Positions 1 to 64,000 of a stretch of 64,000 nucleotides of DNA are shown in pieces. How positions within the stretch are numbered: the stretch's first letter is position 1; every line of letters starts with the position of its first letter. The position numbers were made by a program, and so were the translations under genes. The notes beneath the pieces are model-generated. The model was not told the DNA's origin, searched no databases, and saw nothing but the letters and a program-made list of their open reading frames with translations. This DNA comes from Oscillospiraceae bacterium. Its GTDB lineage: Bacteria > Bacillota > Clostridia > Oscillospirales > Oscillospiraceae. The stretch spans positions 221-64,220 of the forward strand of contig JAISJH010000068.1 of NCBI GenBank assembly GCA_031261635.1, given 5' to 3'.

Positions 1-53
1 TAGCTATATTATACCACTTAATCCCTAATTTGTCCAGTCCCTTTATTCAGTTT

Positions 54-302
54 ACAGTTATCAAATATCAAATATCAGAGACGTTATGACAATTGATAAT
101 GAATAATTACGGGGGTTTGGACGGGTTGACGTTGGGGCGGGTTTCAAACCCGCCCTCCCCCGTCCTACGTCCCGGCGCCCGGCGCCGGGACGTAGGACGG
201 GGGTTGCGTAATCCGGGCGAGGCAAGCCTCGCCCCTACGCCCTCCCGCAGGGCGCAACCCCGTCCAAGCCAACGTCTCTGATATTTGATATTTGATAACT
301 GT
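54..302. mobile_element. MITE-like intergenic element bounded by perfect 30-bp terminal inverted repeats
   Basis: ACAGTTATCAAATATCAAATATCAGAGACG at 54-83 and its exact reverse complement at 273-302. The interior is a chain of GC-rich palindromes (GGGGCGGGTTTCAAACCCGCCC; 22-bp arms CCCCCGTCCTACGTCCCGGCGC/GCGCCGGGACGTAGGACGGGGG; GGGCGAGGCAAGCCTCGCCC). No credible ORF. Confidence 0.6.
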
Positions 303-317
303 TATCTGTTGAAGCGA

Positions 318-346
318 TTGACAAACGCGATTTTAAGTGTTACAAT
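318..346 (+). promoter_or_regulatory. sigma-A type promoter (TTGACA-17-TACAAT) immediately upstream of the chromate transporter gene
   Basis: TTGACA at 318-323, 17-nt spacer, TACAAT at 341-346. The ATG at 356 is only 9 nt downstream of the -10, so the transcript is probably leaderless or near-leaderless. Confidence 0.6.
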
Positions 347-355
347 ATAGGTACT

Positions 356-901
356 ATGGGTTTACTACTACGTTTGTTTCTGATTTTCGCTAAAATCGGG
401 CTGTTTACAATTGGCGGGGGGCTGGCGATGCTGCCGCTTGTTCAGCAGGAGCTTATTGCGGGCGGGTATATGTCGCTTCGGGAGAGCATTGATATGCTCG
501 CTATATCGCAGATGACCCCGGGACCTTTCGCCGTCAACGCCGCTACGTTCAGCGGTATGCGGCTCGCGGGGGTGTGGGGAGCGGTGTCGGCAACGCTGGG
601 AGTGATACTCCCGAGCCTCGTGATTTGCCTTCTGGTCGCAAAACGTTTTTTCGCGTCTTTAGGAAAACCGCAGGTTCGCGCGGTGTTGAACGGTATCAAG
701 CCCGTGGTGTTCGCGCTTATTTTGAGCGGTATGCTCGAGATATGCCGCGAGGCGTTTTTCCCTACGGCGGGAAAGTGGACGCCGGACGTCCCGGTGGTCG
801 CGATAGCGGTCGTGACAACGCTGCTGCTGGTAAAGACAAAGTTGTCGCCCGCGCTGCTGGTACTGGGTTGCGGAGTGGTGGGCGCGGTGTTTCTACAATG
901 A
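356..901 (+). CDS. chromate transporter (ChrA) family protein, short single-domain form
   Basis: 181 aa, multi-TM. The N-terminal FAKIGLFTIGGGLAMLPLVQQE motif is typical of the chromate ion transporter family. Confidence 0.75.
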   Translation: MGLLLRLFLIFAKIGLFTIGGGLAMLPLVQQELIAGGYMSLRESIDMLAISQMTPGPFAVNAATFSGMRLAGVWGAVSATLGVILPSLVICLLVAKRFFASLGKPQVRAVLNGIKPVVFALILSGMLEICREAFFPTAGKWTPDVPVVAIAVVTTLLLVKTKLSPALLVLGCGVVGAVFLQ

Positions 902-941
902 ATAGTTAATAGTGAATAATGAATAATTGGAGGGTTCGGAT

Positions 942-1139
942 ATGCCTAACGAGTTGATACGTGAAATTGAAACTTTGCCTGTCAGCGTTCTTGATGAACT
1001 GTATAATTACATCGGGTTCATTAAGAATCAAAAAGCTCAGAAAGCCCAAAAAGCGTCAGATATTGCGCTTGCTAGTGAGCGCGTTTTGGCGCGGGAGTGG
1101 CTAACGCCGGAGGAGGACGAAGCGTGGGCGCATTTGTAA
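942..1139 (+). CDS. type II antitoxin (DUF2281-like), partner of the downstream MazF/PemK toxin
   Basis: ATG at 942 is preceded by GGAGGG. The small acidic protein (IREIETLPVSVLDELYNYIGFI) overlaps the start of the toxin gene at its 3' end. The track ORF start at 927 is a TTG upstream of the SD. Confidence 0.6.
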   Translation: MPNELIREIETLPVSVLDELYNYIGFIKNQKAQKAQKASDIALASERVLAREWLTPEEDEAWAHL

Positions 1140-1453
1140 AAGGTGACGTCGTTGTCGTTCCGTTTCCGTTTTCTAATCTAAAGGCTGTCAAACGCCGCCC
1201 GGCTCTCGTGCTTGTTGATTTACCCGGTGATGATTTGATACTTTGTCAGATTACAAGTCAAACAGTTAACGACGATTTGGCTGTAACAATTGATATTCAG
1301 GACATTTTGGGCGGGTCGTTAACCAAAATCAGCAGTGCGAGAACAAACAAGCTGTTTACAATCGAAGCGTCGCTTGTGGCGTATAAGGTCGGCTCGCTTA
1401 AAGACGATATATTGAACGAAATTATTGATAAACTTGTCAGTCTACTAAAATGA
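1124..1453 (+). CDS. MazF/PemK family endoribonuclease toxin
   Basis: KGDVVVVPFPFSNLKAVKRRPALVL is the MazF/PemK N-terminal signature. A GTG at 1124 lies 6 nt after GGAGGAGGA and overlaps the antitoxin stop. The track start at 1097 is an upstream GTG. Confidence 0.8.
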   Translation: MGAFVKGDVVVVPFPFSNLKAVKRRPALVLVDLPGDDLILCQITSQTVNDDLAVTIDIQDILGGSLTKISSARTNKLFTIEASLVAYKVGSLKDDILNEIIDKLVSLLK

Positions 1454-1465
1454 CTAACCGGAAAG

Positions 1466-3031
1466 GTGTTGTTTGAAATGCGTTTTGCGTTTAATGGAAA
1501 TACCGTCCCCACCCGCGTGGTTTCTTCTGACCTTGTTATTATCGGGTCGGGGCTTGCGGGCTTGTATACCGCGCTGAATTGCGACCCCGGGGTGCGCGTG
1601 CATATTATTACGAAAGAGAGCATTGACCTCTCCAACAGCTGGCTCGCGCAGGGGGGGATAGCGGCGGCAATTTTGCCGGAGGACGAGCCGCGCTTTCACT
1701 TTGACGATACGCTCGCGGCGGGGGATTCGCTTTGCTATGTTCCCGCCGTGCAGACGCTTGTTACGGAGGGGCCGAAGGAAATACGCCGCCTGCGGGAGCT
1801 GCAGGTACCGTTTGACTTAAACGCCGACGGCGACCTTATGACGACCCGCGAGGGCGGGCATCATATGAACCGCATTGTACACGCGGGAGGCGACGCCACC
1901 GGGCGCGAAGCCGTCAAAACCCTCTCGGCGATTGTACTGAAACAAAGCAATGTCGAGAGCGTCGAACATACGGAGCTTATTGATATACTAACTGACCCGG
2001 ACGGAGCCTTATCGGGCGTACTGGTACGCTCACGGGACGGGGCTTACGAACTCTACAGAACGCGCAACTGCGTTATAGCAACGGGCGGCATAGGTTCCGT
2101 TTACGCGAGCAGCACTAACCCCCATACCGCCACCGGCGACGGAATAGCCGTCGCGATACGCGCCGGAGCGGAGTGTAAGCATTTAGAGTTTGTGCAGTTT
2201 CACCCAACAGGCCTGTTCGACAAAAACGGCGAATACGGCAAGCGGGCGTTTCTGATATCGGAAGCGGTGCGCGGCGAGGGCGGCTTGTTAAAGAACAGCC
2301 GAGGCGAGCGCTTTATGCTCGGGCAACACGAACTTGCCGAGCTTGCGCCGCGCGATATTGTTGCCCGCGGGATACTCGCCGAACTCGCTAAATCCGGGGA
2401 GGCCTGCGCCTATCTTGACGTTACGCATTTGGGCGCGGAGTTTTTCGCTAAACGCTTCCCGACTATCTTTGCCGAATGTTCGAGGCGCGGGATTGATATT
2501 TCTAAAGACTGGATACCCGTTTTCCCGGTTCAGCATTATCTTATGGGCGGGATTAAAACCGATTTACACGCTAAGACGACTATCCCGGGAGTATACGCTG
2601 TAGGCGAAGCCGCCTGTACGGGCGTTCACGGCGCTAACCGTCTTGCGTCTAACAGTATGCTGGAGTGCCTTGTATTCGGGCATCGCGCCGCCTCGCGTGT
2701 TTCAGAGAACGTTTTAGCGGATACGCGCCCGGCGGGGGAAACAGACCTTGAAACCCCGCTTCGCCCCGCGCTCGAGATGGATTTCGAGGCCGAACGAGCA
2801 AGGCTTCAGAACATTATGCACGCAAATGTCGGTGCCTTAAAATCACGCGCGGGTATGCTCGAGGCAAAGGACTACCTGACGGGCTTACTGAAAACCCTTG
2901 AAAGCGGTTATAATCCCTCGGACGCGTATCTCGCTCTATTGAACATCGCGACCGTCGCGAACGCCATTACAGAGGCGTCGCTAAGTCGCGGGAAAAGTGC
3001 AGGCTCACATTATGTTATCAATAACGGCTAA
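1466..3031 (+). CDS. nadB: L-aspartate oxidase
   Basis: FAD dinucleotide fold DLVIIGSGLAGLYTA, HYLMGGIKTD, and GVYAVGEAACTGVHGANRLASNSMLE. Length 521 aa. The alternative ATG at 1478 may be the true start. Confidence 0.9.
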   Translation: MLFEMRFAFNGNTVPTRVVSSDLVIIGSGLAGLYTALNCDPGVRVHIITKESIDLSNSWLAQGGIAAAILPEDEPRFHFDDTLAAGDSLCYVPAVQTLVTEGPKEIRRLRELQVPFDLNADGDLMTTREGGHHMNRIVHAGGDATGREAVKTLSAIVLKQSNVESVEHTELIDILTDPDGALSGVLVRSRDGAYELYRTRNCVIATGGIGSVYASSTNPHTATGDGIAVAIRAGAECKHLEFVQFHPTGLFDKNGEYGKRAFLISEAVRGEGGLLKNSRGERFMLGQHELAELAPRDIVARGILAELAKSGEACAYLDVTHLGAEFFAKRFPTIFAECSRRGIDISKDWIPVFPVQHYLMGGIKTDLHAKTTIPGVYAVGEAACTGVHGANRLASNSMLECLVFGHRAASRVSENVLADTRPAGETDLETPLRPALEMDFEAERARLQNIMHANVGALKSRAGMLEAKDYLTGLLKTLESGYNPSDAYLALLNIATVANAITEASLSRGKSAGSHYVINNG

Positions 3032-3509
3032 AAAAACTGTCGCGGTTTTCAAGGGTTTAGTGTTTTTGCTGATACTATACCTCTTGCAAACGGGAGTGTT
3101 TCCGCATTTGCGTATATACGGCGTTGCGCCTCTGCTGCTGCCCGCCGGGGTGATTGTGATTGCGCTGCTAAAAGTCGGGCAGTCGGGCGGCGTCTGGGGA
3201 ATAACCGCAGGAATACTCTGCGATATGAGCGTGGGCGATTCGCCGCTGATGTGTACGCTGTTTCTGGGAGCGGCGGGGCTTGCCGCGAGCTACCTGGCAC
3301 AGCATTTTCTGGCGAGGACGTTTTTAACGTTTATAACGGTCACGGCGCTCGCGCTGATACTGCTCGCGGCGGTGCAGGCGGCTCCGCTGATGATTTTCGC
3401 GAGGGTAAACATACGCGCAGTCCTCCCGGTAGCCGCCGCGCAGACGGTCTACAGCCTCGCGCTATCGGCGGCAGTATGGCCGCTTGGACAATTGATAATT
3501 GATAATTGA
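3012..3509 (+). CDS. mreD: rod shape-determining protein MreD-like membrane protein
   Basis: About 165 aa, 4-5 TM, with a GGVWGITAGILCDMSVG motif resembling the MreD G..G.L.D core. It lies upstream of PBP2. ATG at 3012 (GTG 2997 is an alternative). The last codons are read out of an AT-rich heptad repeat. Confidence 0.55.
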   Translation: MLSITAKKTVAVFKGLVFLLILYLLQTGVFPHLRIYGVAPLLLPAGVIVIALLKVGQSGGVWGITAGILCDMSVGDSPLMCTLFLGAAGLAASYLAQHFLARTFLTFITVTALALILLAAVQAAPLMIFARVNIRAVLPVAAAQTVYSLALSAAVWPLGQLIIDN

Positions 3510-3530
3510 TAATTGACAATTGACAATTAT
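3489..3530. repeat. AT-rich heptad tandem repeat (6 x 7 bp: CAATTGA/TAATTGA)
   Basis: caattga taattga taattga taattga caattga caattat. It spans the mreD stop codon. Confidence 0.9.
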
Positions 3531-3556
3531 CGCCTGCGGGCGGGAAGGGTTATTTT

Positions 3557-3907
3557 ATGAACACAGACGTATTGGAAGTCGGTACGGATTTCGCGAAAAA
3601 GCTTGATGTGCAGACCGCTTGCGCGGCAACGGAACAGGACGACCCGCGCTCAATGGCGGAACTCCTCGGGGTAAGCCCGGAGGACGCGTTTGATAATTTT
3701 ATGCGCATTATCAATAAATTTAAGGGGCGTATTCCCTCCGATATAGACGAGGACGCAATATTGGCGGAAAAAAGCAATCCCGCTATATGCGCTATGGAAA
3801 GGTTTCAAAATGAAATGGCGGGTGAATGGGAAAAAGCGGGCATTTATTCTGAAGCTGACTTAGACGCGCTTATGCGCGAAATTCGTTTGGAAGTTGAGAG
3901 CGTATGA
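3557..3907 (+). CDS. putative antitoxin of the downstream PIN-domain toxin
   Basis: 116-aa acidic protein. Its stop overlaps the ATG of the PIN gene (ATGA at 3904). I do not recognise a family; the call rests on position and coupling only. Confidence 0.4.
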   Translation: MNTDVLEVGTDFAKKLDVQTACAATEQDDPRSMAELLGVSPEDAFDNFMRIINKFKGRIPSDIDEDAILAEKSNPAICAMERFQNEMAGEWEKAGIYSEADLDALMREIRLEVESV

Positions 3908-4305
3908 TAGTTCTTATTGATACGAATATATTGATTTCAGCCGCGTATTCAGTAGGCAGTACGCCGCACAGGGCGTTTCGAAAAGCTGTTCAGTCCCCCT
4001 TTCAAGCCTTAGTTTGCGAACAAAGTCTTGTGGAATTGCGTAGAACGGCAAACCGGAAGTTCAGCGATAGAATACATATTTTCAATGATTTTATCGCCGG
4101 TATGCTACTTGTCGTTAAAGTAGTACCTGTCCCGGAATTAACATATTCTGAAGAAGAAAAAATTCGCGATTTAAGCGACCGGCCTATTTTAAGGACGGCG
4201 ATAAAAGAGGGCGCGGACATATTATTGACAGGTGACAAGGATTTTTTAGAAAGTTCTGTTATATCTCCTCAAATTATGACCGCAGCGGCGTTTATGACGA
4301 TTTAA
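3904..4305 (+). CDS. PIN-domain toxin (VapC-like, PIN_3 type)
   Basis: N-terminal IVLIDTNILISA and C-terminal DRPILRTAIKEGADILLTGDKDF are the acidic PIN motifs. Confidence 0.8.
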   Translation: MIVLIDTNILISAAYSVGSTPHRAFRKAVQSPFQALVCEQSLVELRRTANRKFSDRIHIFNDFIAGMLLVVKVVPVPELTYSEEEKIRDLSDRPILRTAIKEGADILLTGDKDFLESSVISPQIMTAAAFMTI

Positions 4306-4320
4306 CAGGAGAAAAAACAA

Positions 4321-6390
4321 TTGAGAATCATCAACCCCTTTCGCCTAACCCTGCTTGCGCTTGTTCCGGCTTTGCTTGCTGTTATTTGTATACTGGGTTT
4401 GTATAACCTGCAAATCGTTCACGGTGAGGAATACTATGAGCGTTCGCGAAGCTCTATCGTTACGCGCGAGGTTATTCCCGCTTCTCGGGGGAGCATACTT
4501 GACCGTTACGGGCGCGTGCTTGTCAGCAACCGCGTTAGTTATAACGTTTCAATCGACCGCGCGCGGCTTGTCGCCGGGGGCGACCCTAACGGCGTTATAC
4601 TGGAGCTTATTTCTAACGCCGCGCATTTTGGCGTTCCCTATACAGACACAAGCCCCCTTGAAACAGTCGCGCCCTACGGAATTAAAAAGACGCTTACGGC
4701 TACCCAGCAGACACGTTACGCGGCCTATATGAAGCACCAGAAGCTTGACCCGGACAATATCAGGCAGGACTTTTTTACCTGGCTTAAAAACCACTATTCT
4801 GTCCCGGAGACGTACAGCGATGCCGAAGCGCGGCTCGCGGTCGGAGTACGCTACGAACTCGAACTACGGACGCTTTTCCACTACGCGCCCTATTACTTCG
4901 CGGAGGACGTCGCGCTTGACTATATCGCCCAAATCGAGGAGCGCAGTTATCCCGGTGTATCTATGGAAAGCGTCAGCGTCCGCGAATACAACACCGACTA
5001 CGCGGCGCACGTTCTCGGACACGTCGGACCGATGGACAGCGCGGAAATCATCAAATACAGCGAATTTGGCTACCCGATGAACGCGCTCGTGGGCAAGGAC
5101 GGCCTGGAAAAAGCCTTCGAGGCGGAGCTTCACGGAGAGGACGGGGCGCGGACGATAACGCGCAACGAGGAGGGCGCGATTACAGGCGTTCTCGAAACAA
5201 AAGAGCCTAAACCCGGCAATAACGTTATGCTGACTATCGACATCGAGCTTCAGCAAATCGCGGAGCTTGAACTTGCAAGCGCGATAGAGGCGGTAAACGC
5301 CGAACGTATCGAGGCCGCCGCGCTAAATCCAGAGAAGGCGCAGGTTCCGATACCGGGCGGCGCGGTCGTAGTAATCAATATCGCGGACGGAGGCTTGCTC
5401 GGCAGCGCGAGTTATCCTACGTTCAATACGGCTACGTTCTACCGCGACTACAATACGCTGCTGTCAGACCCGCGAAAGCCGCTTATTAACAGAGCCTTGC
5501 TCGGCGAATACGAGCCGGGTTCTACGTTCAAGCCCGTTACCGCGCTCGGCGTTCTTAACGAGCGGATTATCAGCGAAACCGATACAGTTTACGATAAGGG
5601 TATCTACACGGAATACGCCTCACAGGGCTATTCCCCGACCTGCTGGCTCTATCCGCAGGGTTCGCACGGAACGATTAACGTCGTCGAGGCAATAACGTTC
5701 AGCTGTAACTACTTCTTTTACGACGTGGGAGTGCGGCTCGGTATAGACAAGCTGTCCTACTACGCCGGGCAATTCGGTCTGGGCGAAAAAACCGGCACGG
5801 AGCTTGACGAATCCGCCGGGCGCGTCGCCAGCGCGCAGTACAAAAAAACCGCCAAGGACGAGGACTGGTACCCCGGCGATACGCTACAGGCGGCAATAGG
5901 GCAGAGCTACAATAACTTTACCCCGGTTCAGCTCGCGAGCTACTGCGCGACTATAGCGAACAGCGGGGTTCGCAACGCCGCGCACTTTCTGAAAAGCGTT
6001 AAGACGCGCGATAACTCCCTAACCGTCCGCGAATACGACGCGCCCGCCCTGCCCGCCGTTAACGCCGACCCCTATTGCTTTCTGGCCTTGCAAAAGGGTA
6101 TGCGCGGTGTTGTGACAAACCTCTCCGGCACGGCCTACAGCACCTTCGGGCATTACAGCGTCCCCGTGGCGGCTAAAACGGGTACGGTTCAGTTCGGAAC
6201 GGGCGTAGAAAACAACGCGGTTTTCATAGCCTACGCCCCCTACGAAAACCCCGAGATAGCCGTAGCGGTAGTAGTAGAAAAAGGCGGCTCGGGAAGCTCG
6301 GTGGCAAACATAGCAAAAGCCGTATTCGAAAACTACTTCTCCACAACAAGCACAAACGCCCCCGAGGAAGAGGGTGCGCTTTTGAGATAG
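4321..6390 (+). CDS. mrdA: penicillin-binding protein 2 (elongation transpeptidase)
   Basis: N-terminal TM anchor, SRGSILDRYGRVL dimerisation-domain motif, and the STFK, SCN and KTGT active-site triad. TTG start at 4321. Confidence 0.9.
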   Translation: MRIINPFRLTLLALVPALLAVICILGLYNLQIVHGEEYYERSRSSIVTREVIPASRGSILDRYGRVLVSNRVSYNVSIDRARLVAGGDPNGVILELISNAAHFGVPYTDTSPLETVAPYGIKKTLTATQQTRYAAYMKHQKLDPDNIRQDFFTWLKNHYSVPETYSDAEARLAVGVRYELELRTLFHYAPYYFAEDVALDYIAQIEERSYPGVSMESVSVREYNTDYAAHVLGHVGPMDSAEIIKYSEFGYPMNALVGKDGLEKAFEAELHGEDGARTITRNEEGAITGVLETKEPKPGNNVMLTIDIELQQIAELELASAIEAVNAERIEAAALNPEKAQVPIPGGAVVVINIADGGLLGSASYPTFNTATFYRDYNTLLSDPRKPLINRALLGEYEPGSTFKPVTALGVLNERIISETDTVYDKGIYTEYASQGYSPTCWLYPQGSHGTINVVEAITFSCNYFFYDVGVRLGIDKLSYYAGQFGLGEKTGTELDESAGRVASAQYKKTAKDEDWYPGDTLQAAIGQSYNNFTPVQLASYCATIANSGVRNAAHFLKSVKTRDNSLTVREYDAPALPAVNADPYCFLALQKGMRGVVTNLSGTAYSTFGHYSVPVAAKTGTVQFGTGVENNAVFIAYAPYENPEIAVAVVVEKGGSGSSVANIAKAVFENYFSTTSTNAPEEEGALLR

Positions 6391-6393
6391 TTA

Positions 6394-6892
6394 ACAGTTA
6401 TCAAATATCAAATATCAGAGACGTTAGTTCAGATAACAGTTATCAGATATCAAATATCAGAGACGGGGGTTTTGGACGAAAGGTGCGCCGCGTGACGTAG
6501 GGGCGGGTTTCAAACCCGCCCTCCCCCGCGCCGTGCGCGGGGTGCGCCGTCCCGGCGCAGGGCAGGGCGTTGCCCTGCCCGTCATTGCGAGCCGCGCGAA
6601 GCAATCCAAGCCCAGTATCCCCCGTCCTGCCCCACGTCCCACGTCCCACGTCCCACGTCCTACGTCCCACGTTCAGCGTCCCGGCGCCGTGCGCCGTCTT
6701 TGCGAAGCACCGGTAAGCCTGCGATACGCAGAACGTTACAGGTGCGAAGCAATCCAGTGCCGGGAGGATAACTTACGGACTACGTATCGCAGGATACTAC
6801 GTCAACCCGGGCTTGGCTTCGCCCTGCCGCGCGCCGGGGCGATTTCCCCGCGCACGGCGCGTGGAGGGCGGGTTTGAAACCCGCCCCTACGT
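6394..6892. repeat. composite intergenic mosaic repeat (two AT-rich terminal modules plus GC-rich palindrome chain)
   Basis: Terminal modules at 6394-6423 and 6436-6465. The GGGGCGGGTTTCAAACCCGCCC hairpin near the left end is mirrored at 6863-6892. Also present: GTCATTGCGAGCCGCG, a CACGTCC 7-mer run at about 6632-6672, and the CAATCCAGTGCCGG core at 6750-6763. Confidence 0.85.
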
Positions 6893-6955
6893 AATCTCCG
6901 TGTACCTCCCACAAAAATGTTTACAATTTATTCACAATTCCCCCACAAAAGGCTC

Positions 6956-6984
6956 TTGACAAGGGCGCACAATCGGCATATAAT
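6956..6984 (+). promoter_or_regulatory. sigma-A promoter of the ArsR/P-type ATPase genes
   Basis: TTGACA 6956-6961, 17-nt spacer, TATAAT 6979-6984. It is followed by an inverted repeat AGTTG-N10-CAACT that could be the ArsR operator. Confidence 0.6.
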
Positions 6985-7032
6985 ATAGTTGTTTATAAGC
7001 TCAACTGTTCAACCGTTTTATGGGGGCGTGAT

Positions 7033-7401
7033 ATGAGTTCGTATATAGCGGATACCGACAGGTGCGACTGTAACACGATTCACGAGGACGTTGTCGCGGA
7101 CGTGCGCGAACATATGCCGGAGGAGGACGCCCTGCTCAATCTGGCTGATTTGTTTAAGGTTTTCAGCGACTCTACGCGCGTGAAAATCGTCTGCGCCCTG
7201 CTTCATTCGGAGATGTGCGTTTGCGATATCGCGGTATTGCTGGGTATGACGAAATCCGCTATTTCGCACCAGCTCCGCGCGCTTCGCCTGAGCCGCCTTG
7301 TGAAAAACCGCCGGGACGGCAAGGTCGTATACTACTCGCTGACTGACGAACACGTAAGCAACATCTTCGCGCAAGGGCTGTCGCACGTCTGCGAGGGGTA
7401 A
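7033..7401 (+). CDS. ArsR/SmtB family metalloregulator (CadC/CzrA-like)
   Basis: LFKVFSDSTRVKIVCALLHSEMCVCDIAVLLGMTKSAISHQLRALR is the ArsR wHTH with the CVC metal site. It lies upstream of a heavy-metal ATPase. Confidence 0.85.
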   Translation: MSSYIADTDRCDCNTIHEDVVADVREHMPEEDALLNLADLFKVFSDSTRVKIVCALLHSEMCVCDIAVLLGMTKSAISHQLRALRLSRLVKNRRDGKVVYYSLTDEHVSNIFAQGLSHVCEG

Positions 7402-7464
7402 CGGGGGTTTTAGGTCTGCGGCGGGTGTTCTTTGCGCTACTTTAACTAATCTCGCGGAACCATT

Positions 7465-7595
7465 GTAGGGGGCGATGCCCACATCGCCCCGTTACGTAGA
7501 ATTTAACGTGATAAACCCGGCGGGACGATGTGGGCATCGTCCCCTACGAGATTGCTATGACAATTCAGGCGTGGCAAGCCTTGCCCCTACACGCG
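7465..7595. repeat. GC-rich hairpin repeat pair between arsR and the ATPase gene
   Basis: GTAGGGGGCGATGCCCACATCGCCCCGT and GGGACGATGTGGGCATCGTCCCCTAC, then GGCAAGCCTTGCCCCTAC. The same pair recurs at about 19128-19215. Confidence 0.8.
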
Positions 7596-7686
7596 AGTAG
7601 AACCGGGTAGAAGCGGGTACAGCAGATTTTAGGAACGGGTTCATTTTATACGTCAATAACTTAGTGAAAAGGTAAGGTATCTAACT

Positions 7687-9549
7687 ATGGAAAATCTAAA
7701 AAACGAACACAGTTCACATACCGGCGCTTGCGAGTGCTGCGAACATTGCGGGGAACACGGCGAAACCTCGGAGCGGGCTGAAAAAAACCAGCGCGGGTTT
7801 CTGTATTTAGGCGGCTTCATATTTATCGGCGCTATGCTGCTGCCCTTGTTCGGCGACGGTTCAGAAACATTTTTTGGCGCGATATCATTAAATTTTATAT
7901 TGTTTATGGGCGCGTACCTGTTTATGGGCTACGGCGTACTGCTTCGCGCGGCGCGGAATATTTTGCGCGGCAAGGTCTTTGACGAGAATTTTCTAATGTC
8001 TATCGCGACAATCGGGGCCTTTGCAATCGGCGAATACCCGGAGGCCGCCGCCGTTATGCTCTTTTATCAAATCGGCGAGGCCTTCCAGGACAGCGCGGTT
8101 GAAAAATCGCGCAAGTCTATCACGTCGCTTATGGACATACGCCCGGATTTCGCGAACGTCCTTGCGGGAGGCGTTGAAACGCGCAGCGACCCCGGCGAGG
8201 TCGCGATTGGCTCGCTGATAGTCGTAAAACCCGGCGAGCGCGTACCGCTTGACGGCGTTATTGTGAGCGGCTCGGCGGCGCTTGACACCTCCGCGCTTAC
8301 GGGCGAAGCGCTGCCGCGCGACGTTTCAGGCGGCGACAGCGTGTTATCGGGCGTAGTCAACCTCAACGGCGTGCTGACAATCGAAACCACCGCGAGCTTC
8401 GGGGAATCGGCGGTATCAAAAATCCTGCGCCTCGTAGAGGAAGCGCAGGAAAAGAAAGCCCCGATTGAGAATTTTACTACACGGTTCGCGCATTATTATA
8501 CGCCTGTTGTGGTTATAGCCGCGCTCGTGATAGCCGTAGTGCCGCCGCTTGTCATATCCGGCGCGAGCTTCTGGGAATGGCTTCATAGAGGCTTAGTATT
8601 CCTCGTAATCTCCTGCCCCTGCGCCCTAGTTCTGTCCGTGCCGCTGTCGTATTTTGCGGGAATAGGCGCGGCGTCGAAGCGCGGAGTGCTTGTAAAAGGC
8701 GGCAATTTCCTTGACGCGCTCACGAAAGTTGACACGGTGGTGTTTGACAAAACCGGGACGCTTACGACCGGAACGCCCGTGGTATCGGCCGTGACCTGCG
8801 ATAAGGAGGCTCTACGAATAGCGGCTTCCGCGGAAAAATTTTCTAATCACCCGCTGGCAAAACTATACGTAGAGGCAAACAAAGAGGACTTATACCCGGT
8901 CGAAAATTTCACGGAAACGGCGGGCAAAGGAATAAGCGCGACGGTTAACGGAAACAAGGTAGAAGTAGGACGCTACGGCGTAATAATCAACGGCGAAGCC
9001 CGCGGCGGCTTAGTAATCTCCGACAACATAAAACCCGGCTCTAAAACAGTTATCAAGGGGCTTGAAAAACTCGGTATAGCTACGGCTATGCTGACAGGCG
9101 ACACCGCCGCGAACGCTAACGCCACGGCCTCCGCGCTCGGTATTACAAGCGTCTTTTCAGAGCTTTTGCCAACTGACAAGGTTGCCGCAATTGAGCGTTT
9201 TCAAAAGGAAAACCACTTCACGGCTATGGTCGGGGACGGCATAAACGACGCTCCCGTACTGGCGCTTGCGGACATAGGCGTGGCAATGGGGCAAATCGGC
9301 TCCGACGCGGCCCTCGAAGCGAGCGACATAGTGCTAATGACAGACGACCCCGCCGCGCTCTTAGCGGGTCTCGCGATAGCAAGAAAAACGCGCGGGATAG
9401 TCCTGCAAAACATAGTGTTCATACTGGTAGTAAAAGCGGTCGTACTGACGCTAGGCGCGATAGGCCTGGCCGGAATGTGGGCGGCAGTATTCGCCGACGT
9501 AGGCGTTGCCGCGATAGCGGTGGTAAACTCAATGCGCGCGCTGAAATGA
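7687..9549 (+). CDS. cadA: heavy-metal (Cd/Zn/Co-type) translocating P1B-type ATPase
   Basis: Cys/His-rich N-terminus (HTGACECCEHCGEHGE), CPC in the TM helix (SCPCALVLSVP), DKTGTLT phosphorylation site, and GDGINDAP hinge. Confidence 0.9.
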   Translation: MENLKNEHSSHTGACECCEHCGEHGETSERAEKNQRGFLYLGGFIFIGAMLLPLFGDGSETFFGAISLNFILFMGAYLFMGYGVLLRAARNILRGKVFDENFLMSIATIGAFAIGEYPEAAAVMLFYQIGEAFQDSAVEKSRKSITSLMDIRPDFANVLAGGVETRSDPGEVAIGSLIVVKPGERVPLDGVIVSGSAALDTSALTGEALPRDVSGGDSVLSGVVNLNGVLTIETTASFGESAVSKILRLVEEAQEKKAPIENFTTRFAHYYTPVVVIAALVIAVVPPLVISGASFWEWLHRGLVFLVISCPCALVLSVPLSYFAGIGAASKRGVLVKGGNFLDALTKVDTVVFDKTGTLTTGTPVVSAVTCDKEALRIAASAEKFSNHPLAKLYVEANKEDLYPVENFTETAGKGISATVNGNKVEVGRYGVIINGEARGGLVISDNIKPGSKTVIKGLEKLGIATAMLTGDTAANANATASALGITSVFSELLPTDKVAAIERFQKENHFTAMVGDGINDAPVLALADIGVAMGQIGSDAALEASDIVLMTDDPAALLAGLAIARKTRGIVLQNIVFILVVKAVVLTLGAIGLAGMWAAVFADVGVAAIAVVNSMRALK

Positions 9550-9556
9550 GCGAGGG

Positions 9557-9591
9557 GCTTGTAGGGACGACCAAAGGTCGCCCCTACAAGC
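9557..9591. terminator. bidirectional hairpin between convergent genes
   Basis: GCTTGTAGGGACGACC-AAA-GGTCGCCCCTACAAGC lies between the stops at 9549 (+) and 9593 (-). Confidence 0.6.
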
Positions 9592-9592
9592 G

Positions 9593-10456
9593 TTATATCA
9601 ACAGCGCGACGCTTATTTCGTCGCCTATCGGCATATATGCCGCGTTGTGCTTTTCGCAAAATTCGTCCAGAGCTATTTTTACGCCGGAATAGCCGGGGTT
9701 GAAAAAGTCGTGGACTAGTATCACGCCGCCTTTAACCATCAACGGCCGGAAAAATTCAAGACCCGCGAGCGTCGGATTATATAAGTCAAAGTCGAGGTTT
9801 ACAAACACGAACCTGTCATTGACAGTTCCCGCGCTATCGGGAAAGTAGCCTTTACGGATTATCGCTTTTTCCGGGTGGGGGAGAGTTTTCCGCACAGCTT
9901 CCTCCGTAGCGGTGTCGAGCTTCAGATGCCCCGCGTCAAACGCTGAAAAGCCCTTGGCTTTTTCAAGTTCCGTATCCCGCGCGTCAAAGCCCTCGAAAGT
10001 GTCGAATAAGTAAAGCGTTCTGTCGGGAAAATGCTCGTTTATTTTCTTTGCGAAAATACCCTCGCATACGCCTCCCTCGGCGACGCTGCCTTTGATGTTT
10101 TTGTCGTATACAATTTTCGCGAAATCGCGGAGGAACCTGTCGCGCGTAACGGTTGAGGACGATACATAACTTGTGTCTATTTTTTCGCGCGGAATACCGA
10201 GCGTGTTGACGCAGTATTCCTCAATGACAGAATATGACATTACCGAAGCCACGATAATTTTGTCATACTCCAAACTTCGGAGTTCCAGAGGGCTGACTAC
10301 GGGCAGGTCAAATACTTTGGTTCCCCAATATTTTTCCTGCGAATCGGTGAAAGCGACAATTTTTAATTCCTTACCGCCCGTTTGTTCCAGGGTTTTCCAG
10401 AAAATGCTGTTTTTGTTGGTAGCGGTTGCCCCTACGCCGTAGATAATCGCGGTCAT
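9593..10456 (-). CDS. TylF/MycF-like class I SAM-dependent O-methyltransferase with an N-terminal Rossmann-like extension
   Basis: GSVAEGGVCEGIFA, LYLFDTFEGF, and VNLDFDLYNPTLAGLEFFRPLMVKGGVILVHDF match the macrocin-O-methyltransferase fold. ATG at 10456 is preceded by AGGAGG. The track ORF start at 10522 is upstream of the SD. Confidence 0.7.
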   Translation of the reverse strand: MTAIIYGVGATATNKNSIFWKTLEQTGGKELKIVAFTDSQEKYWGTKVFDLPVVSPLELRSLEYDKIIVASVMSYSVIEEYCVNTLGIPREKIDTSYVSSSTVTRDRFLRDFAKIVYDKNIKGSVAEGGVCEGIFAKKINEHFPDRTLYLFDTFEGFDARDTELEKAKGFSAFDAGHLKLDTATEEAVRKTLPHPEKAIIRKGYFPDSAGTVNDRFVFVNLDFDLYNPTLAGLEFFRPLMVKGGVILVHDFFNPGYSGVKIALDEFCEKHNAAYMPIGDEISVALLI

Positions 10457-10614
10457 ATTGTTGTCCTCCTGATTTTTAGATGAGAACATTATAACACAAA
10501 GAATTACCTTATTTAGCAACAAAACGTGAGTAATTTACGAAAACCACAACTTATCGTGAGTGTTTGCGAAAACTGCTTGCATATATGCCTTTTTGCCTAT
10601 AAAATAGGTAAGAG

Positions 10615-10932
10615 GTGTATGCTGTGTACGGACAAAATATAGCGTATCTGCGGAACCGCAAGGGGCTAACACAAAAGGCGCTTGCCGCCGAACTGAATAT
10701 CTCCGGCGGCGCGCTTGGTATGTACGAAGTGGAAAAACGCGAGCCGGATATTGCCGTAATGCAAAAAATCGCGGAATACTTCGGTGTTGATATAGGCTTC
10801 ATAATCACAGGCAGACTGTCAGGCACCTCCGACCCGCTATTTGAGCGCATATGCCGCCTGTCGCCTGAAAGCCGCGCGGATATTGAAAAATATACGGAAC
10901 TGCTGGAATTGAAAGAGAAGCACGGAAAATAG
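10615..10932 (+). CDS. XRE-family helix-turn-helix transcriptional regulator
   Basis: IAYLRNRKGLTQKALAAELNISGGALGMYEVEKREPDIAVMQKIAEYFGV. The start is uncertain (GTG 10615 or GTG 10624). Confidence 0.8.
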   Translation: MYAVYGQNIAYLRNRKGLTQKALAAELNISGGALGMYEVEKREPDIAVMQKIAEYFGVDIGFIITGRLSGTSDPLFERICRLSPESRADIEKYTELLELKEKHGK

Positions 10933-10968
10933 CGCGGAACATAAGTATATGTATAACGGCAAGCCAAC

Positions 10969-11004
10969 GCCGACACTCTTAGAAATATATCTAAGGGTGT
11001 CGGC
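10969..11004. terminator. hairpin between convergent genes
   Basis: GCCGACACTCTTAG-N8-CTAAGGGTGTCGGC. Confidence 0.55.
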
Positions 11005-11039
11005 GCCGTGCTGTCGCGGGGCGAGGGGCTTGTGCCGGC

Positions 11040-11447
11040 TTACGTACCCGAACCGCCCGCGGCGTTTTGTTCCGCTTGTTCCGCTAGCTTTTGTTCGGTC
11101 TGTTCCGCGAGCTTTTTCGCTTTTTTCTTTGAGGAGGCAAGTCTTGCCGCACTGCGTTTTTGTTCCTGCAGCGCCAGTCGTTCCTGCTCTTTCTGGCGTT
11201 CGGCTTCCTCCGCGCGCAGGCGTAGTTTTTCCGCTGTCGCCTCGCGCAGTTTGATTATTTCGTCCGTTATATTTTCCCGCGCCTTGGAATCGTCAAGTTC
11301 CAGAAACGTTTCAAAGGCGAACGGATAGATAAACTGTTTCGCGCCGTATTCCCCGCCGAAGTCGACCGTAACCGCGCTCTCGCTCTGCTCGCTGACTCTG
11401 CCCTCGCCGTACTTTTTGTGGCTGACTTTTTCGTTAATAATATTCAT
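11040..11447 (-). CDS. hypothetical protein: small N-terminal beta-rich domain plus K/E/Q-rich coiled-coil tail
   Basis: 135 aa, co-directional with and 4 nt downstream of the CarD-like gene. The N-terminus KVSHKKYGEGRVSE..VTVDF loosely resembles a CarD/Tudor-like barrel. The tail is low complexity. Confidence 0.4.
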   Translation of the reverse strand: MNIINEKVSHKKYGEGRVSEQSESAVTVDFGGEYGAKQFIYPFAFETFLELDDSKARENITDEIIKLREATAEKLRLRAEEAERQKEQERLALQEQKRSAARLASSKKKAKKLAEQTEQKLAEQAEQNAAGGSGT

Positions 11448-11451
11448 AGTT

Positions 11452-11949
11452 TCACATCTCCTTTAATCTTTCCGCTATATAACTCTGCACTTCGGCTTTT
11501 TCGACATTGAGCGCGGTGGCGAGTTCCCCGTACAGCAGGCTTTCCGCTATTTTCTTGTATTTCGCGTCCACAACGCCGAGCGTTTTCTTAGCGTTTCGCG
11601 CGTCGCGCCGCTTCGCGTAAATCGACATCGTAAGCTCAATAAGGTCGGGGACGGAGTTTCGCAGAACGAACTGCCGGTAATGCGTGTCAAGCTCCTTGAA
11701 CTCGCGGCTGTTAAACGTTTTCACGTCGTTCTCTGAAATTTTGCTGATAAGGTGTTCGGCTTCCTCCTTAGAGATTACCGGGCGCATAGTGATTTTAGTA
11801 TCTACAGGCGTAGTGATAGTCAGTTCCTGGAACAGCGATTTGATTACGTAACACAAAACGCCCTCCGCGTCGTCGGGTTCGCGCGTAATATCCTCGACCC
11901 TGCAAACGCCTGAAACGCCGTAGACGACCAAATCGCCTATGTTAAACAT
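11452..11949 (-). CDS. CarD/CdnL family RNA-polymerase-binding transcriptional regulator
   Basis: N-terminal FNIGDLVVYGVSGVCRVEDI (CarD_CdnL_TRCF domain) plus a helical C-terminal domain; 165 aa. Confidence 0.75.
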   Translation of the reverse strand: MFNIGDLVVYGVSGVCRVEDITREPDDAEGVLCYVIKSLFQELTITTPVDTKITMRPVISKEEAEHLISKISENDVKTFNSREFKELDTHYRQFVLRNSVPDLIELTMSIYAKRRDARNAKKTLGVVDAKYKKIAESLLYGELATALNVEKAEVQSYIAERLKEM

Positions 11950-12077
11950 AATTAAATCACCTCCCCGGATAAAACTGGCGAAAGCCTCACCCTAACTACA
12001 GGTTTGTATATATATTATAACACAATCCCCGCAATTTTGCAAGCGTGATTTTTCAAAAGTGTTCACATAAGTTGTCG

Positions 12078-12772
12078 AGGCGCACCCCCCTCTAAAGAGG
12101 GGGGCTTTGGAGGGAGGGACGAGGGTTGCGGGGGAAAGATTGAGGGGCTACGTAGGGGCGGGGTTCAAACCCGCCCTCCTCCGTCCCGGCGCCCTCCTCC
12201 GTCCCGGCGCCCTCCTCCGTCCCGGCGCCCTCCTCCGTCCCGGCGCCGTGCGCCGTCTTTGCGAAGCACCGGTAAGCCCGCGATACGTAGGACGTTACAG
12301 GTGCGAAGCAATCCAGTGCCGGGGGGACAACATACGTCCCAACGTATCTTGGGTACCTACGTCAACCCTGGATTGCTTCGCCGCATATCATCGGTACGTA
12401 TCGCAAGTGCGGTGGCGGCTTCGCAAAGACGGTGCGCCGGGGGGCGCACCACGGGCAGGGCGAAGCCCCGCCCTGTCCCGGCGCAATGCGCCGGGACGGT
12501 GGACGGGGTTACGCCGCGCACGGCGCGGGGAGGGGTTTTGCACACGTCTGTAGGGGCGAGGCTCGCCTCGCCCGGTTGCCAATTTCCCCCGGTTGCCAGT
12601 TTTACCCCAGTAATCCGGGCGAGGCAAGCCTCGCACCTACAGACCGCAACGTACATTTGGAAACCCCGCAACCCCCGTCCAAACCCCCGTCTCTGATATT
12701 TGATATTTGATATTTGATAACTGTTATCTGTTATTTGCTATCTGTTATTTGCTGTCTGCTATCTGATAACTG
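12078..12772. repeat. composite intergenic mosaic repeat with an 18-mer x4 tandem array and an 11-unit heptad tail
   Basis: CCCTCCTCCGTCCCGGCG x4 at 12174-12245. Nested palindrome GTCTTTGCGAAGC...CAATCCAGTGCCGG (12309-12322)...CTGGATTGCTTCGC...GCTTCGCAAAGAC. Terminal module CGTCTCTGATATTTGATATTT followed by TGNTATY heptads to 12772. Confidence 0.9.
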
Positions 12773-12782
12773 AAAAAAGCCC

Positions 12783-12812
12783 TTGACATTACTGTGCTAA
12801 AGGGAGTATAAT
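12783..12812 (+). promoter_or_regulatory. sigma-A promoter upstream of the thiolase gene
   Basis: TTGACA 12783-12788, 18-nt spacer, TATAAT 12807-12812. It is followed by the near-palindrome TGTACA-CAGTGC-TGTACT, a possible operator. Confidence 0.6.
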
Positions 12813-12875
12813 GGTATCTGTACACAGTGCTGTACTAATATTTCCCTTGCCTGTAACGAAAGGAAACGTTTTACA

Positions 12876-14069
12876 ATGAGAGATGTTGTAATAGTCGAAG
12901 CTGTCCGGACGGCTGTCGGGACAATCGGCGGCACGCTCAAAAGCACACCGCCGGAGGAGCTTGCGCGGGTAGTGCTTAAGGCTATCCTCGACCGCTCGGG
13001 GCTTGACCCGGCGAAGGTTAACGAGGTCGTGCTGGGTCACTGCCGTCAGTCCAGCGACAACCCCAATATCGCGCGTATCGCGGCTCTCCGCGCCGGAATA
13101 CCGGAGGAAACTCCCTCCTATACCGTTATGCGCCAGTGCGCCTCCGCGCTTTGCGCCGTCAATAACGGCGTTATGTCTATTCAGTCCGGCGACTGCGATA
13201 TTGTTATCGCGGGCGGTACGGAATCTATGTCTATGGCGCCGTTCTATATCAGAAACGCGCGTTTTGGTCTGGGGACAGGCTCTACGGAGCTGCTTGACAG
13301 CCTCACCGAAGGGCAGTTCCAGTCACAGCCTAACGAAACCTACGGACGGTTTAATATGGGTATGACAGCCGACAACGTAGCTGAAAAGTATAATCTGAAA
13401 CGCGAGGACTTGGACGCGTTCTCACTGCGTTCGCAGCAGCGGGCGTTGAAAGCCATCGCGGACGGAAAATTCAAGGACGAAATCGTCCCCGTAACTATCC
13501 CGCAGCGCAAGGGCGAGCCGATTGTTTTCGACACGGACGAGTTCCCCCGCGAAACCACCCTTGAAAAACTCGCGAAGCTAAAACCTGTTTTCAAGCAGGA
13601 CGGAGTTACGACCGCCGGAAGTTCAAGCGGACGCAACGACGGAGCGAGCGCGGTACTTCTTATGGCTCGCGAAACCGCCGAAGCCTTAGGCTTCAAGCCG
13701 CTTGCGAGGTTTGTATCGTTCGCGAACGCCGGGGTTGACCCGCGCTATATGGGCATTGGTCCAGTTCCCGCGACGCGCAAGGCCTTAGACCGCGCGGGGC
13801 TGACTGTTAAAGACCTCGGCCTGGTCGAGCTGAACGAAGCCTTCGCGGCGCAGTCCGTGGCTTGTATCAACGAATTAGGGCTTGACACCGATATAACAAA
13901 CGTCAACGGCGGCGCGATTGCCCTGGGTCACCCCGTAGGCTCGAGCGGCTGCCGTATACTGGTAACGCTCCTGTACGAAATGCGCCGCCGCAAGGTCAAG
14001 TACGGCCTCGCGAGCCTCTGCATAGCGGGAGGTATGGGAACGGCTGATATTATTGAGCTTTTGGATTAA
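12876..14069 (+). CDS. acetyl-CoA C-acetyltransferase (thiolase II)
   Basis: [16 protein letters not shown]-terminus, active-site Cys region (VMRQCASAL), [19 protein letters not shown], and CIAGGMG at the C-terminus. Confidence 0.9.
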
Positions 14070-14072
14070 ATA

Positions 14073-14515
14073 ACAGTTATCAAATATCAAATATCAGAGA
14101 CGATGGGTTGGACGAGGGTTGCGGAGATGGAACAGGCAAATTCCCCTCTTGGGAGGGGTGGCGCGAAGCGCCGGGGTGGTCTCCCGCCGCAGCGACCGTA
14201 CTCCGTCCCTCCCCCGTCATTGCGAGCCGCGGTAAGCTTGCGATACGTAGCAATGAGACCGGCGCGGCAATCCAGTGCCGGGGGCGTAACTTACGGTATC
14301 TGTGGCTTATACTACTGGATTGCTTCGCGCCTAAACCTTGGTTGTATGTTAAGTTTTCCGGCGCTCGCAAAGACGGTGCGCCGGGACGTAAGACGTAGGA
14401 CGTAGGTCATTGGACGTAGAACGTAGAACGAGGCTTGCGCGGCAACGCGGTTCATATACCCCGCGCAATGACAATCGTCCCATTATTCATTATTAACTAT
14501 TCACTATTCATTAAT
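14073..14515. repeat. composite intergenic mosaic repeat
   Basis: Terminal module at 14073-14102, CCCCTCTTGGGAGGGG hairpin, GTCATTGCGAGCCGCG...CAATCCAGTGCCGG...CTGGATTGCTTCGCGCC...GGCGCTCGCAAAGAC nested palindrome, GGACGTAG 7-8-mer run, and an ATTATTC/ACTATTC heptad tail abutting the SD of the next gene. Confidence 0.85.
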
Positions 14516-14535
14516 ATAACTGGAGGGTACTACAA

Positions 14536-15333
14536 ATGGCATTATTCGACTTAACAGGCAAGGGCGCGGTTGTAATCGGCGGCGCGGGCGGCTTAGGACA
14601 GGCAATCGCGCAGGGTTTAGCGCAGGCGGGGGCTAAGGTTCTTATTTCGAGCCGCAAAGAGGACGCGCTTAAACGCGCTCAGGACGAAATTAAGGCCGCG
14701 ACGGGTCTTAGCGTTGAGTACGCGACAGGTGACGCTTCCGTCGAAGCCGACGTTATCGCGCTTGTTAAAACTTCCGTCTCAAAACTCGGAAAAGTGGACA
14801 TACTTGTTAACGCGCAGGGTTTCAACAAGAAGCAGGACGCGCTGGACTTCGATTTGGCTGTATTCGCGCAGATGCTTACGGCGAACGTTACCTCCGTTAT
14901 GACGACGGCGAAACACTTCGGAGCGCATATGAAGGCTAACGGCTACGGCAAGATTGTCAACCTTTCAAGCGTTCGCGGCAAGATTGCCACTAAAACCCCC
15001 GGCAACGCCGGCTACTGTGCCACAAAGGGCGCGGTGGATATGCTTACGAAACAGCTCGCGAGCGAGTTCGGCCCCTTCGGTATTACCGTTAACGCGATTG
15101 GTCCGAACATTACCGAAACCCCGATGATGTCCGAGATTTTCAAGAAACGCGCGGCGGACGCCGGAATCCCGATTGAGGAATACCTCAAAGGACAGGCGGC
15201 AGACCTCCCGCTACGCCGTATGGCGCAGCCGGACGACTGTGTGGGAACGGTAGTGTTCCTCGCGGCTCCCGCAAGCGACTTTATGACGGGCAATATCCTC
15301 TACCCCGACGGCGGCCTAGTCGCGGTGGGCTAA
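14536..15333 (+). CDS. SDR family oxidoreductase (FabG / gluconate-5-dehydrogenase-like)
   Basis: GGAGGLG cofactor motif, NAQG, and catalytic YCATKGAV; 265 aa. Confidence 0.85.
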   Translation: MALFDLTGKGAVVIGGAGGLGQAIAQGLAQAGAKVLISSRKEDALKRAQDEIKAATGLSVEYATGDASVEADVIALVKTSVSKLGKVDILVNAQGFNKKQDALDFDLAVFAQMLTANVTSVMTTAKHFGAHMKANGYGKIVNLSSVRGKIATKTPGNAGYCATKGAVDMLTKQLASEFGPFGITVNAIGPNITETPMMSEIFKKRAADAGIPIEEYLKGQAADLPLRRMAQPDDCVGTVVFLAAPASDFMTGNILYPDGGLVAVG

Positions 15334-15341
15334 TCCAGTTA

Positions 15342-15740
15342 ACAGTTAGCAAATATCAAATATCAGAGACGTGGGGTTTGGACGCGGGGTGCGTTTGCGC
15401 GTTATTACACGCCCGTAGGGGCGGGTTTCAAACCCGCCCTCCCCCGTCCCGGTGCCGTGCGCCGAGGGCGGGGCGTAGCCCCAGCCCGTCATTGCGAGCC
15501 GCGGAACGCGTAAGATACGTAGGATTGAAACCGGCGCGGCAATCCAGTGCCGGGAGCGTAACTTACGTATCTGTGGCTTATACTTACGGTATCTGAGGCT
15601 TATCCTACTGGATTGCTTCGCGCCTAAACCTTGGTTGTATGTTGAGCCTCCCGGCGCTCGCAATGACGAACTCTTAAATCTCCGCGCTAACGCTTAAATT
15701 CTCGCATTATTCATTATTAAATATTAACTATTCATTATAT
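15342..15740. repeat. composite intergenic mosaic repeat
   Basis: Terminal module at 15342-15371 (ACAGTTAGCAAATATCAAATATCAGAGACG), GGGGCGGGTTTCAAACCCGCCC, the GTCATTGCGAGCCGCG...CAATCCAGTGCCGG...CTGGATTGCTTCGCGCC...GCGCTCGCAATGAC palindrome, and an ATTATTC heptad tail. Confidence 0.85.
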
Positions 15741-15757
15741 TACGGAGGAATACTACT

Positions 15758-16660
15758 ATGGCTTATATGCCGCTTGACAAGAGCAAGTTCCATTTGGACA
15801 AGTCCACTATGACGAAAATCCACGACCTTTCTAATCCCTGGGGCGTTGACACGCCGCTTTGGCCGTTTCCCGGGCCTCGCGCCGACCTCGCTTTTCCGCG
15901 CGGGCAGTATCTCGGACGCTTCCATAAGAGAACGATGACCTATACCGGGACGCTTCACGCCGGAACGCATATGGACGCTCCTAACCACGTCCTCCACGAG
16001 GAGGAAGTCGACCGCGAGCGTTACGGTTATACTTTCGCAGAAATCCCGCTTGAGCATTGTATCGGCAGCGGCGTTATACTCGATATGACCTACCTCTTTG
16101 ACGAGTTCAACGCTAAATGGGACGCGGCGGGCGGCGACCCCACAAAATTCGGCGACATCTGGGTAGAGCTGAAGCCCGAGCATTTTGAAAAGGCACTCAA
16201 AAAGGACAATCTCGAAATCCGCCCGAATGACTGGGTTGTCGTGAACACCGGCTTCCAGCGTCTGTGGCGCAAGAATAATGACAAGTATTATAACTACTAC
16301 CCCGGTATGGGTCCCGAAGTCGCTAAGTGGCTCATTCACGAAAAAAAGATTAAGGGCATAAGCGGCACCTGGGGCGCGACTGACGCTCCGCTTTGGCACT
16401 ATCCGCTGAAAGAGCAAATGCCCTGGCTTGATACCGCTTACAAGGACGCTACGGGACACGACGCGTCTGAAAAATTCCACGACTACGAACCCTGCCACCG
16501 CCTCTTTATGCAGCACGGCGTTGTAACAGTAGAAAACGCCGGAGGCGACATCGACGAGGTAAGCGGCAAACGTATGACAATAGCCGCGTTCCCCTTCCGC
16601 TGCGAAATGGCCGACGGCGGCTTTGTAAGGCTCGTAGCGTGGGAAGAAGGAAAGTTCTAA
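15758..16660 (+). CDS. cyclase family protein (kynurenine-formamidase-like metal hydrolase fold)
   Basis: LHAGTHMDAPNHV matches the HxGTHxDxPxH motif of the putative cyclase family; 300 aa. Confidence 0.7.
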   Translation: MAYMPLDKSKFHLDKSTMTKIHDLSNPWGVDTPLWPFPGPRADLAFPRGQYLGRFHKRTMTYTGTLHAGTHMDAPNHVLHEEEVDRERYGYTFAEIPLEHCIGSGVILDMTYLFDEFNAKWDAAGGDPTKFGDIWVELKPEHFEKALKKDNLEIRPNDWVVVNTGFQRLWRKNNDKYYNYYPGMGPEVAKWLIHEKKIKGISGTWGATDAPLWHYPLKEQMPWLDTAYKDATGHDASEKFHDYEPCHRLFMQHGVVTVENAGGDIDEVSGKRMTIAAFPFRCEMADGGFVRLVAWEEGKF

Positions 16661-16689
16661 ACCTTGTATTAGTAATGCAGGATTTACAG

Positions 16690-16992
16690 AACTCAGCCCC
16701 TGCCCCCTTCCGGAGAAGGGGGTGCCTCCGCAGAGGCGGGGGTTGTTCTCTAAGAATTGCGGTAACCCTTAAAGACCAACCCCCGCCGCCTGCGGGCGGC
16801 ACCCCCTTCGTGCGCGAAGGGGGCAGGGAGCGGGAATAGTGCGCGATAAACCGCGTCCCTACGTCCCGCCGCCTGCGGGCGGCACCCCCTTCGTGCGCGA
16901 AGGGGGCAGGGAGCGGGAATAGGGCGCGATAAATCGCGCCCCTACGTCCCGCCCCCGTCTCTGATATTTGATATTTGATAACTGTTAACTGA
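16690..16992. repeat. composite intergenic mosaic repeat containing an 83-bp tandem duplication
   Basis: CCCGCCGCCTGCGGGCGGCACCCCCTTCGTGCGCGAAGGGGGCAGGGAGCGGGAATAG.GCGCGATAAA.CGCG.CCCTACGT occurs twice (16782-16864 and 16865-16947). The terminal module CGTCTCTGATATTTGATATTTGATAACTGT is at 16956-16985. Confidence 0.9.
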
Positions 16993-17004
16993 AATTAAAA
17001 GGAG

Positions 17005-17976
17005 TTGACACCCTTGAAATCACTGGACGAAATAAAGCAAATCGCCGTGCTGGGCGCGGGTACTATGGGACCCGGTATGGCGCAAATCTTCGCTATGGGC
17101 GGCTACAAAGTAACTATGTGGACGCGCTCGGAGGATACCCGAAAAAAGGCGCAGGAAACACTGCATAAGAGTATTGTGACCTTCTCGGAGGAAGGCTTGC
17201 TTGACGCCAAGGACATTGACGCGGTTTACAATCGCGTTAGTTTTGCGTCTACCGTGGAGGAAGCTGTCGCCGGAGCGCAGTATATTCAGGAAACAATTGT
17301 CGAGAATAAGGACGCGAAGCTTGCGCTCTATGAACAGCTCGACAAGTGCCTGGAGGACGATGTTATTATCGCCTCGAACACGTCCGGGCTGAACGTATTC
17401 GGGCTTATTCCCGAACGCCGCTTGAAACAGGCGGTTATAGCCCACTGGTACGCGCCTCCGCAGCTTATCCCGCTCGTTGAGGTCGTCAAAGCCGAACAGG
17501 CTCCGCAGGAGTACGCCGATATCACGGTCGCGCTGCTTGAAAAATGCGGCAAGACCCCCGTTCTTATGAAGAAATTCATTCAGGGCTATATAGCGAACCG
17601 TATGCAGATGGTTCTTAATACCGAGCTGTTCTATCTTCTGGACAACGGCTACTGCACGCCGGAGGATATTGACAAGGCGGTCAAAGCGAGCTTTATCCCC
17701 CGCGCGGTAGTGCTGGGGCTGTGCAAACGCGCGGACTTCGGCGGGCTTGATATGACGGCTAATAACTATAAAAACAAGAGCTACACGCCTCCCGAGCCGG
17801 TCGATATGCCCTCCTCCCTCGCCGAACACGTTGAAAAGGGCGAACTGGGGCTAAAAAGCGGCAAGGGCTTCTACGACTACAGCGGCGTAGATAAACAGGC
17901 GCTCCTGGCTAAACGCGATAAGCAGCTGTTTGAAGTTTTTAAGCTGGCAAAAAAGTTTATGGACGACCCGGTGTAA
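17005..17976 (+). CDS. 3-hydroxyacyl-CoA dehydrogenase family protein (Hbd / carnitine-dehydrogenase-like)
   Basis: IAVLGAGTMGPGMAQIFA Rossmann motif plus the HCDH C-terminal domain. TTG start at 17005 after AAAGGAG. Confidence 0.85.
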   Translation: MTPLKSLDEIKQIAVLGAGTMGPGMAQIFAMGGYKVTMWTRSEDTRKKAQETLHKSIVTFSEEGLLDAKDIDAVYNRVSFASTVEEAVAGAQYIQETIVENKDAKLALYEQLDKCLEDDVIIASNTSGLNVFGLIPERRLKQAVIAHWYAPPQLIPLVEVVKAEQAPQEYADITVALLEKCGKTPVLMKKFIQGYIANRMQMVLNTELFYLLDNGYCTPEDIDKAVKASFIPRAVVLGLCKRADFGGLDMTANNYKNKSYTPPEPVDMPSSLAEHVEKGELGLKSGKGFYDYSGVDKQALLAKRDKQLFEVFKLAKKFMDDPV

Positions 17977-17984
17977 TTTAATTG

Positions 17985-18090
17985 ACAATTGATAATGAAT
18001 AATGAATAATTTCAAATCTTTTATCGGAGCTTTTGAGTTTACATTATTCTTTATTCATTATTCACTATTCACTATCACTATCACTATTCA
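17985..18090. repeat. AT-rich heptad repeat spacer
   Basis: Runs of GAATAAT/CAATTGA, then ATTCATT/ATTCACT/ATCACT units up to the SD of the BKACE gene. Confidence 0.8.
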
Positions 18091-18102
18091 TTGGAGGAAA
18101 CA

Positions 18103-19017
18103 ATGGCTAAATCTAACAAAATCATAATTCAGGTCTGCTTATGCGGGGCGGGTACTAAGAAGGAGCAGGCTCCTACCGTGCCGTATACGGCGGACGAACT
18201 GGCGGAACAAATTGTCGCCTGCGCTAAGGCGGGCGCGTCGATTGCCCATATCCACGTCCGCGAGGACAAAGAAGTCGCCGGGAAACTCGAAATCGGCTAC
18301 AAATCTATGTCGCTTCAGAAATTCACCGACGCCGTGGAAGCCGCCCGCGCCGCTTGCAAAGTAGCCGGGGTTGACATTCTAATCAACCTCACGACCAGCG
18401 GAGGCGAGTACGAGGACCAGAAGCGTATTCAGCACCTCGCGGCTCTGCACCCCGAGATGTGCAGTTTTGACCCTAATACGATTAACTGGGCTAACAGCTA
18501 TATCTTTGAAAATTCACCGCGCTTCCTCAATTACCTCGCGGACGAAGTTGTCAAAGAGGATATCAAGCCGGAGTTCGAGGTTTTTGACACCGGGCATATC
18601 GACAGCGTTATGTACTACGTCAAGAAGCATAATATCCCCGAGCCGCCGCATATACAGTTCATAATGGGCGTAGGCGGCAGTATGCCGGGTACGACCGAGA
18701 ACCTCGCGTTCCTCGTGAATAAGCTCCCGGCGGGGGCTACCTGGAGCGTTTCAGGTATCGGCAAGGCGCACCTCCCGATGTTATTCGCGGGACTGGCGCT
18801 AGGCGCGGACGGGCTTCGCGTGGGCTTGGAGGACAACATCTACTACGCGCGCGGTCAAATCGCGACAAACGTTCAGCTAGTCGAACGCGCCGTAGAAATC
18901 TCAAAACTAGCCCAACGCGAAATAGCGACAGCGGAGGACGCCCGCGAACTCCTGGGCATCAAGCGCCACACCCTGCGCGACGAAAAAACCCTCTCGGCAA
19001 CCTGGAAAGCAGTGTAG
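18103..19017 (+). CDS. BKACE family enzyme (3-keto-5-aminohexanoate cleavage enzyme-like, DUF849)
   Basis: KIIIQVCLCGAGTKKEQAPTVPYTADELAEQIVACAKAGASIAHIHVRED is the characteristic N-terminal TIM-barrel segment of beta-keto acid cleavage enzymes. ATG at 18103 follows GGAGGA. Confidence 0.8.
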   Translation: MAKSNKIIIQVCLCGAGTKKEQAPTVPYTADELAEQIVACAKAGASIAHIHVREDKEVAGKLEIGYKSMSLQKFTDAVEAARAACKVAGVDILINLTTSGGEYEDQKRIQHLAALHPEMCSFDPNTINWANSYIFENSPRFLNYLADEVVKEDIKPEFEVFDTGHIDSVMYYVKKHNIPEPPHIQFIMGVGGSMPGTTENLAFLVNKLPAGATWSVSGIGKAHLPMLFAGLALGADGLRVGLEDNIYYARGQIATNVQLVERAVEISKLAQREIATAEDARELLGIKRHTLRDEKTLSATWKAV

Positions 19018-19025
19018 TACAAATA

Positions 19026-19334
19026 ACAGTTATCAAATATCAAATATCAAATATTAGACGCGGGATAATTTGACCTGTACTGAAACATTGTAATATCAAC
19101 CCTGTCCTAAAACCTTTTGCGGTCTAATGTAGGGGGCGATGCCCACATCGCCCCGTTCCGCAGAATGTGGGATTGATGAACCCGCGGGACGATGTGGGCA
19201 TCGTCCCCTACACTGATACGGAGGGTTGGACGTGGGTTGCGTAATCCGGGCGGGGCTGGGAAACCCCGCCCCTACGTCCCTCCGCAACCAAACGTCCTAA
19301 CCCTCGTCTCTGATATTTGATATTTGATATCTGT
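19026..19334. mobile_element. MITE-like intergenic element with imperfect terminal inverted repeats
   Basis: ACAGTTATCAAATATCAAATATCAAATATTAGACG at 19026-19060 versus CGTCTCTGATATTTGATATTTGATATCTGT at 19305-19334. The interior carries the GGGGGCGATGCCCACATCGCCCC / GGGACGATGTGGGCATCGTCCC hairpin pair also seen at 7465-7550. Confidence 0.55.
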
Positions 19335-19363
19335 AAACTGAAAAAAGAGGAGATTACGCAATT

Positions 19364-20032
19364 ATGGCTAAGAGCAAAGTCACCACCATTGAGACGGCCG
19401 TGGAACGCGTTAAGGACGGGCAGACCGTGCTTATTCCCGGGTTTGTCAATGTCGGCGTACCTGAAACGCTTATTAAGGCGATTATCAAAAACGACGTTAA
19501 AGACATAAATGTCATTTCAAACAACACGAGCGTCAAGGGACAGGGCATAGGGCTTCTTGTCCACGACGGACGCATTAAGCACATAACCTGCTCGCATATC
19601 GGGAGCAATACCGAGACTGTCGAAAAAGTTGTCGCGGGAGAACTCAACGTAACCTTCGTTCCGCAGGGTACGCTTTGCGAGCGCGTCCGCGCGGGTGGCG
19701 CGGGTATCGGCGGCGTGCTTACGCCTACCGGGCTTGGCACTCCGATTGCCGAGGGCAAGCCTGTAATCAACGTTGACGGCAAGGACTATCTGCTCGAAAA
19801 AGCGTTGCGCGGCGATGTTGCGTTAATTCACGCCTGGAAAGCCGACGAAATGGGCAACGTGGTCTATCACCGCACGGCGCGGAATTTCAACCAGGTTTGG
19901 GCGACTGCCGCCGACTGGGTTATTGTCGAGGCGGAGGAAATCGTCCCCGTCGGAAGCCTTGACCCGGACGCTATTATGACGCCCGGCGCATTGGTTGACG
20001 CGGTTGTGCAAGCCGCCGTCAAGGCTGAATAG
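19364..20032 (+). CDS. 3-oxoacid CoA-transferase subunit A
   Basis: VKDGQTVLIPGFVNVGVPETLI and ALIHAWKADEMGNVVY match the AtoD/ScoA family; 222 aa. Confidence 0.9.
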   Translation: MAKSKVTTIETAVERVKDGQTVLIPGFVNVGVPETLIKAIIKNDVKDINVISNNTSVKGQGIGLLVHDGRIKHITCSHIGSNTETVEKVVAGELNVTFVPQGTLCERVRAGGAGIGGVLTPTGLGTPIAEGKPVINVDGKDYLLEKALRGDVALIHAWKADEMGNVVYHRTARNFNQVWATAADWVIVEAEEIVPVGSLDPDAIMTPGALVDAVVQAAVKAE

Positions 20033-20047
20033 GAGGTATATAAAAAA

Positions 20048-20707
20048 ATGGCTTTACAAGGACGCGACCTTATCGCCAACAGAACCGCGAGGTTTTTTGA
20101 GGACGGCGATTTAGTAAATCTCGGTATAGGTATGCCGACGCTCTGCCTCAATCACTTGCCGGAGGGCATAGACGTTTGGGTGGATACTGAAAACGGAGCT
20201 ATAGGCTTAAACGGTCCTCCCGACGAGGGCGAATGGACAGACCCGGACGTAGTGGACGCTGCGGGGCATATAAGCAAGCTTCGCGAGGGCGGCAGTTGCT
20301 TCGACAGTTTCACAAGCTTTGGCTACATTCGCGGCGGCCACGTAGCTGTCTCCGTACTCGGAGCCTACGAAGTGGACGAAGCGGGCAATCTCGCAAACTG
20401 GATGGTTCCCGGGAAAACGGCGGCGGGAATGGGCGGCGCGATGGACTTAGTCGCGGGCGCGAAAAAGGTTATTATAATGACCGAGCATTGCGACAAGAAG
20501 GGCAATCCTAAAATCCTCAAAAAATGCACGCTTCCGCTCACAGCGGCGGGCGAAGTTGACTATATCGTCACGGAGCTTGCGCTTCTCCACCGCACCGACG
20601 CGGGTTTAGTGCTTGAGGAAACCGCTCCCGGCATAACTGTTGAGGAAGTGGTCGGCAAAACCGGAGCTACATTGATAATCCCGGATAAGGTAGGGAGTAT
20701 GGTCTAA
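20048..20707 (+). CDS. 3-oxoacid CoA-transferase subunit B
   Basis: LVNLGIGMPT and the catalytic-Glu motif TENGAIGL match the AtoA/ScoB family; 219 aa. Confidence 0.9.
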   Translation: MALQGRDLIANRTARFFEDGDLVNLGIGMPTLCLNHLPEGIDVWVDTENGAIGLNGPPDEGEWTDPDVVDAAGHISKLREGGSCFDSFTSFGYIRGGHVAVSVLGAYEVDEAGNLANWMVPGKTAAGMGGAMDLVAGAKKVIIMTEHCDKKGNPKILKKCTLPLTAAGEVDYIVTELALLHRTDAGLVLEETAPGITVEEVVGKTGATLIIPDKVGSMV

Positions 20708-22140
20708 TGACAACTTGGCATATAGTAGGGCTTGTGGTAACACTCGTCGTAATCGTCGCGCTCAGTCTGTATTCTGGGCGCAAGGTAAAGAGCGCGGCGG
20801 ACTTCGCGACAGGCGGCGGTAAAACGGGAGCCGCGATAGTCGCGGGGGCGATAATGGGAACGCTCGTAGGAGGCTCGTCCACTGTAGGTACGGCGGAGCT
20901 TGCGTATAACTACGGCCTGTCGGCGTGGTGGTTTACGCTCGGCGGCGGCATTGCCTGTCTGATACTGGCAATCGGCTTCGTTCATAAGTTCAAGATAAGC
21001 GGACAGTCAACGCTTGTCAGCATTGTTTCAAAAGAATACGGCTCGACGGCGGGTATGCTCTCGTCCGTGCTGTCGTCCGTCGGTATATTTATCAATATCA
21101 TCTCGCAGCTGCTTGCGGCGCTCGCGGTTATCGCGGTTGTAGCGCCGCGGCTCGGGACTATTCCCGCGCTCGCTATATCCGCTGTGCTAATGGCGATGTA
21201 CGTCATCTTCGGCGGCGTCAAGGCGGCGGGGCTTGTGGGGGTAGTCAAGCTTGTACTGCTCTATGTGGCTATGATAGGCGGCGGCTTGATAGTCCTGCAT
21301 TTGACGGGCGGCTTAACGCCTCTGCTTGACGGCATACACGGCGTAGAAGCGGCGGAGGGGAACAAGGTCAACTTCCTCAGCCTCTTTGCCCGGGGAGCCG
21401 GAAAAGATATCGGCGCGGGAGTATCGCTCATTCTGGGCGTACTGACAACGCAAAGCTACGCACAGGCGGTAATAGCCGGAAGAAACGACAAGCAGAGCCG
21501 CATAGGCGCGCTCGCAAGCGCGGTGTTGATACCGCCGATTGGCGCGGGCGGCATACTGATTGGTATGTATATGCGCGTTCACGCCGCCGAATACGCGGGG
21601 CTTGGGGCTAAAACCGCGCTTACAGAGTTCATTATGCACCATATGCCTCCCCTGCTCGGCGGCGTTGTGCTTGCGACGCTGTTAATCGCGGTAGTAGGCA
21701 CAGGCGCGGGCTTGTCGCTCGGGATTAGCACTATTCTCAATAACGATATTGTAAAGAAAGTAACGCGCAAGTTTGACGAGCCAAAAAAGAACCTGCTAAT
21801 CAGCCGCGTGTTCATAATCGCGGTACTAGTCCTGGCCTGCGTAATGAGCGAGGTCTTAGGTCACGAGGCAATTCTCTCCTTCGCGTTTATGTCAATGGGA
21901 CTGCGCGGCTCGGTAATATTTATGCCGATGGTGCTTGCGCTCTGGGCTCCGCGAAGGGTTGACAGCAAGTTTATCATAGTGTCCGTAGTAATAAGCCCGC
22001 TCTGCGTGCTGCTGTTCGGTATCCCGCCGCTAAACGGCGCGATAACGTTCGACTCGCTGTTTATTGGTATGGCGGTTAGCGTTGTAATCTGCCTGCTGGG
22101 TCTGGCTGTAGGAAAAGGTAAACGCGCGCTTGGTAATTAG
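20707..22140 (+). CDS. sodium:solute symporter (SSS) family transporter
   Basis: 477 aa with roughly 12-13 TM. The N-terminal SGRKVKSAADFATGGGKTG pattern is typical of SSS family proteins. The start overlaps the stop of the CoA-transferase B gene. Confidence 0.7.
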   Translation: MTTWHIVGLVVTLVVIVALSLYSGRKVKSAADFATGGGKTGAAIVAGAIMGTLVGGSSTVGTAELAYNYGLSAWWFTLGGGIACLILAIGFVHKFKISGQSTLVSIVSKEYGSTAGMLSSVLSSVGIFINIISQLLAALAVIAVVAPRLGTIPALAISAVLMAMYVIFGGVKAAGLVGVVKLVLLYVAMIGGGLIVLHLTGGLTPLLDGIHGVEAAEGNKVNFLSLFARGAGKDIGAGVSLILGVLTTQSYAQAVIAGRNDKQSRIGALASAVLIPPIGAGGILIGMYMRVHAAEYAGLGAKTALTEFIMHHMPPLLGGVVLATLLIAVVGTGAGLSLGISTILNNDIVKKVTRKFDEPKKNLLISRVFIIAVLVLACVMSEVLGHEAILSFAFMSMGLRGSVIFMPMVLALWAPRRVDSKFIIVSVVISPLCVLLFGIPPLNGAITFDSLFIGMAVSVVICLLGLAVGKGKRALGN

Positions 22141-22152
22141 GTAAATATAATA

Positions 22153-22187
22153 ATCCGGGCGGTCATTGTGACCGCCCGGATTTGTTA
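22153..22187. terminator. bidirectional intrinsic terminator
   Basis: ATCCGGGCGGTC-ATTGT-GACCGCCCGGAT followed by TTTGTT, between convergent genes. Confidence 0.75.
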
Positions 22188-22202
22188 TGTTACACGTGCC
22201 GC

Positions 22203-23201
22203 TTATTCCGCGTCCTTTTCCGTTTCAAACTTAGCTGTTACCGCTTTCGCGCGTTTGCGGCGCGAGCGTCTTACGCAGAGGACTATAATCACTACCGCCG
22301 CGAGGAAAATTATTATTCCGAATACGGATTCGGCTGCCCATACTAGCAGGTTTTCAAGCGTTCGCACCATACCGTCGAAGCCGTTTCTGAACGCCAGGGC
22401 TACGCGCTCGGAAAGCGTTACCGGGGGCGGCTTTACGGGGTCGCTCACTTTAGCGACTTCGTGCAGGTAGACGCTTATGATTGAATAATCGACCTGCCTG
22501 TCGTAGGATTTCAGCGTTCCCGTTAGGCTCTCGAGTTCGTAGGTCGCGTTTGAGAGGGCGTTTTCGAGCTGTATGATGTTCTCCATATTGTCCGCCTGCT
22601 CCAGCAAAAGGGTCAGGCGGTCAATCTTTGTCTTGGTGGTCTTAATACGCGTTTCGGTGTCGTAGTAAACGTCTGAAATATCCTGCGTGTTAGAGGACTT
22701 GTCGGTAACGTTGCCGATATTTCCGACAGACTGAAGCGCGGCTTCAAAGGACGCGGACGGCACCCGAAGCGTGTAGTAAGCGGTTTTCAGCATATAGGAG
22801 CCGTAGAGCGCGGTGCCGCCGGAAACCGAGCTGTCCTGCACGTAGCCGCCGAACATAGCCGCGATACCGTCAAGCGCGGTGAGCGACGCGTCGAAGTCCG
22901 TGCTTTCGATACTGTAGGACGCGCTCTTGATGAGCTTGCGGCCGTCCGAAGCCGGCGGCTCTTTTGCCCCGCTGATGTAGCCGGGAGCTTGCGGAGCCGC
23001 CTCCGCTGACATATCGTAGCCAAAGCCGCCCTCAATGGCGGCACTGTCGGCGACAGGACCCTTCGAGACGTTCTGCGGCGGCATAACCGCACCATTGCCC
23101 CGGTCGCCGTTAACGGCGGTAGTATCATACCCCGCCGAACAGGCGGCAAGAGCGAGAATAAGCGCGGAGGTAATAAGCAGCGCGATAAAACGATGTTTCA
23201 T
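22203..23201 (-). CDS. DUF4349-like lipoprotein with a C-terminal TM anchor
   Basis: Lipobox LILALAAC at the N-terminus. The central YYTLRVPSASFEAAL...coiled segment...DYSIISVYLHE layout is typical of DUF4349. There is a hydrophobic C-terminal helix. Confidence 0.6.
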   Translation of the reverse strand: MKHRFIALLITSALILALAACSAGYDTTAVNGDRGNGAVMPPQNVSKGPVADSAAIEGGFGYDMSAEAAPQAPGYISGAKEPPASDGRKLIKSASYSIESTDFDASLTALDGIAAMFGGYVQDSSVSGGTALYGSYMLKTAYYTLRVPSASFEAALQSVGNIGNVTDKSSNTQDISDVYYDTETRIKTTKTKIDRLTLLLEQADNMENIIQLENALSNATYELESLTGTLKSYDRQVDYSIISVYLHEVAKVSDPVKPPPVTLSERVALAFRNGFDGMVRTLENLLVWAAESVFGIIIFLAAVVIIVLCVRRSRRKRAKAVTAKFETEKDAE

Positions 23202-23269
23202 AATAGTGCCTCCTTATAGGTTGAGCGGCTAATTGGCGCGGCGGCGGTTTTGCGGCGGTTCTGCGGCGG

Positions 23270-23645
23270 TTCGTAGGGGCGGGTTTCAAACCCGCCCTCC
23301 CACGTCCCACGTTCCGGCGCCGTGCGCCGTCTTTGCGAAGCACCGGTAAGCCTGCGATACGTAGGACGTTACAGGTGCGAAGCAATCCAGTGCCGGGGGG
23401 GAAACTTACGTCCCTACGTATCACAGACTACTACGTCAACCCTGGATTGCTTCGCCGCGTTTCAATGTTACGTATCGCAAGTGCGGTGGCGGCTTCGCAA
23501 TGACGGGCAGGGCGAAGCCCTGCCCTTACGGGGGCGGGCGCTTCGCTGATACGTAGGTAGGACGGGGGTACGGCGCGCACGGCGCGGGAAACCACCCCGC
23601 CGCCTGCGGGCGGCACCCCTCCACAGAGGGGATAAGGACGGGGGT
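23270..23645. repeat. composite intergenic mosaic repeat (GC modules only, no AT-rich terminal module)
   Basis: GGGGCGGGTTTCAAACCCGCCC, the GTCTTTGCGAAGC...CAATCCAGTGCCGG...CTGGATTGCTTCGCC...GCTTCGCAATGAC nested palindrome, GGGCAGGGCGAAGCCCTGCCC, and CCGCCGCCTGCGGGCGGC. Confidence 0.85.
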
Positions 23646-23665
23646 ACTGGACTATGGCGGTTCTT

Positions 23666-24151
23666 TCACGCGCGTTTCAGCGTTTTTTGCAACGCTATCA
23701 GTAGCGGCAGCCCCAGTACGTAGCCTACGGCTAGTTCGCCGAAGGCTACTGACGCGGCTATTAGCGGGAACGCCGAGAGCGGGTCTGCGGGGACGTCTAC
23801 CCAGGCTATCAGCGCACCTACTATAATGCCGTTTGTAATCACCGGGAACAGCGGTGCGAGTTGCCGCACGCGGCACTTAGCCGTGCAGACGCAGGCAAGT
23901 AGCGTCGCGAGGCTCCCGAATACAACGTCCGGCAGGCCGAAGCCTCCGAATATATTCGCGAACATACACCCGAGCGTAAGCCCTATCGTACACTCGGGAA
24001 AGAGGAACGGTAAGACGCATAAGGCCTCGGCAACGCGGAACTGAAACGCTCCGTAACTGATAGGAGCGAGCGCGACCGTAAGCGTGAAGTAAAGCGCGCC
24101 AATCATAGCCGAACGCGCTATTTTGCGCGTCAGCGGATTATTGATTTGCAT
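23666..24151 (-). CDS. queT: QueT family queuosine-precursor transporter (ECF S-component-like)
   Basis: ARSAMIGALYFTLTVALAPISYGAFQFRVAEAL and 5 TM. ATG at 24151 follows GGAGA and overlaps the end of the upstream GNAT gene. Confidence 0.7.
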   Translation of the reverse strand: MQINNPLTRKIARSAMIGALYFTLTVALAPISYGAFQFRVAEALCVLPFLFPECTIGLTLGCMFANIFGGFGLPDVVFGSLATLLACVCTAKCRVRQLAPLFPVITNGIIVGALIAWVDVPADPLSAFPLIAASVAFGELAVGYVLGLPLLIALQKTLKRA

Positions 24152-24587
24152 AGGGGTTCTCCGTTCTGATTTCGTAGATATCGCCGGGGCGTGAGAATAG
24201 CTTGAACCCGGACTTTTCATAGAACTTGTGCGCGTCGCGGGTCAAAAGTACCTTGTGGTAAACGGTGGCAAGCTCCGGGGCGGCAAGCAGGAATTTTAAC
24301 ATTCGCTGACCAATCCCGCGCCCGCGATACGCGTCGGCAATGAACACGTCCATAACGTAGGCAAAGCGCACCGTGTCGCTTATAGCGCGGCAACAGCCGA
24401 TTTGCGTCTCACCGTCGTACACGCTGACGACGACGGCGGAGTTAGCCCACATCTTTTCAGCGTCCGGCAAGGTTATCCCCGGCACCCAGTAGGAACCCTG
24501 AAGCAAGCGCGTAACCTGCGCGAGGTCGGCGTTATCAAGCCCGTATTTGAAAGTAATGTCCACAGCTTTGTTGTTCCCTCTTGACAA
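24138..24587 (-). CDS. GNAT family N-acetyltransferase
   Basis: VFIADAYRGRGIGQRMLKFLL is acetyl-CoA binding motif A. The start is uncertain (TTG 24587 or a downstream GTG). Confidence 0.8.
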   Translation of the reverse strand: MSRGNNKAVDITFKYGLDNADLAQVTRLLQGSYWVPGITLPDAEKMWANSAVVVSVYDGETQIGCCRAISDTVRFAYVMDVFIADAYRGRGIGQRMLKFLLAAPELATVYHKVLLTRDAHKFYEKSGFKLFSRPGDIYEIRTENPYANQ

Positions 24588-24632
24588 AAATAGAATAATG
24601 ATATAGTTAATTGAACTCTTGCGAAACTAATC

Positions 24633-25148
24633 GCGTCCAAACCCTCGTCCCACGTATCGGCGCGGTGCGCCGGGGCGGGGCTTGCCCCTGCCCGTCATTG
24701 CGAGCCGCGGAACGTTTGCGATACGTACCATTGAGACCGGCGCGGCAATCCAGTGCCGGGAGCGTAACTTACGTATCTGCGGACTGCGGCACTGGATTGC
24801 TTCGCGCCTATAACCGCGTTGTATGTTAGGCTTCCCGGCGCTTCGCAATGACGGACTTTTTAGCTTTTTGGGATACAATAACCCGCGCCCAAACCCTCGT
24901 CCCGTGTATCGGCGCGGTGCGCCGGGAAACCACCCCGCCGCTGCGGCGGCACCCCTCCCAAGAGGGGAATAGGACGAAAATAGGACGAGGGTTGCGAAGT
25001 TGCCGTAATCTTACAGAAACGCAGAGACAAAATTCCCCTCTTGGGAGGGGTGGCGCGTAGCGCCGGGGTGGTATCCCCGCGCCGTGCGCGGACGTAACCG
25101 CGTCCAAGCCCCGTAATTATTCATTATTCACTATTACATATTCATTGT
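24633..25148. repeat. composite intergenic mosaic repeat with an internal about 250-bp-spaced duplication
   Basis: GCG.CCAAACCCTCGTCCC..GTATCGGCGCGGTGCGCCGGG occurs at about 24633 and about 24883. Also present: the GTCATTGCGAGCCGCG...CAATCCAGTGCCGG...CTGGATTGCTTCGCGCC palindrome, CCCCTCTTGGGAGGGG, and an ATTATTC heptad tail. Confidence 0.85.
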
Positions 25149-25149
25149 G

Positions 25150-26121
25150 TTAATATCCCTCGGATAAATCGACCACATTGCGAACGGGCGCACCGGTCGC
25201 TACATACGCCTTAAGGTTTTCAAGAAATATTTCAGCTGCCCGCTCGGCGTAGAACTGGGTGCTTCCTGAGAAGTGCGGCGTAATGTAGAGGTTTGGGGCA
25301 GACCATAGGGGGTGGCCGTCCGGGAGCGGTTCGGGGTCGGTTACGTCTAGCCCCGCGCGGGCGATTGTCCCGCGCTCGAGCGCGTTTAGGAGCGCGTCGC
25401 CGTCGGTTGTGGGTCCCCTGCCTACCGAGATATATACAGCCGTCTTTTTCATTTGAGCGAAGGCCGCCGCGTTGACGAACTTGCGCGTCTTTGGGGTGTA
25501 GGGCAGTATGTTTACAACGAAATCGGACTCGCTATAGAGCTTGCCGGCGTCGGCACTCGTGTAGATTTTATCGAAATACTCGCGTGGAGCGTCCGTTGTG
25601 GCAAGCCCCACCGTGTTCATTTCAAAAACCTTCGCTATACGCGCAGTCTCCGCGCCTATCGTTCCCGCGCCGAGTATGCCGATAGTCGTCCCGGTGAGTT
25701 CAAAAACCTGCGAATATATGCCCTCCGAGAGTTTTCCCGGCGGAGGCGCCCAGTGTTGCCGCACCTGTCCTTTGTAGGCTATATCAAGTCCGCGCGCTAG
25801 TGACAGTATGAACGCGAAAACGCTCTGCGCTATAGGTTTGCCGTGTATTCCGCTCGCGTTTGTGACGATTACGCCGCGGGTTTTGAGTTCGTCCAGCGGT
25901 ATAGCGTCCACGCCCGCCGACCACGTTTGAACCCACTTCAGAGCGGGTGACGACACCCACTTGCCGAGGCCGCCGCCGTAGCCCGCGATAATCTCCGCGT
26001 CCGGCAGCAATACGGTAAGGTCGGTCTGGTGGTTCACGGCGATAACCTCGTACCCGGGCGCGATACGCGTTATTTCAGGGATAAGCTCCGCGCCCTGATG
26101 AAACAGGAGTATGTTTTTCAT
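25150..26121 (-). CDS. D-isomer-specific 2-hydroxyacid dehydrogenase family protein
   Basis: GILGAGTIGAETARIA NAD motif, RGPTTDGDALLNALERGTIARAGLDVTDPEPLP, and the catalytic His region ITPHFSG. Confidence 0.85.
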   Translation of the reverse strand: MKNILLFHQGAELIPEITRIAPGYEVIAVNHQTDLTVLLPDAEIIAGYGGGLGKWVSSPALKWVQTWSAGVDAIPLDELKTRGVIVTNASGIHGKPIAQSVFAFILSLARGLDIAYKGQVRQHWAPPPGKLSEGIYSQVFELTGTTIGILGAGTIGAETARIAKVFEMNTVGLATTDAPREYFDKIYTSADAGKLYSESDFVVNILPYTPKTRKFVNAAAFAQMKKTAVYISVGRGPTTDGDALLNALERGTIARAGLDVTDPEPLPDGHPLWSAPNLYITPHFSGSTQFYAERAAEIFLENLKAYVATGAPVRNVVDLSEGY

Positions 26122-26124
26122 TAG

Positions 26125-26382
26125 TTAAATCCTTTCATAATGCGTCCACATACGCAGGATTTTGATAGTGCCGCCGTTGATTTCGTAAACAAGGCGGTGC
26201 TGTTCATTTATTCGCCGCGAGTATCTGTTGTCGGAACCGCGTAATTTTTCATAAGGCGGAGGGTTTTGGTATGGGTTTTCGTGAATTATATTCAATAATT
26301 CAGCCGCCTTATCCTTTAATTTACTGCGTTCAATCAGCCGCATATCTTTTTCGGCTTGCCTCGTAACTTCAATGTAATACAT
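26125..26382 (-). CDS. yoeB: Txe/YoeB family toxin
   Basis: NPYQNPPPYEKLRGSDNRYSRRINEQHRLVYEI....IKILRMWTHYE is the YoeB signature; 85 aa. Confidence 0.85.
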   Translation of the reverse strand: MYYIEVTRQAEKDMRLIERSKLKDKAAELLNIIHENPYQNPPPYEKLRGSDNRYSRRINEQHRLVYEINGGTIKILRMWTHYERI

Positions 26383-26602
26383 CAGGCCATATTTCCTCCA
26401 ATGCTATACATTCAGAACTTGGTGTTCGGCTTCCTTCCTCAATAGATTCCCACATACCCGGTATGGATTTGAGGTAATCCGTGTCGTCGTCGATAGTAGC
26501 CGGGTCATTATAGACCAGCGCGTCAATATAACCGAGAACGCGCCGCGCTAAAGGTTCCGGGAGCGTGGTTATCCGATTGATACATATTTCCTGAACTGTC
26601 AT
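26369..26602 (-). CDS. putative antitoxin of the YoeB-like toxin
   Basis: 77-aa acidic protein overlapping the toxin start by 14 nt. It is not a canonical YefM/Phd sequence. TLPEPLARRVLGYIDAL resembles the DUF2281-like antitoxin at 942-1139. Confidence 0.5.
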   Translation of the reverse strand: MTVQEICINRITTLPEPLARRVLGYIDALVYNDPATIDDDTDYLKSIPGMWESIEEGSRTPSSECIALEEIWPDVLH

Positions 26603-26690
26603 AAAGATACCTCCATAACTTCGCTACTGTAGTTTTATTATAAGTATAACATATATCAGCCGCTTTCGCAAGAGGAAAGTGTATTAGTTA

Positions 26691-27425
26691 ACAGTTATCA
26701 AATATCAAATATCAGAGACGGAATTACAAATAACAGTTAACAAATATCAGATATCAGAGACGAGAGTTTGGACGAGGGTTGCGTCCTGCGGGAGGCACCC
26801 CCCGCGCTTGCGGGCGGCACGTGCGCTCTCTAAAGAGGGGGGCTTTGGAGGGCAGGACGTAGGGGCGGGTTTCAAACCCGCCCTCCCCCGCGCCGTGCGC
26901 GGGGTGCGCCGGAACGGCGACCTCCCCCGTCCCGGCGCACCGTCATTGCGAGCCGCGCGAAGCAATCCAAGCCCAATACCTACGTCCAGCCCCCGTCCAC
27001 CGTCCCGGCGCGTCCACCGTCCCGGCGCCGTGCGCCGTCTTTGCGAAGCACCGGTAAGCTCGCGATACGTAGGGCGTTACAGGTGCGAAGCAATCCAGTG
27101 CCGGGGGGAAAACATACGTCGTATCGCAGGGTACTACGTCAACCCTGGATTGCTTCGCCGCATATCAATGGTACGTATCGCAAGTGCGGTGGCGGCTCGC
27201 AATGACGGGCAGGGCGAAGCCCTGCCCTGTCCCGGCGCATTGCGCCGGGACGGTGGACGGGGTTACGCCCGCGCACTGCGCGGGGTTGGGCGGGTTTCGC
27301 ACCCGCCCCTACGTAGCCCCGTCCAATCCCCGTCCAACCCCCGTCCAATCCCCGTCCTATTCCCCTCTTGGGAGGGGTGCCCCCGCAGGTGCGGGGTGGT
27401 TTTCCCGCGCCGTGCGCGGCCAATT
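26691..27425. repeat. composite intergenic mosaic repeat (largest copy, about 735 bp)
   Basis: Terminal modules at 26691-26720 and 26733-26762, GGGGCGGGTTTCAAACCCGCCC, GTCATTGCGAGCCGCGCGAAGCAATCCAAGCCC, the GTCTTTGCGAAGC...CAATCCAGTGCCGG...CTGGATTGCTTCGCC palindrome, GGGCAGGGCGAAGCCCTGCCC, and CCCGGCGCATTGCGCCGGG. The 299-aa track ORF here is R/P/G-rich and spurious. Confidence 0.9.
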
Positions 27426-27447
27426 TCGACAAATATGGAAAGTACAC

Positions 27448-27476
27448 TTGACATTTGCAAACGCGTATGTTATAAT
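27448..27476 (+). promoter_or_regulatory. sigma-A promoter of the HTH / DUF2178-like operon
   Basis: TTGACA 27448-27453, 17-nt spacer, TATAAT 27471-27476. Confidence 0.7.
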
Positions 27477-27512
27477 AACGGAAAGTCAACTTGTCATTGG
27501 GGGGGTGATTAC

Positions 27513-27707
27513 ACGAAAAACAGGCTTGAGGAGCTTCGCAAAGAGCGCGGAGTATTGCAGGAGCAGCTTGCGGAGGCCGTCGGCGTTTCGCGCCAAACTA
27601 TCGGCTCGCTCGAGAACGGACGCTATAATCCGTCGATTATCCTCGCGTTCAAACTCGCGCGGTATTTCAATCTGAAAATTGAGGACATATTTCTTTACAA
27701 TGAATAG
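27513..27707 (+). CDS. small XRE/Cro-family HTH regulator (YozG-like); no canonical start codon
   Basis: KNRLEELRKERGVLQEQLAEAVGVSRQTIGSLENGRYNPSIILAFKLARYFNLKIEDIF. Between the promoter and this sequence there is no in-frame ATG/GTG/TTG. An ACG at 27513 lies 4 nt after GGGGGGTGA. Confidence 0.65.
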   Translation, partial: TKNRLEELRKERGVLQEQLAEAVGVSRQTIGSLENGRYNPSIILAFKLARYFNLKIEDIFLYNE

Positions 27708-27756
27708 TTAATAGTGAATAATGAATAATTGTCGCGCTTTTGCGCGGGGAGGGACT

Positions 27757-28206
27757 ATGAAAAAGGGCAATCACGAATGGCGGAATCTGATAGTGACTAT
27801 TTTAATATGCGCCGCGATAGTAACTATTACGGTTCTTGCGGTAGGTTCCGCAACTATAAAGTATCAGACCGAGCGTCCGCCGCTGCCGCCGCTGTGGCTG
27901 CGTATCGTATCTTTCGCGATAATTGCGGGCTTTGTTATTCCGCTGTGGATTGATATTGTCCGCAGAATACTTAGACCAAAAGTTGCCAAAGAAAACGCTT
28001 TAGCCGAGAACGACGAGCGCGGACGGGCAATTGAAGCACGGGCAAGCGTGACCGCAAGCTTTCTTATGTATCACATTTTAGCTATAACCGGAATAATTTC
28101 TTTTTGGCTGGGAGAAAACAACGTTTCAGTCGCGCTGATAACCGCGGGTTTCGCGACGCAATGTGTCAAGCGACTTTGCAAGGCCTACTACAGGCGCAAG
28201 ATGTGA
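27757..28206 (+). CDS. DUF2178-like membrane protein, paralog 1 of 4
   Basis: 4 TM with the central NDERGRAIEARA motif and a C-terminal YYRRKM. ATG at 27757 follows GGAGGG. Confidence 0.6.
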   Translation: MKKGNHEWRNLIVTILICAAIVTITVLAVGSATIKYQTERPPLPPLWLRIVSFAIIAGFVIPLWIDIVRRILRPKVAKENALAENDERGRAIEARASVTASFLMYHILAITGIISFWLGENNVSVALITAGFATQCVKRLCKAYYRRKM

Positions 28207-28217
28207 GGTGCTACATA

Positions 28218-28643
28218 ATGAACAAGTTCGATAAGATGAACAAGCTCTTTCTGCTGTTGATGGTTGTGGGAAACATAGCCGCCATCGTAATAGCTAAGGC
28301 GATTTGGGGCGACAGTGAGTTTACGTTTTACATCTCAATGGCGCTCTGGCTTGCGTTCTGCATAATAACGTCGTTTGTAATCAAGCGCGTGTTCGGAAAA
28401 GTCACGGACGAGGAGCGCAAGGAAAGCCAGCTCGCGCTAACGGACGAGCGGGGGAAAAACATAAACCACCGCGCCGGAAACAGCGCGTGGATTGTCACAA
28501 TAATAATGCTGTTCGCGGGTTCGTTTCTGATTATATATAATATTGACAACGAAGCGTTAATAAAAAAGCTTCTGGGCGGGATACTGCTACTCAGCTACGC
28601 CGTGAAGGAGGTTTTTGTAATATATTATAGGAAAAGAATGTGA
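28218..28643 (+). CDS. DUF2178-like membrane protein, paralog 2 of 4
   Basis: TDERGKNINHRA motif and C-terminal YYRKRM. ATG at 28218 follows GAGGTG. Confidence 0.6.
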   Translation: MNKFDKMNKLFLLLMVVGNIAAIVIAKAIWGDSEFTFYISMALWLAFCIITSFVIKRVFGKVTDEERKESQLALTDERGKNINHRAGNSAWIVTIIMLFAGSFLIIYNIDNEALIKKLLGGILLLSYAVKEVFVIYYRKRM

Positions 28644-28649
28644 GGCGGG

Positions 28650-29339
28650 GGGAATGTGAGGCGTGGGCAACGAACGTGAGGGGGGGTAACGACTGCCGAA
28701 GCTCCGAAGTCACGCGCTACGGTCTCCTCCGTATCGGCGAAGCGCCCGCCCCCGTCATTGCGAAGCACCGGTACGCTTGCGATACGTACCCTGTTACAGG
28801 TGCGAAGCAATCCAGTGCCGGGCGGAAAACATACGTCTAACGTATCGTAGGACTACTACGTCAACCCTGGATTGCTTCGCCGCATAACAATTGTACGTAT
28901 CGCAAGTGCGGTGGCGGCTTCGCAAAGACGGACAGGGCAACGCCCTGCCCTGTCCCGGCGCAATGCGCCGGGACGTTGGACGGGGTTACGTCCGCGCACG
29001 GCGCGGGGAAACCCTGCGTAGTGCTTCCTATTGTGGATATCGCGGAGTTACGTCCGCGCACGGCGCGGGGAAACCACCCCGGCGCTACGCGCCACCCCTC
29101 CCAAGAGGGGAATTTGGACGTAGGACGCGGGGAAATGGCGTACCCTCGTCCTACCCCCGTCCTACCCCCGTCCTGCCCTCGTCCTATTCCCCTCTTGGGA
29201 GGGGTGCCGCCCGCAGGCGGCGGGGTGGTTCCCCGCGCCGCGCGGACGCAGCCAACGTCCAACCCCCCGTAATTATCAATTATTCATTATCAATTATCAA
29301 TTGTCATAACGTCTCTGATATCTGATATTTGATAACTGT
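28650..29339. repeat. composite intergenic mosaic repeat splitting the paralog array
   Basis: GTCATTGCGAAGCACCGG...CAATCCAGTGCCGG...CTGGATTGCTTCGCC...GCTTCGCAAAGAC palindrome, GGGCAACGCCCTGCCC, two CCCCTCTTGGGAGGGG hairpins, AT-rich CAATTAT heptads, and the terminal module CGTCTCTGATATCTGATATTTGATAACTGT at 29310-29339. Confidence 0.9.
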
Positions 29340-29368
29340 TAACTGTACAAAAAGGAGGTATTGCAATA

Positions 29369-29794
29369 ATGAAAAAATCGGAACTCATAAAATCTATCGT
29401 TTTCCCTGTCATATTCGGGCTTGGCTTTAGCCTTGTGGTTGTGTGGCTGTCGCGGCGGGAGTTTTCGCTTGATACTGTTTTGAGTATGGCAGTGGGTGTG
29501 CCGCTTTTTCCGGCGATATATAATATCAACAAGTACAGGCGGCTTGCTAAAGACCCCGCTAAATACGAGGACGAGCAGGCCGCCGCTACGGACGAGCGCG
29601 GCAAAGCTATAGCCCTCGCGGCCGACTCCGCGCTTTTGAAGCTGATACAAATACCCGCTGTGATACTGGTTTTTGTCGCGTACATAGTCAATACGCGGAC
29701 GCTGATGATTGTCGGCGTAACCGTCGGGACACTGGTAATAGTCATATGGCTCGGACGCTACGCGCTGCGGGCGTATTTTCGCAGGAAGATGTGA
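29369..29794 (+). CDS. DUF2178-like membrane protein, paralog 3 of 4
   Basis: TDERGKAIALAA motif and C-terminal YFRRKM. ATG follows AAGGAGG. Confidence 0.6.
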   Translation: MKKSELIKSIVFPVIFGLGFSLVVVWLSRREFSLDTVLSMAVGVPLFPAIYNINKYRRLAKDPAKYEDEQAAATDERGKAIALAADSALLKLIQIPAVILVFVAYIVNTRTLMIVGVTVGTLVIVIWLGRYALRAYFRRKM

Positions 29795-29867
29795 GGAGGC
29801 GGTACAATGAAAAGAGCCACTAGCCAAAGCAAATTTGATACTTCCCAAATTAAAGGAGGGTTTTTCA

Positions 29868-30272
29868 ATGCGGAAAACTGCTATAGCGGTATTATTAACC
29901 TGTATGGGCGCGGCCCTGTCAATTACGCTGTTCGCCTCGGGCGCGGGCGGCACGGCGGTTACAATATTTAAGATACTCGGCAATTTGCTGATGGCGGCAG
30001 GAATAATTTTGCTAATCCTGTCCATTTACAAGCGCGGGCAAAGCAAAGCCGCCCTCGAGCGCGAACGCGTCGAAACAGACGAGCGCGGTCAGGCGATAGA
30101 TAATAAATCCGGCAACTACGCGCTGTCAATAACTCACGGACTGGCGCTAATGGCGGGGCTTGCGCTGTCATTCGCAAATCAGTACGCGTCGGCTTTCGCG
30201 CTGTTCGCGGTGGTTGCGGTGAGCGGGGTTGTGAAATTGGTTTTGAGGGCGCATTATCGCGGGAAAATGTGA
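29868..30272 (+). CDS. DUF2178-like membrane protein, paralog 4 of 4
   Basis: TDERGQAIDNKS motif and C-terminal HYRGKM. ATG at 29868 follows AAGGAGGG. Confidence 0.6.
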   Translation: MRKTAIAVLLTCMGAALSITLFASGAGGTAVTIFKILGNLLMAAGIILLILSIYKRGQSKAALERERVETDERGQAIDNKSGNYALSITHGLALMAGLALSFANQYASAFALFAVVAVSGVVKLVLRAHYRGKM

Positions 30273-30305
30273 CGCGTGGGGGGGTAAACTTGCCATTGCG
30301 GGTTT

Positions 30306-31706
30306 TTACACAGCCAGCGCGCGTTCTACCGCTTCGCGTAGCTCGTCGGGTTTTGCCTTGCCCTTGGTGGATTTCATTACGGCTCCTATTATTGCCTGGG
30401 CGGCTTTTGTTTTTCCCGCTTTGTAGTCGCTTACTGCTCCGGGGTTTGCGGCTATTGCTTCGGCTATTGCGGCGGCGAGGTCTATCGCTTCGCCTGTGGA
30501 TAGTAAACCCTCGCGGTTTGCTATTGCTTCGGCGGCTTCGCCTGTTTCGAGCATTATGCCCAGTACCGTTTTAGCGTTATTCCGCGCCAGTTTGCCGCTG
30601 TCTATAAGCGCGATTAACTCTTTCAGCGCGGCGGCAGGGAAGGGTACGTCCCACAGTTCGCGTTCCACTTCTGTTGAAACGCGGCTGAACATTTGCGTCA
30701 ATATCAGATTTGCGGCGGTTTTATTTCCTCCGCCGGCCTCGAAAAATTCCGCTACGCGGCGGTATTTTGAGAGCTGTGCCGCGTCCTTCGGCGAAATGCC
30801 GAGGTCGGCAATGTAACGCGCCTCGCGAACCCTCGGAAGTTCCGGGAGTTTTGCCGTTAAACGTTCAACGTCCGCGTTAGTGAGGGCAACGGGGATTATA
30901 TCCGGCTCCGGAAAGTAGCGGTAATCGTCGGAGTTTTCCTTATCGCGGAGGCTCGAGGTAGTTTTGCCGTCGAAGCCGCGCGTTTCCTGTACGACAATCC
31001 CGCCGCCGTCCAGAATGTCCGCCTGACGCTCGTATTCGCAGGCTATCGCCGCGCGAACCGCCGTGAAGGAATTGAGGTTTTTAATCTCCGCGCGTATGCC
31101 GAGCTTTTCAGCTCCCTCCGGGCGCAGTGAGATGTTCACGTCGCAGCGCATTGAACCCTCCTGCATACGGCAGTCGGAAACGCCTATATTTCGCATTATC
31201 CCCTGTAGAATTTCGAGGTATTCGACGGCCTCGTCGGCGGAGCGTAAATCCGGCTCGGAGACAAGCTCCATAAGCGGTACGCCGCCGCGGTTGTAGTCGA
31301 TATAAATGCGTCCGCGCTCGTGTATCAGCTTCCCCGCGTCCTCCTCGAGGTGGATATGGTTCATACGTATCACGCGCCCCGAGGCAAGCTCTACCCTGCC
31401 GCCGATGCAGAGCGGAGCGTAGAGCTGCGAAGTCTGCCAGGCCTTCGGCAAATCGGGGTAGAAATAATGCTTCCTGTCCATCTTAGACAGCGGAGCTATA
31501 TCACAGCCGACCGACAAGCCCGCCTGAACGGTATACTCAACGGCCGCGCGGTTAAGGCTCGGCAACACGCCGGGGTGTCCCAGACAAACCGGGCAGACGT
31601 TAGTATTAGGCTCCTCGCCAAACTTAGCCTTGCAGGAACAAAAAAGCTTACTGTTAGTGGAAAGCTCGATATGGGTCTCTAAACCTATAACCATTTCGTA
31701 TTTCAT
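30306..31706 (-). CDS. gatB: Asp-tRNA(Asn)/Glu-tRNA(Gln) amidotransferase subunit B
   Basis: YEMVIGLETHIELST, CPVCLGHPGVLP, and a C-terminal GatB/YqeY domain. ATG at 31706 follows GAGGTAA. Confidence 0.95.
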   Translation of the reverse strand: MKYEMVIGLETHIELSTNSKLFCSCKAKFGEEPNTNVCPVCLGHPGVLPSLNRAAVEYTVQAGLSVGCDIAPLSKMDRKHYFYPDLPKAWQTSQLYAPLCIGGRVELASGRVIRMNHIHLEEDAGKLIHERGRIYIDYNRGGVPLMELVSEPDLRSADEAVEYLEILQGIMRNIGVSDCRMQEGSMRCDVNISLRPEGAEKLGIRAEIKNLNSFTAVRAAIACEYERQADILDGGGIVVQETRGFDGKTTSSLRDKENSDDYRYFPEPDIIPVALTNADVERLTAKLPELPRVREARYIADLGISPKDAAQLSKYRRVAEFFEAGGGNKTAANLILTQMFSRVSTEVERELWDVPFPAAALKELIALIDSGKLARNNAKTVLGIMLETGEAAEAIANREGLLSTGEAIDLAAAIAEAIAANPGAVSDYKAGKTKAAQAIIGAVMKSTKGKAKPDELREAVERALAV

Positions 31707-31756
31707 CGTGTTACCTCTCGTGAATAGGGGGAATGTCAAATGTTTACCGCACCATT

Positions 31757-32235
31757 TTGTAGGGGCAACGCACCTTGCCTCGCCCGGATTGCGTAACCCA
31801 CGTCCAAACCCCTATCCCCTCTGTGGAGGGGTGCCGCCCGCAGGCGGCGGGGTGGTTTCCCGGCGCCGTGCGCCGTCTTTGCGAGCGCCGGGAAACTAAA
31901 CATACAATCAAGGTATAGGCGCGAAGCAATCCAGTGCCGGGAGCGTAACATACGTATCTGCGGACTGCGGCACTGGATTGCTTCGCGCCTATACATACTA
32001 CGTATCGCAAGTGCGGCGGCGCTCGCAAAGACGGCGCACGGCGCCGGGACGGAGGGCTGGACGAAGGCCTGGACGGCGCACGGCGCCGGGACGGGGGAAA
32101 CCACCCCGCCGCCTGCGGGCGGCACCCCTCCACAGAGGGGATAGGGGTTTGGACGGCGCACGGCGCCGGGACGCGATTTCAGTTAACAATTAACAGTGAA
32201 CAGTGAATAATTACGGGGGTTTGGACGGGGAAACG
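31757..32235. repeat. long near-palindromic mosaic repeat inside the gat operon
   Basis: Left arm CCCCTATCCCCTCTGTGGAGGGGTGCCGCCCGCAGGCGGCGGGGTGGTTTCCCGGCGCCGTGCGCCGTCTTTGCGAGCGCC. It is mirrored by GGCGCTCGCAAAGACGGCGCACGGCGCCGGGA...GAAACCACCCCGCCGCCTGCGGGCGGCACCCCTCCACAGAGGGGATAGGGG. The centre is at CAATCCAGTGCCGG...CCGCACTGGATTG, about 31965. Confidence 0.9.
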
Positions 32236-32247
32236 TACCCGCTGTAA

Positions 32248-33006
32248 TTATTCATTATTACCAATCGCCGCCGTCTCTATTTTACTTTTCAAAAACTCCG
32301 CGTCCGCCGTATAGAACCTGTCGCGGGCTATTAGTTTTCCCTCCGCGTTATATAGGCGTATACCGCGCGTTTCGCGGTTTTTACCTTTTCGGCGAATTTC
32401 GTTTTCCGGGAGTTCTATTTTCGCGATTGAGCTGTAGGCTATAGTCCAGCGGTTTATTACGTAGTAGTTTTCAGTAAAAATCGGGGAATGACCGTAGAGT
32501 TTTATGCTTGCGGAGCTGAATACAAAGACGCAGAGATTGGCTATGCCCAAACCCTCCGAGCCGGGGACTGACAGCAGGGAGAAAAAATTCGCGAGTATCA
32601 TAAGAACCAGCAGAGGGGGTACAATCTTATACGCCGCGTCGTCATTGTGAAACTGCTGTTTAGCGTCGGGAGAGCATAAAACGCCGCCATTGCTTGTTAC
32701 CGCGAGCAGTTTATCCCGAAGCTCACGCGCGGTTTTAAGCGTTAGATAGAGCAGTACGAACGCCAGAGCGGCCTCAACAATCAGCACGGGCGTTGAACTT
32801 AAATACGCGTAAAACGAAAACTCGCGTACCTGCATTATATACGATAACGGGCGCGAAACCGCGAGCCACACAATAGGAGCTACCATTAAAACCCACAAAA
32901 ATTTATGCTTTCCAAAAAACGAGCGCAACACAGGCTCCGCGAAAGTTTCACTAAGATACTGGCGCGGGACGTTCTTATCCGTGCTGATATACGTTACCGG
33001 ATACAT
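32248..33006 (-). CDS. hypothetical multi-pass membrane protein embedded in the gatCAB operon
   Basis: 252 aa, about 4 TM plus a C-terminal soluble domain. Its ATG overlaps the gatA stop (TAATG), implying translational coupling. I do not recognise a family. Confidence 0.5.
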   Translation of the reverse strand: MYPVTYISTDKNVPRQYLSETFAEPVLRSFFGKHKFLWVLMVAPIVWLAVSRPLSYIMQVREFSFYAYLSSTPVLIVEAALAFVLLYLTLKTARELRDKLLAVTSNGGVLCSPDAKQQFHNDDAAYKIVPPLLVLMILANFFSLLSVPGSEGLGIANLCVFVFSSASIKLYGHSPIFTENYYVINRWTIAYSSIAKIELPENEIRRKGKNRETRGIRLYNAEGKLIARDRFYTADAEFLKSKIETAAIGNNE

Positions 33007-34436
33007 TACAGCCGCACACCTCCGTCAAGCCTCGTTAAAAACGCGCCGTCTGTTTCGCGCTCGAATTTTGCCGCCGCGTCGAGTAACTGATAATCGCGCC
33101 AGGGCGAACCGATTAACTGCATACCAATCGGCAAACCGTTTGAAAAGCCGCAGGGGACGGACAGCGCGGGCAAGCCCGTTATATTGACCGTAACCGTGCA
33201 AATATCCGTCAGATACGTTTCAACCGGGGACAGCCCCGCGCCTATTTTCAGCGCGGTAGTCGGAACCGTCGGGGTTAAAAGCATATCGCAACTGCCCAAA
33301 ATATCACCCGCGAGCTGCGAGGTTATCGCGGCCTTTAGGTTCTGCGCCTTTTTGTAATACGCGTCAAAATACCCGCTTGACAGCACGTAGGTTCCGAGCA
33401 GTATACGCCGCTGAACCTCCGCCCCGAAGCGTTCACTGCGGATTTTTGAGATGCCGTCGTCAAGGTCGCCGTAATGCTCCGCGCTGGGTCCGTAGCGCAG
33501 ACCGTCGTAGCGCCCGAGGTTAGAGGACGCTTCGGCACAGGCAAGAATGTAATACACCGGGAGCGCGTATTTTAACAGCGGGAAGGTCACGGGGACAATC
33601 TCGCAGCCTGTTTTTTCATAGATTTTCAAGGCTTCGTTTATAGCCTTTTCAACGTCCGGGGACGCTCCGTCCAGAAATTCGTGTGCAATGCCAATCCTCA
33701 ACGGACGTTCAAGCGGCGCGGCAAAAGCGGCCTTTTTAGAGGTCATATCGCGCTCGTCGAAACCGGCAATCGCGCTGAAAACGGTTCCGCAGTCCTCCGC
33801 GTTTTGAGTTATAACTCCGATTTGGTCAAGGCTCGAGGCGTAGGCAATCAGGCCGTAGCGCGATACCGCGCCGTAGGTCGGCTTTAGCCCTGTCAGTCCG
33901 CAGAAAGACGCGGGCTGGCGAACGCTACCGCCCGTATCCGAACCCAAGCTATACGCGGCAAGGTTCCCCGCGACAGCGCTCGCCGAGCCGCCGCTTGAAC
34001 CGCCCGCCACGTAATCGCGCCTGTGCGGGTTTCGCGCCGCGCCTATGCGGGACGTTTCGCAGGTTGAACCCATCGCGAACTCGTCCATATTCGCCTTGCC
34101 GAGCAGTACGGCGTTTTGAGCCTTTAAGCGCTCCCAGACAAACGCGTCATAGGCGGGTATATAACCCTCGAGCATATTGGACGCGCAGGTTGTGAGTAAA
34201 CCGGAGGTTGAAATATTGTCTTTCAAGGCGAACGGAACGCCCTCCAGTGCTTGTAATGGTTCACTCCTAGCAAGTTTAAGGTCAACAGCTTCCGCGCTTT
34301 TCAAGGCAACTTCAGGCGTTAAAGATATGTAACAGTTCAGCTCCCGTTCCCTGTCAATCGCGTCAAGATAGCTTCGCGTAAGCTCCGTGGCGGAGAGTTT
34401 TTTTCCCGTCAACAGCGCGTGTATAGTTCCAATCAT
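33006..34436 (-). CDS. gatA: Asp-tRNA(Asn)/Glu-tRNA(Gln) amidotransferase subunit A
   Basis: Amidase signature GGSSGGSASAVA with catalytic Ser/Lys context; 476 aa. It overlaps the gatC stop. Confidence 0.95.
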   Translation of the reverse strand: MIGTIHALLTGKKLSATELTRSYLDAIDRERELNCYISLTPEVALKSAEAVDLKLARSEPLQALEGVPFALKDNISTSGLLTTCASNMLEGYIPAYDAFVWERLKAQNAVLLGKANMDEFAMGSTCETSRIGAARNPHRRDYVAGGSSGGSASAVAGNLAAYSLGSDTGGSVRQPASFCGLTGLKPTYGAVSRYGLIAYASSLDQIGVITQNAEDCGTVFSAIAGFDERDMTSKKAAFAAPLERPLRIGIAHEFLDGASPDVEKAINEALKIYEKTGCEIVPVTFPLLKYALPVYYILACAEASSNLGRYDGLRYGPSAEHYGDLDDGISKIRSERFGAEVQRRILLGTYVLSSGYFDAYYKKAQNLKAAITSQLAGDILGSCDMLLTPTVPTTALKIGAGLSPVETYLTDICTVTVNITGLPALSVPCGFSNGLPIGMQLIGSPWRDYQLLDAAAKFERETDGAFLTRLDGGVRL

Positions 34437-34714
34437 AATTTCCGTACCTCCGGCGCGAAGTAGCGGCCGTCGCGGACGCGGCTTAAATCAAGAACGGCTT
34501 CGCTATCGGGCGGCTCGACGCGCGCAAAGTCCGGGCGCAGAGCCTCCAGCCCGCCCGCGCCGCCTCCGGGAGCCTCCGCGACCTCCGCGCCCGTTACCGC
34601 GTCCGCGAACGCGACTATCGCGGACATATCCTCCGACAAGGCCGCGAGCCGCTCCGGCCCGATATATAAACGCGACAGCCGCGCGATTTTCAAGAGTTCG
34701 TCAGGTGTAAGCAT
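34433..34714 (-). CDS. gatC: Asp-tRNA(Asn)/Glu-tRNA(Gln) amidotransferase subunit C
   Basis: MLTPDELLKIARLSRLYIGPERLAALSEDMSAIVAFADAV. ATG at 34714 follows AGGAGG. The track ORF start at 34762 is upstream of the SD. Confidence 0.85.
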   Translation of the reverse strand: MLTPDELLKIARLSRLYIGPERLAALSEDMSAIVAFADAVTGAEVAEAPGGGAGGLEALRPDFARVEPPDSEAVLDLSRVRDGRYFAPEVRKL

Positions 34715-34752
34715 TGCGTGGCCTCCTGTGTGTGTTTTGGCTTGGTGCTGAT

Positions 34753-34801
34753 ATTGTACCATATAGCGGGGGAAAAGTCAACCGCCCCCGTGGGGGCGGT
34801 T
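34753..34801 (-). promoter_or_regulatory. cassette-end module: GC hairpin overlapping the -35 of a sigma-A promoter (drives gatCAB)
   Basis: On the minus strand, AACCGCCCCCACGGGGGCGGTT (34801-34780) runs into TTGACT (34781-34776), a 17-nt spacer, and TACAAT (34758-34753). The same module follows the other S-layer cassettes. Confidence 0.65.
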
Positions 34802-34831
34802 GTTGTGTACTATTGATTCTCGGTTAAATAA

Positions 34832-37800
34832 TTACGCTGCAAAAGTTACTGTAGCTCCAGAGTCAACCCAAGCAGATTCCGCGTAACCCGAGCTAGCCGG
34901 CGTTCTGATATAAATGCTTACTATTTGTGCCGTGAACGCGAACGCTTGCGCCGGCAGTATTGATACGGTATTCTCTCCTGATGCTAGCGTAGCAGGGGCA
35001 AGGTAACTCAAGTACGGGCAAGTAGTCAATGAGTAGGTAGAGTCAAAGGCAATGTACTCAAGCTCCGCAGACGTTGCGTCAAACGACGCTGTTCCTACTG
35101 TTGGTCCGCTAATACTTCCGGATGTCCCAGATGTGATTTTGGTAAGTGCTAATGGAACAGTCGCCTTAACAGGGTAATCTTCAGACGGGATTGTCAATAA
35201 CCAATAGTAGAAGCCCGCTACTGGTGTCCAATCATAGAATCCACCTTCATCTACTTTATAGTCAGTTACAAACTGTGCGTCAGCGTAGGTATACACAGCG
35301 GTTGCACCCACGATATCCGTGGCCTTGACTAATTCCAGCATTTCAGCTGCGGTTTTTGTCGGCGTTGACGATGTTCCCTTAAAATCGGGGTGTGTCGGGT
35401 CGCCGTAAGCGTAAACTTGTGCGCTTCCTGCTAGCGTTGAGCTTGCATAAATCGCGGGGTAGAACTCAGTATTGTCATTCCTGTAAAGCAATTCTACATA
35501 CGTTGTAGTAGCTGAATAACCTGCTGCGTCAAGGATAAAGCGGTTTGGCTTGATATTTGTATTCGCGGGGGCACTGCTTTTTACTATTGTATTTTTGTTG
35601 ATATAATTTAGCGTGTCTCCCACAACATAAGCGTAGTCTCCCGCTGCCGGTGCTGCCGCTACGACTCCGCTGGCAAGATACGCATATGGGGCAGTTGCAG
35701 CAGCATAATCAGCTGCTGTTTTTCCGGATACAAACTGAATTTTAGCTACTCCATCCGGATTGGCAGTAGTCGGGTTTATAACATATGTTACAGAACCGTC
35801 TGTTTCAGGTAAAGTGGTAACAAGGGTAATTAAACCCGCCCAATCGGGACTACGCTGGATTCCGTCCCAAGTTACAGCACCGGCAAATTCTTCTTTGTGG
35901 ATAATAAATTCTTTTACAGTTGCTTTTGTGCCAAAAAGGTCGATAGTACTAAGTGCAAGGATATTAAGCTGGTTAACCGCAAGCGGATAGATTACTTTGT
36001 CCCAGCCTGTGCCGACGTTTTTAAGGGGCTGTTTTTCAGTTGCCGGAGGTGCCGACGGATAAACAACTTGGACAAATGTTGTCGTATCAGAAGCGAAAAT
36101 CGGGTCGTGTATAGCGTTCGGGGTCAACGTAAGATTACCTATGTCAGAGCGTGCCGTAGGAACCGTTCCCGCATAGGGTTGAGAGGTGTTTGTCGACACC
36201 GCTGCAGCGATAGAGGACGTATTACCACCAATGGCAAACAGAGCTGTAGTTCCGCCGGTAGTGATGTACTCATAGAACGTACCTGCCACGGCCGGTTTCG
36301 TTACATTCCTTTTGCCGTTACCATTTATGGCTTCGGTTGTCAATTGGGTAATATTACCTTTTGTGCCGTCATCGTAGATAACGTCAACTGTTGCTCCGGT
36401 TGTCGGGGTTTTATATAGGTTGCTGCCGCTTGTACCTGTAACAACATATAGATACTTAGCAGTCGTGGCCGACCACGATTTGTCAATGATAGTCGCGGGA
36501 TTGAATACAACACCGTGCGAACCTTCGATTAACTGAACCTTGCCTTCGAGCGAGGTCATTTCAACTGAACCTACATCTACCGCGTTTTTATCATACCATA
36601 CAAACGCCGTAGCTGATACACTGTCAACGGTGTATGTTACACGGCGCAAAGTACGAACCTGCGACGTCACTGTAACAGATTTTGGAGCCGCATCATTGAG
36701 GTAGAGATAATTGCCGCTGGACGCCTTTTTCGCGCCAACGCTATACGCTCCGACCGCAGTCGTTACGATAGTGGATTTCGGAACTACGGTAAGGTCAAGA
36801 AGACTTTCTATGGCCGTTGTTCCGCCAAGTGTATTATTAACGAGGTCTTCAAAAATAGAAATTGTTTTATACTTAGTTTCGCCGTTGGAATCCACATAAG
36901 AAACTACATTCACATAAGTTCCAAGGACAAATTTATCTGCGTTTGTAGGCGCAACGCCGGTGAACGCGATTGATTTTGCAGCTTCATTGTCACCATTGAG
37001 GACTACATCGTTGAAATCAAGCGAGAAAGTCGTTGAACCGATGATTTTAGCAGGATATCCGGCATACGGATACGCGGGGTCGTTAAGACCTGCCGTAAAG
37101 CTTCCAAGGTTTTCATAATGCGGTACAAATCCCGCGATGTACTTTCCTGACCCCTCAGCGAAAGCGCTGGCACCTCTGCCCGTCGCGATAAGCGCGGTTC
37201 CGGGGTAGCCAAATGCGTCGTGAGCACTTTCAAATTGGGTATTTGTGAGTTTCGCATAGCTATAGTAATATTTAGGCGCACCACCCGACGCATTATTAGC
37301 TAATTCCAACTCTTTCGTAGCTAAAAGCGCGGTGCGGTTCGTGGTGTACGTGTTAATCTTTTGGCCTGTATACGTGTTTACGTCGCTTGTAACGCGGTTC
37401 GCTGTCATAGCGTTAACAAGGATTTGCGCCGCCTGTTCGTAGGTGATCGCTACGTTCGGTTCTGACACGTTAATGCCGTCGAACAGTCTCGCTTCCGCCG
37501 CATAGCGGATAATGTCAGTCTGAGCATACGTCCAGTCGTTGGAAAGCTCGTAGCCAAGCATTTTTACGAGAAGTCCAGTCCAACCAAGAACGGTGATATC
37601 TTTGTCCGGGCTGAAAGTCGGTCCGATATTGCTCGTGCCTGTCATAAAGCCCATAGCGTATGCCCAACCGTCGCCGTTGCCGAATTTAGTCGAATGGTCA
37701 ACGAACGGCGAAACATAGACGTTGCCGAGTTTTGCCCATTCTGTGGGAGTGTTGTAAGCTTTGGCGAGCAAGGTTGCCGCCGCGCCGCGTGTAAATGTAG

Positions 37801-37998
37801 CTTTAGGGCTGAACTCGCCTTTATCGTTGCCGCTGAAAATGTCTAAAGCGGTGACGACCATAGCGGCGTCATAATAGCCCGGGTCGATTTTATCGACGTC
37901 AGTCCACTTCGCGAGGGTCTCGCCGACGAGCTTTGCGTCAGCCCCGGTGCCGATTGTATAGTCGGCCTGTTTGTCGACTGCCGCGGCACTAGTTCCCC
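34832..37998 (-). CDS. silent S-layer (SLH-domain) protein cassette 1: no promoter, SD, start codon or signal peptide
   Basis: The frame is open from the 42-bp core (GTSAAAVDKQADYTIGTG...) to the stop at 34832, with an in-frame TAA at 38014-38012 just upstream of the core. The N-terminal about 230 aa aligns with the four paralogs (TFTRGAAATLLAKAYNTP; GDGWAYAMGFMSGT..FSP; LLVKMLGY; DIIRYAAEARLF..ITYEQAAQILVNA), giving three SLH-like repeats. Confidence 0.8.
37957..37998 (-). repeat. 42-bp recombination core site, copy 1 (silent)
   Basis: GGGGAACTAGTGCCGCGGCAGTCGACAAACAGGCCGACTATA (read on the minus strand), identical in all five copies. Confidence 0.85.
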
Positions 37999-38126
37999 AG
38001 GAATGTACCGTTTACAATATATGTCAGCAAAACTGGCCGCAAAGCTAGACGTTTAGGCGCGCAACGCTCGATTTGGGGCGTTTTGAAAACTCTCGAAACG
38101 CTTCAAAACAGACTCGTTTTGCCCTC
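37999..38126 (-). repeat. conserved non-coding leader of a silent cassette (copy 1)
   Basis: ...GTTTTGAAGCGTTTCGAGAGTTTTCAAAACGCCCCAAATCGAGCGTTGCGCGCCTAAACGTCTAGCTTTGCGGCCAGTTTTGCTGACATATATTGTAAACGGTACATTCCT. It is alignable with the leaders at 41468-41594, 46773-46877 and 50129-50255. Confidence 0.8.
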
Positions 38127-38170
38127 AAAAAGCCCTCCAAACGGTCGTTTTTTCGACCGTTCAGAGGGCT
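38127..38170 (-). terminator. intrinsic terminator upstream of silent cassette 1
   Basis: AGCCCTCTGAACGGTCG-loop-CGACCGTTTGGAGGGCT followed by TTTTT on the minus strand. Confidence 0.75.
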
Positions 38171-38189
38171 ATTTCAAGCTTGCAAAACG

Positions 38190-38378
38190 CTACAGCGAGG
38201 CCTTGACCCTTATGCTCTCATTGGCGATTTTAGGCTTGCGGCGGCGCGCCTCGCGGGCTAATCGCGCGTCGATTTTCGCCTTTTCCGCCTGGTACCACGG
38301 CTCGAGCGCTTCCCAATCCTTTCGAAAATTCGGGTTTTTCATATTTTCCTCGTGCCATTTTTCATAATTCAGCATCAT
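38190..38378 (-). CDS. HigA-like antitoxin remnant lacking the HTH domain
   Basis: N-terminus NPNFRKDWEALEPWYQAEKAKIDAR resembles the leader segment of XRE-type antitoxins that pair with Gp49/HigB toxins. Where the HTH should begin, the ORF continues as LAREARRRKPKIANESIRVKASL and stops. Start overlaps the toxin stop (ATGA). Confidence 0.5.
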   Translation of the reverse strand: MMLNYEKWHEENMKNPNFRKDWEALEPWYQAEKAKIDARLAREARRRKPKIANESIRVKASL

Positions 38379-38725
38379 TTTTTTGCTTTCCTTTCGAAGT
38401 AGATTTTTCTATAATTTTTTGCTTTTTCAATCTCTTTTTTGGGAGTTTTTTGTGTTTTTTTAATAAATCCGTTAGTAAAAACGATGCGTTTTCCAACATA
38501 AAAAAAGTATAGAACGCGGGTAATATCCGAGCCCTGTTTGGCTCTCAGCTCGAAAATTCCGTCGCCGAGCGGGCTCGAATGGGGCTCGCGAAGCGCGGGG
38601 CCGTTTTCGTGAAGCAGCTTCACCACGCGGTCGACCTTAGCCCACATTTTCCCGTCCAAAGCCCCGATAAACTCGCCGACCGGCGACTTCCCGTCCTCGG
38701 TTTCAAACAACTCAATCTCATACAT
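38375..38725 (-). CDS. Gp49/HigB-like RelE-superfamily toxin (copy 1)
   Basis: MYEIELFETEDGKSPVGEFI...GDGIFELRAKQGSDITRVLYFFYVGKRIVFTNGFIKKTQKTPKKEIEKA matches the phage Gp49-like (DUF891) addiction-module killer pattern. Confidence 0.8.
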   Translation of the reverse strand: MYEIELFETEDGKSPVGEFIGALDGKMWAKVDRVVKLLHENGPALREPHSSPLGDGIFELRAKQGSDITRVLYFFYVGKRIVFTNGFIKKTQKTPKKEIEKAKNYRKIYFERKAKK

Positions 38726-38744
38726 CGCGCCACCTCACACGTAC

Positions 38745-38793
38745 AGTATACCACAACCCCACAAAAAAGTCAACCGCCCCCGTGGGGGCGGTT
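38745..38793 (-). promoter_or_regulatory. cassette-end module: GC hairpin overlapping the -35 of a sigma-A promoter (drives toxin pair 1)
   Basis: AACCGCCCCCACGGGGGCGGTT (38793-38772), TTGACT (38773-38768), 17-nt spacer, TGgTATACT extended -10 (38750-38745). Confidence 0.7.
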
Positions 38794-38819
38794 TTGGGTA
38801 ATTACAAGTAACGTCTTTA

Positions 38820-41467
38820 TCAGGACATCTGTAACCCTATTGTATAGAACAGTTCGGGGCGCGATTTATCGTAGTCTGTACCCGTGAAGTGATACGTGTA
38901 CGAACCGTCCTGGCTCGAAGCATTATATCCGACATCTGTTAACACAAAGATATTTATTTGGTCAGCAGTCGGCGCGGCACTTACGGCTTCAAAGGTAGCC
39001 AAAGTCGGTACTATAGCCGCGCCAACTTGTGTCTTTCCTTCGTATGCTAATAGGGCACCTACAGACGCTGTCGTTTGCGATGCGGATTTTTCTACTATCT
39101 TTGTAATCGGTAAATAAGTTGTTGCGTCTGAGCCAATTGTCAAAGTATAGAATGTTCCGTCCGAGTCGGTTGAAATATCCGTAACAACGCCGAAGCCGGA
39201 AACGTGCGGCTTATCAGCCCATATGTCATAGTTTGGTTTGTCAGCGTCAGTAGAAGCCAACCCTACTCCGTTGTGTACTAAAAACGCTCTGCTTGCAACG
39301 GGATACAGCGACGGGACATATAGAATGTCAACTGTTCCGTCAGTTGCGTAAGCAATGTTCTGGTATCCGGTCGCGGCTCTTGTCGCAAGGTCATACCCAA
39401 ATTCGGGAGACGCGGACGCTGCCGGGTTCAACGCAACTTGTTTTACCGTCGTGGTTGAGGTAATACCTAAGGCCGTTCCGGGCGCCGTTTCATACTGCGC
39501 GTTTGTCCAGTTAGGAAGTGCGGGCCAAATTCCCGGGGTAGCCGTAGACGAACCTGCTGTCGGTGTGTTATCTTGTGTCGCAAGCTGTTTCGCAGAACCG
39601 AGCGAATTGCCGCCTAGTGCGAACAAGGCATATGTCCCGTCAGTCTGAACAACATATTCGTAGAATACGCCGTGTGTTGCAACTGCGGTTTCAAGTTCTT
39701 TAAGGTTCAAGCTGTTTGTTTTTCCGTTACCGTTGATTACAGAATTCTTTGCTGTAAGTCTGATGTTTTTGACAGAACCATCTTCGAGTATAACATATAG
39801 TGTTCCGTCCTCTGCCTGTTTCGCCGCAAGCGATATTCCTTGTGCGCCGGTGGCGACGCTTTTAATCGGAACATACAGGTAGGTGGCAGAATAGGCAGTC
39901 CACGTGGCGACTTTTGCGCCCTCAATGAAGTGCAGCGCACCGTGTTCGCCAATGATTGTGTTTACCTTTCCGTCAATGAAGTTCGCCTGATTTACTACCG
40001 CCAAGTCGGTCGCACCATAGGCGTCCAACGTTAATCCTGCTTTTATCGCGGTTTTTGCCGCGCCGTCGCTTGTATATGATACAGTACCCGCAGAATTACT
40101 ATAGCTCTTGACTGTAATTGAAACAGGTGTAACGGCTTTTGCCGCTAAATATTTTCCTGTCCAAGCATATGAATCCGTCGGAGCGGCAGTAGCCTGAACG
40201 CCAAGAACAAAGGTTTTTGCCGTACTCGGAAGGGTAGCAATTATACCGTCAGTAGTGTTTTTCACTTCATCGGCTGCCAAAAGTTTTACAGTAGCGGCAT
40301 AGGGTCCGGCAGACGGACCGTCATTCAGAATGATTGATTCAAAAATGCCGATTGTCTTGTAAAGTTCGCGCGAATCTTCGGTATATTTTACTAGTTCAAG
40401 GAAAGTTCCGTTCGGGACAGCAACGTTCGTCGCCCCCATAAAGTACAGATAAGTACTTGTAACAGTGGGTTCGGTCGAGCCATTCAGTATTAGTTCTTGT
40501 CCTGCGTTGTTCGACGCGTATGTCGAGTTATAAATTGTATCATCACCCGCCCACGCAAGGCCCGGGGCGGTCAATCCCGCAGTAAAGGAATCGACGACAG
40601 CGTAGTGAGGGACAAAACCCGTGATGTACTTTGTGCTTGTGCTAGAAATTCCACCGCTCCATTTTACTAACGCGGTTCCGGGATAGCCGAACGCGTCACG
40701 CGCGGCCGCGTTTATTCCGTCAGAATATAATGTCTCAAAACCGTAATAATATACCGGTTGCGGTCCGTTGTAACCTGATGTCGTGTCCTGTGTCTTTTGC
40801 AAAAGCGCGGTACGGTTTTGCATATATACATCGTACTGCTGTCCGGTGTATTGGTTGCGGTCGTTCGTTACTCGTTTCGCTTTAAGGGCGTTAACGGTAA
40901 TCTGCGCCGCTTGCTCAAACGTAACTTTTGCGGTCGGGTCAGTCACAGTGATACCTGAAAACAATTTCGATTCCGAAGCGAAGCGGATAATGTCGATTTT
41001 GTAGTTTTCAGTCAAGGTGTATCCGAGCATTTTAACGAGCATACCGGTGTACTCGAGAACGGTAATGTCGCGCGCCGGGGAAAATTCTGTCCCGGCTTTG
41101 TTGGTTCCGCTCATAAAGCCTAGAGCATACGCCCAGCCCGCTCCGTTAGCAGCGTAGCTTCCGTCAGTATCGGTGAACGGTGAAACATAGATAGGGCCAA
41201 GTTCAGCCCAAACTTTAGGCGTGTTGTAGGACTTGGCGAGCAAAGTAGCCGCCGCGCCGCGTGTGAAAGTTTTCTTAGCGTTGAAAGCTCCGTCAGTACC
41301 CTCAAAGATACCGAGAGCCGTCACGACCATAGCGGCGTCGTAGTAACCCGCGTCGATGTCGGCCGCGTCAGTCCACTTGGCGAGGGTCTCGCCGACGAGC
41401 TTCGCGTCAGCCCCGGTGCCTATTGTATAGTCGGCCTGTTTGTCGACTGCCGCGGCACTAGTTCCCC
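38820..41467 (-). CDS. silent S-layer (SLH-domain) protein cassette 2: no promoter, SD, start codon or signal peptide
   Basis: The frame is open from the 42-bp core to the stop at 38820. The N-terminal SLH-like region is conserved (TFTRGAAATLLAKSYNTP; AGWAYALGFMSGT..FSP; MLVKMLGY; DIIRFASESKLF..VTFEQAAQITVNAL). The C-terminal two-thirds are divergent. Confidence 0.8.
41426..41467 (-). repeat. 42-bp recombination core site, copy 2 (silent)
   Basis: Identical 42-mer, in frame with cassette 2. Confidence 0.85.
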
Positions 41468-41594
41468 AGGAATGTACCGTTTACAATATATGTCAGCGAA
41501 ATCGACCGCAAAGCTAGATTATTAGGCTCGCAACCCTCGATTTGGGGCGTTTCAAGTTGTCTCGAAACGCTTTAAAACAGCCTTGTTTTGCCCT
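41468..41594 (-). repeat. conserved non-coding leader of a silent cassette (copy 2)
   Basis: Alignable with 37999-38126. It ends ...GCTGACATATATTGTAAACGGTACATTCCT next to the core. Confidence 0.8.
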
Positions 41595-41640
41595 AAAAAA
41601 GCCCTCCAAACGGCCGTTTTTTTCGACCGGTTAGAGGGCT
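41595..41640 (-). terminator. intrinsic terminator upstream of silent cassette 2
   Basis: AGCCCTCTAACCGGTCG-loop-CGGCCGTTTGGAGGGCT followed by TTTTTT on the minus strand. Confidence 0.75.
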
Positions 41641-41659
41641 ATTTCAAGCTTGCAAAACG

Positions 41660-41845
41660 CTACAGCGAGGCCTTGACCCTTATGCTCTCGGCGGAGATTT
41701 TGGGCTTGCGGCGGCTCGCCTCGCGGGCTAATCGCGCGTCGATTTGGGCTTGTATTTGCTTGCCCCAGTCCTCGAGGGCGTCGTATTCTTTGCGAAATTC
41801 CGGGTCTTTTAATTGTTCCGCTAAATAATCTGAAAATTTTCTCAT
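41660..41845 (-). CDS. HigA-like antitoxin remnant lacking the HTH domain (copy 2)
   Basis: MRKFSDYLAEQLKDPEFRKEYDALEDWGKQIQAQIDAR, then the same tail LAREASRRKPKISAESIRVKASL as copy 1. Confidence 0.5.
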   Translation of the reverse strand: MRKFSDYLAEQLKDPEFRKEYDALEDWGKQIQAQIDARLAREASRRKPKISAESIRVKASL

Positions 41846-42195
41846 AATAAATTCCTCCTGTTTTCCCGGTATTCATCTCTGTATTTTTTTGCTTTTTCAA
41901 TTTCATTGGGCGGTATTTCCTGTGTTTTTTTGATAAAACCGTGCGTCAAAACCACAGTTTTTCCCTCGATAAAAAAGTACAGAACACGTGTAATATTCGA
42001 GCCGGACTGCGCTCGCAACTCCAAAATGCCGTCCCTCAAATACGCCGAATGCGGACGCCCGAGTTTTGGCCCGTTGTCGGCCAATTTTTCAATAACTTTA
42101 ACCATTTTTGTTCTCATTTTTTTGTCCAAAGAATTAAGAAATTCTTCGGCCGGCTTGTCGCCGTTGCCCTTTTCAAACAAAATAATCTCATACAT
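41842..42195 (-). CDS. Gp49/HigB-like RelE-superfamily toxin (copy 2)
   Basis: MYEIILFEKGNGDKPAEEFL...RDGILELRAQSGSNITRVLYFFIEGKTVVLTHGFIKKTQEIPPNEIEKA. Confidence 0.8.
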   Translation of the reverse strand: MYEIILFEKGNGDKPAEEFLNSLDKKMRTKMVKVIEKLADNGPKLGRPHSAYLRDGILELRAQSGSNITRVLYFFIEGKTVVLTHGFIKKTQEIPPNEIEKAKKYRDEYRENRRNLL

Positions 42196-42214
42196 CGCGC
42201 CACCTCACACGTAC

Positions 42215-42263
42215 AGTATACCACACCCCCGCAAAAAAGTCAACCGCCCCCGTAGGGGCGGTT
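42215..42263 (-). promoter_or_regulatory. cassette-end module: GC hairpin overlapping the -35 of a sigma-A promoter (drives toxin pair 2)
   Basis: AACCGCCCCTACGGGGGCGGTT (42263-42242), TTGACT (42243-42238), 17-nt spacer, TATACT (42220-42215). Confidence 0.7.
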
Positions 42264-42291
42264 TTGGTATCCGTTAGATTTATAGTTTAAT

Positions 42292-45200
42292 CTAAGGTGC
42301 CACGTATTCGTCGAGGTCTAGCCCCGCCCAGGTAAGGATCAGGAAGTTAGCTCCAACGATGTCATAGGATTCTGCTGTATTGGTTCCCATCATAAGGTCT
42401 AAGCTTCCGGCAGGTACCGGTCCGTACGCGATTGTGAAAGTCACGTCGCTAAGCAGGATTCCGCCGCCAATCGCTGTTCCGTCCGCTCCTGCGTAGTCCG
42501 TTCCATACCAGTCGTGCCACGGGTTATTTTCCGCCCACCACGCAAGGAAGTCAGTTTCGTCCAACGTTCCTTCCGGCTGATAAGCTTTATCTCCGTCGTA
42601 GCTTCCTTTTGGTGTCGAGCTGTATACACCACCCGTGAGGTCTGTCGACGAGAACATCGTCTGGTCTGCCGCCGCAAGTGCTTTACTTACATAGATTGCG
42701 GGGTAGAAGCCGTTTCCGGCGTTGTCAAGGACTTCGAGATAAACGGTTGTGTTCGAGTAGTCTTTACCGTCAAGAATTAGATATTCGTCTCCGATATTGC
42801 TGTCTGCCAAGGCAACCGGACTTGTTTTATACGTTGCGTTGTTGATGTAGTACAAGTCATATCCGGCAGTTTCCGAGCCGATTAGGTAACCGTAGTCGCC
42901 TTTTACCGGAACATTGGAGTTCGCCGCAATAATTGCTGAGGGTACCGCGTCATCACCTGTAACCGCAACAGTCTTGTTAATCGCCTTGTTAATCTTAATT
43001 CCTACGCCGTCCGAAGTATTTACGAGGTAGTGCGCGTTAGCACCTTTTCCCGCTGCCATAGCGTTTTCAATTTTGATTACGCGGTCAGGAGATACCACGC
43101 CGCTCGCCCAGTCTGCACCGCCTGAAGTTTCGAAATGTACAATAAATTCTTTAACGGCTGTGTTAGGCGTTACCGCGTTAAGTGCGAGTACGGCAAGCCA
43201 GCTTATGTTATCCGGGTAGATGATTTTGTTGTAGCCAACCCCGGTATTTTTTACAGGTGCTTTCCAGGAGGCGGTCGCTACTGTATCGTAAGGATAGATG
43301 ACCTGGGTAAAGGTTGTGGCCGCGTTGGTATAAACTGTTTGAGCCGTATACGCGCCCGGCATATCCGCTAGGAGATACCCGCCCCAGTTCGGCTTTGCGC
43401 CGGGGTCAGCAAGCGCCAGGTTTGCACGAGAGTCGTGTACGGTAACATACGGCGCCGCAGAGAAAACAGCAACCGCCGCCGCGCCGCCGGCCGGAGCCGC
43501 TACGTCAAACAGGTTTACTGTGCTGCCCGTTACAACAGTGTACTCATAGAATGTCGTTGCTTTAACATCGTCCGGGTCTAGATAGTTCTTTGCACCCGCG
43601 CCGTTGAGGGCTTCTTTGTCGCTAAGTGTGATTACTCCGATTGAACCGTCGTCGTAGATAACGTCGAACTGGTCGTCTTTAAGCGTGTCGCTTCTGTCAG
43701 ACGCGAACAGGTTACTCTCTACCCCGGCAAGTGCAGGGATAAACAGATACTTCGCGCCGAGAGCCGTCCACGTTGTGTCTACGCTGGTACCCGCGTTGTA
43801 CAGAACGCCGTGCGAGCCGATTACGAGTTTGAAGCGTCCTTCGACCGCCGTTGATTCTGTCCCGAGAGCGGAACCCTGGAAGTTGTTGTCAAGTCCGGTA
43901 GCGGTTACGCCGTCAACTACATATGTTATACGTCCGAGTGTCCGTATATTGCTCGTTACCGTGACAACCTGTTCTTTCGCTCCCTCTGCGTAGAAGTAAA
44001 CGAAATCTTTAGATGTCGCGCCGGAGTTTGCTTCGTCCTTAATGTACAGAGCGAAGGAACCGACATCGACTGTAGCTTTAGCGTTTTTGGCCGCAAGCAG
44101 CGGGCTGAGTTTGTATTCGGTAGCCGCCGTAAGAGCCGCGGCGCTTGCCGTCTCTTTGAAAGCGACGTCCTTGTAGTTCAGTTCGCCGGACGCGTCGGTG
44201 TAGCTAACCACATCAACGTAGGTGCCAAGTAAGAATCCGCCTGAAAGACGTTCCGGGTGGTCTACCGCTCCGACTTTCACGGAGTTCTTAATTGCGCTAA
44301 GCGTAGTTACCGCGCCGTTAAGTACGATACCGCCGCCGGTCGTTTTGACAGCCGCCGCGTGACCGGAGGAACCGGCTGTGCTAAGCGTTGTAAGCCCCGC
44401 TGTAAAGTCGCCTACACTTGTAAAGTGCGGTACAAAACCCGCGATATAGCCCGCGCTGTAGGTATTGTTAGCCGCTTTAAGAATTAGAGCTGTTCCGGGA
44501 TAACCGTATGCGTCGTGAGCCTCAGCCGCTGTCGCTGTACGTGTCAGCGTAGCCAAAGTATAGTTGTACTTTCTCGCGTCTATTATAGTAGAGGTAGGCG
44601 CAATCGTACCGTCGTAAAGCAACGGTGTACGGTTAACCGAATACGTGTCATAATTCTGACCTGTATACGAGTTACGGTCACTTGCTACGCGGTCTGCCTG
44701 TAGCGCGTTAACCATAATCAGTGAGGCCTGTTCGTAGGTAATCTTTGCGTTCGGGTCAGAGATAGTGATACCTCTGAATAGGTTCGCTTCACTCGCAAAG
44801 CGAATGATGTCGGTCTTATAATTCTCGGTAAGCGTATAGCCGAGCATTTTAACCAACATACCGGTAAACTCGATAACGGAAATCTCGCGTTTGGGGCTGA
44901 AATAAATCTGCCCGCCGGCACTTCCGGTACCGCTCATATACCCGAGTGCATACGCCCAGCCGTCGCCGTTGCCGTAATCACTAACGTGGTCAACAAACGG
45001 TGAGACATAAATGTCGCCGAGCTGTTCCCAGGTAGCGGGCGTGTTATACGCTTTAGCGAGCAACGTAGCCGCCGCGCCGCGTGTAAAGGTGGTTTTTGGG
45101 GTAAGCTCCTTATTGGTATTACCCGTGCGGATACCAAGAGCCGCTAAAACCATTGTAGCGTCGTAATAGCCCGCGTCAAGCTCCGCGATATCGGTAAACT

Positions 45201-45345
45201 GAGCAAGCTGCTCGCCGACAGCCTTCCCGTCCACCGTATAGTCGGCCTGTTTGTCGACTGCCGCGGCACTAGTTCCCCCAAAGGCGAACATTCCGACTAT
45301 CATCGTGAGCGCGAGGACTAACGATAATATGCGTTTTGTGGTCAT
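42292..45345 (-). CDS. expressed S-layer protein (three N-terminal SLH-like repeats plus a large variable domain)
   Basis: This is the only paralog with an ATG (45345), an SD (GGAGGA) and a promoter. Signal peptide MTTKRILSLVLALTMIVGMFAFGGTSAAA; 1017 aa, rich in T/A/G/V/Y as is typical of S-layer proteins. SLH-like motifs: TFTRGAAATLLAKAYNTP; GDGWAYALGYMSGT..FSP; MLVKMLGY; DIIRFASEANLF..ITYEQASLIMVNAL. Confidence 0.85.
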   Translation of the reverse strand: MTTKRILSLVLALTMIVGMFAFGGTSAAAVDKQADYTVDGKAVGEQLAQFTDIAELDAGYYDATMVLAALGIRTGNTNKELTPKTTFTRGAAATLLAKAYNTPATWEQLGDIYVSPFVDHVSDYGNGDGWAYALGYMSGTGSAGGQIYFSPKREISVIEFTGMLVKMLGYTLTENYKTDIIRFASEANLFRGITISDPNAKITYEQASLIMVNALQADRVASDRNSYTGQNYDTYSVNRTPLLYDGTIAPTSTIIDARKYNYTLATLTRTATAAEAHDAYGYPGTALILKAANNTYSAGYIAGFVPHFTSVGDFTAGLTTLSTAGSSGHAAAVKTTGGGIVLNGAVTTLSAIKNSVKVGAVDHPERLSGGFLLGTYVDVVSYTDASGELNYKDVAFKETASAAALTAATEYKLSPLLAAKNAKATVDVGSFALYIKDEANSGATSKDFVYFYAEGAKEQVVTVTSNIRTLGRITYVVDGVTATGLDNNFQGSALGTESTAVEGRFKLVIGSHGVLYNAGTSVDTTWTALGAKYLFIPALAGVESNLFASDRSDTLKDDQFDVIYDDGSIGVITLSDKEALNGAGAKNYLDPDDVKATTFYEYTVVTGSTVNLFDVAAPAGGAAAVAVFSAAPYVTVHDSRANLALADPGAKPNWGGYLLADMPGAYTAQTVYTNAATTFTQVIYPYDTVATASWKAPVKNTGVGYNKIIYPDNISWLAVLALNAVTPNTAVKEFIVHFETSGGADWASGVVSPDRVIKIENAMAAGKGANAHYLVNTSDGVGIKINKAINKTVAVTGDDAVPSAIIAANSNVPVKGDYGYLIGSETAGYDLYYINNATYKTSPVALADSNIGDEYLILDGKDYSNTTVYLEVLDNAGNGFYPAIYVSKALAAADQTMFSSTDLTGGVYSSTPKGSYDGDKAYQPEGTLDETDFLAWWAENNPWHDWYGTDYAGADGTAIGGGILLSDVTFTIAYGPVPAGSLDLMMGTNTAESYDIVGANFLILTWAGLDLDEYVAP
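45237..45278 (-). repeat. 42-bp recombination core site, copy 3 (expression site)
   Basis: The identical 42-mer encodes G-T-S-A-A-A-V-D-K-Q-A-D-Y, the end of the signal peptide and the first mature residues. Upstream of it the sequence is unique (signal-peptide exon), not the silent leader. Confidence 0.85.
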
Positions 45346-45352
45346 TTTGTTT

Positions 45353-45460
45353 TCCTCCTAATGTTAGGTGAATTTTTTGTACGCTTGCATTTTACCACAC
45401 TATTCCCGAATATGTCAAGAGGCAAAAGCATATTGTAACAGAACTGTAACATTAGGAGGA
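45353..45460. repeat. perfect 14-bp inverted repeat bracketing the S-layer promoter
   Basis: TCCTCCTAATGTTA at 45353-45366 and TAACATTAGGAGGA at 45447-45460. The proximal arm contains the SD of the expressed gene. Confidence 0.8.
45389..45418 (-). promoter_or_regulatory. strong sigma-A promoter of the S-layer expression site
   Basis: On the minus strand: TTGACA (45418-45413), 18-nt spacer, extended -10 TGgTAAAAT (-10 hexamer 45394-45389). Confidence 0.75.
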
Positions 45461-45479
45461 TATTTAGAAAAATTATCCG

Positions 45480-46643
45480 CTACGCCACAAAAACCTCCTT
45501 CATATATTCATAATACAGCATAGCCGCCTCGCGCTTCTGCTCCGGCAAGACGTCAATGTAGATTGAGTGGACGTCGCCGCCGCCGCGGTGTCCCATAAGC
45601 TCGCGGCAGACGCTCTCCTTGACCCCGGCGGCCTCCATATAGGTGCCGTAGCTATGGCGGAACAGGTGAAAATGAACAGCGCGGGGGTTAATTCCCCGCG
45701 CTGTCCAAAACCTGCTGATTGCGTTGCGTAAGCCGCTGTAGCTGTAAATCTCGCCGAATTTATTCGGGAACACGAGTTTTTGGCCGCCGCTGTCGGCTTT
45801 TCGTTTCCGCAGCATTTTCAGCAGGGATTTGTGAACGTAGATGTCGCGGGCCGAACCCTCGGTTTTGGGGCCTCCGACGCGCCCCTTGTATTCGTCGGAG
45901 CTTTGCGCGGGGTCGGGAACGCGCTTGTAGGCTTTGACGACGCGAATGTAACCCAGCTCGAAGTTAATATTGCCGTATTCAAGCGCGATAACCTCCCCGA
46001 TACGCATACCGGTATGCAAAAGCGTGAGAATTATAGGCGCGTAGGTGCTGTTATCGCGAACCTCGCGAAGCGCGGTCTTAAGCGTCTCAAAGGGAATAGC
46101 CGCGGCGCGGTCGCGCTCGATTTGGGATTTTTTACCATTCAAAAAGTTTTTTAGAAAGCGCATAGGACTGCGCCGGATAATGTTTTCCTCGAGAGCTATG
46201 TCGAAAATGCGGTTTAATAGAAATTTTATTTTTAATAATATTGAAATACTTGGAGTTTGTCCGTTTTTTAATTGCACATTTTTGAAAAATTCTTTAATAT
46301 CGTCGGGGTTTATGTCCTCGATAAATACGCCTTCAAAACCGGGAAATCTGTAAATATAAAGTAAATAATATTCGTAACCCGCGAGGGTCGTGGCCTCCTG
46401 TTCGTCCTTGATAATTGATTCGTAGGCGTATTTCGCGTAGTCTGTAAGAGGGTGCTTCCCGGCGGCCGTATCGCCCGCCGCAAAGCGTTCTAGCTCCCTC
46501 GCATGAATGTATTTTCCGCAAACGACGGTGAGTTCCTTGTGTTCGGTAAGCTCGGAAATAATAGAGGTTTTAAGTCCCAAAATTTTCCCGGATTCCCGAA
46601 ACGTGTACAAAAGTTTTTCCTGCGGCATTCTTTCCTGTGGCAT
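45480..46643 (-). CDS. tyrosine-type site-specific recombinase (phage integrase family), candidate S-layer cassette invertase
   Basis: Catalytic signature LLHTGMRIGEVIAL (Arg), HLFRHSYGTYM (His-x-x-Arg), and LMGHRGGGDVHSIYIDV (His...Tyr). ATG at 46643 follows AAGGAG. The track ORF start at 46712 lies in the promoter. Confidence 0.85.
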   Translation of the reverse strand: MPQERMPQEKLLYTFRESGKILGLKTSIISELTEHKELTVVCGKYIHARELERFAAGDTAAGKHPLTDYAKYAYESIIKDEQEATTLAGYEYYLLYIYRFPGFEGVFIEDINPDDIKEFFKNVQLKNGQTPSISILLKIKFLLNRIFDIALEENIIRRSPMRFLKNFLNGKKSQIERDRAAAIPFETLKTALREVRDNSTYAPIILTLLHTGMRIGEVIALEYGNINFELGYIRVVKAYKRVPDPAQSSDEYKGRVGGPKTEGSARDIYVHKSLLKMLRKRKADSGGQKLVFPNKFGEIYSYSGLRNAISRFWTARGINPRAVHFHLFRHSYGTYMEAAGVKESVCRELMGHRGGGDVHSIYIDVLPEQKREAAMLYYEYMKEVFVA

Positions 46644-46682
46644 AGTGTAGAAATCTCCTTTAATAATAAAAATGTAAGAGCT

Positions 46683-46712
46683 ATTATAACGGAAAATGTA
46701 GGCAATTGTCAA
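46683..46712 (-). promoter_or_regulatory. sigma-A promoter of the recombinase gene
   Basis: TTGACA (46712-46707), 18-nt spacer, TATAAT (46688-46683). It shares the 14-nt TTTGCCTCTTGACA with the S-layer promoter. Confidence 0.7.
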
Positions 46713-46772
46713 GAGGCAAATGTAGAAAAAAGTCGAAAGGTAGGCGGGAGCGAGGCGAAAAGGCGGCGAAAC

Positions 46773-46877
46773 GAAGCGTTTCGAGAGTTTTCAAAACGCC
46801 CCAAATCGACGGTTGCGAGCCTAAACGTCTAGCTTTGCGGCCAATTTCGCTGACATATATTGTAAACGGTACATTCG
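46773..46877 (+). repeat. conserved non-coding leader of a silent cassette (copy 4, no terminator)
   Basis: GAAGCGTTTCGAGAGTTTTCAAAACGCCCCAAATCGACGGTTGCGAGCCTAAACGTCTAGCTTTGCGGCCAATTTCGCTGACATATATTGTAAACGGTACATTC. It is 1 nt shorter before the core than the other leaders. Confidence 0.8.
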
Positions 46878-46919
46878 GGGGAACTAGTGCCGCGGCAGTC
46901 GACAAACAGGCCGACTATA
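46878..46919 (+). repeat. 42-bp recombination core site, copy 4 (silent, inverted relative to the expression site)
   Basis: GGGGAACTAGTGCCGCGGCAGTCGACAAACAGGCCGACTATA on the plus strand. Confidence 0.85.
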
Positions 46920-49798
46920 CAATAGGCACCGGGGCTGACGCAAAGCTCGTCGGCGAGACCCTCGCGCAATTTGCCGACATCGCGGACCTCGACGCGGGGT
47001 ATTACGACGCTACGATGGTTCTCGCGGCTCTTGGTATCCGCGCGGGTAATCCTAACAAGGAACTCACCCCTAAAACCACCTTTACGCGCGGCGCGGCGGC
47101 TACACTTTTAGCCAAAGCGTACAATACGCCCGCCACTTGGGAACAGCTCGGCGAAATTTATGTCTCACCGTTTGTTGACCACGTTGGTGATTATGGAAAC
47201 GGCGACGCTTGGGCATATGCTCTCGGCTTTATGAGCGGCACCGGAAGCGCGGGCGGGCAGCTCTATTTCAGCCCCAAACGCGATATTTCCGTTATCGAGT
47301 TCACAGGTATGCTGGTTAAAATGCTCGGTTACACGCTTACCGAGAGCTACAAGACCGACATAATCCGCTTTGCGAGTGAAGCGAATCTGTTCAATGGTAT
47401 CACGATATCCGACCCCAGCGCGAAAATCACCTATGAACAGGCTTCGCTGATTATGGTTAACGCGCTGAAAGCGCCCCGCGTAGCGAGTAACCGCAACGAG
47501 TATACGGGTCAGAAGTATGACACGTATTCGCCTAACCGCTTACCGTTACTTAGCGAAAAAAAGACCGGTGATAACTTGACTTATGGCGCGCTTACAGACA
47601 TCAAGTATAATTATTCCTTTGGTGGGAACGACGCGTTCGGCTATCCCGGAACTTCGCTGGTTGCAATTACAAAATCCAGTATTGCGAACAAAGACCAAAT
47701 CCTTGGTTTCGTCCCGCATTACACATTTGAAACTTCGTACACCCAAGGCTTGAACCGCCCGGTCGCGGGTCCGACTACGCTCCCCGGAACTGCGGCACTT
47801 GAGGCCGTTCAGCCAATAGAAGTGTTTGAGAACGGTGAGGCAGCGGAGTACGGTCTTGATTTCGCAAACGCGTCAACTTATGTTCCTGCGAATGGAACGT
47901 ATGCGGAAGTCGTTTCGTATACCGCAAATGACGGCACGACTAAATTCCGCACCGTATCCGTTTTGGAAACTCTGGTTGCTCAGGGCGCATATGACGCTGA
48001 AAAAGTATTTTCCGGTGCGACGTCAGTGGGCGGGCAAAAACTCTTAACATTTGCAGCTTACACACCCGGTTATGCTCTTGTTGCCTATACCGCGACGGCT
48101 ACAGCGGGTCCGGTTTTATCGGCACGCGCTGTCACCGCAGAAAAGAAAAACATCACTACAATAATCGGCTCAAAATTTACCGCAAAAGATGTTGATGGTA
48201 CAACTACTTCCACATACGTAAGTGCGAAGTTGGCTGACAAAACGGTTCCTATTGCTGCCGATGGCTTTACACCGTTTGTATCAGTTAGTGGTTTGAAAGA
48301 TACCACCGGTATATTTGAAGTGGTACTCGGTGAACACGGCGAGTTATTCTACGCGAATGACCCGGCTACAACGTGGTCGTGGGCAACGGCAAAATATCTG
48401 TTTGTTCCTGACCAGAGCAGTGCAATTGCCACCGCGGTTGCTACAAACGTAGCAAGTACGCAAACGGTACTCATTTTGGAGGACGGAACGGTTGTCAAAG
48501 GTGTTATTGCGGCGGCTAAAACAGCAACGAGCCAACATAATACACTAAACGTTGTTCCGGGTGTTTCAGCAAACCTGTTTAATACATTCTACGAGTATGA
48601 AATAGTAAACGGAGAATATGCTCTTTATGCGCTGACGGGGGCGATAGACACAACATACGCATATACTGTTACTGGGGCGACTGCGGGCGCCGTGTCCCCG
48701 GGGCTAAACCCCTCGCTTGGACTGGCGCAAAGCGGAACTGTCGCAGGTGTCCCTCTTACCGCCTTGACTAGCATTAAACAAATAGGCGTCAAAACCGGAA
48801 CGCCTCCGTCTGCTGGTGTCACAAATGTCAAAACACAAACGCTGACAGGCTATCATAAAGTAAAAACATCAGCCACAGGCGGGTCGTACATTTTAGAAGT
48901 ATATACGCCGCTAGCACCCGGACAATATTCAACACGAGCTGTTTGGATTTCTGCCGACGCTATAGGACACGGCGATATTACAACCCCGGCGTTCAAAGCT
49001 ACAGGATATGCGCTTGGGTTGCCATATGGGAACTTTGCTTGGTATGCGGAGCCCATTTACACAGTGGGCGATACCACGTATGACATCTACATTTACAACA
49101 CCACCACATACGCATACGCGAAACTTTTCAATACATCAGATACTACTTTTGCCGGAAAAGTGAGTGGCCAAGATAACGGCATACTCGCATATAACGAAAC
49201 AGAAGTGCAAATTCTGGACGCTACTTATTTCGTAGCAAAAATCGGAACAATAACGGCAGATAACGTTAGCATATTTACTGACATAGGCGGACCTGTGACC
49301 TATGCGCGTACTACGGTTGATTCTCCCAAAATCGACCAAACTGGCGCACAGTTGTTCTTATCTGCTACTCCGTCGACTTTGACTACAATTAACGCAACCG
49401 CTTCTGACGCAATCGCAACTATCCAAGCTACCGCTACAGCCACTGCGGCGGTCATAGGCGGCTACGCGAAGGCCGCGGCATGTCCGGCGTTAGCAAGCGC
49501 TACAGCGTTCAAAACAAATACAAGTAATGTTTGGACTGCTGCGTCATTGAACAATCTTGCCGACCATCTAATCCTATGGGAACCCCTGTGGACGGCGATT
49601 GAATCTAAGTTAAATTCTGACGCGACAAACGAAGCAAAAACCGCTGAACAAACCTATGCTGACGCAATAAAATTCTTGAACGCCGCTAGCGCGGAAGTCG
49701 CATTGAATACCAAGAACAGTACGGATATCAACGTAGCGCGTACTAAACTAGACGCATTTTTAACTGGTAAAATAGCTTGGCTTGACGGTATATCCTAA
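46878..49798 (+). CDS. silent S-layer (SLH-domain) protein cassette 4: no promoter, SD or signal peptide
   Basis: GTSAAAVDKQADYTIGTGADAKLVGETLAQF..., then the conserved SLH-like region and a divergent C-terminal part. The track ORF extends upstream to a TTG at 46706 through the leader and the recombinase promoter (basic junk sequence MSRGKCRKKSKGRRERG, no signal peptide). Confidence 0.8.
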
Positions 49799-49820
49799 AA
49801 CAATTCCGCAATCACCAACA

Positions 49821-49869
49821 AACCGCCCCCACGGGGGCGGTTGACTTTTTTGTAGAGGTGTGGTATACT
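49821..49869 (+). promoter_or_regulatory. cassette-end module: GC hairpin overlapping the -35 of a sigma-A promoter (drives the small ORF)
   Basis: AACCGCCCCCACGGGGGCGGTT 49821-49842, TTGACT 49841-49846, 17-nt spacer, TGgTATACT (TATACT 49864-49869). Confidence 0.7.
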
Positions 49870-49900
49870 AAAAGCACCAACAACATAGGAGGGCTACATT

Positions 49901-50074
49901 ATGGCTAAAAACGCGGCGGAAATTTCAGCGAGGGCTTTGCGAGCAAACACGCTTCGCGAGATAAGAGATACATTGCTCATCATAAAGCCCGGCGAATTAG
50001 AAAAATTGCCGGAGGAAATCGACAAACTCGCCGAAGCACTCAAAAAAGAAGCCGACGAGCTTACGAAAATCTAG
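49901..50074 (+). CDS. small hypothetical helical protein (57 aa)
   Basis: ATG at 49901 follows TAGGAGGG. MAKNAAEISARALRANTLREIRDTLLIIKPGELEKLPEEIDKLAEALKKEADELTKI. It sits between a promoter and a terminator in the position the toxin pairs occupy on the other arm. It falls below the ORF-track length cutoff. Confidence 0.45.
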   Translation: MAKNAAEISARALRANTLREIRDTLLIIKPGELEKLPEEIDKLAEALKKEADELTKI

Positions 50075-50082
50075 CGTGAAAT

Positions 50083-50128
50083 AGCCCTCCAAACGGTCGA
50101 AAAAAACGGCCGTTTGGAGGGCTTTTTT
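50083..50128 (+). terminator. intrinsic terminator upstream of silent cassette 5
   Basis: AGCCCTCCAAACGG-loop-CCGTTTGGAGGGCT followed by TTTTT. Confidence 0.8.
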
Positions 50129-50255
50129 AGGGCAAAACGAGGCTGTTTTGAAGCGTTTCGAGAGTTTTTGAAAAGCCTCAAATCGACGGCTGCGAGCCTA
50201 AACGTCTAGCTTTGCGGCCAATTTTACTGACATATATTGTAAACGGCACATTCCT
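50129..50255 (+). repeat. conserved non-coding leader of a silent cassette (copy 5)
   Basis: ...GTTTTGAAGCGTTTCGAGAGTTTTTGAAAAGCCTCAAATCGACGGCTGCGAGCCTAAACGTCTAGCTTTGCGGCCAATTTTACTGACATATATTGTAAACGGCACATTCCT, with an in-frame TAA before the core. Confidence 0.8.
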
Positions 50256-50297
50256 GGGGAACTAGTGCCGCGGCAGTCGACAAACAGGCCGACTATA
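50256..50297 (+). repeat. 42-bp recombination core site, copy 5 (silent, inverted relative to the expression site)
   Basis: Identical 42-mer on the plus strand, in frame with cassette 5. Confidence 0.85.
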
Positions 50298-53200
50298 CCG
50301 TAACCGGCGCGGCCAACTCCGGGCTTATCGGCGAGACGCTCGCTAAGTGGAAAGACGCTGACAAAATCAGCGCGGAGTATCTTGACGCCGCTATGGTTGT
50401 CACCGCTCTTGGTATCTTCAGCGGTACTGATACTGACAATGACGGTATCGGCGATACTTTCAACGCCGCGACAACATTCTCGCGCGGCTCCGCGGCTACT
50501 TTGCTTGCGAAAGCCTATACTACGCCCGCAACCTGGGAAAAGACACAGGGCGCGTATGTTTCGACCTTCACCGATACCGGCACGCAGGGTCAGTACCCCG
50601 CAACCGGCGCGGGCTGGGCGTATGCATACGGCTTTATGAGCGGCACGAACGCCGGCGGGACGCAGTTTAGCCCCGACCGTAAAATCACACAGCTTGAGTA
50701 TGCGGGAATGCTCGTGAAAATGCTCGGCTACCACCTCACCGATAATTACAAAACCGACATCGCGCGTTTCGCTAACGAAGTCGGACTGTTCTCGGGGATT
50801 GACAACATCAACCTCACAGAGCTGATTACCTACGAACAGGCGGCAAAAATCACCGTCAACGCGCTGCTCGCGCAACCGGTTTACAACGACCGCGACAAGT
50901 ACACAACATCTGTCGACGTGTACGAACCGCGCCCGAACTATGCTCCCTTACTTTCGAGTAACCCGACTTTAGGAATACAGGGTATCAAATACCGCGCCAC
51001 CTACTCACAAATCGACGACGTGGCAGATCCGTATCCGCTTAACGCGCGTGACGCCTTCGGTTATCCCGGAACCGCGCTTACATATACTAACGGATACATC
51101 GCCGGCTTTGTACCGCACTATACCGTAATCGGAAAAGGTACTAAGGGGCTGACCGCAAGTTATATCTATTCCGCAGGTCCTACGGGTTATTTCCGCCCGG
51201 ATGGTACGGCTTATGACTTCCAAGACCAATATTTCAATAATGGAACTAGTGGCACTTATCCGTGGAACACAACGACATATGCTGACGAGGCCGTACGCGG
51301 AACCTATGGCGAACTTGTAACGTACACAGATTATCAAGGTAAAACAAAATATCGCTTGGTTGAGGTGTATGAAACTACCGACAATATTACAAACGGAACA
51401 ACTACAACCCAATTGACTTATGATATATCAGTAGAACCAAAAGCTTCAAAAACGACTTTCCCGGCTAACAGCCTTGTCAGTCGTGTAACGAAAGGTGCTT
51501 CTGTCATTTCAGCTAAAGTTGTTACGCCTGTGGTCGCGTCCGTGCTTTCGTACACAACTGCGGACGGATATCAAAACACAGCGACCCTATCAATTGACGG
51601 TAAAACTGTGTCAGCAGTTGCGATTAGTACGATAAACATATCGGACGTACATTTCGTAAGTGACAAAATTACTGTTTATGTAGGTGACCACGGTGACATA
51701 CAATGGCAGAAAAACGTGAAGGATTCCACGTGGTCAGCTGCTACTGCCGATTATCTCTACGTCCCGGAGACTGCAATTGCTGCGGGAGGTTACTTGGGCG
51801 TAGCTCATACCGTAGATAATTCGTTTGATGTAGTTTTAGATAGCGGTAAGGTAGTAACTCAAATCAAAATCGCTAAAGCGGGAACGACAGTAAATGGAAA
51901 CGGTATAACCAACGTTGCAAACAACATTTACGACAAATTCTTTGAATACGTAATTCAATCGGATGGAAGTTATGCACTCTTTGTGCCGTATTTAAGCACA
52001 GCGTATGCCCCTAACTTGGCAATTGCCTCGGCAACTGCAAAATCTTATACTGTTGTTGACCCGGCATTCACGAATGCTAACCCGACGGCAAAAGTTGGCG
52101 CGGTTAACGTAAGTCAAGTAAAAAATAATAGTGGATTTGCCTTAAATAACGCAATATTAGGCTCAAACACGACAACAGAAATCAAATCAGTTTATATAAA
52201 CACAGACACGACGAGTGGCGCTTATAATCCTGCTAACCTAAGTGGACCAATAGGAACTTATACGACTGTAGGATACCAAAACTTAGTATTCCCCGTAGTA
52301 GTTGGCGCGTCAATACGTGTTCTTACGGCTATTGATAACCCATATGAGATGGCGGCGGCCGGAACAGCAAAAAAATTGTTCTCCGTTCATTTGGGAACGA
52401 CGGCATTGACAGCCACAGGATCAAACGTAGTTGGTTGGACATCTTCGCTTCTTCCTGCGAAATACGCGACTACAGTAGCGAAAGTAACAAACGCAAATGG
52501 AGTATACAGCATTTATTCAAATGCGTTTGGAAGTTCTATTGACTATCCGGCATATGATGTTCTCGTTGGTACTACAACAGCGAGCACCGTAGGTGGAGAA
52601 ACACCGGCTGTTGGACAGTACGCCGTGTTTAATGAAACGGATTACTGGCTTGCAACTAAGGAAATGTTTGACGTGTCTGTTATATCGGCAACAATAAACG
52701 CTACAACAGACCAAGCACTCTCACTCGGTTCACCTGCTTCGGGTTACTACAGAGCAAAAGATACTAACGCCATTTTGCCAGACAACTTCTATGTAACTGT
52801 CGCTGGATTTGAAAAGCTTAGTGGTAACGCTATATATACTAACGGCAACGGACTGAAAAATTATATTGACAATTTGGGTAAAACCGCAGATGCTGCTGTT
52901 AGTGCTGCGTTCGAACAGGCCTTTTATGTTACCTTTATGCCGGAAGGCCCCGCAAAGGTAGCAGCTTCTGCTGCTGCGTCCAATGCCATAGCGAGCGCGA
53001 GCGCCGGACAGGTTTCTGCAAGAGCAGCAGCAATTACTGAAGCAAAAAGACTTGTTCCGACAGTTGCCGCGAAACCCGCTCTGTATGCGGAGATTGTCGA
53101 CACTACTGCAGGAAAAACAGACGCGACCCAAAAAACCGCTATTGAAGCATTAGTCAAAGATGTGTTTGGGGTTACTACTATCAACGGTGCCTTAGACGAT

Positions 53201-53401
53201 TGGCTTGTCGATTGGGTGTACCCGACTTGGTCTGGTAGTGCGGTTTACACCACGGCACCATTTGACACTGAAGCTAATTTCCAGGCATACGTTGTCACAC
53301 AATTAGAAGCTGCGTTGAACGCGTATGTCGGTACCGGAGGTGTCGCTGGTAAAGCTTCCGCAACAGATATCGCCACATTTATCAAGACGCTTATAGCGTA
53401 A
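50256..53401 (+). CDS. silent S-layer (SLH-domain) protein cassette 5: no promoter, SD, start codon or signal peptide
   Basis: GTSAAAVDKQADYTVTGAANSGLIGETLAKW..., then the SLH-like region (TFSRGSAATLLAKAYTTP; AGWAYAYGFMSGT..FSP; MLVKMLGY; DIARFANEVGLF..ITYEQAAKITVNAL) and a divergent C-terminal part. Confidence 0.8.
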
Positions 53402-53426
53402 CGAAATCCTGCGGCGACGCAAATAG

Positions 53427-53453
53427 ACAGCCCCCCACGGGGGGCTGTTGACT
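53427..53453 (+). terminator. cassette-end hairpin (degenerate copy; -35 present, no -10)
   Basis: ACAGCCCCCCACGGGGGGCTGT, then TGACTTTTT. It lies between the convergent cassette 5 and the methylase-like gene. Confidence 0.55.
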
Positions 53454-53463
53454 TTTTCGCGCC

Positions 53464-53943
53464 TCAGTTAGCGTAAGGCTCCCTCACTACCGTGAAATTT
53501 CGCCGGCCCTTTAGTTCCGCCGGGAGGGCAGAGGGCAGCACCAGCAGTGGTTCGTTTTTGTCGCAGAGCGCCTCGCCGGCGTTTGCGGCTTCGGCGCAGA
53601 AGTGCGTTATGCCGGGGACGGTTGCGGTTTCGTAGCCCAGTTCGGCAACGCGCCGCCGTATCTGCGTGAACGCCGAGTACACCGAGGGGTCGCCGGGCGT
53701 TATGAACGCCACGGATTTGCCTGCACCGAGCTGTTTCGCGATAGCGTCCGCGGCGGTCTGCGCGGGACACAGCAGGAGCGCCTTGCCGCGTATGTAGCGC
53801 TCGGCAATGCCCAGCGCGGCGTGCCCGCTGCCGCGTTCGGAGGCGGCGATGATGTCCGCGCTCCAGAGAATGTTGACGGCTTTGAGCGTCAGAAGTTCGG
53901 GGTCGCCGGGTCCCACACCAATTCCGTACAGTATGCCTTTCAT
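53464..53943 (-). CDS. tetrapyrrole methylase family protein, CobI/CbiL-like but short (possible remnant)
   Basis: LYGIGVGPGDPELLTLKAVNIL and VAFITPGDPSVYSAF...TVPGITHFCAEAA match precorrin-2 C20-methyltransferase motifs. At 159 aa it lacks most of the C-terminal subdomain, and there are no other cob/cbi genes nearby. Confidence 0.55.
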   Translation of the reverse strand: MKGILYGIGVGPGDPELLTLKAVNILWSADIIAASERGSGHAALGIAERYIRGKALLLCPAQTAADAIAKQLGAGKSVAFITPGDPSVYSAFTQIRRRVAELGYETATVPGITHFCAEAANAGEALCDKNEPLLVLPSALPAELKGRRNFTVVREPYAN

Positions 53944-54006
53944 ATGTCCGCCTCCTTATAGTTTTCCGCTTATGGTTTACGTAGCAACATTAGAGTACCT
54001 CTAAGG

Positions 54007-54044
54007 ATAAAAATCTCGCGTAGCTTCCGTTGAAAGTACGCGAG
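54007..54044 (-). terminator. terminator-like hairpin inside the 5' leader of the methylase-like gene (possible attenuator)
   Basis: On the minus strand: CTCGCGTA-N14-TACGCGAG followed by ATTTTTAT, about 60 nt upstream of the ATG. Confidence 0.4.
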
Positions 54045-54068
54045 GCTTATTACTCTAAACGTTAGCTA

Positions 54069-54097
54069 AGTATAACATTTTTCGCCATTTTTGTCAA
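54069..54097 (-). promoter_or_regulatory. sigma-A promoter of the methylase-like gene
   Basis: TTGACA (54097-54092), 17-nt spacer, TATACT (54074-54069). Confidence 0.65.
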
Positions 54098-54128
54098 TAG
54101 TAAAATATTGGGAACGCAATCTTTAGTT

Positions 54129-54585
54129 AACAGTTATCAAATATCAAATATCAGAGCCGGTGTAACAGTTAACAGTTAGCAAATATCAAATATTAGAGAC
54201 GGGGGGCTTGGACGGGGGGCGCGTCCGCGCTCGGCGCGGGAAACCACCCCGGCGCTACGCGCCACCCCTCCCAAGAGGGGAATTTTCCGCGCACGGCGCG
54301 GGGACGGAATACAACCCCTGCATACGGTTCCCGCGTGCGCGCCCCTATTCCCCTCTTGGGAGGGGTGCCGCCGCAGCGGCGGGGTGGTTTCCCCCGCAGG
54401 GCGCAACTCCCGTCCAAACCTTTCGTCTCTGATATTTGATATTTGCTATCTGTTAACTGAACTTTCGTCTCTGATATTTAATATTTAATAACTGTTAACT
54501 GAACTTTCGTCTCTGATATTTGATATTTAATAACTGTTAACTGAACTATCGTCTCTGATATTTGATATTTGCTAACTGTTAACTG
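54129..54585. repeat. composite mosaic repeat ending in a 4 x 42-bp tandem array of the terminal module
   Basis: Terminal modules at 54129-54158 and 54164-54200, and paired CCCCTCTTGGGAGGGG / GAAACCACCCCGGCG palindromes. CGTCTCTGATATTTGATATTTGCTAACTGTTAACTGAACT.T starts at 54424, 54466, 54508 and 54550. The last unit supplies the hemW stop codon. Confidence 0.9.
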
Positions 54586-55781
54586 ATTAAAGCGTAGTAG
54601 TCGTCCTCTCGCCAGGGGGTTCCTACTTGGGATTTACGTTCCGCCTGGGCGTCGAGGAGTTCGCCGATTAGCCTGTTGGAGAGGAGGAAGCCTTTGGGGG
54701 TCAGGAGGTAGGCGTCGCCGCGTTTTCGCGCGAAGCCTAGTTTTTCGTAGGTCACGAGCGTTTTTTCGAGGGTGTCGAAGCCTCCGCGGTAGATTTGCTC
54801 GTAGCCCTGCCGCGTAATGCCGCGCGTTGTGCGAAGCCCGAGCATAATGTACTCGGCGGCCTTGCTGTAGGCGTTCAGCGTTTCGCTGTCCTCGTCGTTG
54901 ACGACGTTAGTCCCGCCCTCGACCGCCGCGATGTAAGCGTCGGGCGAGCGCAGGTAGCTGTAGCGCGAGTTACCGAGAAACGAAGCCGCCGAAGCTCCGA
55001 AGCCGGCGTACTCCTCCAGAAGCCAGTATTTGAGGTTGTGCCGCGACTCGAAGCCCTTTCGCGCGAAGTTTGAGATTTCGTATTGAGCGAAGCCCGCGCC
55101 GCCGAGCGTATCGACCGCGTAGAGGTACATATCCGCCTGCATATCGTCGTCGGGGATATCGGGAGCGCGGCGTACCCGCCAGAGCGGCGTATTGCGCTCG
55201 ATTTTCAGCCCGTAGGCCGATATATGCTGCGGAGCGGAGCGCAGAACGCCGCTTAGTGTCTGCGCCCAGTCCTCACGCGTCTGCCCCGGCAGGCCGTAGA
55301 TTATGTCAACGCTGACGTTTTCAAAACCCGCGAGCTTCGCGTCAAGCACAGCGTCAAGCGCAAGCTCGGCGTTATGCAAACGCCCAAGGTTCGAGAGCTG
55401 CGCGTTATTGAGCGTCTGCACCCCGATTGAGATACGGTTGAAGCCGTCCCTGCGAAGAAGCTTCAGCTCGTCCCGCCGTATGCTCTCGGGGTTTGCCTCG
55501 AACGTAATCTCCGGGGTTTTGGAAATTTTATAGTCCCTGTCGATAGCCGATAGGAGCCTCGACAGCCGCTTCGCCCCGTAGTGGGTAGGCGTCCCGCCGC
55601 CGAAGTAAATTGTATCCACTTCATACCCCTCAAGGCGCGGCGCGAACTCGCGCAAATGCTTCAAAAGCGCACGCTGGTAGGCGTCCATAAGCCCGTCCTT
55701 ATCGGGAAATGAACAGAAATCGCAGTAAACACACTTCGATTTGCAAAACGGCAGATGGACGTAAATCCCGATGTTTCTCAT
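54579..55781 (-). CDS. hemW: radical SAM heme chaperone HemW (coproporphyrinogen III oxidase-like)
   Basis: YVHLPFCKSKCVYCDF is the CxxxCxxC cluster motif, with a HemN-like C-terminal domain; 400 aa. Confidence 0.9.
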   Translation of the reverse strand: MRNIGIYVHLPFCKSKCVYCDFCSFPDKDGLMDAYQRALLKHLREFAPRLEGYEVDTIYFGGGTPTHYGAKRLSRLLSAIDRDYKISKTPEITFEANPESIRRDELKLLRRDGFNRISIGVQTLNNAQLSNLGRLHNAELALDAVLDAKLAGFENVSVDIIYGLPGQTREDWAQTLSGVLRSAPQHISAYGLKIERNTPLWRVRRAPDIPDDDMQADMYLYAVDTLGGAGFAQYEISNFARKGFESRHNLKYWLLEEYAGFGASAASFLGNSRYSYLRSPDAYIAAVEGGTNVVNDEDSETLNAYSKAAEYIMLGLRTTRGITRQGYEQIYRGGFDTLEKTLVTYEKLGFARKRGDAYLLTPKGFLLSNRLIGELLDAQAERKSQVGTPWREDDYYALIS

Positions 55782-55875
55782 AGCGGCGTTATATACCTCG
55801 TAAGACTAGTCGGTAATAGCAGACGTTGTTGATAGTGTAGCTATATAGATAAATAATATCAATACTCGTACCTTT

Positions 55876-55904
55876 ATTGTACCCTATTAAAACGTCATTG
55901 TCAA
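55876..55904 (-). promoter_or_regulatory. sigma-A promoter upstream of hemW
   Basis: TTGACA (55904-55899), 17-nt spacer, TACAAT (55881-55876). Confidence 0.6.
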
Positions 55905-55918
55905 GCCCGAACATATTA

Positions 55919-56287
55919 GGGGGCAAATTGCGTAGCGGCTTGTAGGGGCGGGTTTCAAACCCGCCCTCCCCCGTCCCACGTCCCGGCGCCGTGCGCCGTC
56001 TTTGCGAGCGCCGCCGCACTTGCGATACGTAGGGCGTATAGGCGCGCGGCAATCCAGTGCCGGGAGTGTAACATACGTATGTTGTCCCCCCGGCACTGGA
56101 TTGCTTCGCACCTGTAACGTCCTACGTATCGCGGGCTTTCCGGTGCTTCGCAAAGACGGGCAGGGCGAAGCCCTGCCCTGTCCCGGCGCACCGCGCCGGG
56201 ACGGTGGACCGGGGTTACGTCCGCGCACGGCGCGGGGTGGGCGGGTTTCAAACCCGCCCCTACGAGCCGCTACGCAAATTTGCCCCC
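55919..56287. repeat. about 370-bp near-palindromic mosaic repeat
   Basis: The ends are inverted copies: GGGGGCAAATTGCGTAGCGGCTTGTAGGGGCGGGTTTCAAACCCGCCC ... GGGCGGGTTTCAAACCCGCCCCTACGAGCCGCTACGCAAATTTGCCCCC. The core CAATCCAGTGCCGG...CCGGCACTGGATTG is at about 56050-56100, with arms in the opposite order to the copies at 12.3 kb and 23.4 kb. Confidence 0.9.
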
Positions 56288-56306
56288 GAACACGCATTTT
56301 TTTCAT

Positions 56307-56336
56307 TTGACAAGCCTACCCAACGTGTGGTATAAT
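56307..56336 (+). promoter_or_regulatory. sigma-A promoter upstream of rpoZ-priA
   Basis: TTGACA 56307-56312, 18-nt spacer, TGgTATAAT (TATAAT 56331-56336). Confidence 0.7.
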
Positions 56337-56373
56337 ATAGTTTGTTATGTTCACTGATTTGGAGGCTTCAAAT

Positions 56374-56577
56374 ATGTTATATCCACCTATGAACGTTTTG
56401 CTTGGCAAAATCGGCTCGCGTTATTTGCTTGTCAACGCTATTGCGCGGCGCTCGCGGCAGATTTCTAATGACGCTATCGAGAGGAAAGAGCCGCTTGAAA
56501 AGAAGGCGGTTTCTATGGCGATACAGGAGATTGCGGAGGACATTTACTCGGTAAAGACCGTTTCCGAGCTGTTTTAA
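56374..56577 (+). CDS. rpoZ: DNA-directed RNA polymerase subunit omega
   Basis: MLYPPMNVLLGKIGSRYLLVNAIARRSRQI. ATG at 56374 follows GGAGG; 67 aa. Confidence 0.85.
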   Translation: MLYPPMNVLLGKIGSRYLLVNAIARRSRQISNDAIERKEPLEKKAVSMAIQEIAEDIYSVKTVSELF

Positions 56578-58827
56578 GTGTTGGAGAGCCTGTCCCTTAC
56601 CGCTCGCGTGGCGGTTGACGTTACCTACGCGCTGGACCTCGTGTATGAGTACGCCGTACCCGAAGCGTCGCTTGCCACGGCACTGCCGGGGAGCCGCGTT
56701 GCCGTACCCTTTGGGCGGGGGAATACGCTCAAAGAGGGCGTTATCCTCGCTCTTACGGACGCGCCGGATTATCAGAACCCTAAAGCCCTGCAAAGCGTAC
56801 TTGACCCCGCTCCGCTTATATCTTCCGAACAGCTCGCTCTGGCTAAATTTATGAAAGCCCGCTTCTTTTGTTCGCTCTACGACGCGCTCAGGGCGATTAT
56901 CCCGGTCGGCCTGTGGTATAAGATTGACCCCGGCGGCAGGCATACGGAGAATGTTCGCGGTAAGACTGCTGAATTTGCGCTTCTGACGGCCACGGCGGAA
57001 CGCGCCGCAGAATACGCCGCGCGCACAAAATCCGTGCCGCAAAGCGAAATTTTACGCTACCTCCTGCGCGATTCTTACGCCCCGCTAGAGGATATATACT
57101 ACTACACCGGCGCGAAACGCCCGAGCCTTAAATCGCTCGAGGCAAAAGGCTATATTACAATCGAAAAGCGCGAAGCCTTTAGAAAACCGCAGGTTTCAGA
57201 GCTGATAGCCGCCGAAGCGATTAGCGAACTCACGGACGAGCAGACAGCGGCATACAGGCGCTTCCTGCCGCTTGTAAACAGCGGGAAGCCCGAGTGCGGC
57301 TTGCTTTACGGAGTTACGGGGAGCGGCAAGACCTCCGTCTATATCAGGCTCATTGAAAAGGCGGCAAGCGCGGGGCGCGGGGCGATTTTTCTTGTGCCGG
57401 AAATCTCGCTTACACCTCAGCTCACCGCGCTGTTTATACGGCACTTCGGGGAGGCTATCGCCGTATTGCACAGCTCGCTGACGGCGGGGCAACGTGCCGA
57501 CGAATGGAAGCGCGTCAATAACGGTTCCGCGAGCGTCGTAATCGGTACGCGAAGCGCGGTTTTCGCCCCGGTTAAAAACCTCGGTTTAATTATCATCGAC
57601 GAGGAGCAGGAAGGCTCGTATATCAGCGACAGCAGTCCGCGCTACAATGCCGTAGCGGTAGCGAAATACCGCGCCGCTAAGTCGGACGCGTTTCTATTGC
57701 TGGGTTCCGCAACGCCCTCCGTTGAAGCGTACCACGCCGCGCAAAGCGGACGCTACGCCTACGCGGAACTGCTTGAACGCTATAACCGTATGAAGCTCCC
57801 GGAGGTTATTATCGCCGATACGCGCGACGACCTCAACGCCGGACGCGGCGGAGCAATCGGCTCTATACTGCAGGCGGAGCTTGCACAGAGGCTTGAAAAA
57901 GGCGAGCAGTCGATACTGTTCATAAACCGGCGCGGAGCTAACACGGTCGTAAGCTGTCCCGCCTGCGGCTACGTTTTCAACTGCCCCAACTGCTCAATGC
58001 GGCTTACCTATCATAAAGTTAACGGCCGCCTGATGTGCCACCTCTGCGGACATTCTGTCCCCTTGCCGTATAACTGCCCGGACTGTCACGGAGCTTTGAA
58101 ATTTTCCGGCGTAGGTACACAGCAGGTTGTAACGGAAGTCGAAGCTCTGTTTCCCGGAGTGCCGCTTTTGCGTATGGACGCTGACGCGCTATCGGCGGGG
58201 AACAGCCATAGTGATATACTCGGCAAATTTGAAACTGAAAAAATCCCTATTCTAATAGGGACGCAAATGGTCACAAAAGGTCTGAACTTCCCGAATGTCA
58301 CGCTCGTGGGCGTTATCAACGCCGATAACAGCCTCTACGCCTCTGATTACCGCGCCTTTGAGCGCACTTTCGCGCTGATAACGCAGGTAATCGGCAGGGC
58401 GGGACGCGCGGACAAGCCGGGACGCGCCGTTATTCAGACTTTCAGCCCCCTGCACGAGCTTATACAGGCCGCCGCCGCGCAGGATTATAAGGCCTTCTAC
58501 GCGCTCGAAATAGAAACGCGCAAATTATCCGGCGCGCCGCCCTTCTGCTCGCTCTATACGTTAAACGTAAGCGGCGAGGAACGCGTCCCCACTGAAACCT
58601 GCGCAGCCGAGCTTCGCGCGGTCTGCGAACAGCTTTTGCCGCAGGGGAGCCTGGTGCTGGGTCCCGCCCCCGCGCAGGTGATACGCGTTAATAAACGCTA
58701 CCGCTACATCGTAACGGCGGTGACAAGAAACGATAACGCGATATTTAGAGCGGCGATAGCTGATATTACTAAGCGGTTTATACTCGACAAACGCTTCCGC
58801 CAGCTCGCGATATACGCACAAAACTAA
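56578..58827 (+). CDS. priA: primosomal replication-restart helicase PriA
   Basis: Walker A GVTGSGKT, the DEEQ box, and Cys-rich zinc motifs CPACGYVFNCPNCSMRLTYH...CHLCGH...CPDC. GTG start abuts the rpoZ stop. Confidence 0.95.
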   Translation: MLESLSLTARVAVDVTYALDLVYEYAVPEASLATALPGSRVAVPFGRGNTLKEGVILALTDAPDYQNPKALQSVLDPAPLISSEQLALAKFMKARFFCSLYDALRAIIPVGLWYKIDPGGRHTENVRGKTAEFALLTATAERAAEYAARTKSVPQSEILRYLLRDSYAPLEDIYYYTGAKRPSLKSLEAKGYITIEKREAFRKPQVSELIAAEAISELTDEQTAAYRRFLPLVNSGKPECGLLYGVTGSGKTSVYIRLIEKAASAGRGAIFLVPEISLTPQLTALFIRHFGEAIAVLHSSLTAGQRADEWKRVNNGSASVVIGTRSAVFAPVKNLGLIIIDEEQEGSYISDSSPRYNAVAVAKYRAAKSDAFLLLGSATPSVEAYHAAQSGRYAYAELLERYNRMKLPEVIIADTRDDLNAGRGGAIGSILQAELAQRLEKGEQSILFINRRGANTVVSCPACGYVFNCPNCSMRLTYHKVNGRLMCHLCGHSVPLPYNCPDCHGALKFSGVGTQQVVTEVEALFPGVPLLRMDADALSAGNSHSDILGKFETEKIPILIGTQMVTKGLNFPNVTLVGVINADNSLYASDYRAFERTFALITQVIGRAGRADKPGRAVIQTFSPLHELIQAAAAQDYKAFYALEIETRKLSGAPPFCSLYTLNVSGEERVPTETCAAELRAVCEQLLPQGSLVLGPAPAQVIRVNKRYRYIVTAVTRNDNAIFRAAIADITKRFILDKRFRQLAIYAQN

Positions 58828-58830
58828 ATA

Positions 58831-59150
58831 ACAGTTATCAAATATCAGATATCAAATATAAGAGACGAGGGGTTAAGGGGTTGTATTCAAACAGTAGAGA
58901 GTCAAGAGTCCGTCATTGCGAGCCGCGGAACGCTTGCGATACGCAGAATTGAAACCGGCGCGGCAATCCAGTGCCGGGGGCGTAACTTACGTATCTGTGG
59001 CTTATACTACTGGATTGCTTCGCGCCTAGACCTTGATTGTTTGTTAAGCCTTGCGGCGCTTCGCAATGACGAACTTTTTAGCTTTTCGCGTCTTGTTTAC
59101 AGCGACCTAACCCCCCGGGCGGGGCAAGCCCCGCCCCTACGAGCTGGTGC
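58831..59150. repeat. composite intergenic mosaic repeat
   Basis: Terminal module at 58831-58867, the GTCATTGCGAGCCGCG...CAATCCAGTGCCGG...CTGGATTGCTTCGCGCC...GCGCTTCGCAATGAC palindrome, and GGGCGGGGCAAGCCCCGCCC. Confidence 0.85.
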
Positions 59151-59277
59151 GACAGTTTACATTCCCGCGCATACGAGCCAATGCGACAGTTTACATTCCC
59201 GCACGTACAATAGCGGTGCGTTTTAATTGACATCTCTGTAGAAACATTCACATATATCAAAGAAAGAAGAATCTATA

Positions 59278-59898
59278 ATGGCACTACGCAAAATACTTCG
59301 GCAAGGCGATAAGGCGTTACTGCGGCTCAGTCGGCCTGTTACTGACTTTGACGCCCGGCTTGCTCAATTGCTTGACGACCTGCACGAAACTATAGAAAGC
59401 GAAGAAGGTATGGGGCTCGCGGCTCCGCAAGTGGGCGTTTTACGCAGGGCTTGCCTTGTTATCGACCTCACGGGACCCGAGGACGAAGTTTTAGAGCTTA
59501 TCAATCCGGAGATTATCCACTACTCGGAGGAACTCGACACGGCCTGCGAGGGCTGTCTTTCCGTACCCAATATCTGGGGTATGGTCGACCGCCCTAAAGA
59601 GGTGCGCGTTCGGGCGCAGGACAGGCAGGGCAACGTTTTTGAGCTTGACTGCGACAATTACCTCGCCCGCGCCATTCAGCACGAAATTGACCACCTCGAC
59701 GGCGTACTATTCAGCAAGAACACCACGCGCTTCCTCTCCGAGCGCGAAGCCGAAGCCATTATGGACGGCCGCGAGCGCGAATTTAGAAAACGGCGAAAGA
59801 ACGCGCGTCTGCTTGCCGCCAAGAGCGGTACGCGCCCGAGTTCTATCAATTCGCGAAAGATTATTATTCAGCCCGCAGACGGCGCGGAGAGCGTATGA
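59278..59898 (+). CDS. def: peptide deformylase with a basic C-terminal extension
   Basis: GMGLAAPQVG, EGCLSVP and HEIDHLDG motifs. About 50 extra K/R-rich residues follow the catalytic domain. Confidence 0.9.
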   Translation: MALRKILRQGDKALLRLSRPVTDFDARLAQLLDDLHETIESEEGMGLAAPQVGVLRRACLVIDLTGPEDEVLELINPEIIHYSEELDTACEGCLSVPNIWGMVDRPKEVRVRAQDRQGNVFELDCDNYLARAIQHEIDHLDGVLFSKNTTRFLSEREAEAIMDGREREFRKRRKNARLLAAKSGTRPSSINSRKIIIQPADGAESV

Positions 59899-60548
59899 CG
59901 ATAAACATTATAACCTTGTTTCCCGAGGTCGTAGACAAGGCCTTGAACTACAGCATCATAGGCAGGGCGCGGGACAAGGGCGCGGTGAACATCAAAACGC
60001 TACAGCTTCGCGACTACACCTGGCACAGGCAGAAGCAAACCGACGACTACCCCTACGGCGGCGGCGGGGGAATGGTGCTGTACGCACAGCCGCTCCTCTC
60101 CGCCTGGGCGGATATACGCGCGGAAGCGGGCTTTCCGCATATCCACACAGTCCTGACCTCGCCGAGGGGACATAAATTCACGCAGGAGGACGCTAAACGT
60201 CTGGCAAAACTTGACAGTTTTATTATAGTCTGCGGGCATTATGAGGGCGTTGACGAGCGTTTTATAGAGGCCTGCGTTGACGAGCAAATCTCTATAGGCG
60301 ATTTCGTGGTAACAGGCGGCGAAATGCCCGCCGCGCTGATAGCCGACGCTACGGCGCGGCTCCTCCCCGGCGTTCTCGCAAGCGAGGACAGTTTCAAACG
60401 CGAAAGCCACTGGGACGGCTACCTCGAACACCCGCACTACACGCGCCCCGAAGTCTGGGAGGGAAAACGCGTCCCCCCCGTGCTACTGTCGGGGAACCAT
60501 AAGGCGATTGCGGAATGGCGGGAGTTAAACCAGGTATATATTAAATAA
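59895..60548 (+). CDS. trmD: tRNA (guanine37-N1)-methyltransferase
   Basis: ITLFPEVV, DDYPYGGGGGMV, VCGHYEGVDER, SIGDFVVTGGEMPA, HPHYTRPEVWEG..VPPVLLSGNH. The start overlaps the def stop (ATGA). Confidence 0.9.
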   Translation: MTINIITLFPEVVDKALNYSIIGRARDKGAVNIKTLQLRDYTWHRQKQTDDYPYGGGGGMVLYAQPLLSAWADIRAEAGFPHIHTVLTSPRGHKFTQEDAKRLAKLDSFIIVCGHYEGVDERFIEACVDEQISIGDFVVTGGEMPAALIADATARLLPGVLASEDSFKRESHWDGYLEHPHYTRPEVWEGKRVPPVLLSGNHKAIAEWRELNQVYIK

Positions 60549-61075
60549 CAGTTATCAAATATCAAATATCAGAGACGATGTGACAGTTAACAGATATCAA
60601 ATATCAGATATCAGAGACGAAGGTTTGGACGGGGGTTGCGTCCTGCGGGGGACACCCCCGTCCCGGCGCACCGTCATTGCGAGCCGCGCGAAGCAATCCA
60701 AGCCCAGTACCCCCGTCTTGCCCCTCGTAATTATTCATTATTCATTGTCAATTGTTATAAGTCCCGGCGCCGTGCGCCGTCTTTGCGAGCGCCACCGCAC
60801 TTGCGATACGTAGGACGTTTAGGCGCGCGGCAATCCAGTGCCGGGAGCGTAACATACGGACTACGTACTTACGTATCGCAGACTACTACGTCAACCCTGG
60901 ATTGCTTCGCCGCATATCATTAACTACGTATCGCAAGTGCGGTGGCGGCTTCGCAATGACGGGCAGGGCGATGCCCTGCCCGCGCAGTACGCACTGCCCC
61001 CGCGGTACGCACTACCCGCGCAGTACGCACTACCCCCGCAATACGGGCGGGGCAAGGTGCGTTGCCCCTACGAAC
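60548..61075. repeat. composite intergenic mosaic repeat
   Basis: Terminal modules at 60548-60577 and 60583-60619, GTCATTGCGAGCCGCGCGAAGCAATCCAAGCCC, internal ATTATTC heptads, the GTCTTTGCGAGCGCC...CAATCCAGTGCCGG...CTGGATTGCTTCGCC...GCTTCGCAATGAC palindrome, and three about 17-nt GCAGTACGCACT.CCC units at about 60981-61040. Confidence 0.9.
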
Positions 61076-61127
61076 CACAGCGATTTTACATTTCCGTCCG
61101 TCCAATCCACAACAACAAGGACACCAA

Positions 61128-61571
61128 ATGAAACACGTTACAATTTACACTGACGGGGCTTGTTCCGGGAACCCCGGACCCGGGGGCTGGGGGGCTATAC
61201 TCCGCTTCGGGCGGCACGAGCGCGAATTATCGGGCGGCGACGCTCATACCACCAATAACCGTATGGAGCTGTCCGCTGTAATCTCCGCTTTGGAACTGCT
61301 TACGGAACCCTGCGAAGTCTCGCTTTTCAGCGACAGCAAGTATGTTATAGACGGTATTTCAAAAGGCTGGGCGGCCTCGTGGCGGCGAAAGGGCTGGAAA
61401 AAATCAGACGGCAAACCCGCGCTAAACCCCGACTTGTGGGAAAAGCTCTTAAACCTTTGCGACAGGCATACGGTCACATTCAACTGGGTAAAAGGCCACA
61501 ACGACAACCCCGGTAACGAACGCTGTGACGAACTTGCACGGAACGCTATTAACGATGTACGAGGTAAATAG
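61128..61571 (+). CDS. rnhA: ribonuclease HI
   Basis: [51 protein letters not shown] at 61128. Confidence 0.9.
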
Positions 61572-61574
61572 ACA

Positions 61575-62429
61575 ATGGAAAAAGGCTTAGGTCGCGGCTT
61601 GTCCGCGCTGTTTGGTTCCGCGGCGGACGCGGAGGAACTCGAATGTGTGTATCTCCCGCTCGTTTCCGTCGAACCGAACGATACTCAGCCGCGAAAGCTC
61701 TTTGACGAGGAGGCGCTTGCGGAACTCGCGGACTCTATCGCGCGTCACGGCGTGCTTCAGCCGCTCGCGGTGCGAAAATTGTCGGGCGGGAGCTACAGCA
61801 TTATCGCGGGTGAACGCCGCTGGAGAGCGGCGCGGCTCGCCGGGCTTGATACTGTCCCCTGCCGGATACTCGACGTTGACGAACGCACGGGAGCGGAACT
61901 AGCGCTTGTGGAAAACCTCCAGCGCGAGGACCTGAACGCGCTCGAGGAAGCGCGGGGTTTTCGTCGGCTTATCGACGACTACAGCCTTACGCAGGAGCAG
62001 ATTTCAGAGGCGGTCGGTAAATCGCGCCCGGCCGTAGCAAACGCCCTGCGTCTGCTATCGCTGCCGGAGGAGGTATTAACGCTCGTGGAAAGCGGAAAAC
62101 TATCCCCGGGTCACGCAAGGGCGGTGCTGAAACTGGACGGCGAGAAGCTGCGGCGCAAGCTCGCGAACGTAATAGTTCGCGACGGCTTGTCGGTTCGTGA
62201 AGCCGAGGCCGCCGCAAAGAAGCTACAGGATTTAGGCGACGCGCCGCTCGAAGCCGTAGTAAAACCTCCCGACAAGCGGACGCTTCATATTAGAGATCTC
62301 GAACAGAAACTAACAACCGAGCTGAAACGCAAAGTAGCAATCTCCGGCAAAGGCAAACGCGGGAGGCTGATACTGGAATACTACGACCTGAACGATTTGG
62401 ACAGTTTGATAAATGCCTTGCGCGGGTAG
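61575..62429 (+). CDS. parB: ParB/Spo0J/Noc family chromosome partition protein
   Basis: GLGRGLSALF, PNDTQPRKLFDEEALAELADSIARHGVLQPLAVR, and GERRWRAA. There is no adjacent parA in this window. Confidence 0.85.
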   Translation: MEKGLGRGLSALFGSAADAEELECVYLPLVSVEPNDTQPRKLFDEEALAELADSIARHGVLQPLAVRKLSGGSYSIIAGERRWRAARLAGLDTVPCRILDVDERTGAELALVENLQREDLNALEEARGFRRLIDDYSLTQEQISEAVGKSRPAVANALRLLSLPEEVLTLVESGKLSPGHARAVLKLDGEKLRRKLANVIVRDGLSVREAEAAAKKLQDLGDAPLEAVVKPPDKRTLHIRDLEQKLTTELKRKVAISGKGKRGRLILEYYDLNDLDSLINALRG

Positions 62430-62431
62430 CA

Positions 62432-62895
62432 CTCCCCGCAGGACGCACCCCCCGCCTCTGCGGAGGCACCCCCCTCTAAAGAGGGGGGCTTTGGAGGGTA
62501 GGACGGAGATGCGCCGCGCACGGCGCGGGCGCAACCCCCGTCCAATCCCACGTCCCGGCGCAGTGCGCCGTCTTTGCGAGCCGCGGAACGCTTGCGATAC
62601 GTAGCATTGAGACCGGCGCGGCAATCCAGTGCCGCAGTCAGCAGATACGTATGTTATGTTCCCGGCAAATACGTATGTTACGCTCCCGGCACTGGATTGC
62701 TTCGCGCCTGTAATGTTCTACGTATCGCAAGTGCGGCGGCGCTCGCAAAGACGGCGCACGGCGCCGGGACGTAGGACGCAGGCGCGGGGGGTGCCGCGTC
62801 CCCCGTCCAAACCCACGTCTCTGATATCTGATATTTGCTAACTGTTAACTGAACCACCGTCTCTGATATTTGATATTTGCTAACTGTTATCTGGT
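62432..62895. repeat. composite intergenic mosaic repeat ending in a 2 x 42-bp terminal-module array
   Basis: CCCCTCTAAAGAGGGG hairpin, the GTCTTTGCGAGCCGCG...CAATCCAGTGCCGC...CCGGCACTGGATTGCTTCGCGCC...GCGCTCGCAAAGAC palindrome, and terminal modules starting at 62816 and 62858. Confidence 0.9.
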
Positions 62896-62923
62896 AAAAA
62901 TAACTGTTATTTAGGTGCAACTT

Positions 62924-63202
62924 ATGGATAACAAACTCATCAATGTTGGCTTTGGCAATTTGGTTTCCGCTCGGCGGGTGCTTTCGCTTGTTCAGCCGGA
63001 GTCCTCGCCTGTTAAGCGGGTTATCGCTGAGGCTCGTGAGAACTCGAAGCTTATTGACGCTACGTTCGGGCGCAAGACGCGCACGGTTATTTTCTGCGAC
63101 ACGGGGCATATTGTCCTCTCCGCGCTTGATGTTGAAACGCTTTCTCTCCGCTTGTCAGAGGATAACGCCGGGCAATTCGGAATTGAAACGGAGGCTGATT
63201 AA
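62924..63202 (+). CDS. remA: RemA (DUF370) family regulator
   Basis: MDNKLINVGFGNLVSARRVLSLVQPESSPVKRVIAEARENSKLIDATFGRKTRTVIF; the conserved remA-gmk arrangement. ATG at 62924 follows AGGTG. Confidence 0.85.
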   Translation: MDNKLINVGFGNLVSARRVLSLVQPESSPVKRVIAEARENSKLIDATFGRKTRTVIFCDTGHIVLSALDVETLSLRLSEDNAGQFGIETEAD

Positions 63203-63769
63203 ATGGCTAAACTATTCGTACTCTCGGGACCGTCCGGAGCGGGCAAGAGCAGTATTCTGAAGCGCGTTCTGGAGGAAACACCGAACGTGGCGTTTTCAGT
63301 TTCCGCGACTACGCGCGCCCCGCGCCCCGGCGAGGTTGACGGCGTGCATTATTATTTTATCACACCGGAGGAGTTCCGCAGACGTATCGCGGACGGCGAG
63401 CTGCTTGAATACAACGAGCATTTTGACACCTACTACGGAACGCCGCGCGGCGAGGTTAGCGACCGGCTCGCAAGCGGCGTGAACGTTATACTCGACATAG
63501 AAACCAAGGGCGCGAAGCAGGTTTTTGACAAATGCCCGGAGGCCGTAGGAGTATTCTGCTTCCCGCCGAGCTTTGAAATACTGGAGGAACGCCTTCGCGG
63601 GCGCGGCACCGACAGCGAGGAAAAAATTCGCCAGCGACTTGAAAAAGCCCGCGAGGAATACGGGGAGCGCGGTAGCTACAGCTATCACATAATCAACGAC
63701 GACCTTGACGAGGCGGTCAACCGCTTCAAATGGATTATAGAACGTGAAAAAAATGAAAAAATTAAGTGA
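63203..63769 (+). CDS. gmk: guanylate kinase
   Basis: P-loop LSGPSGAGKS, SATTRAPRPGEVDGVHYYF, and YGT motifs; 188 aa. Confidence 0.95.
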   Translation: MAKLFVLSGPSGAGKSSILKRVLEETPNVAFSVSATTRAPRPGEVDGVHYYFITPEEFRRRIADGELLEYNEHFDTYYGTPRGEVSDRLASGVNVILDIETKGAKQVFDKCPEAVGVFCFPPSFEILEERLRGRGTDSEEKIRQRLEKAREEYGERGSYSYHIINDDLDEAVNRFKWIIEREKNEKIK

Positions 63770-64000
63770 CGCGCCAAAGAAACAGAATAAGAAGCTGCAA
63801 TGGGTATACCGGATACTATATATCATAGTCGCGGGAATGATTTTTCTGGAAATTCTGAACCGCAACTGGTATAACGTTTTCCTCTGCGCTTTAACACTGA
63901 CGCTGTGGGGTATCCCGCAGTTTATTGAGCGGCGTGCGCGGATAAATATTCCCGACACGCTTGAAATTATCATACTGCTGTTCATATTCGCCGCTGAAAT
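63753..64000 (+). CDS. hypothetical membrane protein, 5' part (runs off the window end)
   Basis: ATG at 63753 overlaps the end of gmk. The frame is open to 64000: MKKLSDAPKKQNKKLQWVYRILYIIVAGMIFLEILNRNWYNVFLCALTLTLWGIPQFIERRARINIPDTLEIIILLFIFAAE. It is not in the ORF track because it is incomplete. Confidence 0.5.
   Translation, partial: MKKLSDAPKKQNKKLQWVYRILYIIVAGMIFLEILNRNWYNVFLCALTLTLWGIPQFIERRARINIPDTLEIIILLFIFAAE

Follow-up and report, generated by a model that had tools for sequence, protein, structure and literature searches.

Bacterial REP sequences include a GTAG and a CGTC superfamily, which some genomes hold together (PMC3733652). The second is marked by a CGTC tag and a CCAG tail and, according to Di Nocera et al., has no known dedicated transposase (PMC3733652). 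In Neisseria, other repeats are interspersed among CGTC units, and in A. variabilis AT-rich long palindromes enclose REP dimers (PMC3733652). REPs with a double foot are also known (PMC6006769), and the Clostridia include Group 1 RAYTs (PMC5581495).

Here we analyse the intergenic repeat tracts in 64,000 nt of DNA from an uncultured member of the Oscillospiraceae (the whole stretch, hereafter the window); all findings on the tracts derive from one short-read assembly. We read them as a mosaic of the BIME/NIME kind: non-autonomous palindromic elements of REP type that expanded in one lineage, were probably copied by a RAYT-type enzyme and were reshaped by slippage and deletion. We give this reading slightly better than even odds.

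Extent and composition of the tracts

Self-blastn of the window confined repeated DNA, SLH-gene paralogy apart, to 18 tracts, nearly all of them intergenic (Table 1). They match the 18 tracts of the original prediction, with edges shifted by no more than a few tens of bases, and its estimate of one eighth of the window, or about 8 kb, also holds: the predicted coordinates total 7,962 bases (12.4%). BLAST-covered repeat amounts to 7,418 bases outside 34.8-53.4 kb, only about 100 of them inside genes. Within 34.8-53.4 kb, as had been claimed, no module of the mosaic occurs; the repeats there are the paralogous 5' parts of SLH-domain genes. To place repeats between nearly every pair of genes was too strong: with the SLH locus excluded, 18 of 38 spacers are occupied, and these include all spacers above about 280 bp. 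Repeats do lie within a transcription unit, as predicted, four tracts falling between a promoter perfect by sequence (12783-12812) and the sole convincing terminator (22152-22182). The spurious ORFs ascribed to repeats were recovered too: of 130 ORFs with 90 amino acids or more, 24 lie mostly within tracts.

Each module quoted in the original prediction is found in the window. With three mismatches or fewer allowed, the 30-mer ACAGTTATCAAATATCAAATATCAGAGACG occurs 22 times (0 expected); loci number 9 for GGGGCGGGTTTCAAACCCGCCC, 13 for CCCCTCTTGGGAGGGG, 6 each for GGGCAGGGCGAAGCCCTGCCC and CCGCCGCCTGCGGGCGGC, 5 for the CCCGGCGCAATGCGCCGGG type, 4 for GGGCGAGGCAAGCCTCGCCC and 16 for GTCATTGCGAGC heads. 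Four kinds of piece recur in the tracts: GTAG hairpins, long CGTC hairpins, GC hairpins without a tag together with short linkers containing CGTCC, and AT arrays. CGTC/GACG is observed 176 times in tracts against 81 expected, and ACGT 99 times against 32. Composites of 200-336 nt are shared by seven loci at 77-91% identity, tandem repeats have periods of 7, 11, 18, 42 and 83 nt, and in computed folding entire tracts form palindromes nested within one another, the longest measuring 376 nt.

Table 1 Repeat tracts and solitary elements of the window, with the matching self-blastn segments.
Position	Strand	Self-blastn	Feature
54..302	.	41-310	Complete small element: A-type AT array, B-type array, GT-box GGGGGTTTGGACG, REP1 hairpin, hairpin 157-203 (perfect 22-bp stem), REP2 (CTAC foot), GT-box', A'; inverted ends of 30 nt (54-83 / 273-302); folds into single closed structure, dG -105 kcal/mol, z -18.4
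895..935	+		Solitary B-type heptad array (AATAGTG/AATAATG) filling 40-nt spacer to ribosome-binding site; nearly identical copy at 27696-27731
3487..3529	+		Solitary heptad array AATTGAT x5.6, then small GC hairpin, ribosome-binding site
6394..6892	+	6388-6893	Mosaic tract from 3 nt past PBP2 stop: two A arrays 42 nt apart, GT-box, GTAG-REP1 (6497), GC hairpins, compact CGTC unit (6581), CCCACGT x6, left half of long hairpin (6696), REP1' with CTAC (6866-6890); 330 nt homologous to 26856-27159
7465..7591	.	7464-7547	Tags-outward REP3 dimer (GTAGGGGGCGATGCCCACATCGCCCC ... GGGACGATGTGGGCATCGTCCCCTAC), recurring at 19129-19211, and one REP2-like hairpin; no AT arrays
9561..9587	.		Single double-foot REP GTAGGGACGACCAAAGGTCGCCCCTAC, GTAG class, in convergent spacer, outside any mosaic
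12078..12773	+	12082-12780	Mosaic tract, divergent spacer: P3 hairpin, GTAG-REP1, 18-nt repeat x4.2, long hairpin 12253-12432, GC hairpins, REP2 dimer, GT-box', extended A' array; then the promoter
14073..14515	+	14065-14513	Thiolase-SDR spacer: A array 3 nt past stop, P module, long hairpin 14214-14376, GGACGTA x6.7, B' array adjoining ribosome-binding site
15342..15738	+	15335-15737	SDR-cyclase spacer: A array, GT-box, GTAG-REP1, long hairpin 15486-15669, B' array
16690..16992	+	16714-16994	Cyclase-HADH spacer: GC hairpins, 83-nt unit x2.1 (16782-16953; bears P2, hairpin, CTAC-footed REP), A' array 16956-16985 beside ribosome-binding site
17977..18090	.		Empty shell, HADH-BKACE spacer: inverted B-type heptad arrays around ~30 nt; no GC module; folding z -3.9
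19020..19334	.	19015-19352	After BKACE: degenerate A array, REP3 dimer 19129-19211, GT-box, CTAC-footed REP, GT-box', A' array 19305-19334
23270..23645	+	23266-23644	Between minus-strand genes: GTAG-REP1, long hairpin 23327-23506, hpC, P2/P1 module; no AT arrays
24633..25150	+	24632-25148	Between minus-strand genes: GT-box', long hairpin 24692-24854, inverted P-module pair, B' array adjoining stop codon at 25150
26691..27425	+	26679-27419	Largest tract, divergent spacer: two A arrays, GT-box, P3, GTAG-REP1 (26859), compact CGTC unit (26942), long hairpin 27035-27208, hpC, hpE, REP1' CTAC (27288-27312), CCCCGTCCAAT x3.7, P module; HTH gene promoter comes next
28650..29339	+	28726-29357	In small-membrane-protein gene array: long hairpin 28752-28931, hpC, hpE, inverted P-module pair, TACCCCCGTCC x4.2, B' and A' arrays (29271-29339)
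31757..32243	.	31759-32229	Between gatB and 252-aa ORF: GTAG REP (31759), inverted P modules around long hairpin 31873-32034; right edge B array + GT-box
54129..54586	.	54123-54593	Element bounded by A arrays, two left and four right (42-nt tandem, 54420-54586); inverted P-module pair inside
55919..56287	+	55919-56287	Composite REP1(GTAG) - hpH - long hairpin 55996-56159 - hpC - hpE - hpG - REP1'(CTAC), enclosed by 21-nt inverted repeat; AT arrays absent; folds as single 376-nt hairpin, dG -174.7 kcal/mol, z -18.4
58831..59202	+	58825-59202	After priA: degenerate A array, long hairpin 58910-59072, CTAC-footed REP (59117-59140), 34-nt tandem x2.1
60548..61075	+	60539-61071	After 59895..60548 ORF: two A arrays, GT-box, compact CGTC unit (60673), internal B' array, long hairpin 60777-60962, hpC, 18-nt repeat x3.7, CTAC-footed REP (61049-61071)
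62432..62895	+	62449-62894	After parB: P3/P modules, long hairpin 62568-62754 (loop duplicated, 24-nt x2.1), GT-box', two A' arrays

Hairpins, arrays and their orientation

The GTAG REPs, GC hairpins of 25-30 nt with a 5' GTAG foot, comprise six or more sequence types. Of the 42 perfect tract hairpins (stem of at least 7 bp), 18 have a foot reading GTAG or CTAC, with six different stem sequences among them; a looser scan finds about 24 REPs of the GTAGGGG type in the window, all with the canonical foot form, GTAG followed by GGGC...GCCC. Pairs with their tags outward are common (6497/6890, 7465/7547, 19129/19211, 26859/27312, 55942/56263).

Twelve hairpins of 160-180 nt have the GTCATTGCGAGC and GTCTTTGCGAAGC blocks as their outer ends; each hairpin is made of two inverted 65-80-nt units with a CGTC tag, an ATTGC... 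stem and a CCAG tail. CGTC/GACG stands at all 24 outer ends, and the inner tails are CCAG. GCAATCCAG and its complement show no variation across 15 copies; compensatory change is almost nil (3 of 37 pairs, covariation term -0.38), and an A/T position of the outer stem is matched in just 7 of the 12 copies. Tag and tail are those of the CGTC superfamily, but the stems have 5 contiguous pairs where that superfamily has 8-9, and the loops span 12 to ~45 nt instead of 4-5 nt.

AT-rich arrays of 7-nt units lie inverted at the gene-proximal edges of the tracts, where, joined by the GGGGTTTGGACG box, they make up the outer stem that closes the whole tract. The AT-rich module described earlier is indeed terminal, but there are several AT arrays with 7-nt periodicity, of which it is one.

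The long composites are without exception direct repeats of one another, irrespective of the strand of neighbouring genes. Nine long hairpins are asymmetric, and all nine have their asymmetric inner stem on the + side; the + strand of the window has positive GC skew. In IS200/IS605, lagging-strand, single-strand transposition yields such a strand bias (PMC6006769), and the tracts here are biased likewise. The bias is not absolute, since on another contig of the same metagenome (L086) long hairpins face both ways, one against two.

Spread in the source genome and comparison with relatives

With the translation of tract 26691..27425 as query, one protein search gave 40 matches to spurious repeat ORFs and another gave 66 (1.8 billion representative proteins). 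Every match that bears a name, among them all ten of the new matches sampled, is an LBM98_ protein, the tags running from 00125 to 13650; among the 1.8 billion representative proteins, none was named outside this metagenome-assembled genome. A protein on a contig within the LBM98_ accession range matches the BKACE of the window with 100% identity. Confinement to the window, which the original prediction had set against itself, is not what we find: the family is dispersed across the source genome.

The thiolase-SDR, SDR-cyclase and cyclase-HADH spacers measure 466, 424 and 344 bp in the window, and 60, 72 and 126 bp in relative L087 (90% nucleotide identity). In L001 (86%), whose contig begins within the thiolase-SDR spacer, the other two are 130 and 107 bp; in L005 (77%) the cyclase-HADH spacer is 2 bp and the HADH-BKACE spacer 17 bp. 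Orthologous spacers of relatives span 0-130 bp; some are bare, and others hold a single REP or an empty AT-rich shell: the SDR-cyclase spacer contains one REP2 hairpin in L087 and a B...B' shell in L001, and the 126-bp cyclase-HADH spacer of L087 an A...A' shell whose A' is orthologous to the A' end in the window. The L087 contig ends in an A array, at a position matching tract 19020..19334. The GTAG REP class is common to the window and related Oscillospiraceae, and the REP3 type of tract 7465..7591 also occurs in L018 and L006. These sequence comparisons show the tract expansion to be a lineage-specific gain in one Oscillospiraceae lineage.

Possible origin and kinship with known families

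In the reading we prefer, an HUH/Y1 enzyme of the RAYT (TnpA-REP) type would copy the tagged units, as single-stranded DNA, into new sites; we infer this enzyme, encoded elsewhere in the genome, and its single-strand route. The window contains no RAYT or other Y1 gene and no DDE transposase, and no target-site duplication is visible at element ends. New copies would land preferentially in or beside existing hairpins, just past stop codons, and the tracts would therefore turn into nested palindromes. Nesting may have come about by insertion or by central deletion. The AT arrays, found at orthologous positions in three genomes, look like the outcome of vertical inheritance with local turnover, not of fresh insertion.

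On the same reading, replication slippage would then add the 7-, 11-, 18-, 42- and 83-nt tandem repeats, and central deletions and inversions would rearrange the tracts. Operon-internal tracts would be transcribed into long RNA hairpins, which could alter mRNA decay or read-through.

Of the original view of the family, the dense modular intergenic repeats stand; their position beyond classical REP families does not, canonical REP feet and CGTC tags being present. The pieces are of known bacterial types, REP-like palindromes; the density and nesting of the tracts and their AT-rich end-pieces are unusual. Classical REPs prefer unidirectional and convergent spacers, whereas the mosaic occupies none of the four convergent spacers of the window (SLH locus excluded). 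The BIMEs of E. coli and the mosaic regions of Neisseria are defined by clustering, by alternating orientation and by their interleaving with repeats of other kinds, and the tracts of the window are comparable to both.

Extent, placement and spread of the repeat tracts

Self-comparison of the window returned the same 18 intergenic repeat tracts as the original prediction, with edges agreeing within a few tens of bases. The predicted coordinates sum to 7,962 bases (12.4%), matching the proposed share of one eighth; repeat covered by BLAST outside 34.8-53.4 kb amounts to 7,418 bases, nearly all intergenic. The recurrent AT-rich 30-mer is indeed present, with 22 copies when up to 3 mismatches are allowed, where none is expected, and each of the GC-rich modules put forward recurs 4-17 times in the window. 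None of these GC-rich modules lies within 34.8-53.4 kb, the stretch already described as free of the family, and the suspected spurious ORFs are real enough: the tracts make up 24 of the 130 ORFs of at least 90 amino acids. Only the statement that repeats sit between nearly every pair of genes was too strong, since outside 34.8-53.4 kb 18 of 38 spacers are filled; in the same part of the window every spacer longer than about 280 bp holds a tract.

Tract-bearing spacers are unidirectional in 14 cases, divergent in three and unclassified in one, and none of the four convergent spacers carries a tract. From a point 2-8 nt past stop codons, tracts run up to a ribosome-binding site or stop shortly ahead of a promoter. 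All long composites (200-336 nt, 77-91% identical) repeat each other in direct orientation, no matter which strand the adjoining genes are on. All nine asymmetric long hairpins of the window have their asymmetric inner stem on the + side; those of L086, another contig from the same metagenome, split 1 to 2. GC skew of the + strand is weakly positive, also when plus-strand and minus-strand genes are taken separately. A single replichore, with the tagged strand on the lagging-strand template, fits this picture. The four tracts inside the BKACE operon are probably transcribed, as the operon reads as having one perfect promoter and one convincing terminator, and terminator-like sites are not enriched (14 versus 14.7 expected).

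Protein searches used the translation of the largest tract (26808-27419) as query. It matched 40 proteins among 5.8 billion, and an exhaustive HMMER scan of 1.84 billion representatives gave 66 matches. All named matches, like 10 of 10 sampled new ones, are entries "hypothetical protein LBM98_..." of one Oscillospiraceae genome, with tags spanning 00125 to 13650. A second genome carrying the family was considered and excluded: the window's BKACE is 100% identical to a protein inside the accession range of the LBM98_ genome. The matches thus lie on other contigs of the window's own genome, and the family is therefore spread genome-wide in its host; confinement to the window, which the original prediction had named as a refutation, is not what is seen. 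The long composites are apparently private to this one host genome. At least 66 public "hypothetical proteins" of 46-213 amino acids, annotated or predicted in the LBM98_ genome, are repeat translations, that is, annotation artefacts. L086 carries a 680-nt tract built of the same modules and two solitary long hairpins.

Elsewhere the family went unmatched. The exact AT-rich 30-mer was absent among the matches listed in species-representative genomes, and an exact 19-mer gave five matches in JGI metagenome contigs, all in unrelated coding DNA and about as many as estimated beforehand by chance from pattern length and collection size. The comparison with Rfam, one of the checks called for at the outset, turned up nothing relevant: covariance models gave no match in the window at the gathering score and two chance microRNA-hairpin matches at E ≤ 1. 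A tRNA scan of the window found none, the largest tract had no blastn match in collections of plasmids and phages, and a full-text search found the six module sequences quoted in no paper of the library searched.

Tagged hairpins, AT-rich arrays and their folding

Taking from PMC6006769 and PMC3733652 the definition of a REP as GT[AG]G at the 5' foot of a 20-40-nt GC-rich stem-loop, we find such units throughout the tracts. They read GTAG-GGGC...GCCC, or the complement with a terminal CTAC, and the foot is present on 18 of 42 strict hairpins. About 24 GTAGGGG-type units with at least six stem sequences occur in the window, all intergenic, at a density of about 3.7 per 10 kb; this is a window count, genome-wide spread being seen for the composites only. 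Five inverted pairs have their tags outward, and the pair at 55942/56263 base-pairs within a 376-nt fold. Tracts contain 176 CGTC/GACG (81 expected), 99 ACGT (32 expected) and 80 GTAG/CTAC (49 expected), figures that are descriptive because copies are not independent. One convergent spacer holds nothing but a "double-foot" REP, which may act as a bidirectional terminator; the remaining three have ordinary terminator hairpins or nothing.

Features of the tracts, of related loci and of neighbouring genes (window coordinates unless a locus is named)
Feature	Position	Remark
REP1		GTAG-footed hairpin type, GGGGCGGGTTTCAAACCCGCCC
REP2		GTAG-footed hairpin type, GGGCGAGGCAAGCCTCGCCC
REP3		GTAG-footed hairpin type, GGGACGATGTGGGCATCGTCCC
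Untagged GC hairpins/linkers		CCCCTCTTGGGAGGGG-TGCCGCCCGCAGGCGGCGGGG pair; GGGCAGGGCGAAGCCCTGCCC; GTCCCGGCGCAATGCGCCGGGAC; CCGCGCACGGCGCGG
Tags-outward REP pairs	7465/7547, 19129/19211, 6497/6890, 26859/27312, 55942/56263	
Convergent spacer with double-foot REP	9550-9592	GTAGGGACGACCAAAGGTCGCCCCTAC
Compact solitary units	6581, 26942, 60673	
Lone arrays/shells, window	895-935, 3487-3529, 17977-18090, 27696-27731	
Lone arrays/shells, relative L001	830-960, 1891-1998, 9628-9760	
Lone arrays/shells, relative L004	2615-2652, 3686-3718	
Promoter-like B-type array	17982-18010	just upstream of BKACE
BKACE operon promoter	12783-12812	
BKACE operon terminator	22152-22182	
SLH-domain ORFs	34832-53401	five ORFs
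Common 5' regions of SLH ORFs, example	44617-45282	inverted relative to 46874-47551
Tyrosine recombinase gene	45480-46712(-)	
Gp49/HigB-like genes	38375-38725, 41842-42195	
Toxin-antitoxin-like pairs	1097-1453, 3557-4305, 26125-26602	
Predicted membrane ORF	32248-33006	between gatA and gatB
NYN-domain gene, relative L087	3304-3822	between HADH and BKACE

A second class comprises 12 long hairpins, each of 160-180 nt, together with a half copy and three solitary units of compact form. Each long hairpin is made of two inverted 65-80-nt units, CGTC-WTTGCGA-(variable cassette of about 35 nt)-GCAATCCAG, whose tails face each other across a variable loop. In 15 aligned copies the outer CGTC/GACG and inner GCAATCCAG/CTGGATTGC never vary; cassettes and loops differ from copy to copy by reshuffling, inversion or duplication. 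A terminal CGTC (or TGTC/CCTC) tag is carried by all 24 outer ends that the 12 long hairpins have and by three L086 copies, and the unpaired CCA-type tail, as GCAAT-CCAG, is invariant in 15 of 15 aligned copies. The stem and loop of CGTC REPs (8-9 bp with A-T/T-A as first pairs; 4-5 nt) are not reproduced: the unit stem opens ATTGC/GCAAT, with A-T and T-A first, but has only about five contiguous pairs, and the "loop" is 12 nt in the compact units and about 35-45 nt in the long form. Covariation in the outer stem was rejected, the A/T position being matched in only 7 of 12 copies and compensatory changes affecting 3 of 37 pairs. Given this near absence of compensation, the conserved blocks look, in the alignment, like sequence-specific sites rather than a selectively maintained structure.

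Tandem amplification is common among the CGTCC-containing linkers, the periods being 7, 11, 17-18, 24, 34, 42 and 83 nt. Gene-proximal tract edges carry AT-rich arrays of 7-nt units in inverted orientation, among them type A (TATCAAA/TATCAGA, ending GAGACG) and type B (AATAATG/AATAGTG), and next to them, inward, comes a GGGGTTTGGACG-NGGGTTGCG box. A-type arrays hold three-frame stops only outward; B- and C-type arrays hold them mainly inward, with 0-2 in the opposite direction, a pattern that may be chance for AT-rich heptads. Lone arrays abutting ribosome-binding sites in short spacers, and "empty shells" of inverted arrays without GC fill, are found beyond the window in its closest relatives only. 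One B-type array reads as a near-consensus promoter (TTGACA, 17 nt, AATAAT; 11 of 12 positions), and AT arrays could be an incidental source of promoters.

Tracts are predicted to fold as closed nested palindromes. The tract at 54-302 reaches -105 kcal/mol (z -18), and 55915-56290 forms a single 376-nt hairpin of -175 kcal/mol (z -18). The arms of a perfect 47-nt hairpin at 157-203 are the same as the frame around the long hairpin at 55967-56215; such nesting may come from insertion into hairpin tips or equally from central deletion.

Orthologous spacers, enzyme search and neighbouring loci

The BKACE operon (12.9-22 kb) is closest to those of termite-gut-type metagenome Oscillospiraceae genomes and Sporobacter termitidis, and its spacers were compared across genomes.

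Orthologous spacers of the BKACE operon (gene DNA identity to the window: L087, from the same metagenome, 90%; L001 86%; L005 77%)
Spacer	Window	L087	L001	L005
Thiolase-SDR	466 bp	60 bp	contig starts inside spacer	not on contig
SDR-cyclase	424 bp	72 bp, one REP2 hairpin	130 bp, B...B' shell	not on contig
Cyclase-HADH	344 bp	126 bp, minimal A...A' shell	107 bp, B...B' shell	2 bp

The A' (inverted A) array of the cyclase-HADH shell of L087 is orthologous to window 16956-16985, and in one L001 element the two GT-boxes, a recurrent linker, pair directly into a small hairpin. This comparison makes AT shells common to the closest relatives at the same sites. High densities of AT heptad arrays are limited to the window (5.6 per 10 kb), L001 (5.1), L086 (3.6) and L004 (2.0). 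REPs of the GTAGGGGC type, frequently arranged as simple dimers of 80-120 nt, are also present in L004, L006 (S. termitidis), L008, L010, L012, L018, L022 and L069, so that the REP class is old and shared. Across about 1.2 Mb of other fetched loci the long hairpin is absent, the A-type 30-mer is absent but for one L001 copy, and P modules, a further recurrent piece, are absent but for single short matches in L004, L018 and L076. Together with the spacers, this assigns the large GC-rich fill specifically to the source genome. Between HADH and BKACE, L087 has an NYN-domain gene where the window has a mere 114-bp AT shell; the L087 contig stops inside an A-type array after BKACE, an assembly break at a repeat.

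No transposase was found in the window, whose sole recombinase is the tyrosine recombinase of the SLH locus. A Y1 domain was absent from the 40 window ORFs scanned (34 belong to another Pfam family, six had no match), and phmmer with RayT and IS200 sequences as queries found no Y1 transposase either in the window or across the roughly 1.3 Mb of loci fetched.

The tyrosine recombinase gene is encircled by five SLH-domain ORFs of about 840-1030 amino acids, three on the minus and two on the plus strand, which have common 350-750-nt 5' regions at 75-85% identity. Two Gp49/HigB-like genes lie in this locus, and its GC is lower, about 48%. By analogy with Campylobacter fetus sap, it resembles a surface-layer locus capable of inversion or cassette switching. 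Three toxin-antitoxin-like pairs are found within 27 kb. One has a MazF/PemK toxin, another a PIN-domain toxin preceded by a small ORF, and the third an 85-amino-acid ORF, YoeB/RelE-like to judge from its sequence, with an overlapping 77-amino-acid partner. The gatCAB operon is split twice, by a predicted membrane ORF of 252 amino acids with no significant Pfam match and by a 480-nt repeat tract between that ORF and gatB.

Origin of the tracts and comparison with known systems

We favour, at a probability of about 0.55, REP-type repeats copied through single-stranded DNA. The figure is held there because the enzyme is unseen and the CGTC-like units depart from the stem and loop of CGTC REPs. 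The tracts fit a BIME/NIME-like mosaic by their tagged units and tags-outward dimers, by the lack of target duplications, by a shared orientation, and by having spread through the genome and expanded in this lineage. Its tagged units would be copied via single-stranded DNA by a RAYT-type Y1/HUH enzyme. In REP-RAYT systems the single-copy RAYT (TnpA-REP) gene usually lies amid the REPs it serves. GTAG REPs are thought to be mobilised by this enzyme on single-stranded DNA; RAYT has been likened to IS200/IS605 transposases, which target the lagging-strand template (PMC6006769), and Clostridia have group 1 RAYTs (PMC5581495). CGTC REPs, which include Neisseria dRS3 and Rickettsia RPE-4/-6 and are classed as CGTC-1 to -4, have no known transposase; the GTAG and CGTC superfamilies may coexist and form inverted dimers (PMC3733652). 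More tentatively, it is possible that we see a runaway, lineage-specific Firmicute REP system, in which GTAG and CGTC units co-proliferate into hairpin tips and build tolerated nested palindromes of several hundred nucleotides, a new class of AT heptad arrays serving as standing landing pad or boundary, perhaps with three-frame stops. Were this so, it would be the first system tying CGTC REPs to a mobilising enzyme, and a natural extreme of palindrome load.

No dedicated enzyme would be needed if terminator or REP hairpins had grown by slippage and template switching, then been spread or homogenised by recombination or gene conversion. This is doubtful but earns some weight because it also explains the slippage repeats, orthologous occupancy and nesting: tandem repeats of the seven linker periods (7 to 83 nt) are frequent in or beside hairpins, flanks of nested palindromes are inverted repeats in turn (as around 55919-56287), copies of the long hairpin differ in the direction of their loop, which 62568-62754 has in duplicate, three genomes have orthologous sites occupied with a fast turnover of content, and CGTC REPs have no known transposase. 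Yet the same composites recur at no fewer than 7 unlinked sites and on dozens of other contigs, the inter-locus copying rate needed is unusual for gene conversion across 20-60-nt homologies, conversion would not give a common composite orientation, and conserved GTAG/CGTC end tags and invariant blocks in otherwise variable units resemble protein recognition sites. Cut-and-paste MITEs are an unlikely explanation. Here the 30-nt AT-rich ends (ACAGTTATCAAATATC...) would be terminal inverted repeats for a DDE transposase encoded elsewhere, and GC hairpins would be passengers or later insertions. The 30-mer is well conserved in its 22 copies, with "+" copies at left and "-" copies at right tract edges, tandem 42-nt copies might offer multiple transposase-binding sites, and sizes of 250-700 nt fit. 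But inverted ends occur only at 54-302 (where they are perfect), 19020-19334 and 54129-54586, with no flanking duplication: none is seen at 54/302 or 54129/54586, where the inverted repeat fades into more heptads. In most tracts the A array is confined to one end, the other end has an array of B type, or arrays are missing altogether (23270-23645, 55919-56287); the A' array at 16956-16985 is orthologous in L087 around a different interior, and array types are swapped between L001 and L087 at orthologous sites. The window has no transposase, the 30-mer was missing from the matches listed in species-representative genomes, and the 19-mer had only chance matches in JGI contigs.

It is very improbable that the tracts are primarily functional RNA or regulatory DNA selected in place, as terminators, attenuators, mRNA stabilisers, three-frame-stop insulators or small RNAs. 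Four tracts do lie in one transcription unit, each directly filling the gap from a stop codon to the following ribosome-binding site, the structures are predicted to be extremely stable, A-type arrays set three-frame stops outward and B-type arrays inward, and REPs affect mRNA stability and termination (PMC6006769). Against this, Rfam at E ≤ 1 gave only the two chance matches, hairpins lack following T-runs, terminator-like sites are as many as in shuffles, chromosomal orientation is constant whatever the gene strand, close relatives have the same operon with 0-130-bp spacers, compensatory changes are almost nil, and the stop pattern arises by chance in about half of AT-rich heptads by our own estimate. 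Integron attC arrays, CRISPR, riboswitches or small RNAs, and terminator arrays were ruled out by housekeeping neighbours, lack of spacers, occurrence on both strands and lack of T-runs. All results rest on one short-read metagenome assembly (JGI 3300042601), the only one with this genome, the NCBI genome being binned from the same contigs; a close strain, L087, shares the sample, and relatives' contigs break inside arrays. Chimeric joins and collapsed or invented palindromes are nevertheless hardly credible, for gene order across the tracts agrees with relatives over the whole operon, tract edges respect stop codons, ribosome-binding sites and promoters, copies are diverged with module-level insertions and deletions, the same design recurs on dozens of contigs with unique flanks, and related arrays and REPs exist in independently binned relatives. 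No exact repeat of at least 77 nt occurs in the window, which leaves the k-mer graph unambiguous and is why the contig assembled at all; younger, near-identical copies are invisible here since they would have broken the assembly.

Each kind of piece is known and the architecture is in part precedented, so this is not a new category. Unusual are the local load of about 12%, some ten times what is commonly given for E. coli BIMEs; nested palindromes several hundred nucleotides long inside operons; both tag types together in a Firmicute, REP-type repeats being best known from Proteobacteria; the AT heptad arrays as standing boundaries; and the contrast with a 90%-identical relative, near-empty at the same sites, which makes this a recent, datable repeat expansion to study. 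The tracts bear on how CGTC REPs, without known transposase (PMC3733652), originate and are mobilised and, being imperfect palindromes of up to 376 nt, also on how a cell tolerates such structures inside operons. In practice, short-read assemblies break at the family, and its translations have put dozens of false "hypothetical proteins" into this genome's annotation.

With GTAG REPs and REPINs mobilised by RAYT (PMC2817692, PMC3116915, PMC3733652, PMC6006769), the tracts share the 5' GTAG foot on a GC-rich stem whose first three pairs are G-C, the coexistence in one genome of several sequence types of 25-30-nt unit, tags-outward inverted pairs foldable as a single hairpin, intergenic sites near gene 3' ends, the double-foot form and occurrence of the class in related genera. 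They differ in that no RAYT gene was seen in the window and fetched loci, pair members are up to 400 nt apart with other repeats between them instead of 20-100 nt, and the mosaic is missing from convergent spacers, whereas REPs mostly occupy unidirectional and convergent ORF spacers near 3' ends. The host is a Firmicute, and a 2013 survey lists no Firmicutes, its GTAG REPs being from Proteobacteria, Cyanobacteria, Chloroflexi and the PVC group alone (PMC3733652). Likeness to CGTC REPs lies in the terminal CGTC tag, the stem starting with A-T and T-A pairs, the unpaired CCA(G) tail, the inverted dimers and the presence of GTAG REPs in the same genome, as in Neisseria, Bradyrhizobium and Coxiella (PMC3733652). 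Here, however, units are 65-80 nt with about five contiguous pairs and a 12-45-nt variable cassette, against an 8-9-bp stem and 4-5-nt loop, tails face each other, and the host belongs to the Firmicutes, from which none has been reported.

MITEs, ERIC and Correia elements are likewise intergenic, co-transcribed, 150-700 nt long, with terminal inverted repeats and insertion-made size variants; the tracts are composites of tagged REP units with inconsistent ends, no target-site duplication and no cognate IS. Closer are E. coli BIMEs and Neisseria NIMEs, which PMC2817692 describes as composite intergenic REP arrays in alternating orientation, interleaved with other short motifs and repeat families and sited between co-transcribed genes; such interleaving is also noted for Neisseria mosaic regions (PMC3733652). 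The tracts show alternating orientation and recurrent linkers (GT-box, CGTCC-type), but their spacing is irregular, without a fixed linker set, and other repeat classes intervene; they are also nested palindromes closed by AT-rich arrays, unrelated in sequence and locally much denser. Heterocystous cyanobacteria have heptameric STRR repeats, AT-rich 7-nt tandem repeats in intergenic DNA. In Anabaena variabilis, REP dimers of GTAG-15 lie inside a longer AT-rich palindrome (...ATTTGATT..TGAAA--TTTCA..AATCAAAT...) (PMC3733652), much as the tagged units do here. The AT arms of the window differ in being variable, with several heptad types (TATCAAA, AATAATG, CAATTGA, TAACAGT), and such arrays also stand alone or as empty shells, and at orthologous sites in relatives.

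Follow-up and report, generated by a model that had tools for sequence, protein, structure and literature searches.

CGTC-tagged REPs form a superfamily described by Di Nocera, De Gregorio & Rocco (2013, BMC Genomics 14:522), which takes in the dRS3 repeats of Neisseria and the RPE-4 and RPE-6 repeats of Rickettsia (PMC3733652). Their members have an unpaired CGTC tag, a stem of 8-9 bp whose positions 1 and 2 are complementary A-T residues, a loop of 4-5 nt, and a 3-nt CCA tail (PMC3733652). Most are arranged as head-to-head dimers with the tags outside; heterodimers are frequent, possibly owing to the removal of perfect long palindromes by SbcCD, and some dimers lie within longer palindromes (PMC3733652). 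CGTC REPs are mainly alphaproteobacterial and mostly extragenic, have been found in five phyla, and have no known dedicated transposase (PMC3733652). A general host function is hard to square with REP families that differ 50-fold in size and occur patchily between species (PMC3733652).

The mobilisation of REP doublets is attributed to RAYT Y1 transposases, through an action on single-stranded hairpins that is linked to the lagging strand (PMC6006769). REPINs and BIMEs, together with RAYT (TnpA-REP), were the subject of Bertels & Rainey (2011) and Ton-Hoang et al. (2012), as reviewed in PMC6006769, whose background section also notes that E. coli BIMEs bind IHF, gyrase, and Pol I.

Here, we analyse a family of long palindromic units in an Oscillospiraceae-like member of the Clostridia. 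All copy counts refer to one ~65-kb contig of this organism and to the window, by which we mean the whole 64-kb stretch of DNA that was analysed. A preliminary description had presented the family as a conserved nested stem-loop and had asked whether it was a structured RNA or a palindromic mobile unit. We find that the units are probably DNA repeats of the REP/REPIN/BIME kind, in which CGTC-tagged palindromic monomers of ~62 nt, belonging to different classes, are joined head to head.

Repeat units in thirteen gene spacers

The conserved motif CAATCCAGTGCCGS is matched 17 times in the window, 13 times on the plus strand and four times on the minus strand, compared with 0.03 in shuffled sequences, and the four minus-strand matches fall within units already marked by plus-strand matches. 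CTGGATTGCTTCGC is found 21 times, against an expectation of 0.02. An arm profile run over the 64 kb recovers exactly 25 long arms (13 plus, 12 minus) and three short arms, and no others. The family thus comprises 12 complete units and one half unit, spread over 13 gene spacers, and the repeat-rich spacers amount to ~7.5 kb, or 12% of the window.

The 13 motif-bearing tracts of the preliminary description all have their plus-strand match, far above shuffle expectation. Most of their coordinates hold, while four were off by 1-10 nt and are corrected here to 24746, 28808, 56050, and 62622. A complementary block does follow downstream in 12 tracts, at a measured 38-62 nt after CAATCCAG, and the tract at 6750 has a left arm only. 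The unit size of ~200 bp was an overestimate: from CGTC to GACG, complete units measure 160-185 nt.

Arm anatomy and arm classes

Every complete unit consists of two inverted arms of 61-65 nt around a spacer of 38-62 nt. From the outer end, an arm runs through CGTC, W-TTGCGA(A)GC, ~12 variable nucleotides, and then TTGCGATACGTA (TTAACATACAAC in one class). This middle block is followed by ~12 further variable nucleotides, GCG(AA/CG)GCAAT, and CCAG. Each of the 25 long arms has CGTC at its start and CCAG at its end, and the conserved blocks are sequence-identical in 25 of 25 arms, whatever the partner arm. The three short arms also start with CGTC and have the tail CCAAG.

In the consensus monomer fold, the CGTC tag is unpaired. 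The stem is made of an outer helix of 4-5 bp, a GA(A)G/CGAA mismatch, and a class-specific inner helix of 4-5 bp, which together enclose an interior of ~30 nt. It starts as ATTGC..GCAAT in 11 of the 25 arms and as TTTGC..GCAAT in the other 14, where position 1 is a T-T mismatch; position 2 is paired in every arm. The 30-nt short monomer has only five complementary pairs.

The arms fall into five sequence classes, A to E. Members of one class are 87-93% identical, and members of different classes 70%. Each of the 12 units is a heterodimer: A-B and C-D occur four times each, and D-E, E-A, E-B, and C-E once each. Head-to-head dimers with the tags outside contain 24 of the 25 long arms. Across arms and spacer, the A-B units are 87-90% identical and the C-D units 75-91% identical. 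Partner classes and their order recur between units, and the two inverted arms and their spacer appear to be copied together as a dimer unit. Because the 25 arms fall into five classes, and each unit joins two different ones, the variable segments are class-specific signatures rather than free loops.

All units and arms are given on the plus strand. The four A-B units lie at 12254..12431, 23328..23505, 27036..27207, and 28753..28930. The first, which was the copy shown in the preliminary description, is located between divergent promoters at 12042-12014 (minus strand) and 12783-12812 (plus strand), the second in the spacer of two minus-strand genes, DUF4349 and QueT, and the fourth in the spacer of convergent genes; the third is the core of a nested palindrome at 26840-27331. 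The four C-D units lie at 14215..14375 (in the spacer of the thiolase and SDR genes, both on the plus strand), 15487..15668 (with a 22-nt tandem duplication in the apical region), 24693..24853 (with minus-strand flanking genes and ACTTTTTAGCTTTTT after the unit), and 58911..59071 (3' of priA, and followed by ACTTTTTAGCTTTT). The palindrome of the D-E unit at 31874..32033 extends 16 nt past both ends and sits inside a nested palindrome at 31801-32155. The E-B unit lies at 60778..60961 and the C-E unit, which has a ~24-nt tandem duplication in its apical region, at 62569..62753. The apical variation between copies noted earlier is thus real, and consists in part of such 22-24-nt tandem duplications (units 15487 and 62569).

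The E-A unit at 55997..56158 is the core of a 368-bp palindrome at 55919-56286 and also lies between divergent promoters. This copy had been described as carrying its arms in swapped order, and hence as an inverted unit. Its A-class arm does stand at the right, but its left arm is of class E, and hence this is no simple inversion. A lone A-class arm occupies 6695..6757; its right arm is absent or was recombined into an adjoining module with GCTTCGCC. The three short single arms are found at 6580..6610 (CGTCATTGCGAGCCGCGCGAAGCAATCCAAG, a monomer without the ~35-nt loop expansion, in the form seen in Alphaproteobacteria), at 26941..26971, ~95 nt upstream of unit 27036, and at 60672..60702, ~105 nt upstream of unit 60778.

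Pairing between arms follows from a shared arm sequence

The predicted fold of unit 12254 is a three-helix hairpin. As RNA, its two strands reach -97 and -102 kcal/mol (z -7.5 and -8.8 vs shuffles), and as DNA its fold has a z of -7.4 vs shuffles. The outer pairing layer, GTCWTTGCGA/TCGCAAWGAC, is present in 12 of 12 units, in agreement with the preliminary description. The middle layer proposed there, GCGATACGTA with TACGTATCGC, is complete in seven of the 12 units and incomplete in the other five. These are the C-D units and unit 31874, where AACATACAAC in one arm replaces the middle-pair block and leaves five of 10 positions unpaired.

The preliminary description had read its conserved paired blocks and variable loops as the pattern of a fold, rather than a sequence, under constraint. 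We aligned the 12 units to the three-helix structure, which has 38 pairs, and shuffled the 3' partners among units (500 shuffles). Inter-arm pairing holds in 92.3% of cells, the mean for shuffled partners is likewise 92.3%, and 256 of the 500 shuffles reach that value. The inter-arm covariation score is 0.055, compared with 0.058 in shuffled partners. Among the 38 pairs, 28 are invariant across the 12 units. The W at position 5 is paired in seven units and mismatched in five, and one indel column and two further columns also disrupt the pairing. On average, an arm scores 27.0 for complementarity with its own partner and 30.3 with arms from other units, so that the own partner is the poorer match (permutation p for a higher own-partner value = 0.95). 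Inter-arm pairing arises because both arms carry one conserved sequence. Constraint on the fold is therefore not upheld, since pairing and covariation equal those of the shuffled controls and the variable positions are uncompensated. As a rule, conserved paired blocks with variable loops, when they occur in an inverted repeat of one sequence, are not evidence of a selected fold.

Within single arms, 95% of cells are paired vs 87.9% in shuffles, and the covariation score is 0.170 vs 0.053; none of the 500 shuffles reaches either value. TTGC/GCAA, together with a class-specific inner stem (CACC/GGTG, GCGCC/GGCGC, or GCCGC/GCGGC), is kept by two-sided changes, and this within-arm structure leaves CGTC and CCAG unpaired. 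The signal is weak and rests on about three class-level events. The energies of the monomer hairpins are no better than those of shuffles (z -1.3 to +0.6). In the short form, the single variable position of the stem is paired 12 times out of 21, against 8.7 expected, and is likewise poorly compensated.

These results bear directly on the reading that the preliminary description preferred, in which the units are a stand-alone structured non-coding RNA gene with a conserved fold. In favour of such a gene, the hairpin is large and nested, its paired blocks are conserved, and its apical parts vary. No supported covariation between arms was found among the 12 units, however, which is one of the two outcomes that the preliminary description itself had set against a structured RNA; its other option, a palindromic mobile unit, fits the evidence. 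In addition, the two strands fold equally well, the units have no attached promoter or terminator, and there are 13 copies with recombined arm classes. A comparison of the whole window with Rfam, which had been proposed as a check, matched no family at the gathering score. At E<=1, a search over 11950-15760 gave no match at the units and one chance miRNA-hairpin match elsewhere, and the short form had no Rfam match. We consider an RNA gene of this kind exceedingly improbable.

Position relative to promoters and terminators

A second RNA-based explanation is that the units act in cis within mRNAs, as a terminator, a 3' stabiliser, or an RNase III processing site of polycistronic transcripts. 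The hairpins are very stable, and transcript stabilisation and termination have been reported for REPs (PMC3733652, PMC6006769). Transcription may reach ten of the 13 copies, whose spacers are co-directional or convergent, and several units sit between co-directional genes with no predicted promoter in the spacer. The C-D units fold 8-14 kcal/mol better as plus-strand RNA, via G-U pairs, and units 24693 and 58911 are followed by ACTTTTTAGCTTTT.

Other observations weigh against this explanation. The repeat blocks that contain units 12254 and 55997 fall entirely between the -35 boxes of divergent predicted sigma-70 promoters of near-consensus sequence; the two units are upstream of both promoters and outside both predicted transcription units. 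The orientation of the units is independent of gene direction, and units 23328 and 24693 are antisense to both of their neighbours. The A-B units have no plus-strand advantage, and over the arm classes the RNA stability of the two strands shows no consistent direction. The missing inter-arm covariation also counts against a role of this kind. By eye, a T-rich tract follows only the units at 24693 and 58911, the former of which is flanked by minus-strand genes. We rejected an intrinsic terminator, since no U-tract directly follows most hairpins. A scan for terminator-like sites found none at units in 11900-15800 and 55700-56700; it covers loops of 3-8 nt and cannot score these long hairpins. 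Action in cis is thus an unlikely basis for the family; an RNA role is possible for some copies, and would not explain the whole.

Genomic setting of the units

The repeat-bearing spacers adjoin ordinary chromosomal genes (PBP2, P-type ATPase, thiolase, SDR, QueT, GatB, PriA, Def, TrmD, RNase H, and ParB), and units occupy spacers of every gene arrangement: (+,+), (-,-), divergent, and convergent. All nine asymmetric copies and all three short arms have one plus-strand orientation in all gene contexts. Taken as independent, the nine copies yield ~0.004 in a two-sided sign test.

Units form the cores of nested palindromes of 350-490 bp, in which other REP-like hairpin modules stand in mirrored order. 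Such palindromes occur at 6495-6892, 26840-27331, 31801-32155, 55919-56286, and 62445-62794. Their modules include GTAG-tagged GGGCGGGTTTCAAACCCGCCC, CGTC-CCGGCGC-nnn-GCGCCGG-GACG, and GGCAGGGCGAAGCCCTGCC. The GTAG-tagged palindromes (GTAGGGGCGGGTTTCAAACCCGCCCCTAC) are a separate family within the same spacers, and AT-rich 42-mer modules begin at stop codons and are repeated in inverted form ahead of the next gene. In the repeat-rich spacers, CGTC is about twice as common as expected, with CGTC left of the units and GACG right of them.

Inverted arms, a variable centre, many copies, and an intergenic location are also what would be seen in MITEs derived from a DDE insertion sequence, with the ~62-nt arms as terminal inverted repeats. 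Such an origin is highly improbable. No target-site duplication was found in 10 of the 12 units, and the flanking matches of the other two are parts of adjacent palindromes. The window holds no related IS. The two arms of each unit belong to different classes, single arms and short monomers stand alone, and the CGTC tag and CCA tail fit the architecture of REPs. Pfam and NCBIfam searches found no transposase or HUH (Y1) gene in the 64-kb window, and the ORFs at 27721-28643, 29339-30025, and 32248-33006, which are flanked by units, match no nuclease or transposase family. The sole tyrosine recombinase of the window is part of an S-layer locus, at least 10 kb from any unit.

Two array-type elements were also considered. 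An integron attC array, with RYYYAAC/GTTRRRY sites, an IntI, and one-way cassettes, was rejected: the unit ends are CGTCWTTGCGA/TCGCAAWGACG instead, and the flanking genes are housekeeping genes (priA, def, trmD, parB, gatB, and PBP2) on both strands. A CRISPR-like array was likewise dropped.

Occurrence of the long and short forms elsewhere

Among 5.8 billion proteins, the closest to the thiolase of the window are from Papillibacter, Sporobacter, and Oscillospiraceae MAGs and reach no more than 77% identity, and the host is therefore a Clostridia lineage that lacks close sequenced relatives. A look-up of the exact thiolase protein likewise gave no record. Outside the window, the long form occurs in at least one place, at a contig end of the Oscillospiraceae MAG Hs463_bin82 (JAISLB01; L119), where a B-type arm and two further shared modules are found downstream of an ABC-transporter gene. 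A relative with an orthologous ABC transporter of 91% identity (L123) carries no such module over 20 kb. The thiolase-SDR spacers of two relatives with 76% identity (L120 and L121) contain small membrane-protein genes and no repeats, and are too distant for empty-site proof. The repeats are lineage-restricted, because they are absent from relatives with 76-91% identical flanking proteins; gain and loss fits their patchiness better than an ancient conserved element does.

A 43-mer of the long form is absent from the genome-contig collection searched. For the long form in metagenomes, one scan found nothing and another gave one chance match (L117), and a scan of viral sequences also found nothing. 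Six-frame translations of two units had no match as protein queries, and thus the long form is rare or was never called as a gene. A full-text literature search for the unit motifs returned primer matches only, or nothing.

Among the matches listed for the 20-mer GCGAAGCAATCCAGTGCCGG are Sphingomonas, Rhodopseudomonas, Labrys, and others; the taxonomic spread given here for the repeat is a lower bound. The alphaproteobacterial short form is a hairpin of ~75 nt, CGTCATTGCGAGCGnAGCGAAGCAATCCAG-TGCCGG..CC-CTGGATTGCTTCGCnnCGCTCGCAATGACG, and the three short arms of the window are the 30-nt monomer of this form. A few short-form arms (L001, L015) carry hairpin insertions at the place of the ~35-nt expansion. 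The long monomer is the 30-nt form of the Alphaproteobacteria and of the window's short arms with a ~35-nt loop expansion.

A further explanation is that the units are DNA sites kept by the host for protein binding or chromosome structure, with gyrase/IHF-type BIME functions or as replication-oriented polar sequences. Such sites would be in line with blocks that are invariant in 25 of 25 arms and common to different phyla, with the single orientation of all 13 copies over 56 kb, and with the proteins bound by E. coli BIMEs (IHF, gyrase, and Pol I; PMC6006769). The units are nevertheless absent from the relatives with 76-91% identical flanking proteins, and the 50-fold size variation and patchiness of REP families (PMC3733652) also speak against host sites, which we regard as quite improbable.

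A possible route of spread

If the units are REP/REPIN/BIME-type repeats, as we favour, dimers would spread as units via single-stranded hairpin DNA at replication forks. By analogy with RAYT/TnpA(REP) at GTAG REPs, the CGTC tag would be the cleavage site of a trans-acting nuclease or transposase whose gene lies elsewhere in the genome, and the conserved end blocks would be the recognition sequence of this putative enzyme. Existing palindromes, or the DNA next to them, would be the preferred sites for new copies. Since long palindromes are removed when they are perfect, heterodimers would persist by virtue of their 12-13-nt internal loops. Some copies may also have a secondary effect on mRNAs in which they are included.

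We suggest, very tentatively, that CGTC-tagged REPs might be actively mobilised in this lineage by a system coupled to replication. If so, the footprints of that system would be the co-orientation of all 13 copies with the chromosome strand, the CGTC punctuation of every module in the nested palindromes, and the 20-30-nt end blocks shared with Alphaproteobacteria, and a complete genome would show the enzyme and its spread across phyla. A densely colonised genome with copies in a single orientation would be a good place to seek the enzyme that mobilises CGTC REPs. For annotation, recognising the repeats keeps ~12% of the contig (7.5 kb) from being misread as RNA genes or spurious ORFs.

Comparison with known repeat systems

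Like Neisseria Correia/NEMIS elements, enterobacterial ERIC, and pneumococcal RUP/BOX, the units are intergenic elements in the 100-200 bp range with long inverted arms that fold in transcripts. Those elements have either defined terminal inverted repeats with target-site duplications or a parent IS, and the units show neither. The units also resemble REPINs and BIMEs. Two inverted REPs form one long imperfect hairpin, the doublet and its spacer are the copied unit, a tetranucleotide stands at the foot of the hairpin, and the doublets lie in mosaic clusters with other repeat types. Unlike REPINs, the window units have the tag CGTC instead of GT(A/G)G, are about twice the usual REPIN length, and contain two large internal loops; no RAYT gene is present in the 64-kb window, and none is known for the CGTC tag.

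The ~75-nt hairpin of Sphingomonas, Rhodopseudomonas, and Labrys has outer and inner blocks identical to those of the units (20 of 20 nt for GCGAAGCAATCCAGTGCCGG), and shares their tag, tail, head-to-head layout, and TGCCGG spacer start. It differs in that it lacks the ~35-nt GCGATACGTA segment of each arm and thus forms one 29-bp stem rather than three helices, and its hosts belong to a different phylum from that of the window host.

With the published CGTC REPs, the window arms share the tag, the CCA tail, the head-to-head layout, heterodimers, and nesting in longer palindromes; the units are likewise intergenic and have no associated transposase gene within the window. Unlike those REPs, the window monomer is 61-65 nt long, with an interrupted stem of 4-5 + 4-5 bp and an interior of ~30 nt, and its host is a member of the Clostridia rather than an alphaproteobacterium. 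The strings ATTGCGAG and GCAATCC are absent from the text and supplements of PMC3733652, where the family consensus sequences are given in Figure 2. The ATTGCGAGC..GCAAT monomers of the window differ from the described CGTC REPs, which include families CGTC-1 to CGTC-4, in the sizes of stem and loop. Because the window arms agree with CGTC REPs in tag, tail, dimers, and heterodimers, and depart from them in stem and loop sizes, we file the units as a REPIN/BIME-like, loop-expanded relative of the CGTC REPs, outside the four published families. Both the host and the repeat density are unusual for CGTC-type REPs. On this filing, the range of such REPs now includes a Clostridia lineage, in which the loop is expanded by ~35 nt and the doublets are 160-185-nt hairpins of three helices.

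Repeat modules accompanying the units

In the window, A|B-type units (REP-like units with an A-class left arm and a B-class right arm) are followed, in fixed order, by small CGTC/GACG-tagged palindromes; the repeated entity is therefore larger than the unit. We observe two types of these palindromes, GACG-GGCAGGGC-GAAG-CCCTGCC-C and (C/T)GTC-CCGGCGC-nnn-GCGCCGG-GACG (27197-27262, 28920-28985, 56148-56215, and 12452-12500).

The GC-rich repeat blocks are enclosed entire between AT-rich repeats of ~42 nt, which are tandem in some cases and terminate with a CGTC/GACG tag. Plus-strand copies (CAGTTAACAGTTATCAAATATCAAATATCAGAGACG; e.g., 6388-6494, 14067-14131, 15336-15400, 58832-58896, and 60542-60648) start at a stop codon or a few bases away. 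Inverted copies (CGTCTCTGATATTTGATA..; e.g., 12688-12773, 16956-17017, 19305-19366, 54424-54611, and 62816-62919) lie directly upstream of the next gene’s ribosome-binding site.

CGTCC/GGACG also forms the core of short tandem arrays (6633-6680, 12176-12247, 27318-27360, 29144-29190, and 14384-14430), comprising (CCCACGT)n, a 21-mer CCTCCTCCGTCCCGGCGCC present four times, 11-mers CCCCGTCCAAN, and GGACGTAG-type repeats. Six copies of a double-hairpin module, TCCCCTCTTGGGAGGGG-TG-CCGCC(C)GCAGGCGGCGG-GGTGG, are present (14142-14189, 25034-25081, 27361-27408, 29188-29235, 31815-31862, and 54349-54396), with additional inverted copies (e.g., 23583-23637 and 32092-32146).

Among the matches listed, the only second genome with the long form (the ~62-nt arm with a ~35-nt loop expansion) is the Oscillospiraceae MAG Hs463_bin82. 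At 5150-5386 of its contig JAISLB010000155.1, GCGCACGGCGCG and GGAAACCACCCC modules lie upstream of a B-type long arm that is interrupted by the contig end. The repeat probably broke the assembly of that contig.

Genomic surroundings

Two small genes on the minus strand form a YoeB-like toxin/antitoxin pair; after them come an XRE-type helix-turn-helix gene and two ORFs for small membrane proteins that match no family (26125-26602 and 27500-28643). All are located among the units starting at 24693, 27036, and 28753.

No REP-like units occur inside the S-layer locus (34832-53401), where GC is reduced. Here, five S-layer-homology-domain paralogues (~840-1030 aa) flank a phage-integrase-family tyrosine recombinase gene (45480-46712), and their 5′ parts form inverted repeats on either side of it: 620 nt at 84% identity (44612-45231/46937-47556) and 47 nt at 98% (45236-45282/46874-46920; further copy at 50256-50301). 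This arrangement suggests an invertible switch for S-layer expression.

GTAG-tagged palindromes

Where nested palindromes surround the units, their outermost inverted pair often belongs to a GTAG-tagged palindrome family, (AC)GTAGGGGCGGGTTTCAAACCCGCCCCTAC (6495-6524/6863-6892, 12151-12180, 15415-15445, 23273-23300, 26858-26885/27285-27313, and 55942-55970/56238-56264). A second GTAG-type doublet is a ~100-nt palindrome, GTAGGGGCGAGGC..GCCTCGCACCTAC (12545-12645). This was the source of the sole sub-threshold Rfam match (a miRNA hairpin; E ≤ 1 over 11950-15760), which is a chance match. The (AC)GTAGGGGCGGGTTTCAAACCCGCCCCTAC palindromes share their shape with canonical REPs.

Follow-up and report, generated by a model that had tools for sequence, protein, structure and literature searches.

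We propose that a locus in the genome of an uncultured gut-type Clostridia bacterium (Oscillospiraceae), at which five very different versions of a surface-coat gene share one expression site, probably switches the major SLH-anchored surface protein (S-layer type) by site-specific DNA inversion. All parts of the locus are intact, from the single expression module through four 5′-truncated silent cassettes to the recombinase gene, and its layout is conserved in a relative.

Anatomy of the locus

In the window, the whole 64,000-nt stretch of DNA that was analysed, exact matching finds five copies of a 43-nt core, GGGGAACTAGTGCCGCGGCAGTCGACAAACAGGCCGACTATAC, three on the minus strand and two on the plus strand (Table 1), with no sixth copy even when up to three mismatches are allowed and none expected from shuffled sequence. 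The sequence-only reading of this DNA had recognised the sharing but put the length at 42 bp. Each core forms the 5′ end of a reading frame for an SLH-domain protein of 0.88-1.05 kaa, and core 3 encodes the c-region of a signal peptide and the start of the mature protein (GTSAAAVDKQADYT). Alignment of the five copies limits the identity common to all of them to this sharp 43-nt block, whose dyad symmetry is modest (6/7 arms) and statistically not compelling. The locus is flanked by housekeeping genes (GatCAB, HemN-like and PriA), and no tRNA, no phage or ICE genes and no att-like context lie near it.

Table 1. Features of the locus in order along the window
Feature	Position	Strand	Remarks
Cassette 1 terminator	34773..34801	-	Hairpin as after cassettes 2-4
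Cassette 1 body, silent	34832..37955	-	1054 codons from core to stop, zero internal stops
Core site 1	37956-37998	-	Exact 43 nt
Silencing leader 1	37999..38104	-	In-frame stops at -16, -28 and -49 from core
Intrinsic terminator before leader 1	38127..38170	-	-30.8 kcal/mol, then T-run
Putative antitoxin 1	38190..38378	-	62 aa; HTH absent; shares 4 nt with 3′ end of toxin gene
HigB/Gp49-like toxin 1	38375..38725	-	PF05973, E=7.7e-25
Cassette 2 terminator overlapping promoter of toxin-antitoxin pair 1	38745..38793	-	Terminator 38793..38772; promoter TTGACT-17-TATACT with TG
Cassette 2 body, silent	38820..41424	-	881 codons from core, zero internal stops
Core site 2	41425-41467	-	Exact 43 nt
Silencing leader 2	41468..41572	-	In-frame stops at -16, -28 and -49 from core
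Intrinsic terminator before leader 2	41595..41640	-	-26.2 kcal/mol, then T-run
Putative antitoxin 2	41660..41845	-	61 aa; 59% identical to antitoxin 1
HigB/Gp49-like toxin 2	41842..42195	-	PF05973, E=4.1e-26; 58% identical to toxin 1
Cassette 3 terminator	42215..42263	-	Overlaps promoter of toxin-antitoxin pair 2
Cassette 3 body, now at expression site	42292..45235	-	SLH protein
Core site 3, expression site	45236-45278	-	Exact 43 nt
Signal-peptide exon	45279..45345	-	MTTKRILSLVLALTMIVGMFAFG; one copy in window
Expression promoter and RBS	45346..45418	-	TTGACA-18-TGgTAAAAT at 45418..45389
Tyrosine recombinase	45480..46643	-	387 aa; PF00589, E=4.5e-18
Recombinase promoter	46712..46683	-	TTGACA-18-TATAAT, 12/12 consensus match
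Silencing leader 4	46773..46877	+	1-nt deletion, stops out of frame; upstream terminator absent
Core site 4	46878-46920	+	Exact 43 nt
Cassette 4 body, silent	46921..49798	+	972 codons from core; 84% identity to cassette 3 over first 620 nt
Cassette 4 terminator overlapping promoter	49821..49869	+	TTGACT-17-TATACT, as at toxin-antitoxin modules
57-aa ORF	49901..50074	+	Function not assigned; occupies usual position of toxin-antitoxin pair
Intrinsic terminator before leader 5	50083..50128	+	-32.8 kcal/mol, then T-run
Silencing leader 5	50150..50255	+	In-frame stops at -16, -28 and -49 from core
Core site 5	50256-50298	+	Exact 43 nt
Cassette 5 body, silent	50299..53401	+	1047 codons from core
Cassette 5 terminator	53426..53449	+	

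A promoter scan places promoter, RBS, ATG and signal peptide together only at 42292..45345 on the minus strand, with AGGAGG 8 nt ahead of the ATG, and BLAST against the window returns the promoter and signal-peptide exon (45279-45479) as single-copy, both of which confirm the sole expression site that the sequence-only reading had placed here. The same reading had described the four other frames as intact and truncated at the core, behind a common leader that carries stops in three copies and is preceded by a terminator in three, and this description also holds: the frames run for 881-1054 codons with zero stops, the leader of ~105 nt upstream of the core aligns at 92-95% identity with its stops in frame in copies 1, 2 and 5, and strong hairpins stand before these same three leaders. 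A signal peptide is found in none of the four silent copies. As the stops of leader 4 are out of frame, the ORF of cassette 4 extends to a TTG at 46706, at which frame and stop analysis finds no RBS and no signal peptide. GenBank lists the cassettes as ordinary genes that begin at unusual codons, an example of how such loci may be mis-annotated; its models of cassettes 1 and 2 (1040 and 867 aa) start 14 codons past the point at which the shared frame enters the core, at ATC or ATA, and its model of cassette 4 starts at TTG with the RBS absent.

All five frames match Pfam SLH (PF00395) above the gathering cut-off, as expected from their earlier designation as SLH surface proteins, and three SLH repeats are discernible within the N-terminal ~200 aa. 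The proteins have masses of 93-111 kDa, a pI of 4.5-4.8 and at most one cysteine, in line with the ~100 kDa, the acidity and the near absence of Cys by which S-layer proteins are recognised (PMC3666127). With an N-terminal SLH region in addition, they are candidate SLH-anchored S-layer proteins, which would build a two-dimensional lattice as the outer surface of the cell. A weak PDB match is to the SLH domain of B. anthracis Sap, and the two structures predicted are both too poor for use, the model of the S-layer-type protein having a pLDDT of 41. Pairwise identity among the five proteins is 33-43%, with dS saturated and dN/dS at about 0.2-0.4; the SLH anchor (~200 aa) is similar across cassettes and the exposed ~700-850 aa are just 20-30% identical. 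That frames untranslatable in place have stayed open across such divergence implies that they are expressed in another arrangement, and the long-term intactness of the four cassettes, read from the DNA, argues for their use.

The recombinase gene lies inside the smallest invertible segment (cores 3-4, 1.6 kb), and its Pfam match and full-consensus promoter substantiate the earlier proposal of a recombinase with its own promoter beside the expressed copy. R214, K260, H326, R329, H352 and Y362, which we take by motif (TGxRxxE, HxxRH, GH and Y) to be the catalytic residues, are invariant in an alignment with three known relatives. Its lineage is nearly unique, in that among 1.84 billion representatives one other cluster exceeds 36% identity; no named invertase family matches at E<=0.01 in a library from which the Rci model is perhaps absent, and NCBIfam returns weak Xer-like matches alone, far under the cut-offs. 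By its sequence the recombinase appears to be an orphan lineage, new relative to the vsa-type precedent discussed below.

Pairs of a HigB/Gp49-like toxin and a small putative antitoxin with their own promoters lie between cassettes 1 and 2 and between cassettes 2 and 3. The toxins also match TIGR02683, weakly, and the putative antitoxin ORFs of 61-62 aa, each downstream of its toxin gene with a 4-nt overlap, match no family and contain no HTH, although a counterpart is kept in the related locus L003. These HigB/Gp49-type pairs were not mentioned in the sequence-only reading.

Two related loci come from one other sample. In L001, whose recombinase is 94% identical to the one described here, a silent cassette, a leader with a core variant, the recombinase and the expression promoter follow in that order, the promoter region being 92% conserved relative to 45346..45418. 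L003 has antitoxin, leader, core and cassette in matching order. No cassette of the relative exceeds 49% identity to those described here despite the 94% identity of the recombinases, which indicates strong diversification of the exposed part. The core is homogenised within each genome and differs at five positions between genomes. The two cores of the related sample are 2 nt apart, mid-core, so that if both belong to one genome the functional site is shorter than 43 nt.

A model for coat switching by inversion

In the model that we propose, the unit that moves is the module at 45279-46877. Its activating end holds the only promoter, RBS, start codon and signal-peptide exon of the system, the recombinase gene with its own promoter lies mid-module, and a silencing leader occupies the opposite end. 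The recombinase would pair two oppositely oriented 43-nt cores and exchange strands within them, plausibly at a core-type site of the form AGTCGAC-AAACAG-GCCGACT. Inversion of the DNA between the cores would then put another cassette in frame behind the promoter and signal-peptide exon, and the formerly expressed cassette would receive the leader, with its stops and without a start codon. Since the signal-peptidase region and the beginning of the mature protein are both core-encoded, all such fusions would be in frame and exportable, and at each switch the anchor would be retained and the exposed ~700-850 aa swapped. Inversion, its catalysis by this recombinase and the position of the crossover are the inferred parts of the model.

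The core coordinates give inversions of 1599 nt (cores 3/4) and 4977 nt (cores 3/5), in agreement with the ~1.6 kb and ~5.0 kb estimated earlier. As inversions between silent cores re-orient cassettes, all five would be reachable, and the earlier suggestion that serial inversions suffice for this is topologically correct. The inversion-shufflon reading has been upheld in its static predictions, namely a unique expression module, intact truncated cassettes, an identical site in both orientations, an intact tyrosine recombinase within the smallest invertible segment and the same layout in a relative; the inversion event itself was not seen in the public protein and contig collections searched. 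The diverged HigB-like pairs between same-orientation cores may place a penalty on cassette deletion via direct-repeat recombination. The function of the switch is likely to be escape from phages, predators or host immunity aimed at the S-layer.

Alternative explanations

Over their 5′ ~600 nt the cassettes share 72-84% identity, and a 3′ terminator element of ~30-57 nt is common to cassettes 1-4, so that both flanks for cassette replacement exist. The 5′ part of cassette 4 is of mixed origin: ~45 nt next to the core resemble cassettes 1 and 2, and the following ~600 nt are 84% identical to cassette 3. This mosaic indicates that ordinary homologous exchange is also active at the locus, and the homogenisation of the leaders to 92-95% requires conversion of some kind. 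These features suit RecA-dependent homologous recombination or gene conversion between the cassette 5′ regions, possibly with the 3′ terminators too, in which the integrase is not the catalyst and the locus would resemble Campylobacter fetus sap or pilE/pilS-type archives. As the source of switching we nevertheless consider this unlikely, because the identity of all copies ends sharply at 43 nt, rather little for RecA to work on efficiently and usual for a site-specific target, because an intact recombinase of orphan lineage with its promoter is part of the invertible module in this genome and in the relative, and because cassettes on both strands are required for inversion and irrelevant to conversion.

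The 64.9-kb source contig was assembled unbroken through the locus, so one arrangement was dominant in the sample and switching may be rare or extinct, and searches of 5.8 billion proteins and of contig collections turned up no inverted isomer and no chimeric junction of the signal peptide with cassette 1, 2, 4 or 5. Along with the 1-nt deletion in leader 4 and the very low rates known for S-layer switches, this accords with a fossil or very rarely used archive, built by a shufflon-type mechanism and now effectively locked, in which cassette 3 is constitutive and the others are decaying. We give this reading little credence, as the five cores are exactly identical, the four silent frames are open for ~1000 codons, the recombinase has complete catalytic residues and a perfect promoter, and decay is seen in no part. 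Finally, it is scarcely credible that nothing switches and that these are ordinary SLH paralogues, as GenBank annotates them, with unrecognised starts of their own and an integrase left by a mobile element, since the annotated starts fall on ATC, ATA or a TTG without an RBS, the silent copies lack a signal peptide although the proteins are wall-anchored and extracellular, terminators stand immediately ahead of three of them, and tRNA, att-like context and other mobile-element genes are all absent.

Relation to known systems and significance

The mechanism proposed in our inversion model is that of Mycoplasma pulmonis vsa with its recombinase HvsR, reportedly studied by Bhugra (1995), Shen (2000) and Sitaraman (2002), and the novelty claimed in the sequence-only reading was overstated. 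Both systems have one expression site with promoter, RBS, start codon and N-terminal segment, silent genes truncated at the 5′ end, a short conserved site within the coding region and an adjacent tyrosine recombinase gene. The locus described here differs in that its targets are ~100-kDa SLH S-layer-type proteins of Clostridia and not mycoplasma lipoproteins, its constant exon is 22 codons plus the core as against 714 nt, its recombinase lies within the invertible module, its silent copies are capped by a conserved leader and have terminators, and toxin-antitoxin pairs are interleaved. The vsa locus is an experimentally proven single-expression-site inversion system (PMC2268961), whereas inversion here is what we infer. 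New here are the SLH S-layer target, the orphan recombinase lineage and the HigB-like pairs interleaved between same-orientation cassettes.

The vpma locus of Mycoplasma agalactiae and vsp of M. bovis (Xer1/Mbr), where the part played by the recombinase is proven through phase-locked mutants (PMC2268961), are likewise multigene surface-protein loci with a single promoter, a terminator per gene and an adjacent tyrosine recombinase. There, recombination takes place in the 5′ UTR and every gene keeps a start codon and signal peptide of its own; here the site falls within the coding sequence, and the silent copies lack both. The R64/IncI shufflon (Rci, pilV) combines a cluster of sites in both orientations and a tyrosine recombinase with a constant N-terminal part and alternative C-terminal parts of a surface protein, and PilV is listed as a top target in PMC9881135. 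Its segments are hundreds of bp long, contain paired C-terminal exons and are carried on a plasmid, in contrast to the whole ~3-kb chromosomal cassettes described here, whose core shows no evident likeness to sfx-type sites. The sap homologues of C. fetus are said, from work by Dworkin and Blaser in 1996-97, to share a conserved 5′ end and a single promoter on an invertible segment that undergoes nested inversions, by which any homologue can reach the promoter. Variation of sap is mainly RecA-dependent, over conserved regions of ~600 bp, with no dedicated recombinase known, and the SAP proteins have no signal peptide (type I secretion). We rejected a sap-type assignment for the present locus, at which identity is limited to 43 nt, the recombinase is in the invertible segment and the signal peptide is of Sec type.

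In Lactobacillus acidophilus, inversion of the slpA/slpB segment puts a silent S-layer gene at a single expression site (PMC3666127). That system has two genes, non-SLH anchoring and no recombinase gene described in the segment, as against five cassettes and a recombinase here. The Hin recombinase gene and the promoter move together in an invertible segment, Hin being a serine recombinase, and in Bacteroides thetaiotaomicron a recombinase-driven promoter inversion governs a lipoprotein (non-SLH-type) S-layer. Hin/Gin and the B. thetaiotaomicron system are ON/OFF or two-state promoter flips and not coding fusions to a multi-cassette archive. It is possible, and we suggest it only tentatively, that uncultured Clostridia have a class of multi-cassette S-layer shufflons, driven by a recombinase, of which this locus is the first described member, with a two-faced module and toxin-antitoxin deletion locks. 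If so, a module that activates and silences at opposite ends and carries the recombinase would be new relative to the inversion systems described so far, as would diverged toxin-antitoxin pairs in every same-orientation interval that act as locks by killing cassette-deleting cells.

The interleaved pairs offer a testable idea on how inversion systems protect themselves against deletion, and the 43-nt site with its small orphan recombinase would make a new, compact tool for inversion. In many Firmicutes the S-layer is the outermost coat, and it is a main phage receptor and a main target of host antibodies. If the switch is active, there would be consequences for phage-host modelling, metagenome strain tracking and assembly, and one cell line could show five coats, with exposed parts only 20-30% identical, on the same wall anchor.

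Five surface-protein cassettes and one expression site

The window is taken from a contig of 64,917 nt in a GenBank MAG that bears the label Oscillospiraceae bacterium. An 18.7-kb block of it holds five long reading frames: cassettes 1, 2 and 3 on the minus strand, cassettes 4 and 5 on the plus strand. It is flanked on one side by gatCAB-type genes and on the other by a truncated tetrapyrrole methylase gene, a radical-SAM gene and priA, and the GenBank proteins of the contig are MDR0936459, MDR0936462, MDR0936465, MDR0936466 and MDR0936467. All five frames match Pfam SLH above the gathering score, with three SLH repeats within the first ~200 residues of each protein, and the frame survey and these matches bear out the five SLH-type surface proteins that a sequence-only reading had placed on both strands. 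The predicted proteins, of 93-111 kDa and with a pI of 4.5-4.8, contain almost no cysteine and much Ala, Thr, Gly and Val; such an acidic, cysteine-poor composition is the classic one for S-layers (PMC3666127). An AlphaFold model of the S-layer protein was set aside as too poor (pLDDT 41). The methylase ORF adjoining the end of cassette 5 (53464-53943, minus strand) aligns to just positions 2-143 of the 212 in its Pfam model, an apparent truncation that may mark the insertion point of the S-layer block. Between this gene and the radical-SAM gene, at 54114-54595, a 42-nt AT-rich repeat, AGTTAACAGTTAKCAAATATCAAATATYAGAGRCG, occurs in two copies in one orientation and four in the other, flanking a ~215-nt, very GC-rich and internally palindromic spacer. 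Rfam gave no match for this element or for any other part of the window.

Each cassette carries at its 5′ end a 43-nt core, GGGGAACTAGTGCCGCGGCAGTCGACAAACAGGCCGACTATAC, present in exactly five copies, with no sixth even at three mismatches and none expected by chance. The core encodes GTSAAAVDKQADYT, which in the sole complete gene forms the signal-peptide c-region and the first mature residues. In alignment A1 of the five copies around the core, the upstream sequence falls into two classes. The expression site, at cassette 3, has a promoter (TTGACA-18-TGgTAAAAT) and an AGGAGG 8 nt before the ATG, and the 200-nt expression piece ahead of its core occurs once in the window. The other four cores are preceded by a leader of ~105 nt, 92-95% identical between copies. 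Leaders 1, 2 and 5 each interrupt the frame of their cassette with three stops (-16, -28 and -49), and strong hairpin terminators (-26 to -33 kcal/mol) lie directly upstream of them; in leader 4 a 1-nt deletion moves the stops out of frame, and frame analysis found nothing like a start site or signal peptide upstream of cassette 4. Earlier claims of a single expression site, with promoter, RBS, ATG and signal peptide at one copy only, and of stops in three silent leaders and terminators before three hold, and the shared 5′ site described earlier is exact in all five copies, although it measures 43 nt and not 42. The idea of a structured regulatory RNA in the leader was dropped because its fold is not significant (z=-0.5).

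Automatic annotation obscures the fact that such loci are built of cassettes. The GenBank models of cassettes 1 and 2 start 14 codons past the shared-frame entry into the core, at an ATC or ATA codon, and for cassette 4 the first codon of the model is a TTG that falls within the promoter region of the recombinase gene. A 14-nt stretch around the -35 box, TTTGCCTCTTGACA, is identical in the expression promoter (45405-45418) and the recombinase promoter (46707-46720), and may reflect either a shared regulator site or no more than a resemblance between promoters.

Features of the S-layer locus, in window coordinates
Feature	Position	Strand	Remark
Cassette 1, GenBank model	34832-37996	minus	1040 aa
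Core 1	37956	minus	exact match
Toxin-antitoxin pair	38190-38725	minus	HigB/Gp49-like toxin and 62-aa partner ORF, between cassettes 1 and 2
Cassette 2, GenBank model	38820-41465	minus	867 aa
Core 2	41425	minus	exact match
Toxin-antitoxin pair	41660-42195	minus	HigB/Gp49-like toxin and 61-aa partner ORF, between cassettes 2 and 3
Core 3 (expression site)	45236-45278	minus	exact match; preceded by 22-codon signal-peptide exon
Tyrosine recombinase	45480..46643	minus	387 aa; PF00589, E=4.5e-18
Cassette 4, GenBank model	46706-49798	plus	
Core 4	46878	plus	exact match
Core 5	50256	plus	exact match

A proposed inversion switch and homologous exchange

We propose that the locus probably is, or recently was, an inversion switch driven by its recombinase. 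The stretch 45279-46877 would act as a two-faced module comprising the signal-peptide exon, the expression promoter, the recombinase gene with its promoter and leader 4. Exchange between cores 3 and 4 would invert 1599 nt, so that the promoter and signal peptide pass to cassette 4 and the leader to cassette 3; with core 5 as the partner of core 3, the inversion would span 4977 nt and switch on cassette 5. If two silent cores recombined, such as 2 and 4, the whole expressed unit would flip, after which cassettes 1 and 2 would become partners, so that all five would be reachable. These lengths match the ~1.6 kb and ~5.0 kb estimated earlier, and the accompanying argument that serial inversions reach every cassette agrees with the core orientations. 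The best dyad inside the core (AGTCGAC-AAACAG-GCCGACT) matches at 6/7 arm positions around an asymmetric 6-bp spacer; it would suit a tyrosine-recombinase core site, though it is not statistically compelling.

The strongest indirect argument for switching comes from the silent frames. Protein identity among the five cassettes is 33-43% overall and drops from 63-75% across the SLH anchor to ~20-30% over the distal 700-850 residues, with synonymous sites saturated and dN/dS at ~0.2-0.4, and none of them has an internal stop in its 881-1054 codons. Silent frames, untranslatable in place, would not have stayed open through such divergence without periodic expression.

Searches for the core gave 0 matches both at the DNA level, exact or degenerate, in the metagenome contig collection and at the protein level, degenerate, in the genome contig collection. 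The full expressed protein, signal peptide included, retrieved nothing but genes of the window itself and a single cassette of a relative, the extra cluster members being models of the same window genes from a second gene caller. The earlier interpretation as an inversion shufflon is borne out in its anatomy, but no alternative junction was found in the public proteins and contig collections searched. Since assembly of the contig ran unbroken through the locus, a single isomer was dominant in the sample. For both reasons inversion is a step that we infer, and the switch stands as a well-supported candidate.

A RecA-type or gene-conversion route is a real rival to site-specific inversion, because the 5′ part of cassette 4 is a mosaic and a 3′ terminator element is common to cassettes 1-4. 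Within 46921-47556, the ~45 nt after core 4 are near-identical to cassettes 1 and 2 (compared with 37900-37955), and the ~600 nt that follow match cassette 3 at 84% (44612-45231), a sign of homologous exchange between cassettes, which acts here too, alongside the recombinase-driven inversion proposed.

Putative toxin-antitoxin pairs and known switching systems

Both putative toxins interleaved with the minus-strand cassettes match PF05973 (E~1e-25); they are 58% identical to each other, and their small partners 59%. Each interval runs from a promoter overlapping the preceding cassette's terminator through the toxin and an overlapping 61-62-aa ORF to a strong terminator. The interval between cassettes 4 and 5 has the same promoter/terminator frame, but a 57-aa ORF instead of a pair. 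In the related contig L003 (1-320), too, a cassette is preceded by the same partner ORF. As these intervals are what recombination between same-orientation cores would lose, we propose, purely as a hypothesis, that the pairs penalise deletion and act as anti-deletion locks. In chromosomal integron arrays a stabilising role has been ascribed to toxin-antitoxin cassettes, which the proposed penalty would parallel.

The closest mechanistic match to the locus is the vsa/HvsR system of Mycoplasma pulmonis, the inversion here being one that we infer; in vsa, inversion sets a promoter, an RBS and a 5′ coding segment ahead of a silent gene's 3′ portion (PMC2268961). Whereas the site of vpma and vsp is in the 5′ UTR, the one here is within coding sequence. 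Unlike both Campylobacter fetus sap and Lactobacillus acidophilus slpA/slpB (PMC3666127), this locus has a sharp, short site and a dedicated recombinase; its five cassettes further set it apart from the latter. Literature searches turned up only an enrichment line in PMC9881135, and no description of an SLH S-layer cassette system or shufflon of this kind. The kind of system is known; new here are the SLH target family, the orphan recombinase lineage, the leader cap and the interleaved toxin-antitoxin pairs.

The recombinase and related loci

The recombinase gene has, as noted from sequence before, the expression site on one side and the nearest cassette of the opposite strand on the other, and its own promoter matches the consensus at 12/12 positions. 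Residues R214, K260, H326, R329, H352 and Y362 are invariant within its small family. Its NCBIfam matches are Xer-like only, far below cut-offs and with no named family; a PDB sequence search gave no match, and an AlphaFold model was too poor (pLDDT 43). Exhaustive HMMER search of 1.84 billion representatives returned one cluster at 57% identity, the next at 36% and the remainder at or below 33%, bar a few short partial matches. Relatives in GTDB genomes are only 23-27% identical, with no inverted repeats around them; the metagenome contig collection held none, and viral contigs only remote matches. A stray mobile-element integrase is unlikely, since no tRNA, phage or ICE genes surround the locus, and the lack of tRNA also speaks against an integrative element of the classic type. 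P0012, the relative at 36% identity, has KAP-NTPase and resolvase genes as neighbours, not S-layer genes, so that recombinase and S-layer cassettes are associated in the close clade only.

Close relatives come only from JGI sample 3300042601. On contig L002, a ~45-nt inverted repeat with terminator hairpins (1-45 and 1290-1337) flanks a 57%-identical recombinase paralogue, on which the 3′ end of an Ala/Thr-rich gene converges; the recombinase is placed differently there relative to the putative cassettes. Contig L001 has the same layout as the window, with a 94%-identical recombinase, a silent cassette, with a leader and a core variant (5 positions differ), that faces away from the recombinase gene, and an expression promoter downstream of that gene that is 92% identical to the window's. 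Three tandem AAATTTCCCCC motifs, which the window does not have, lie just upstream of this promoter (3795-3845). L001 ends immediately ahead of the signal-peptide ATG; assembly branching was rejected as a reading of this, since the branch point of a shufflon would be at the far side of the core. L003 carries a toxin fragment, a 61-aa antitoxin, leader, core and a 959-aa cassette, and four successive small ORFs (55-60 aa) follow its terminal cassette (3411-4373). The core is homogenised within a genome and differs between genomes, mostly at synonymous positions, and no cassette of the window shares more than 49% identity with those of L001 and L003. Conserved machinery with a wholly different repertoire is, on these comparisons, as would be expected of a surface protein under diversifying pressure.
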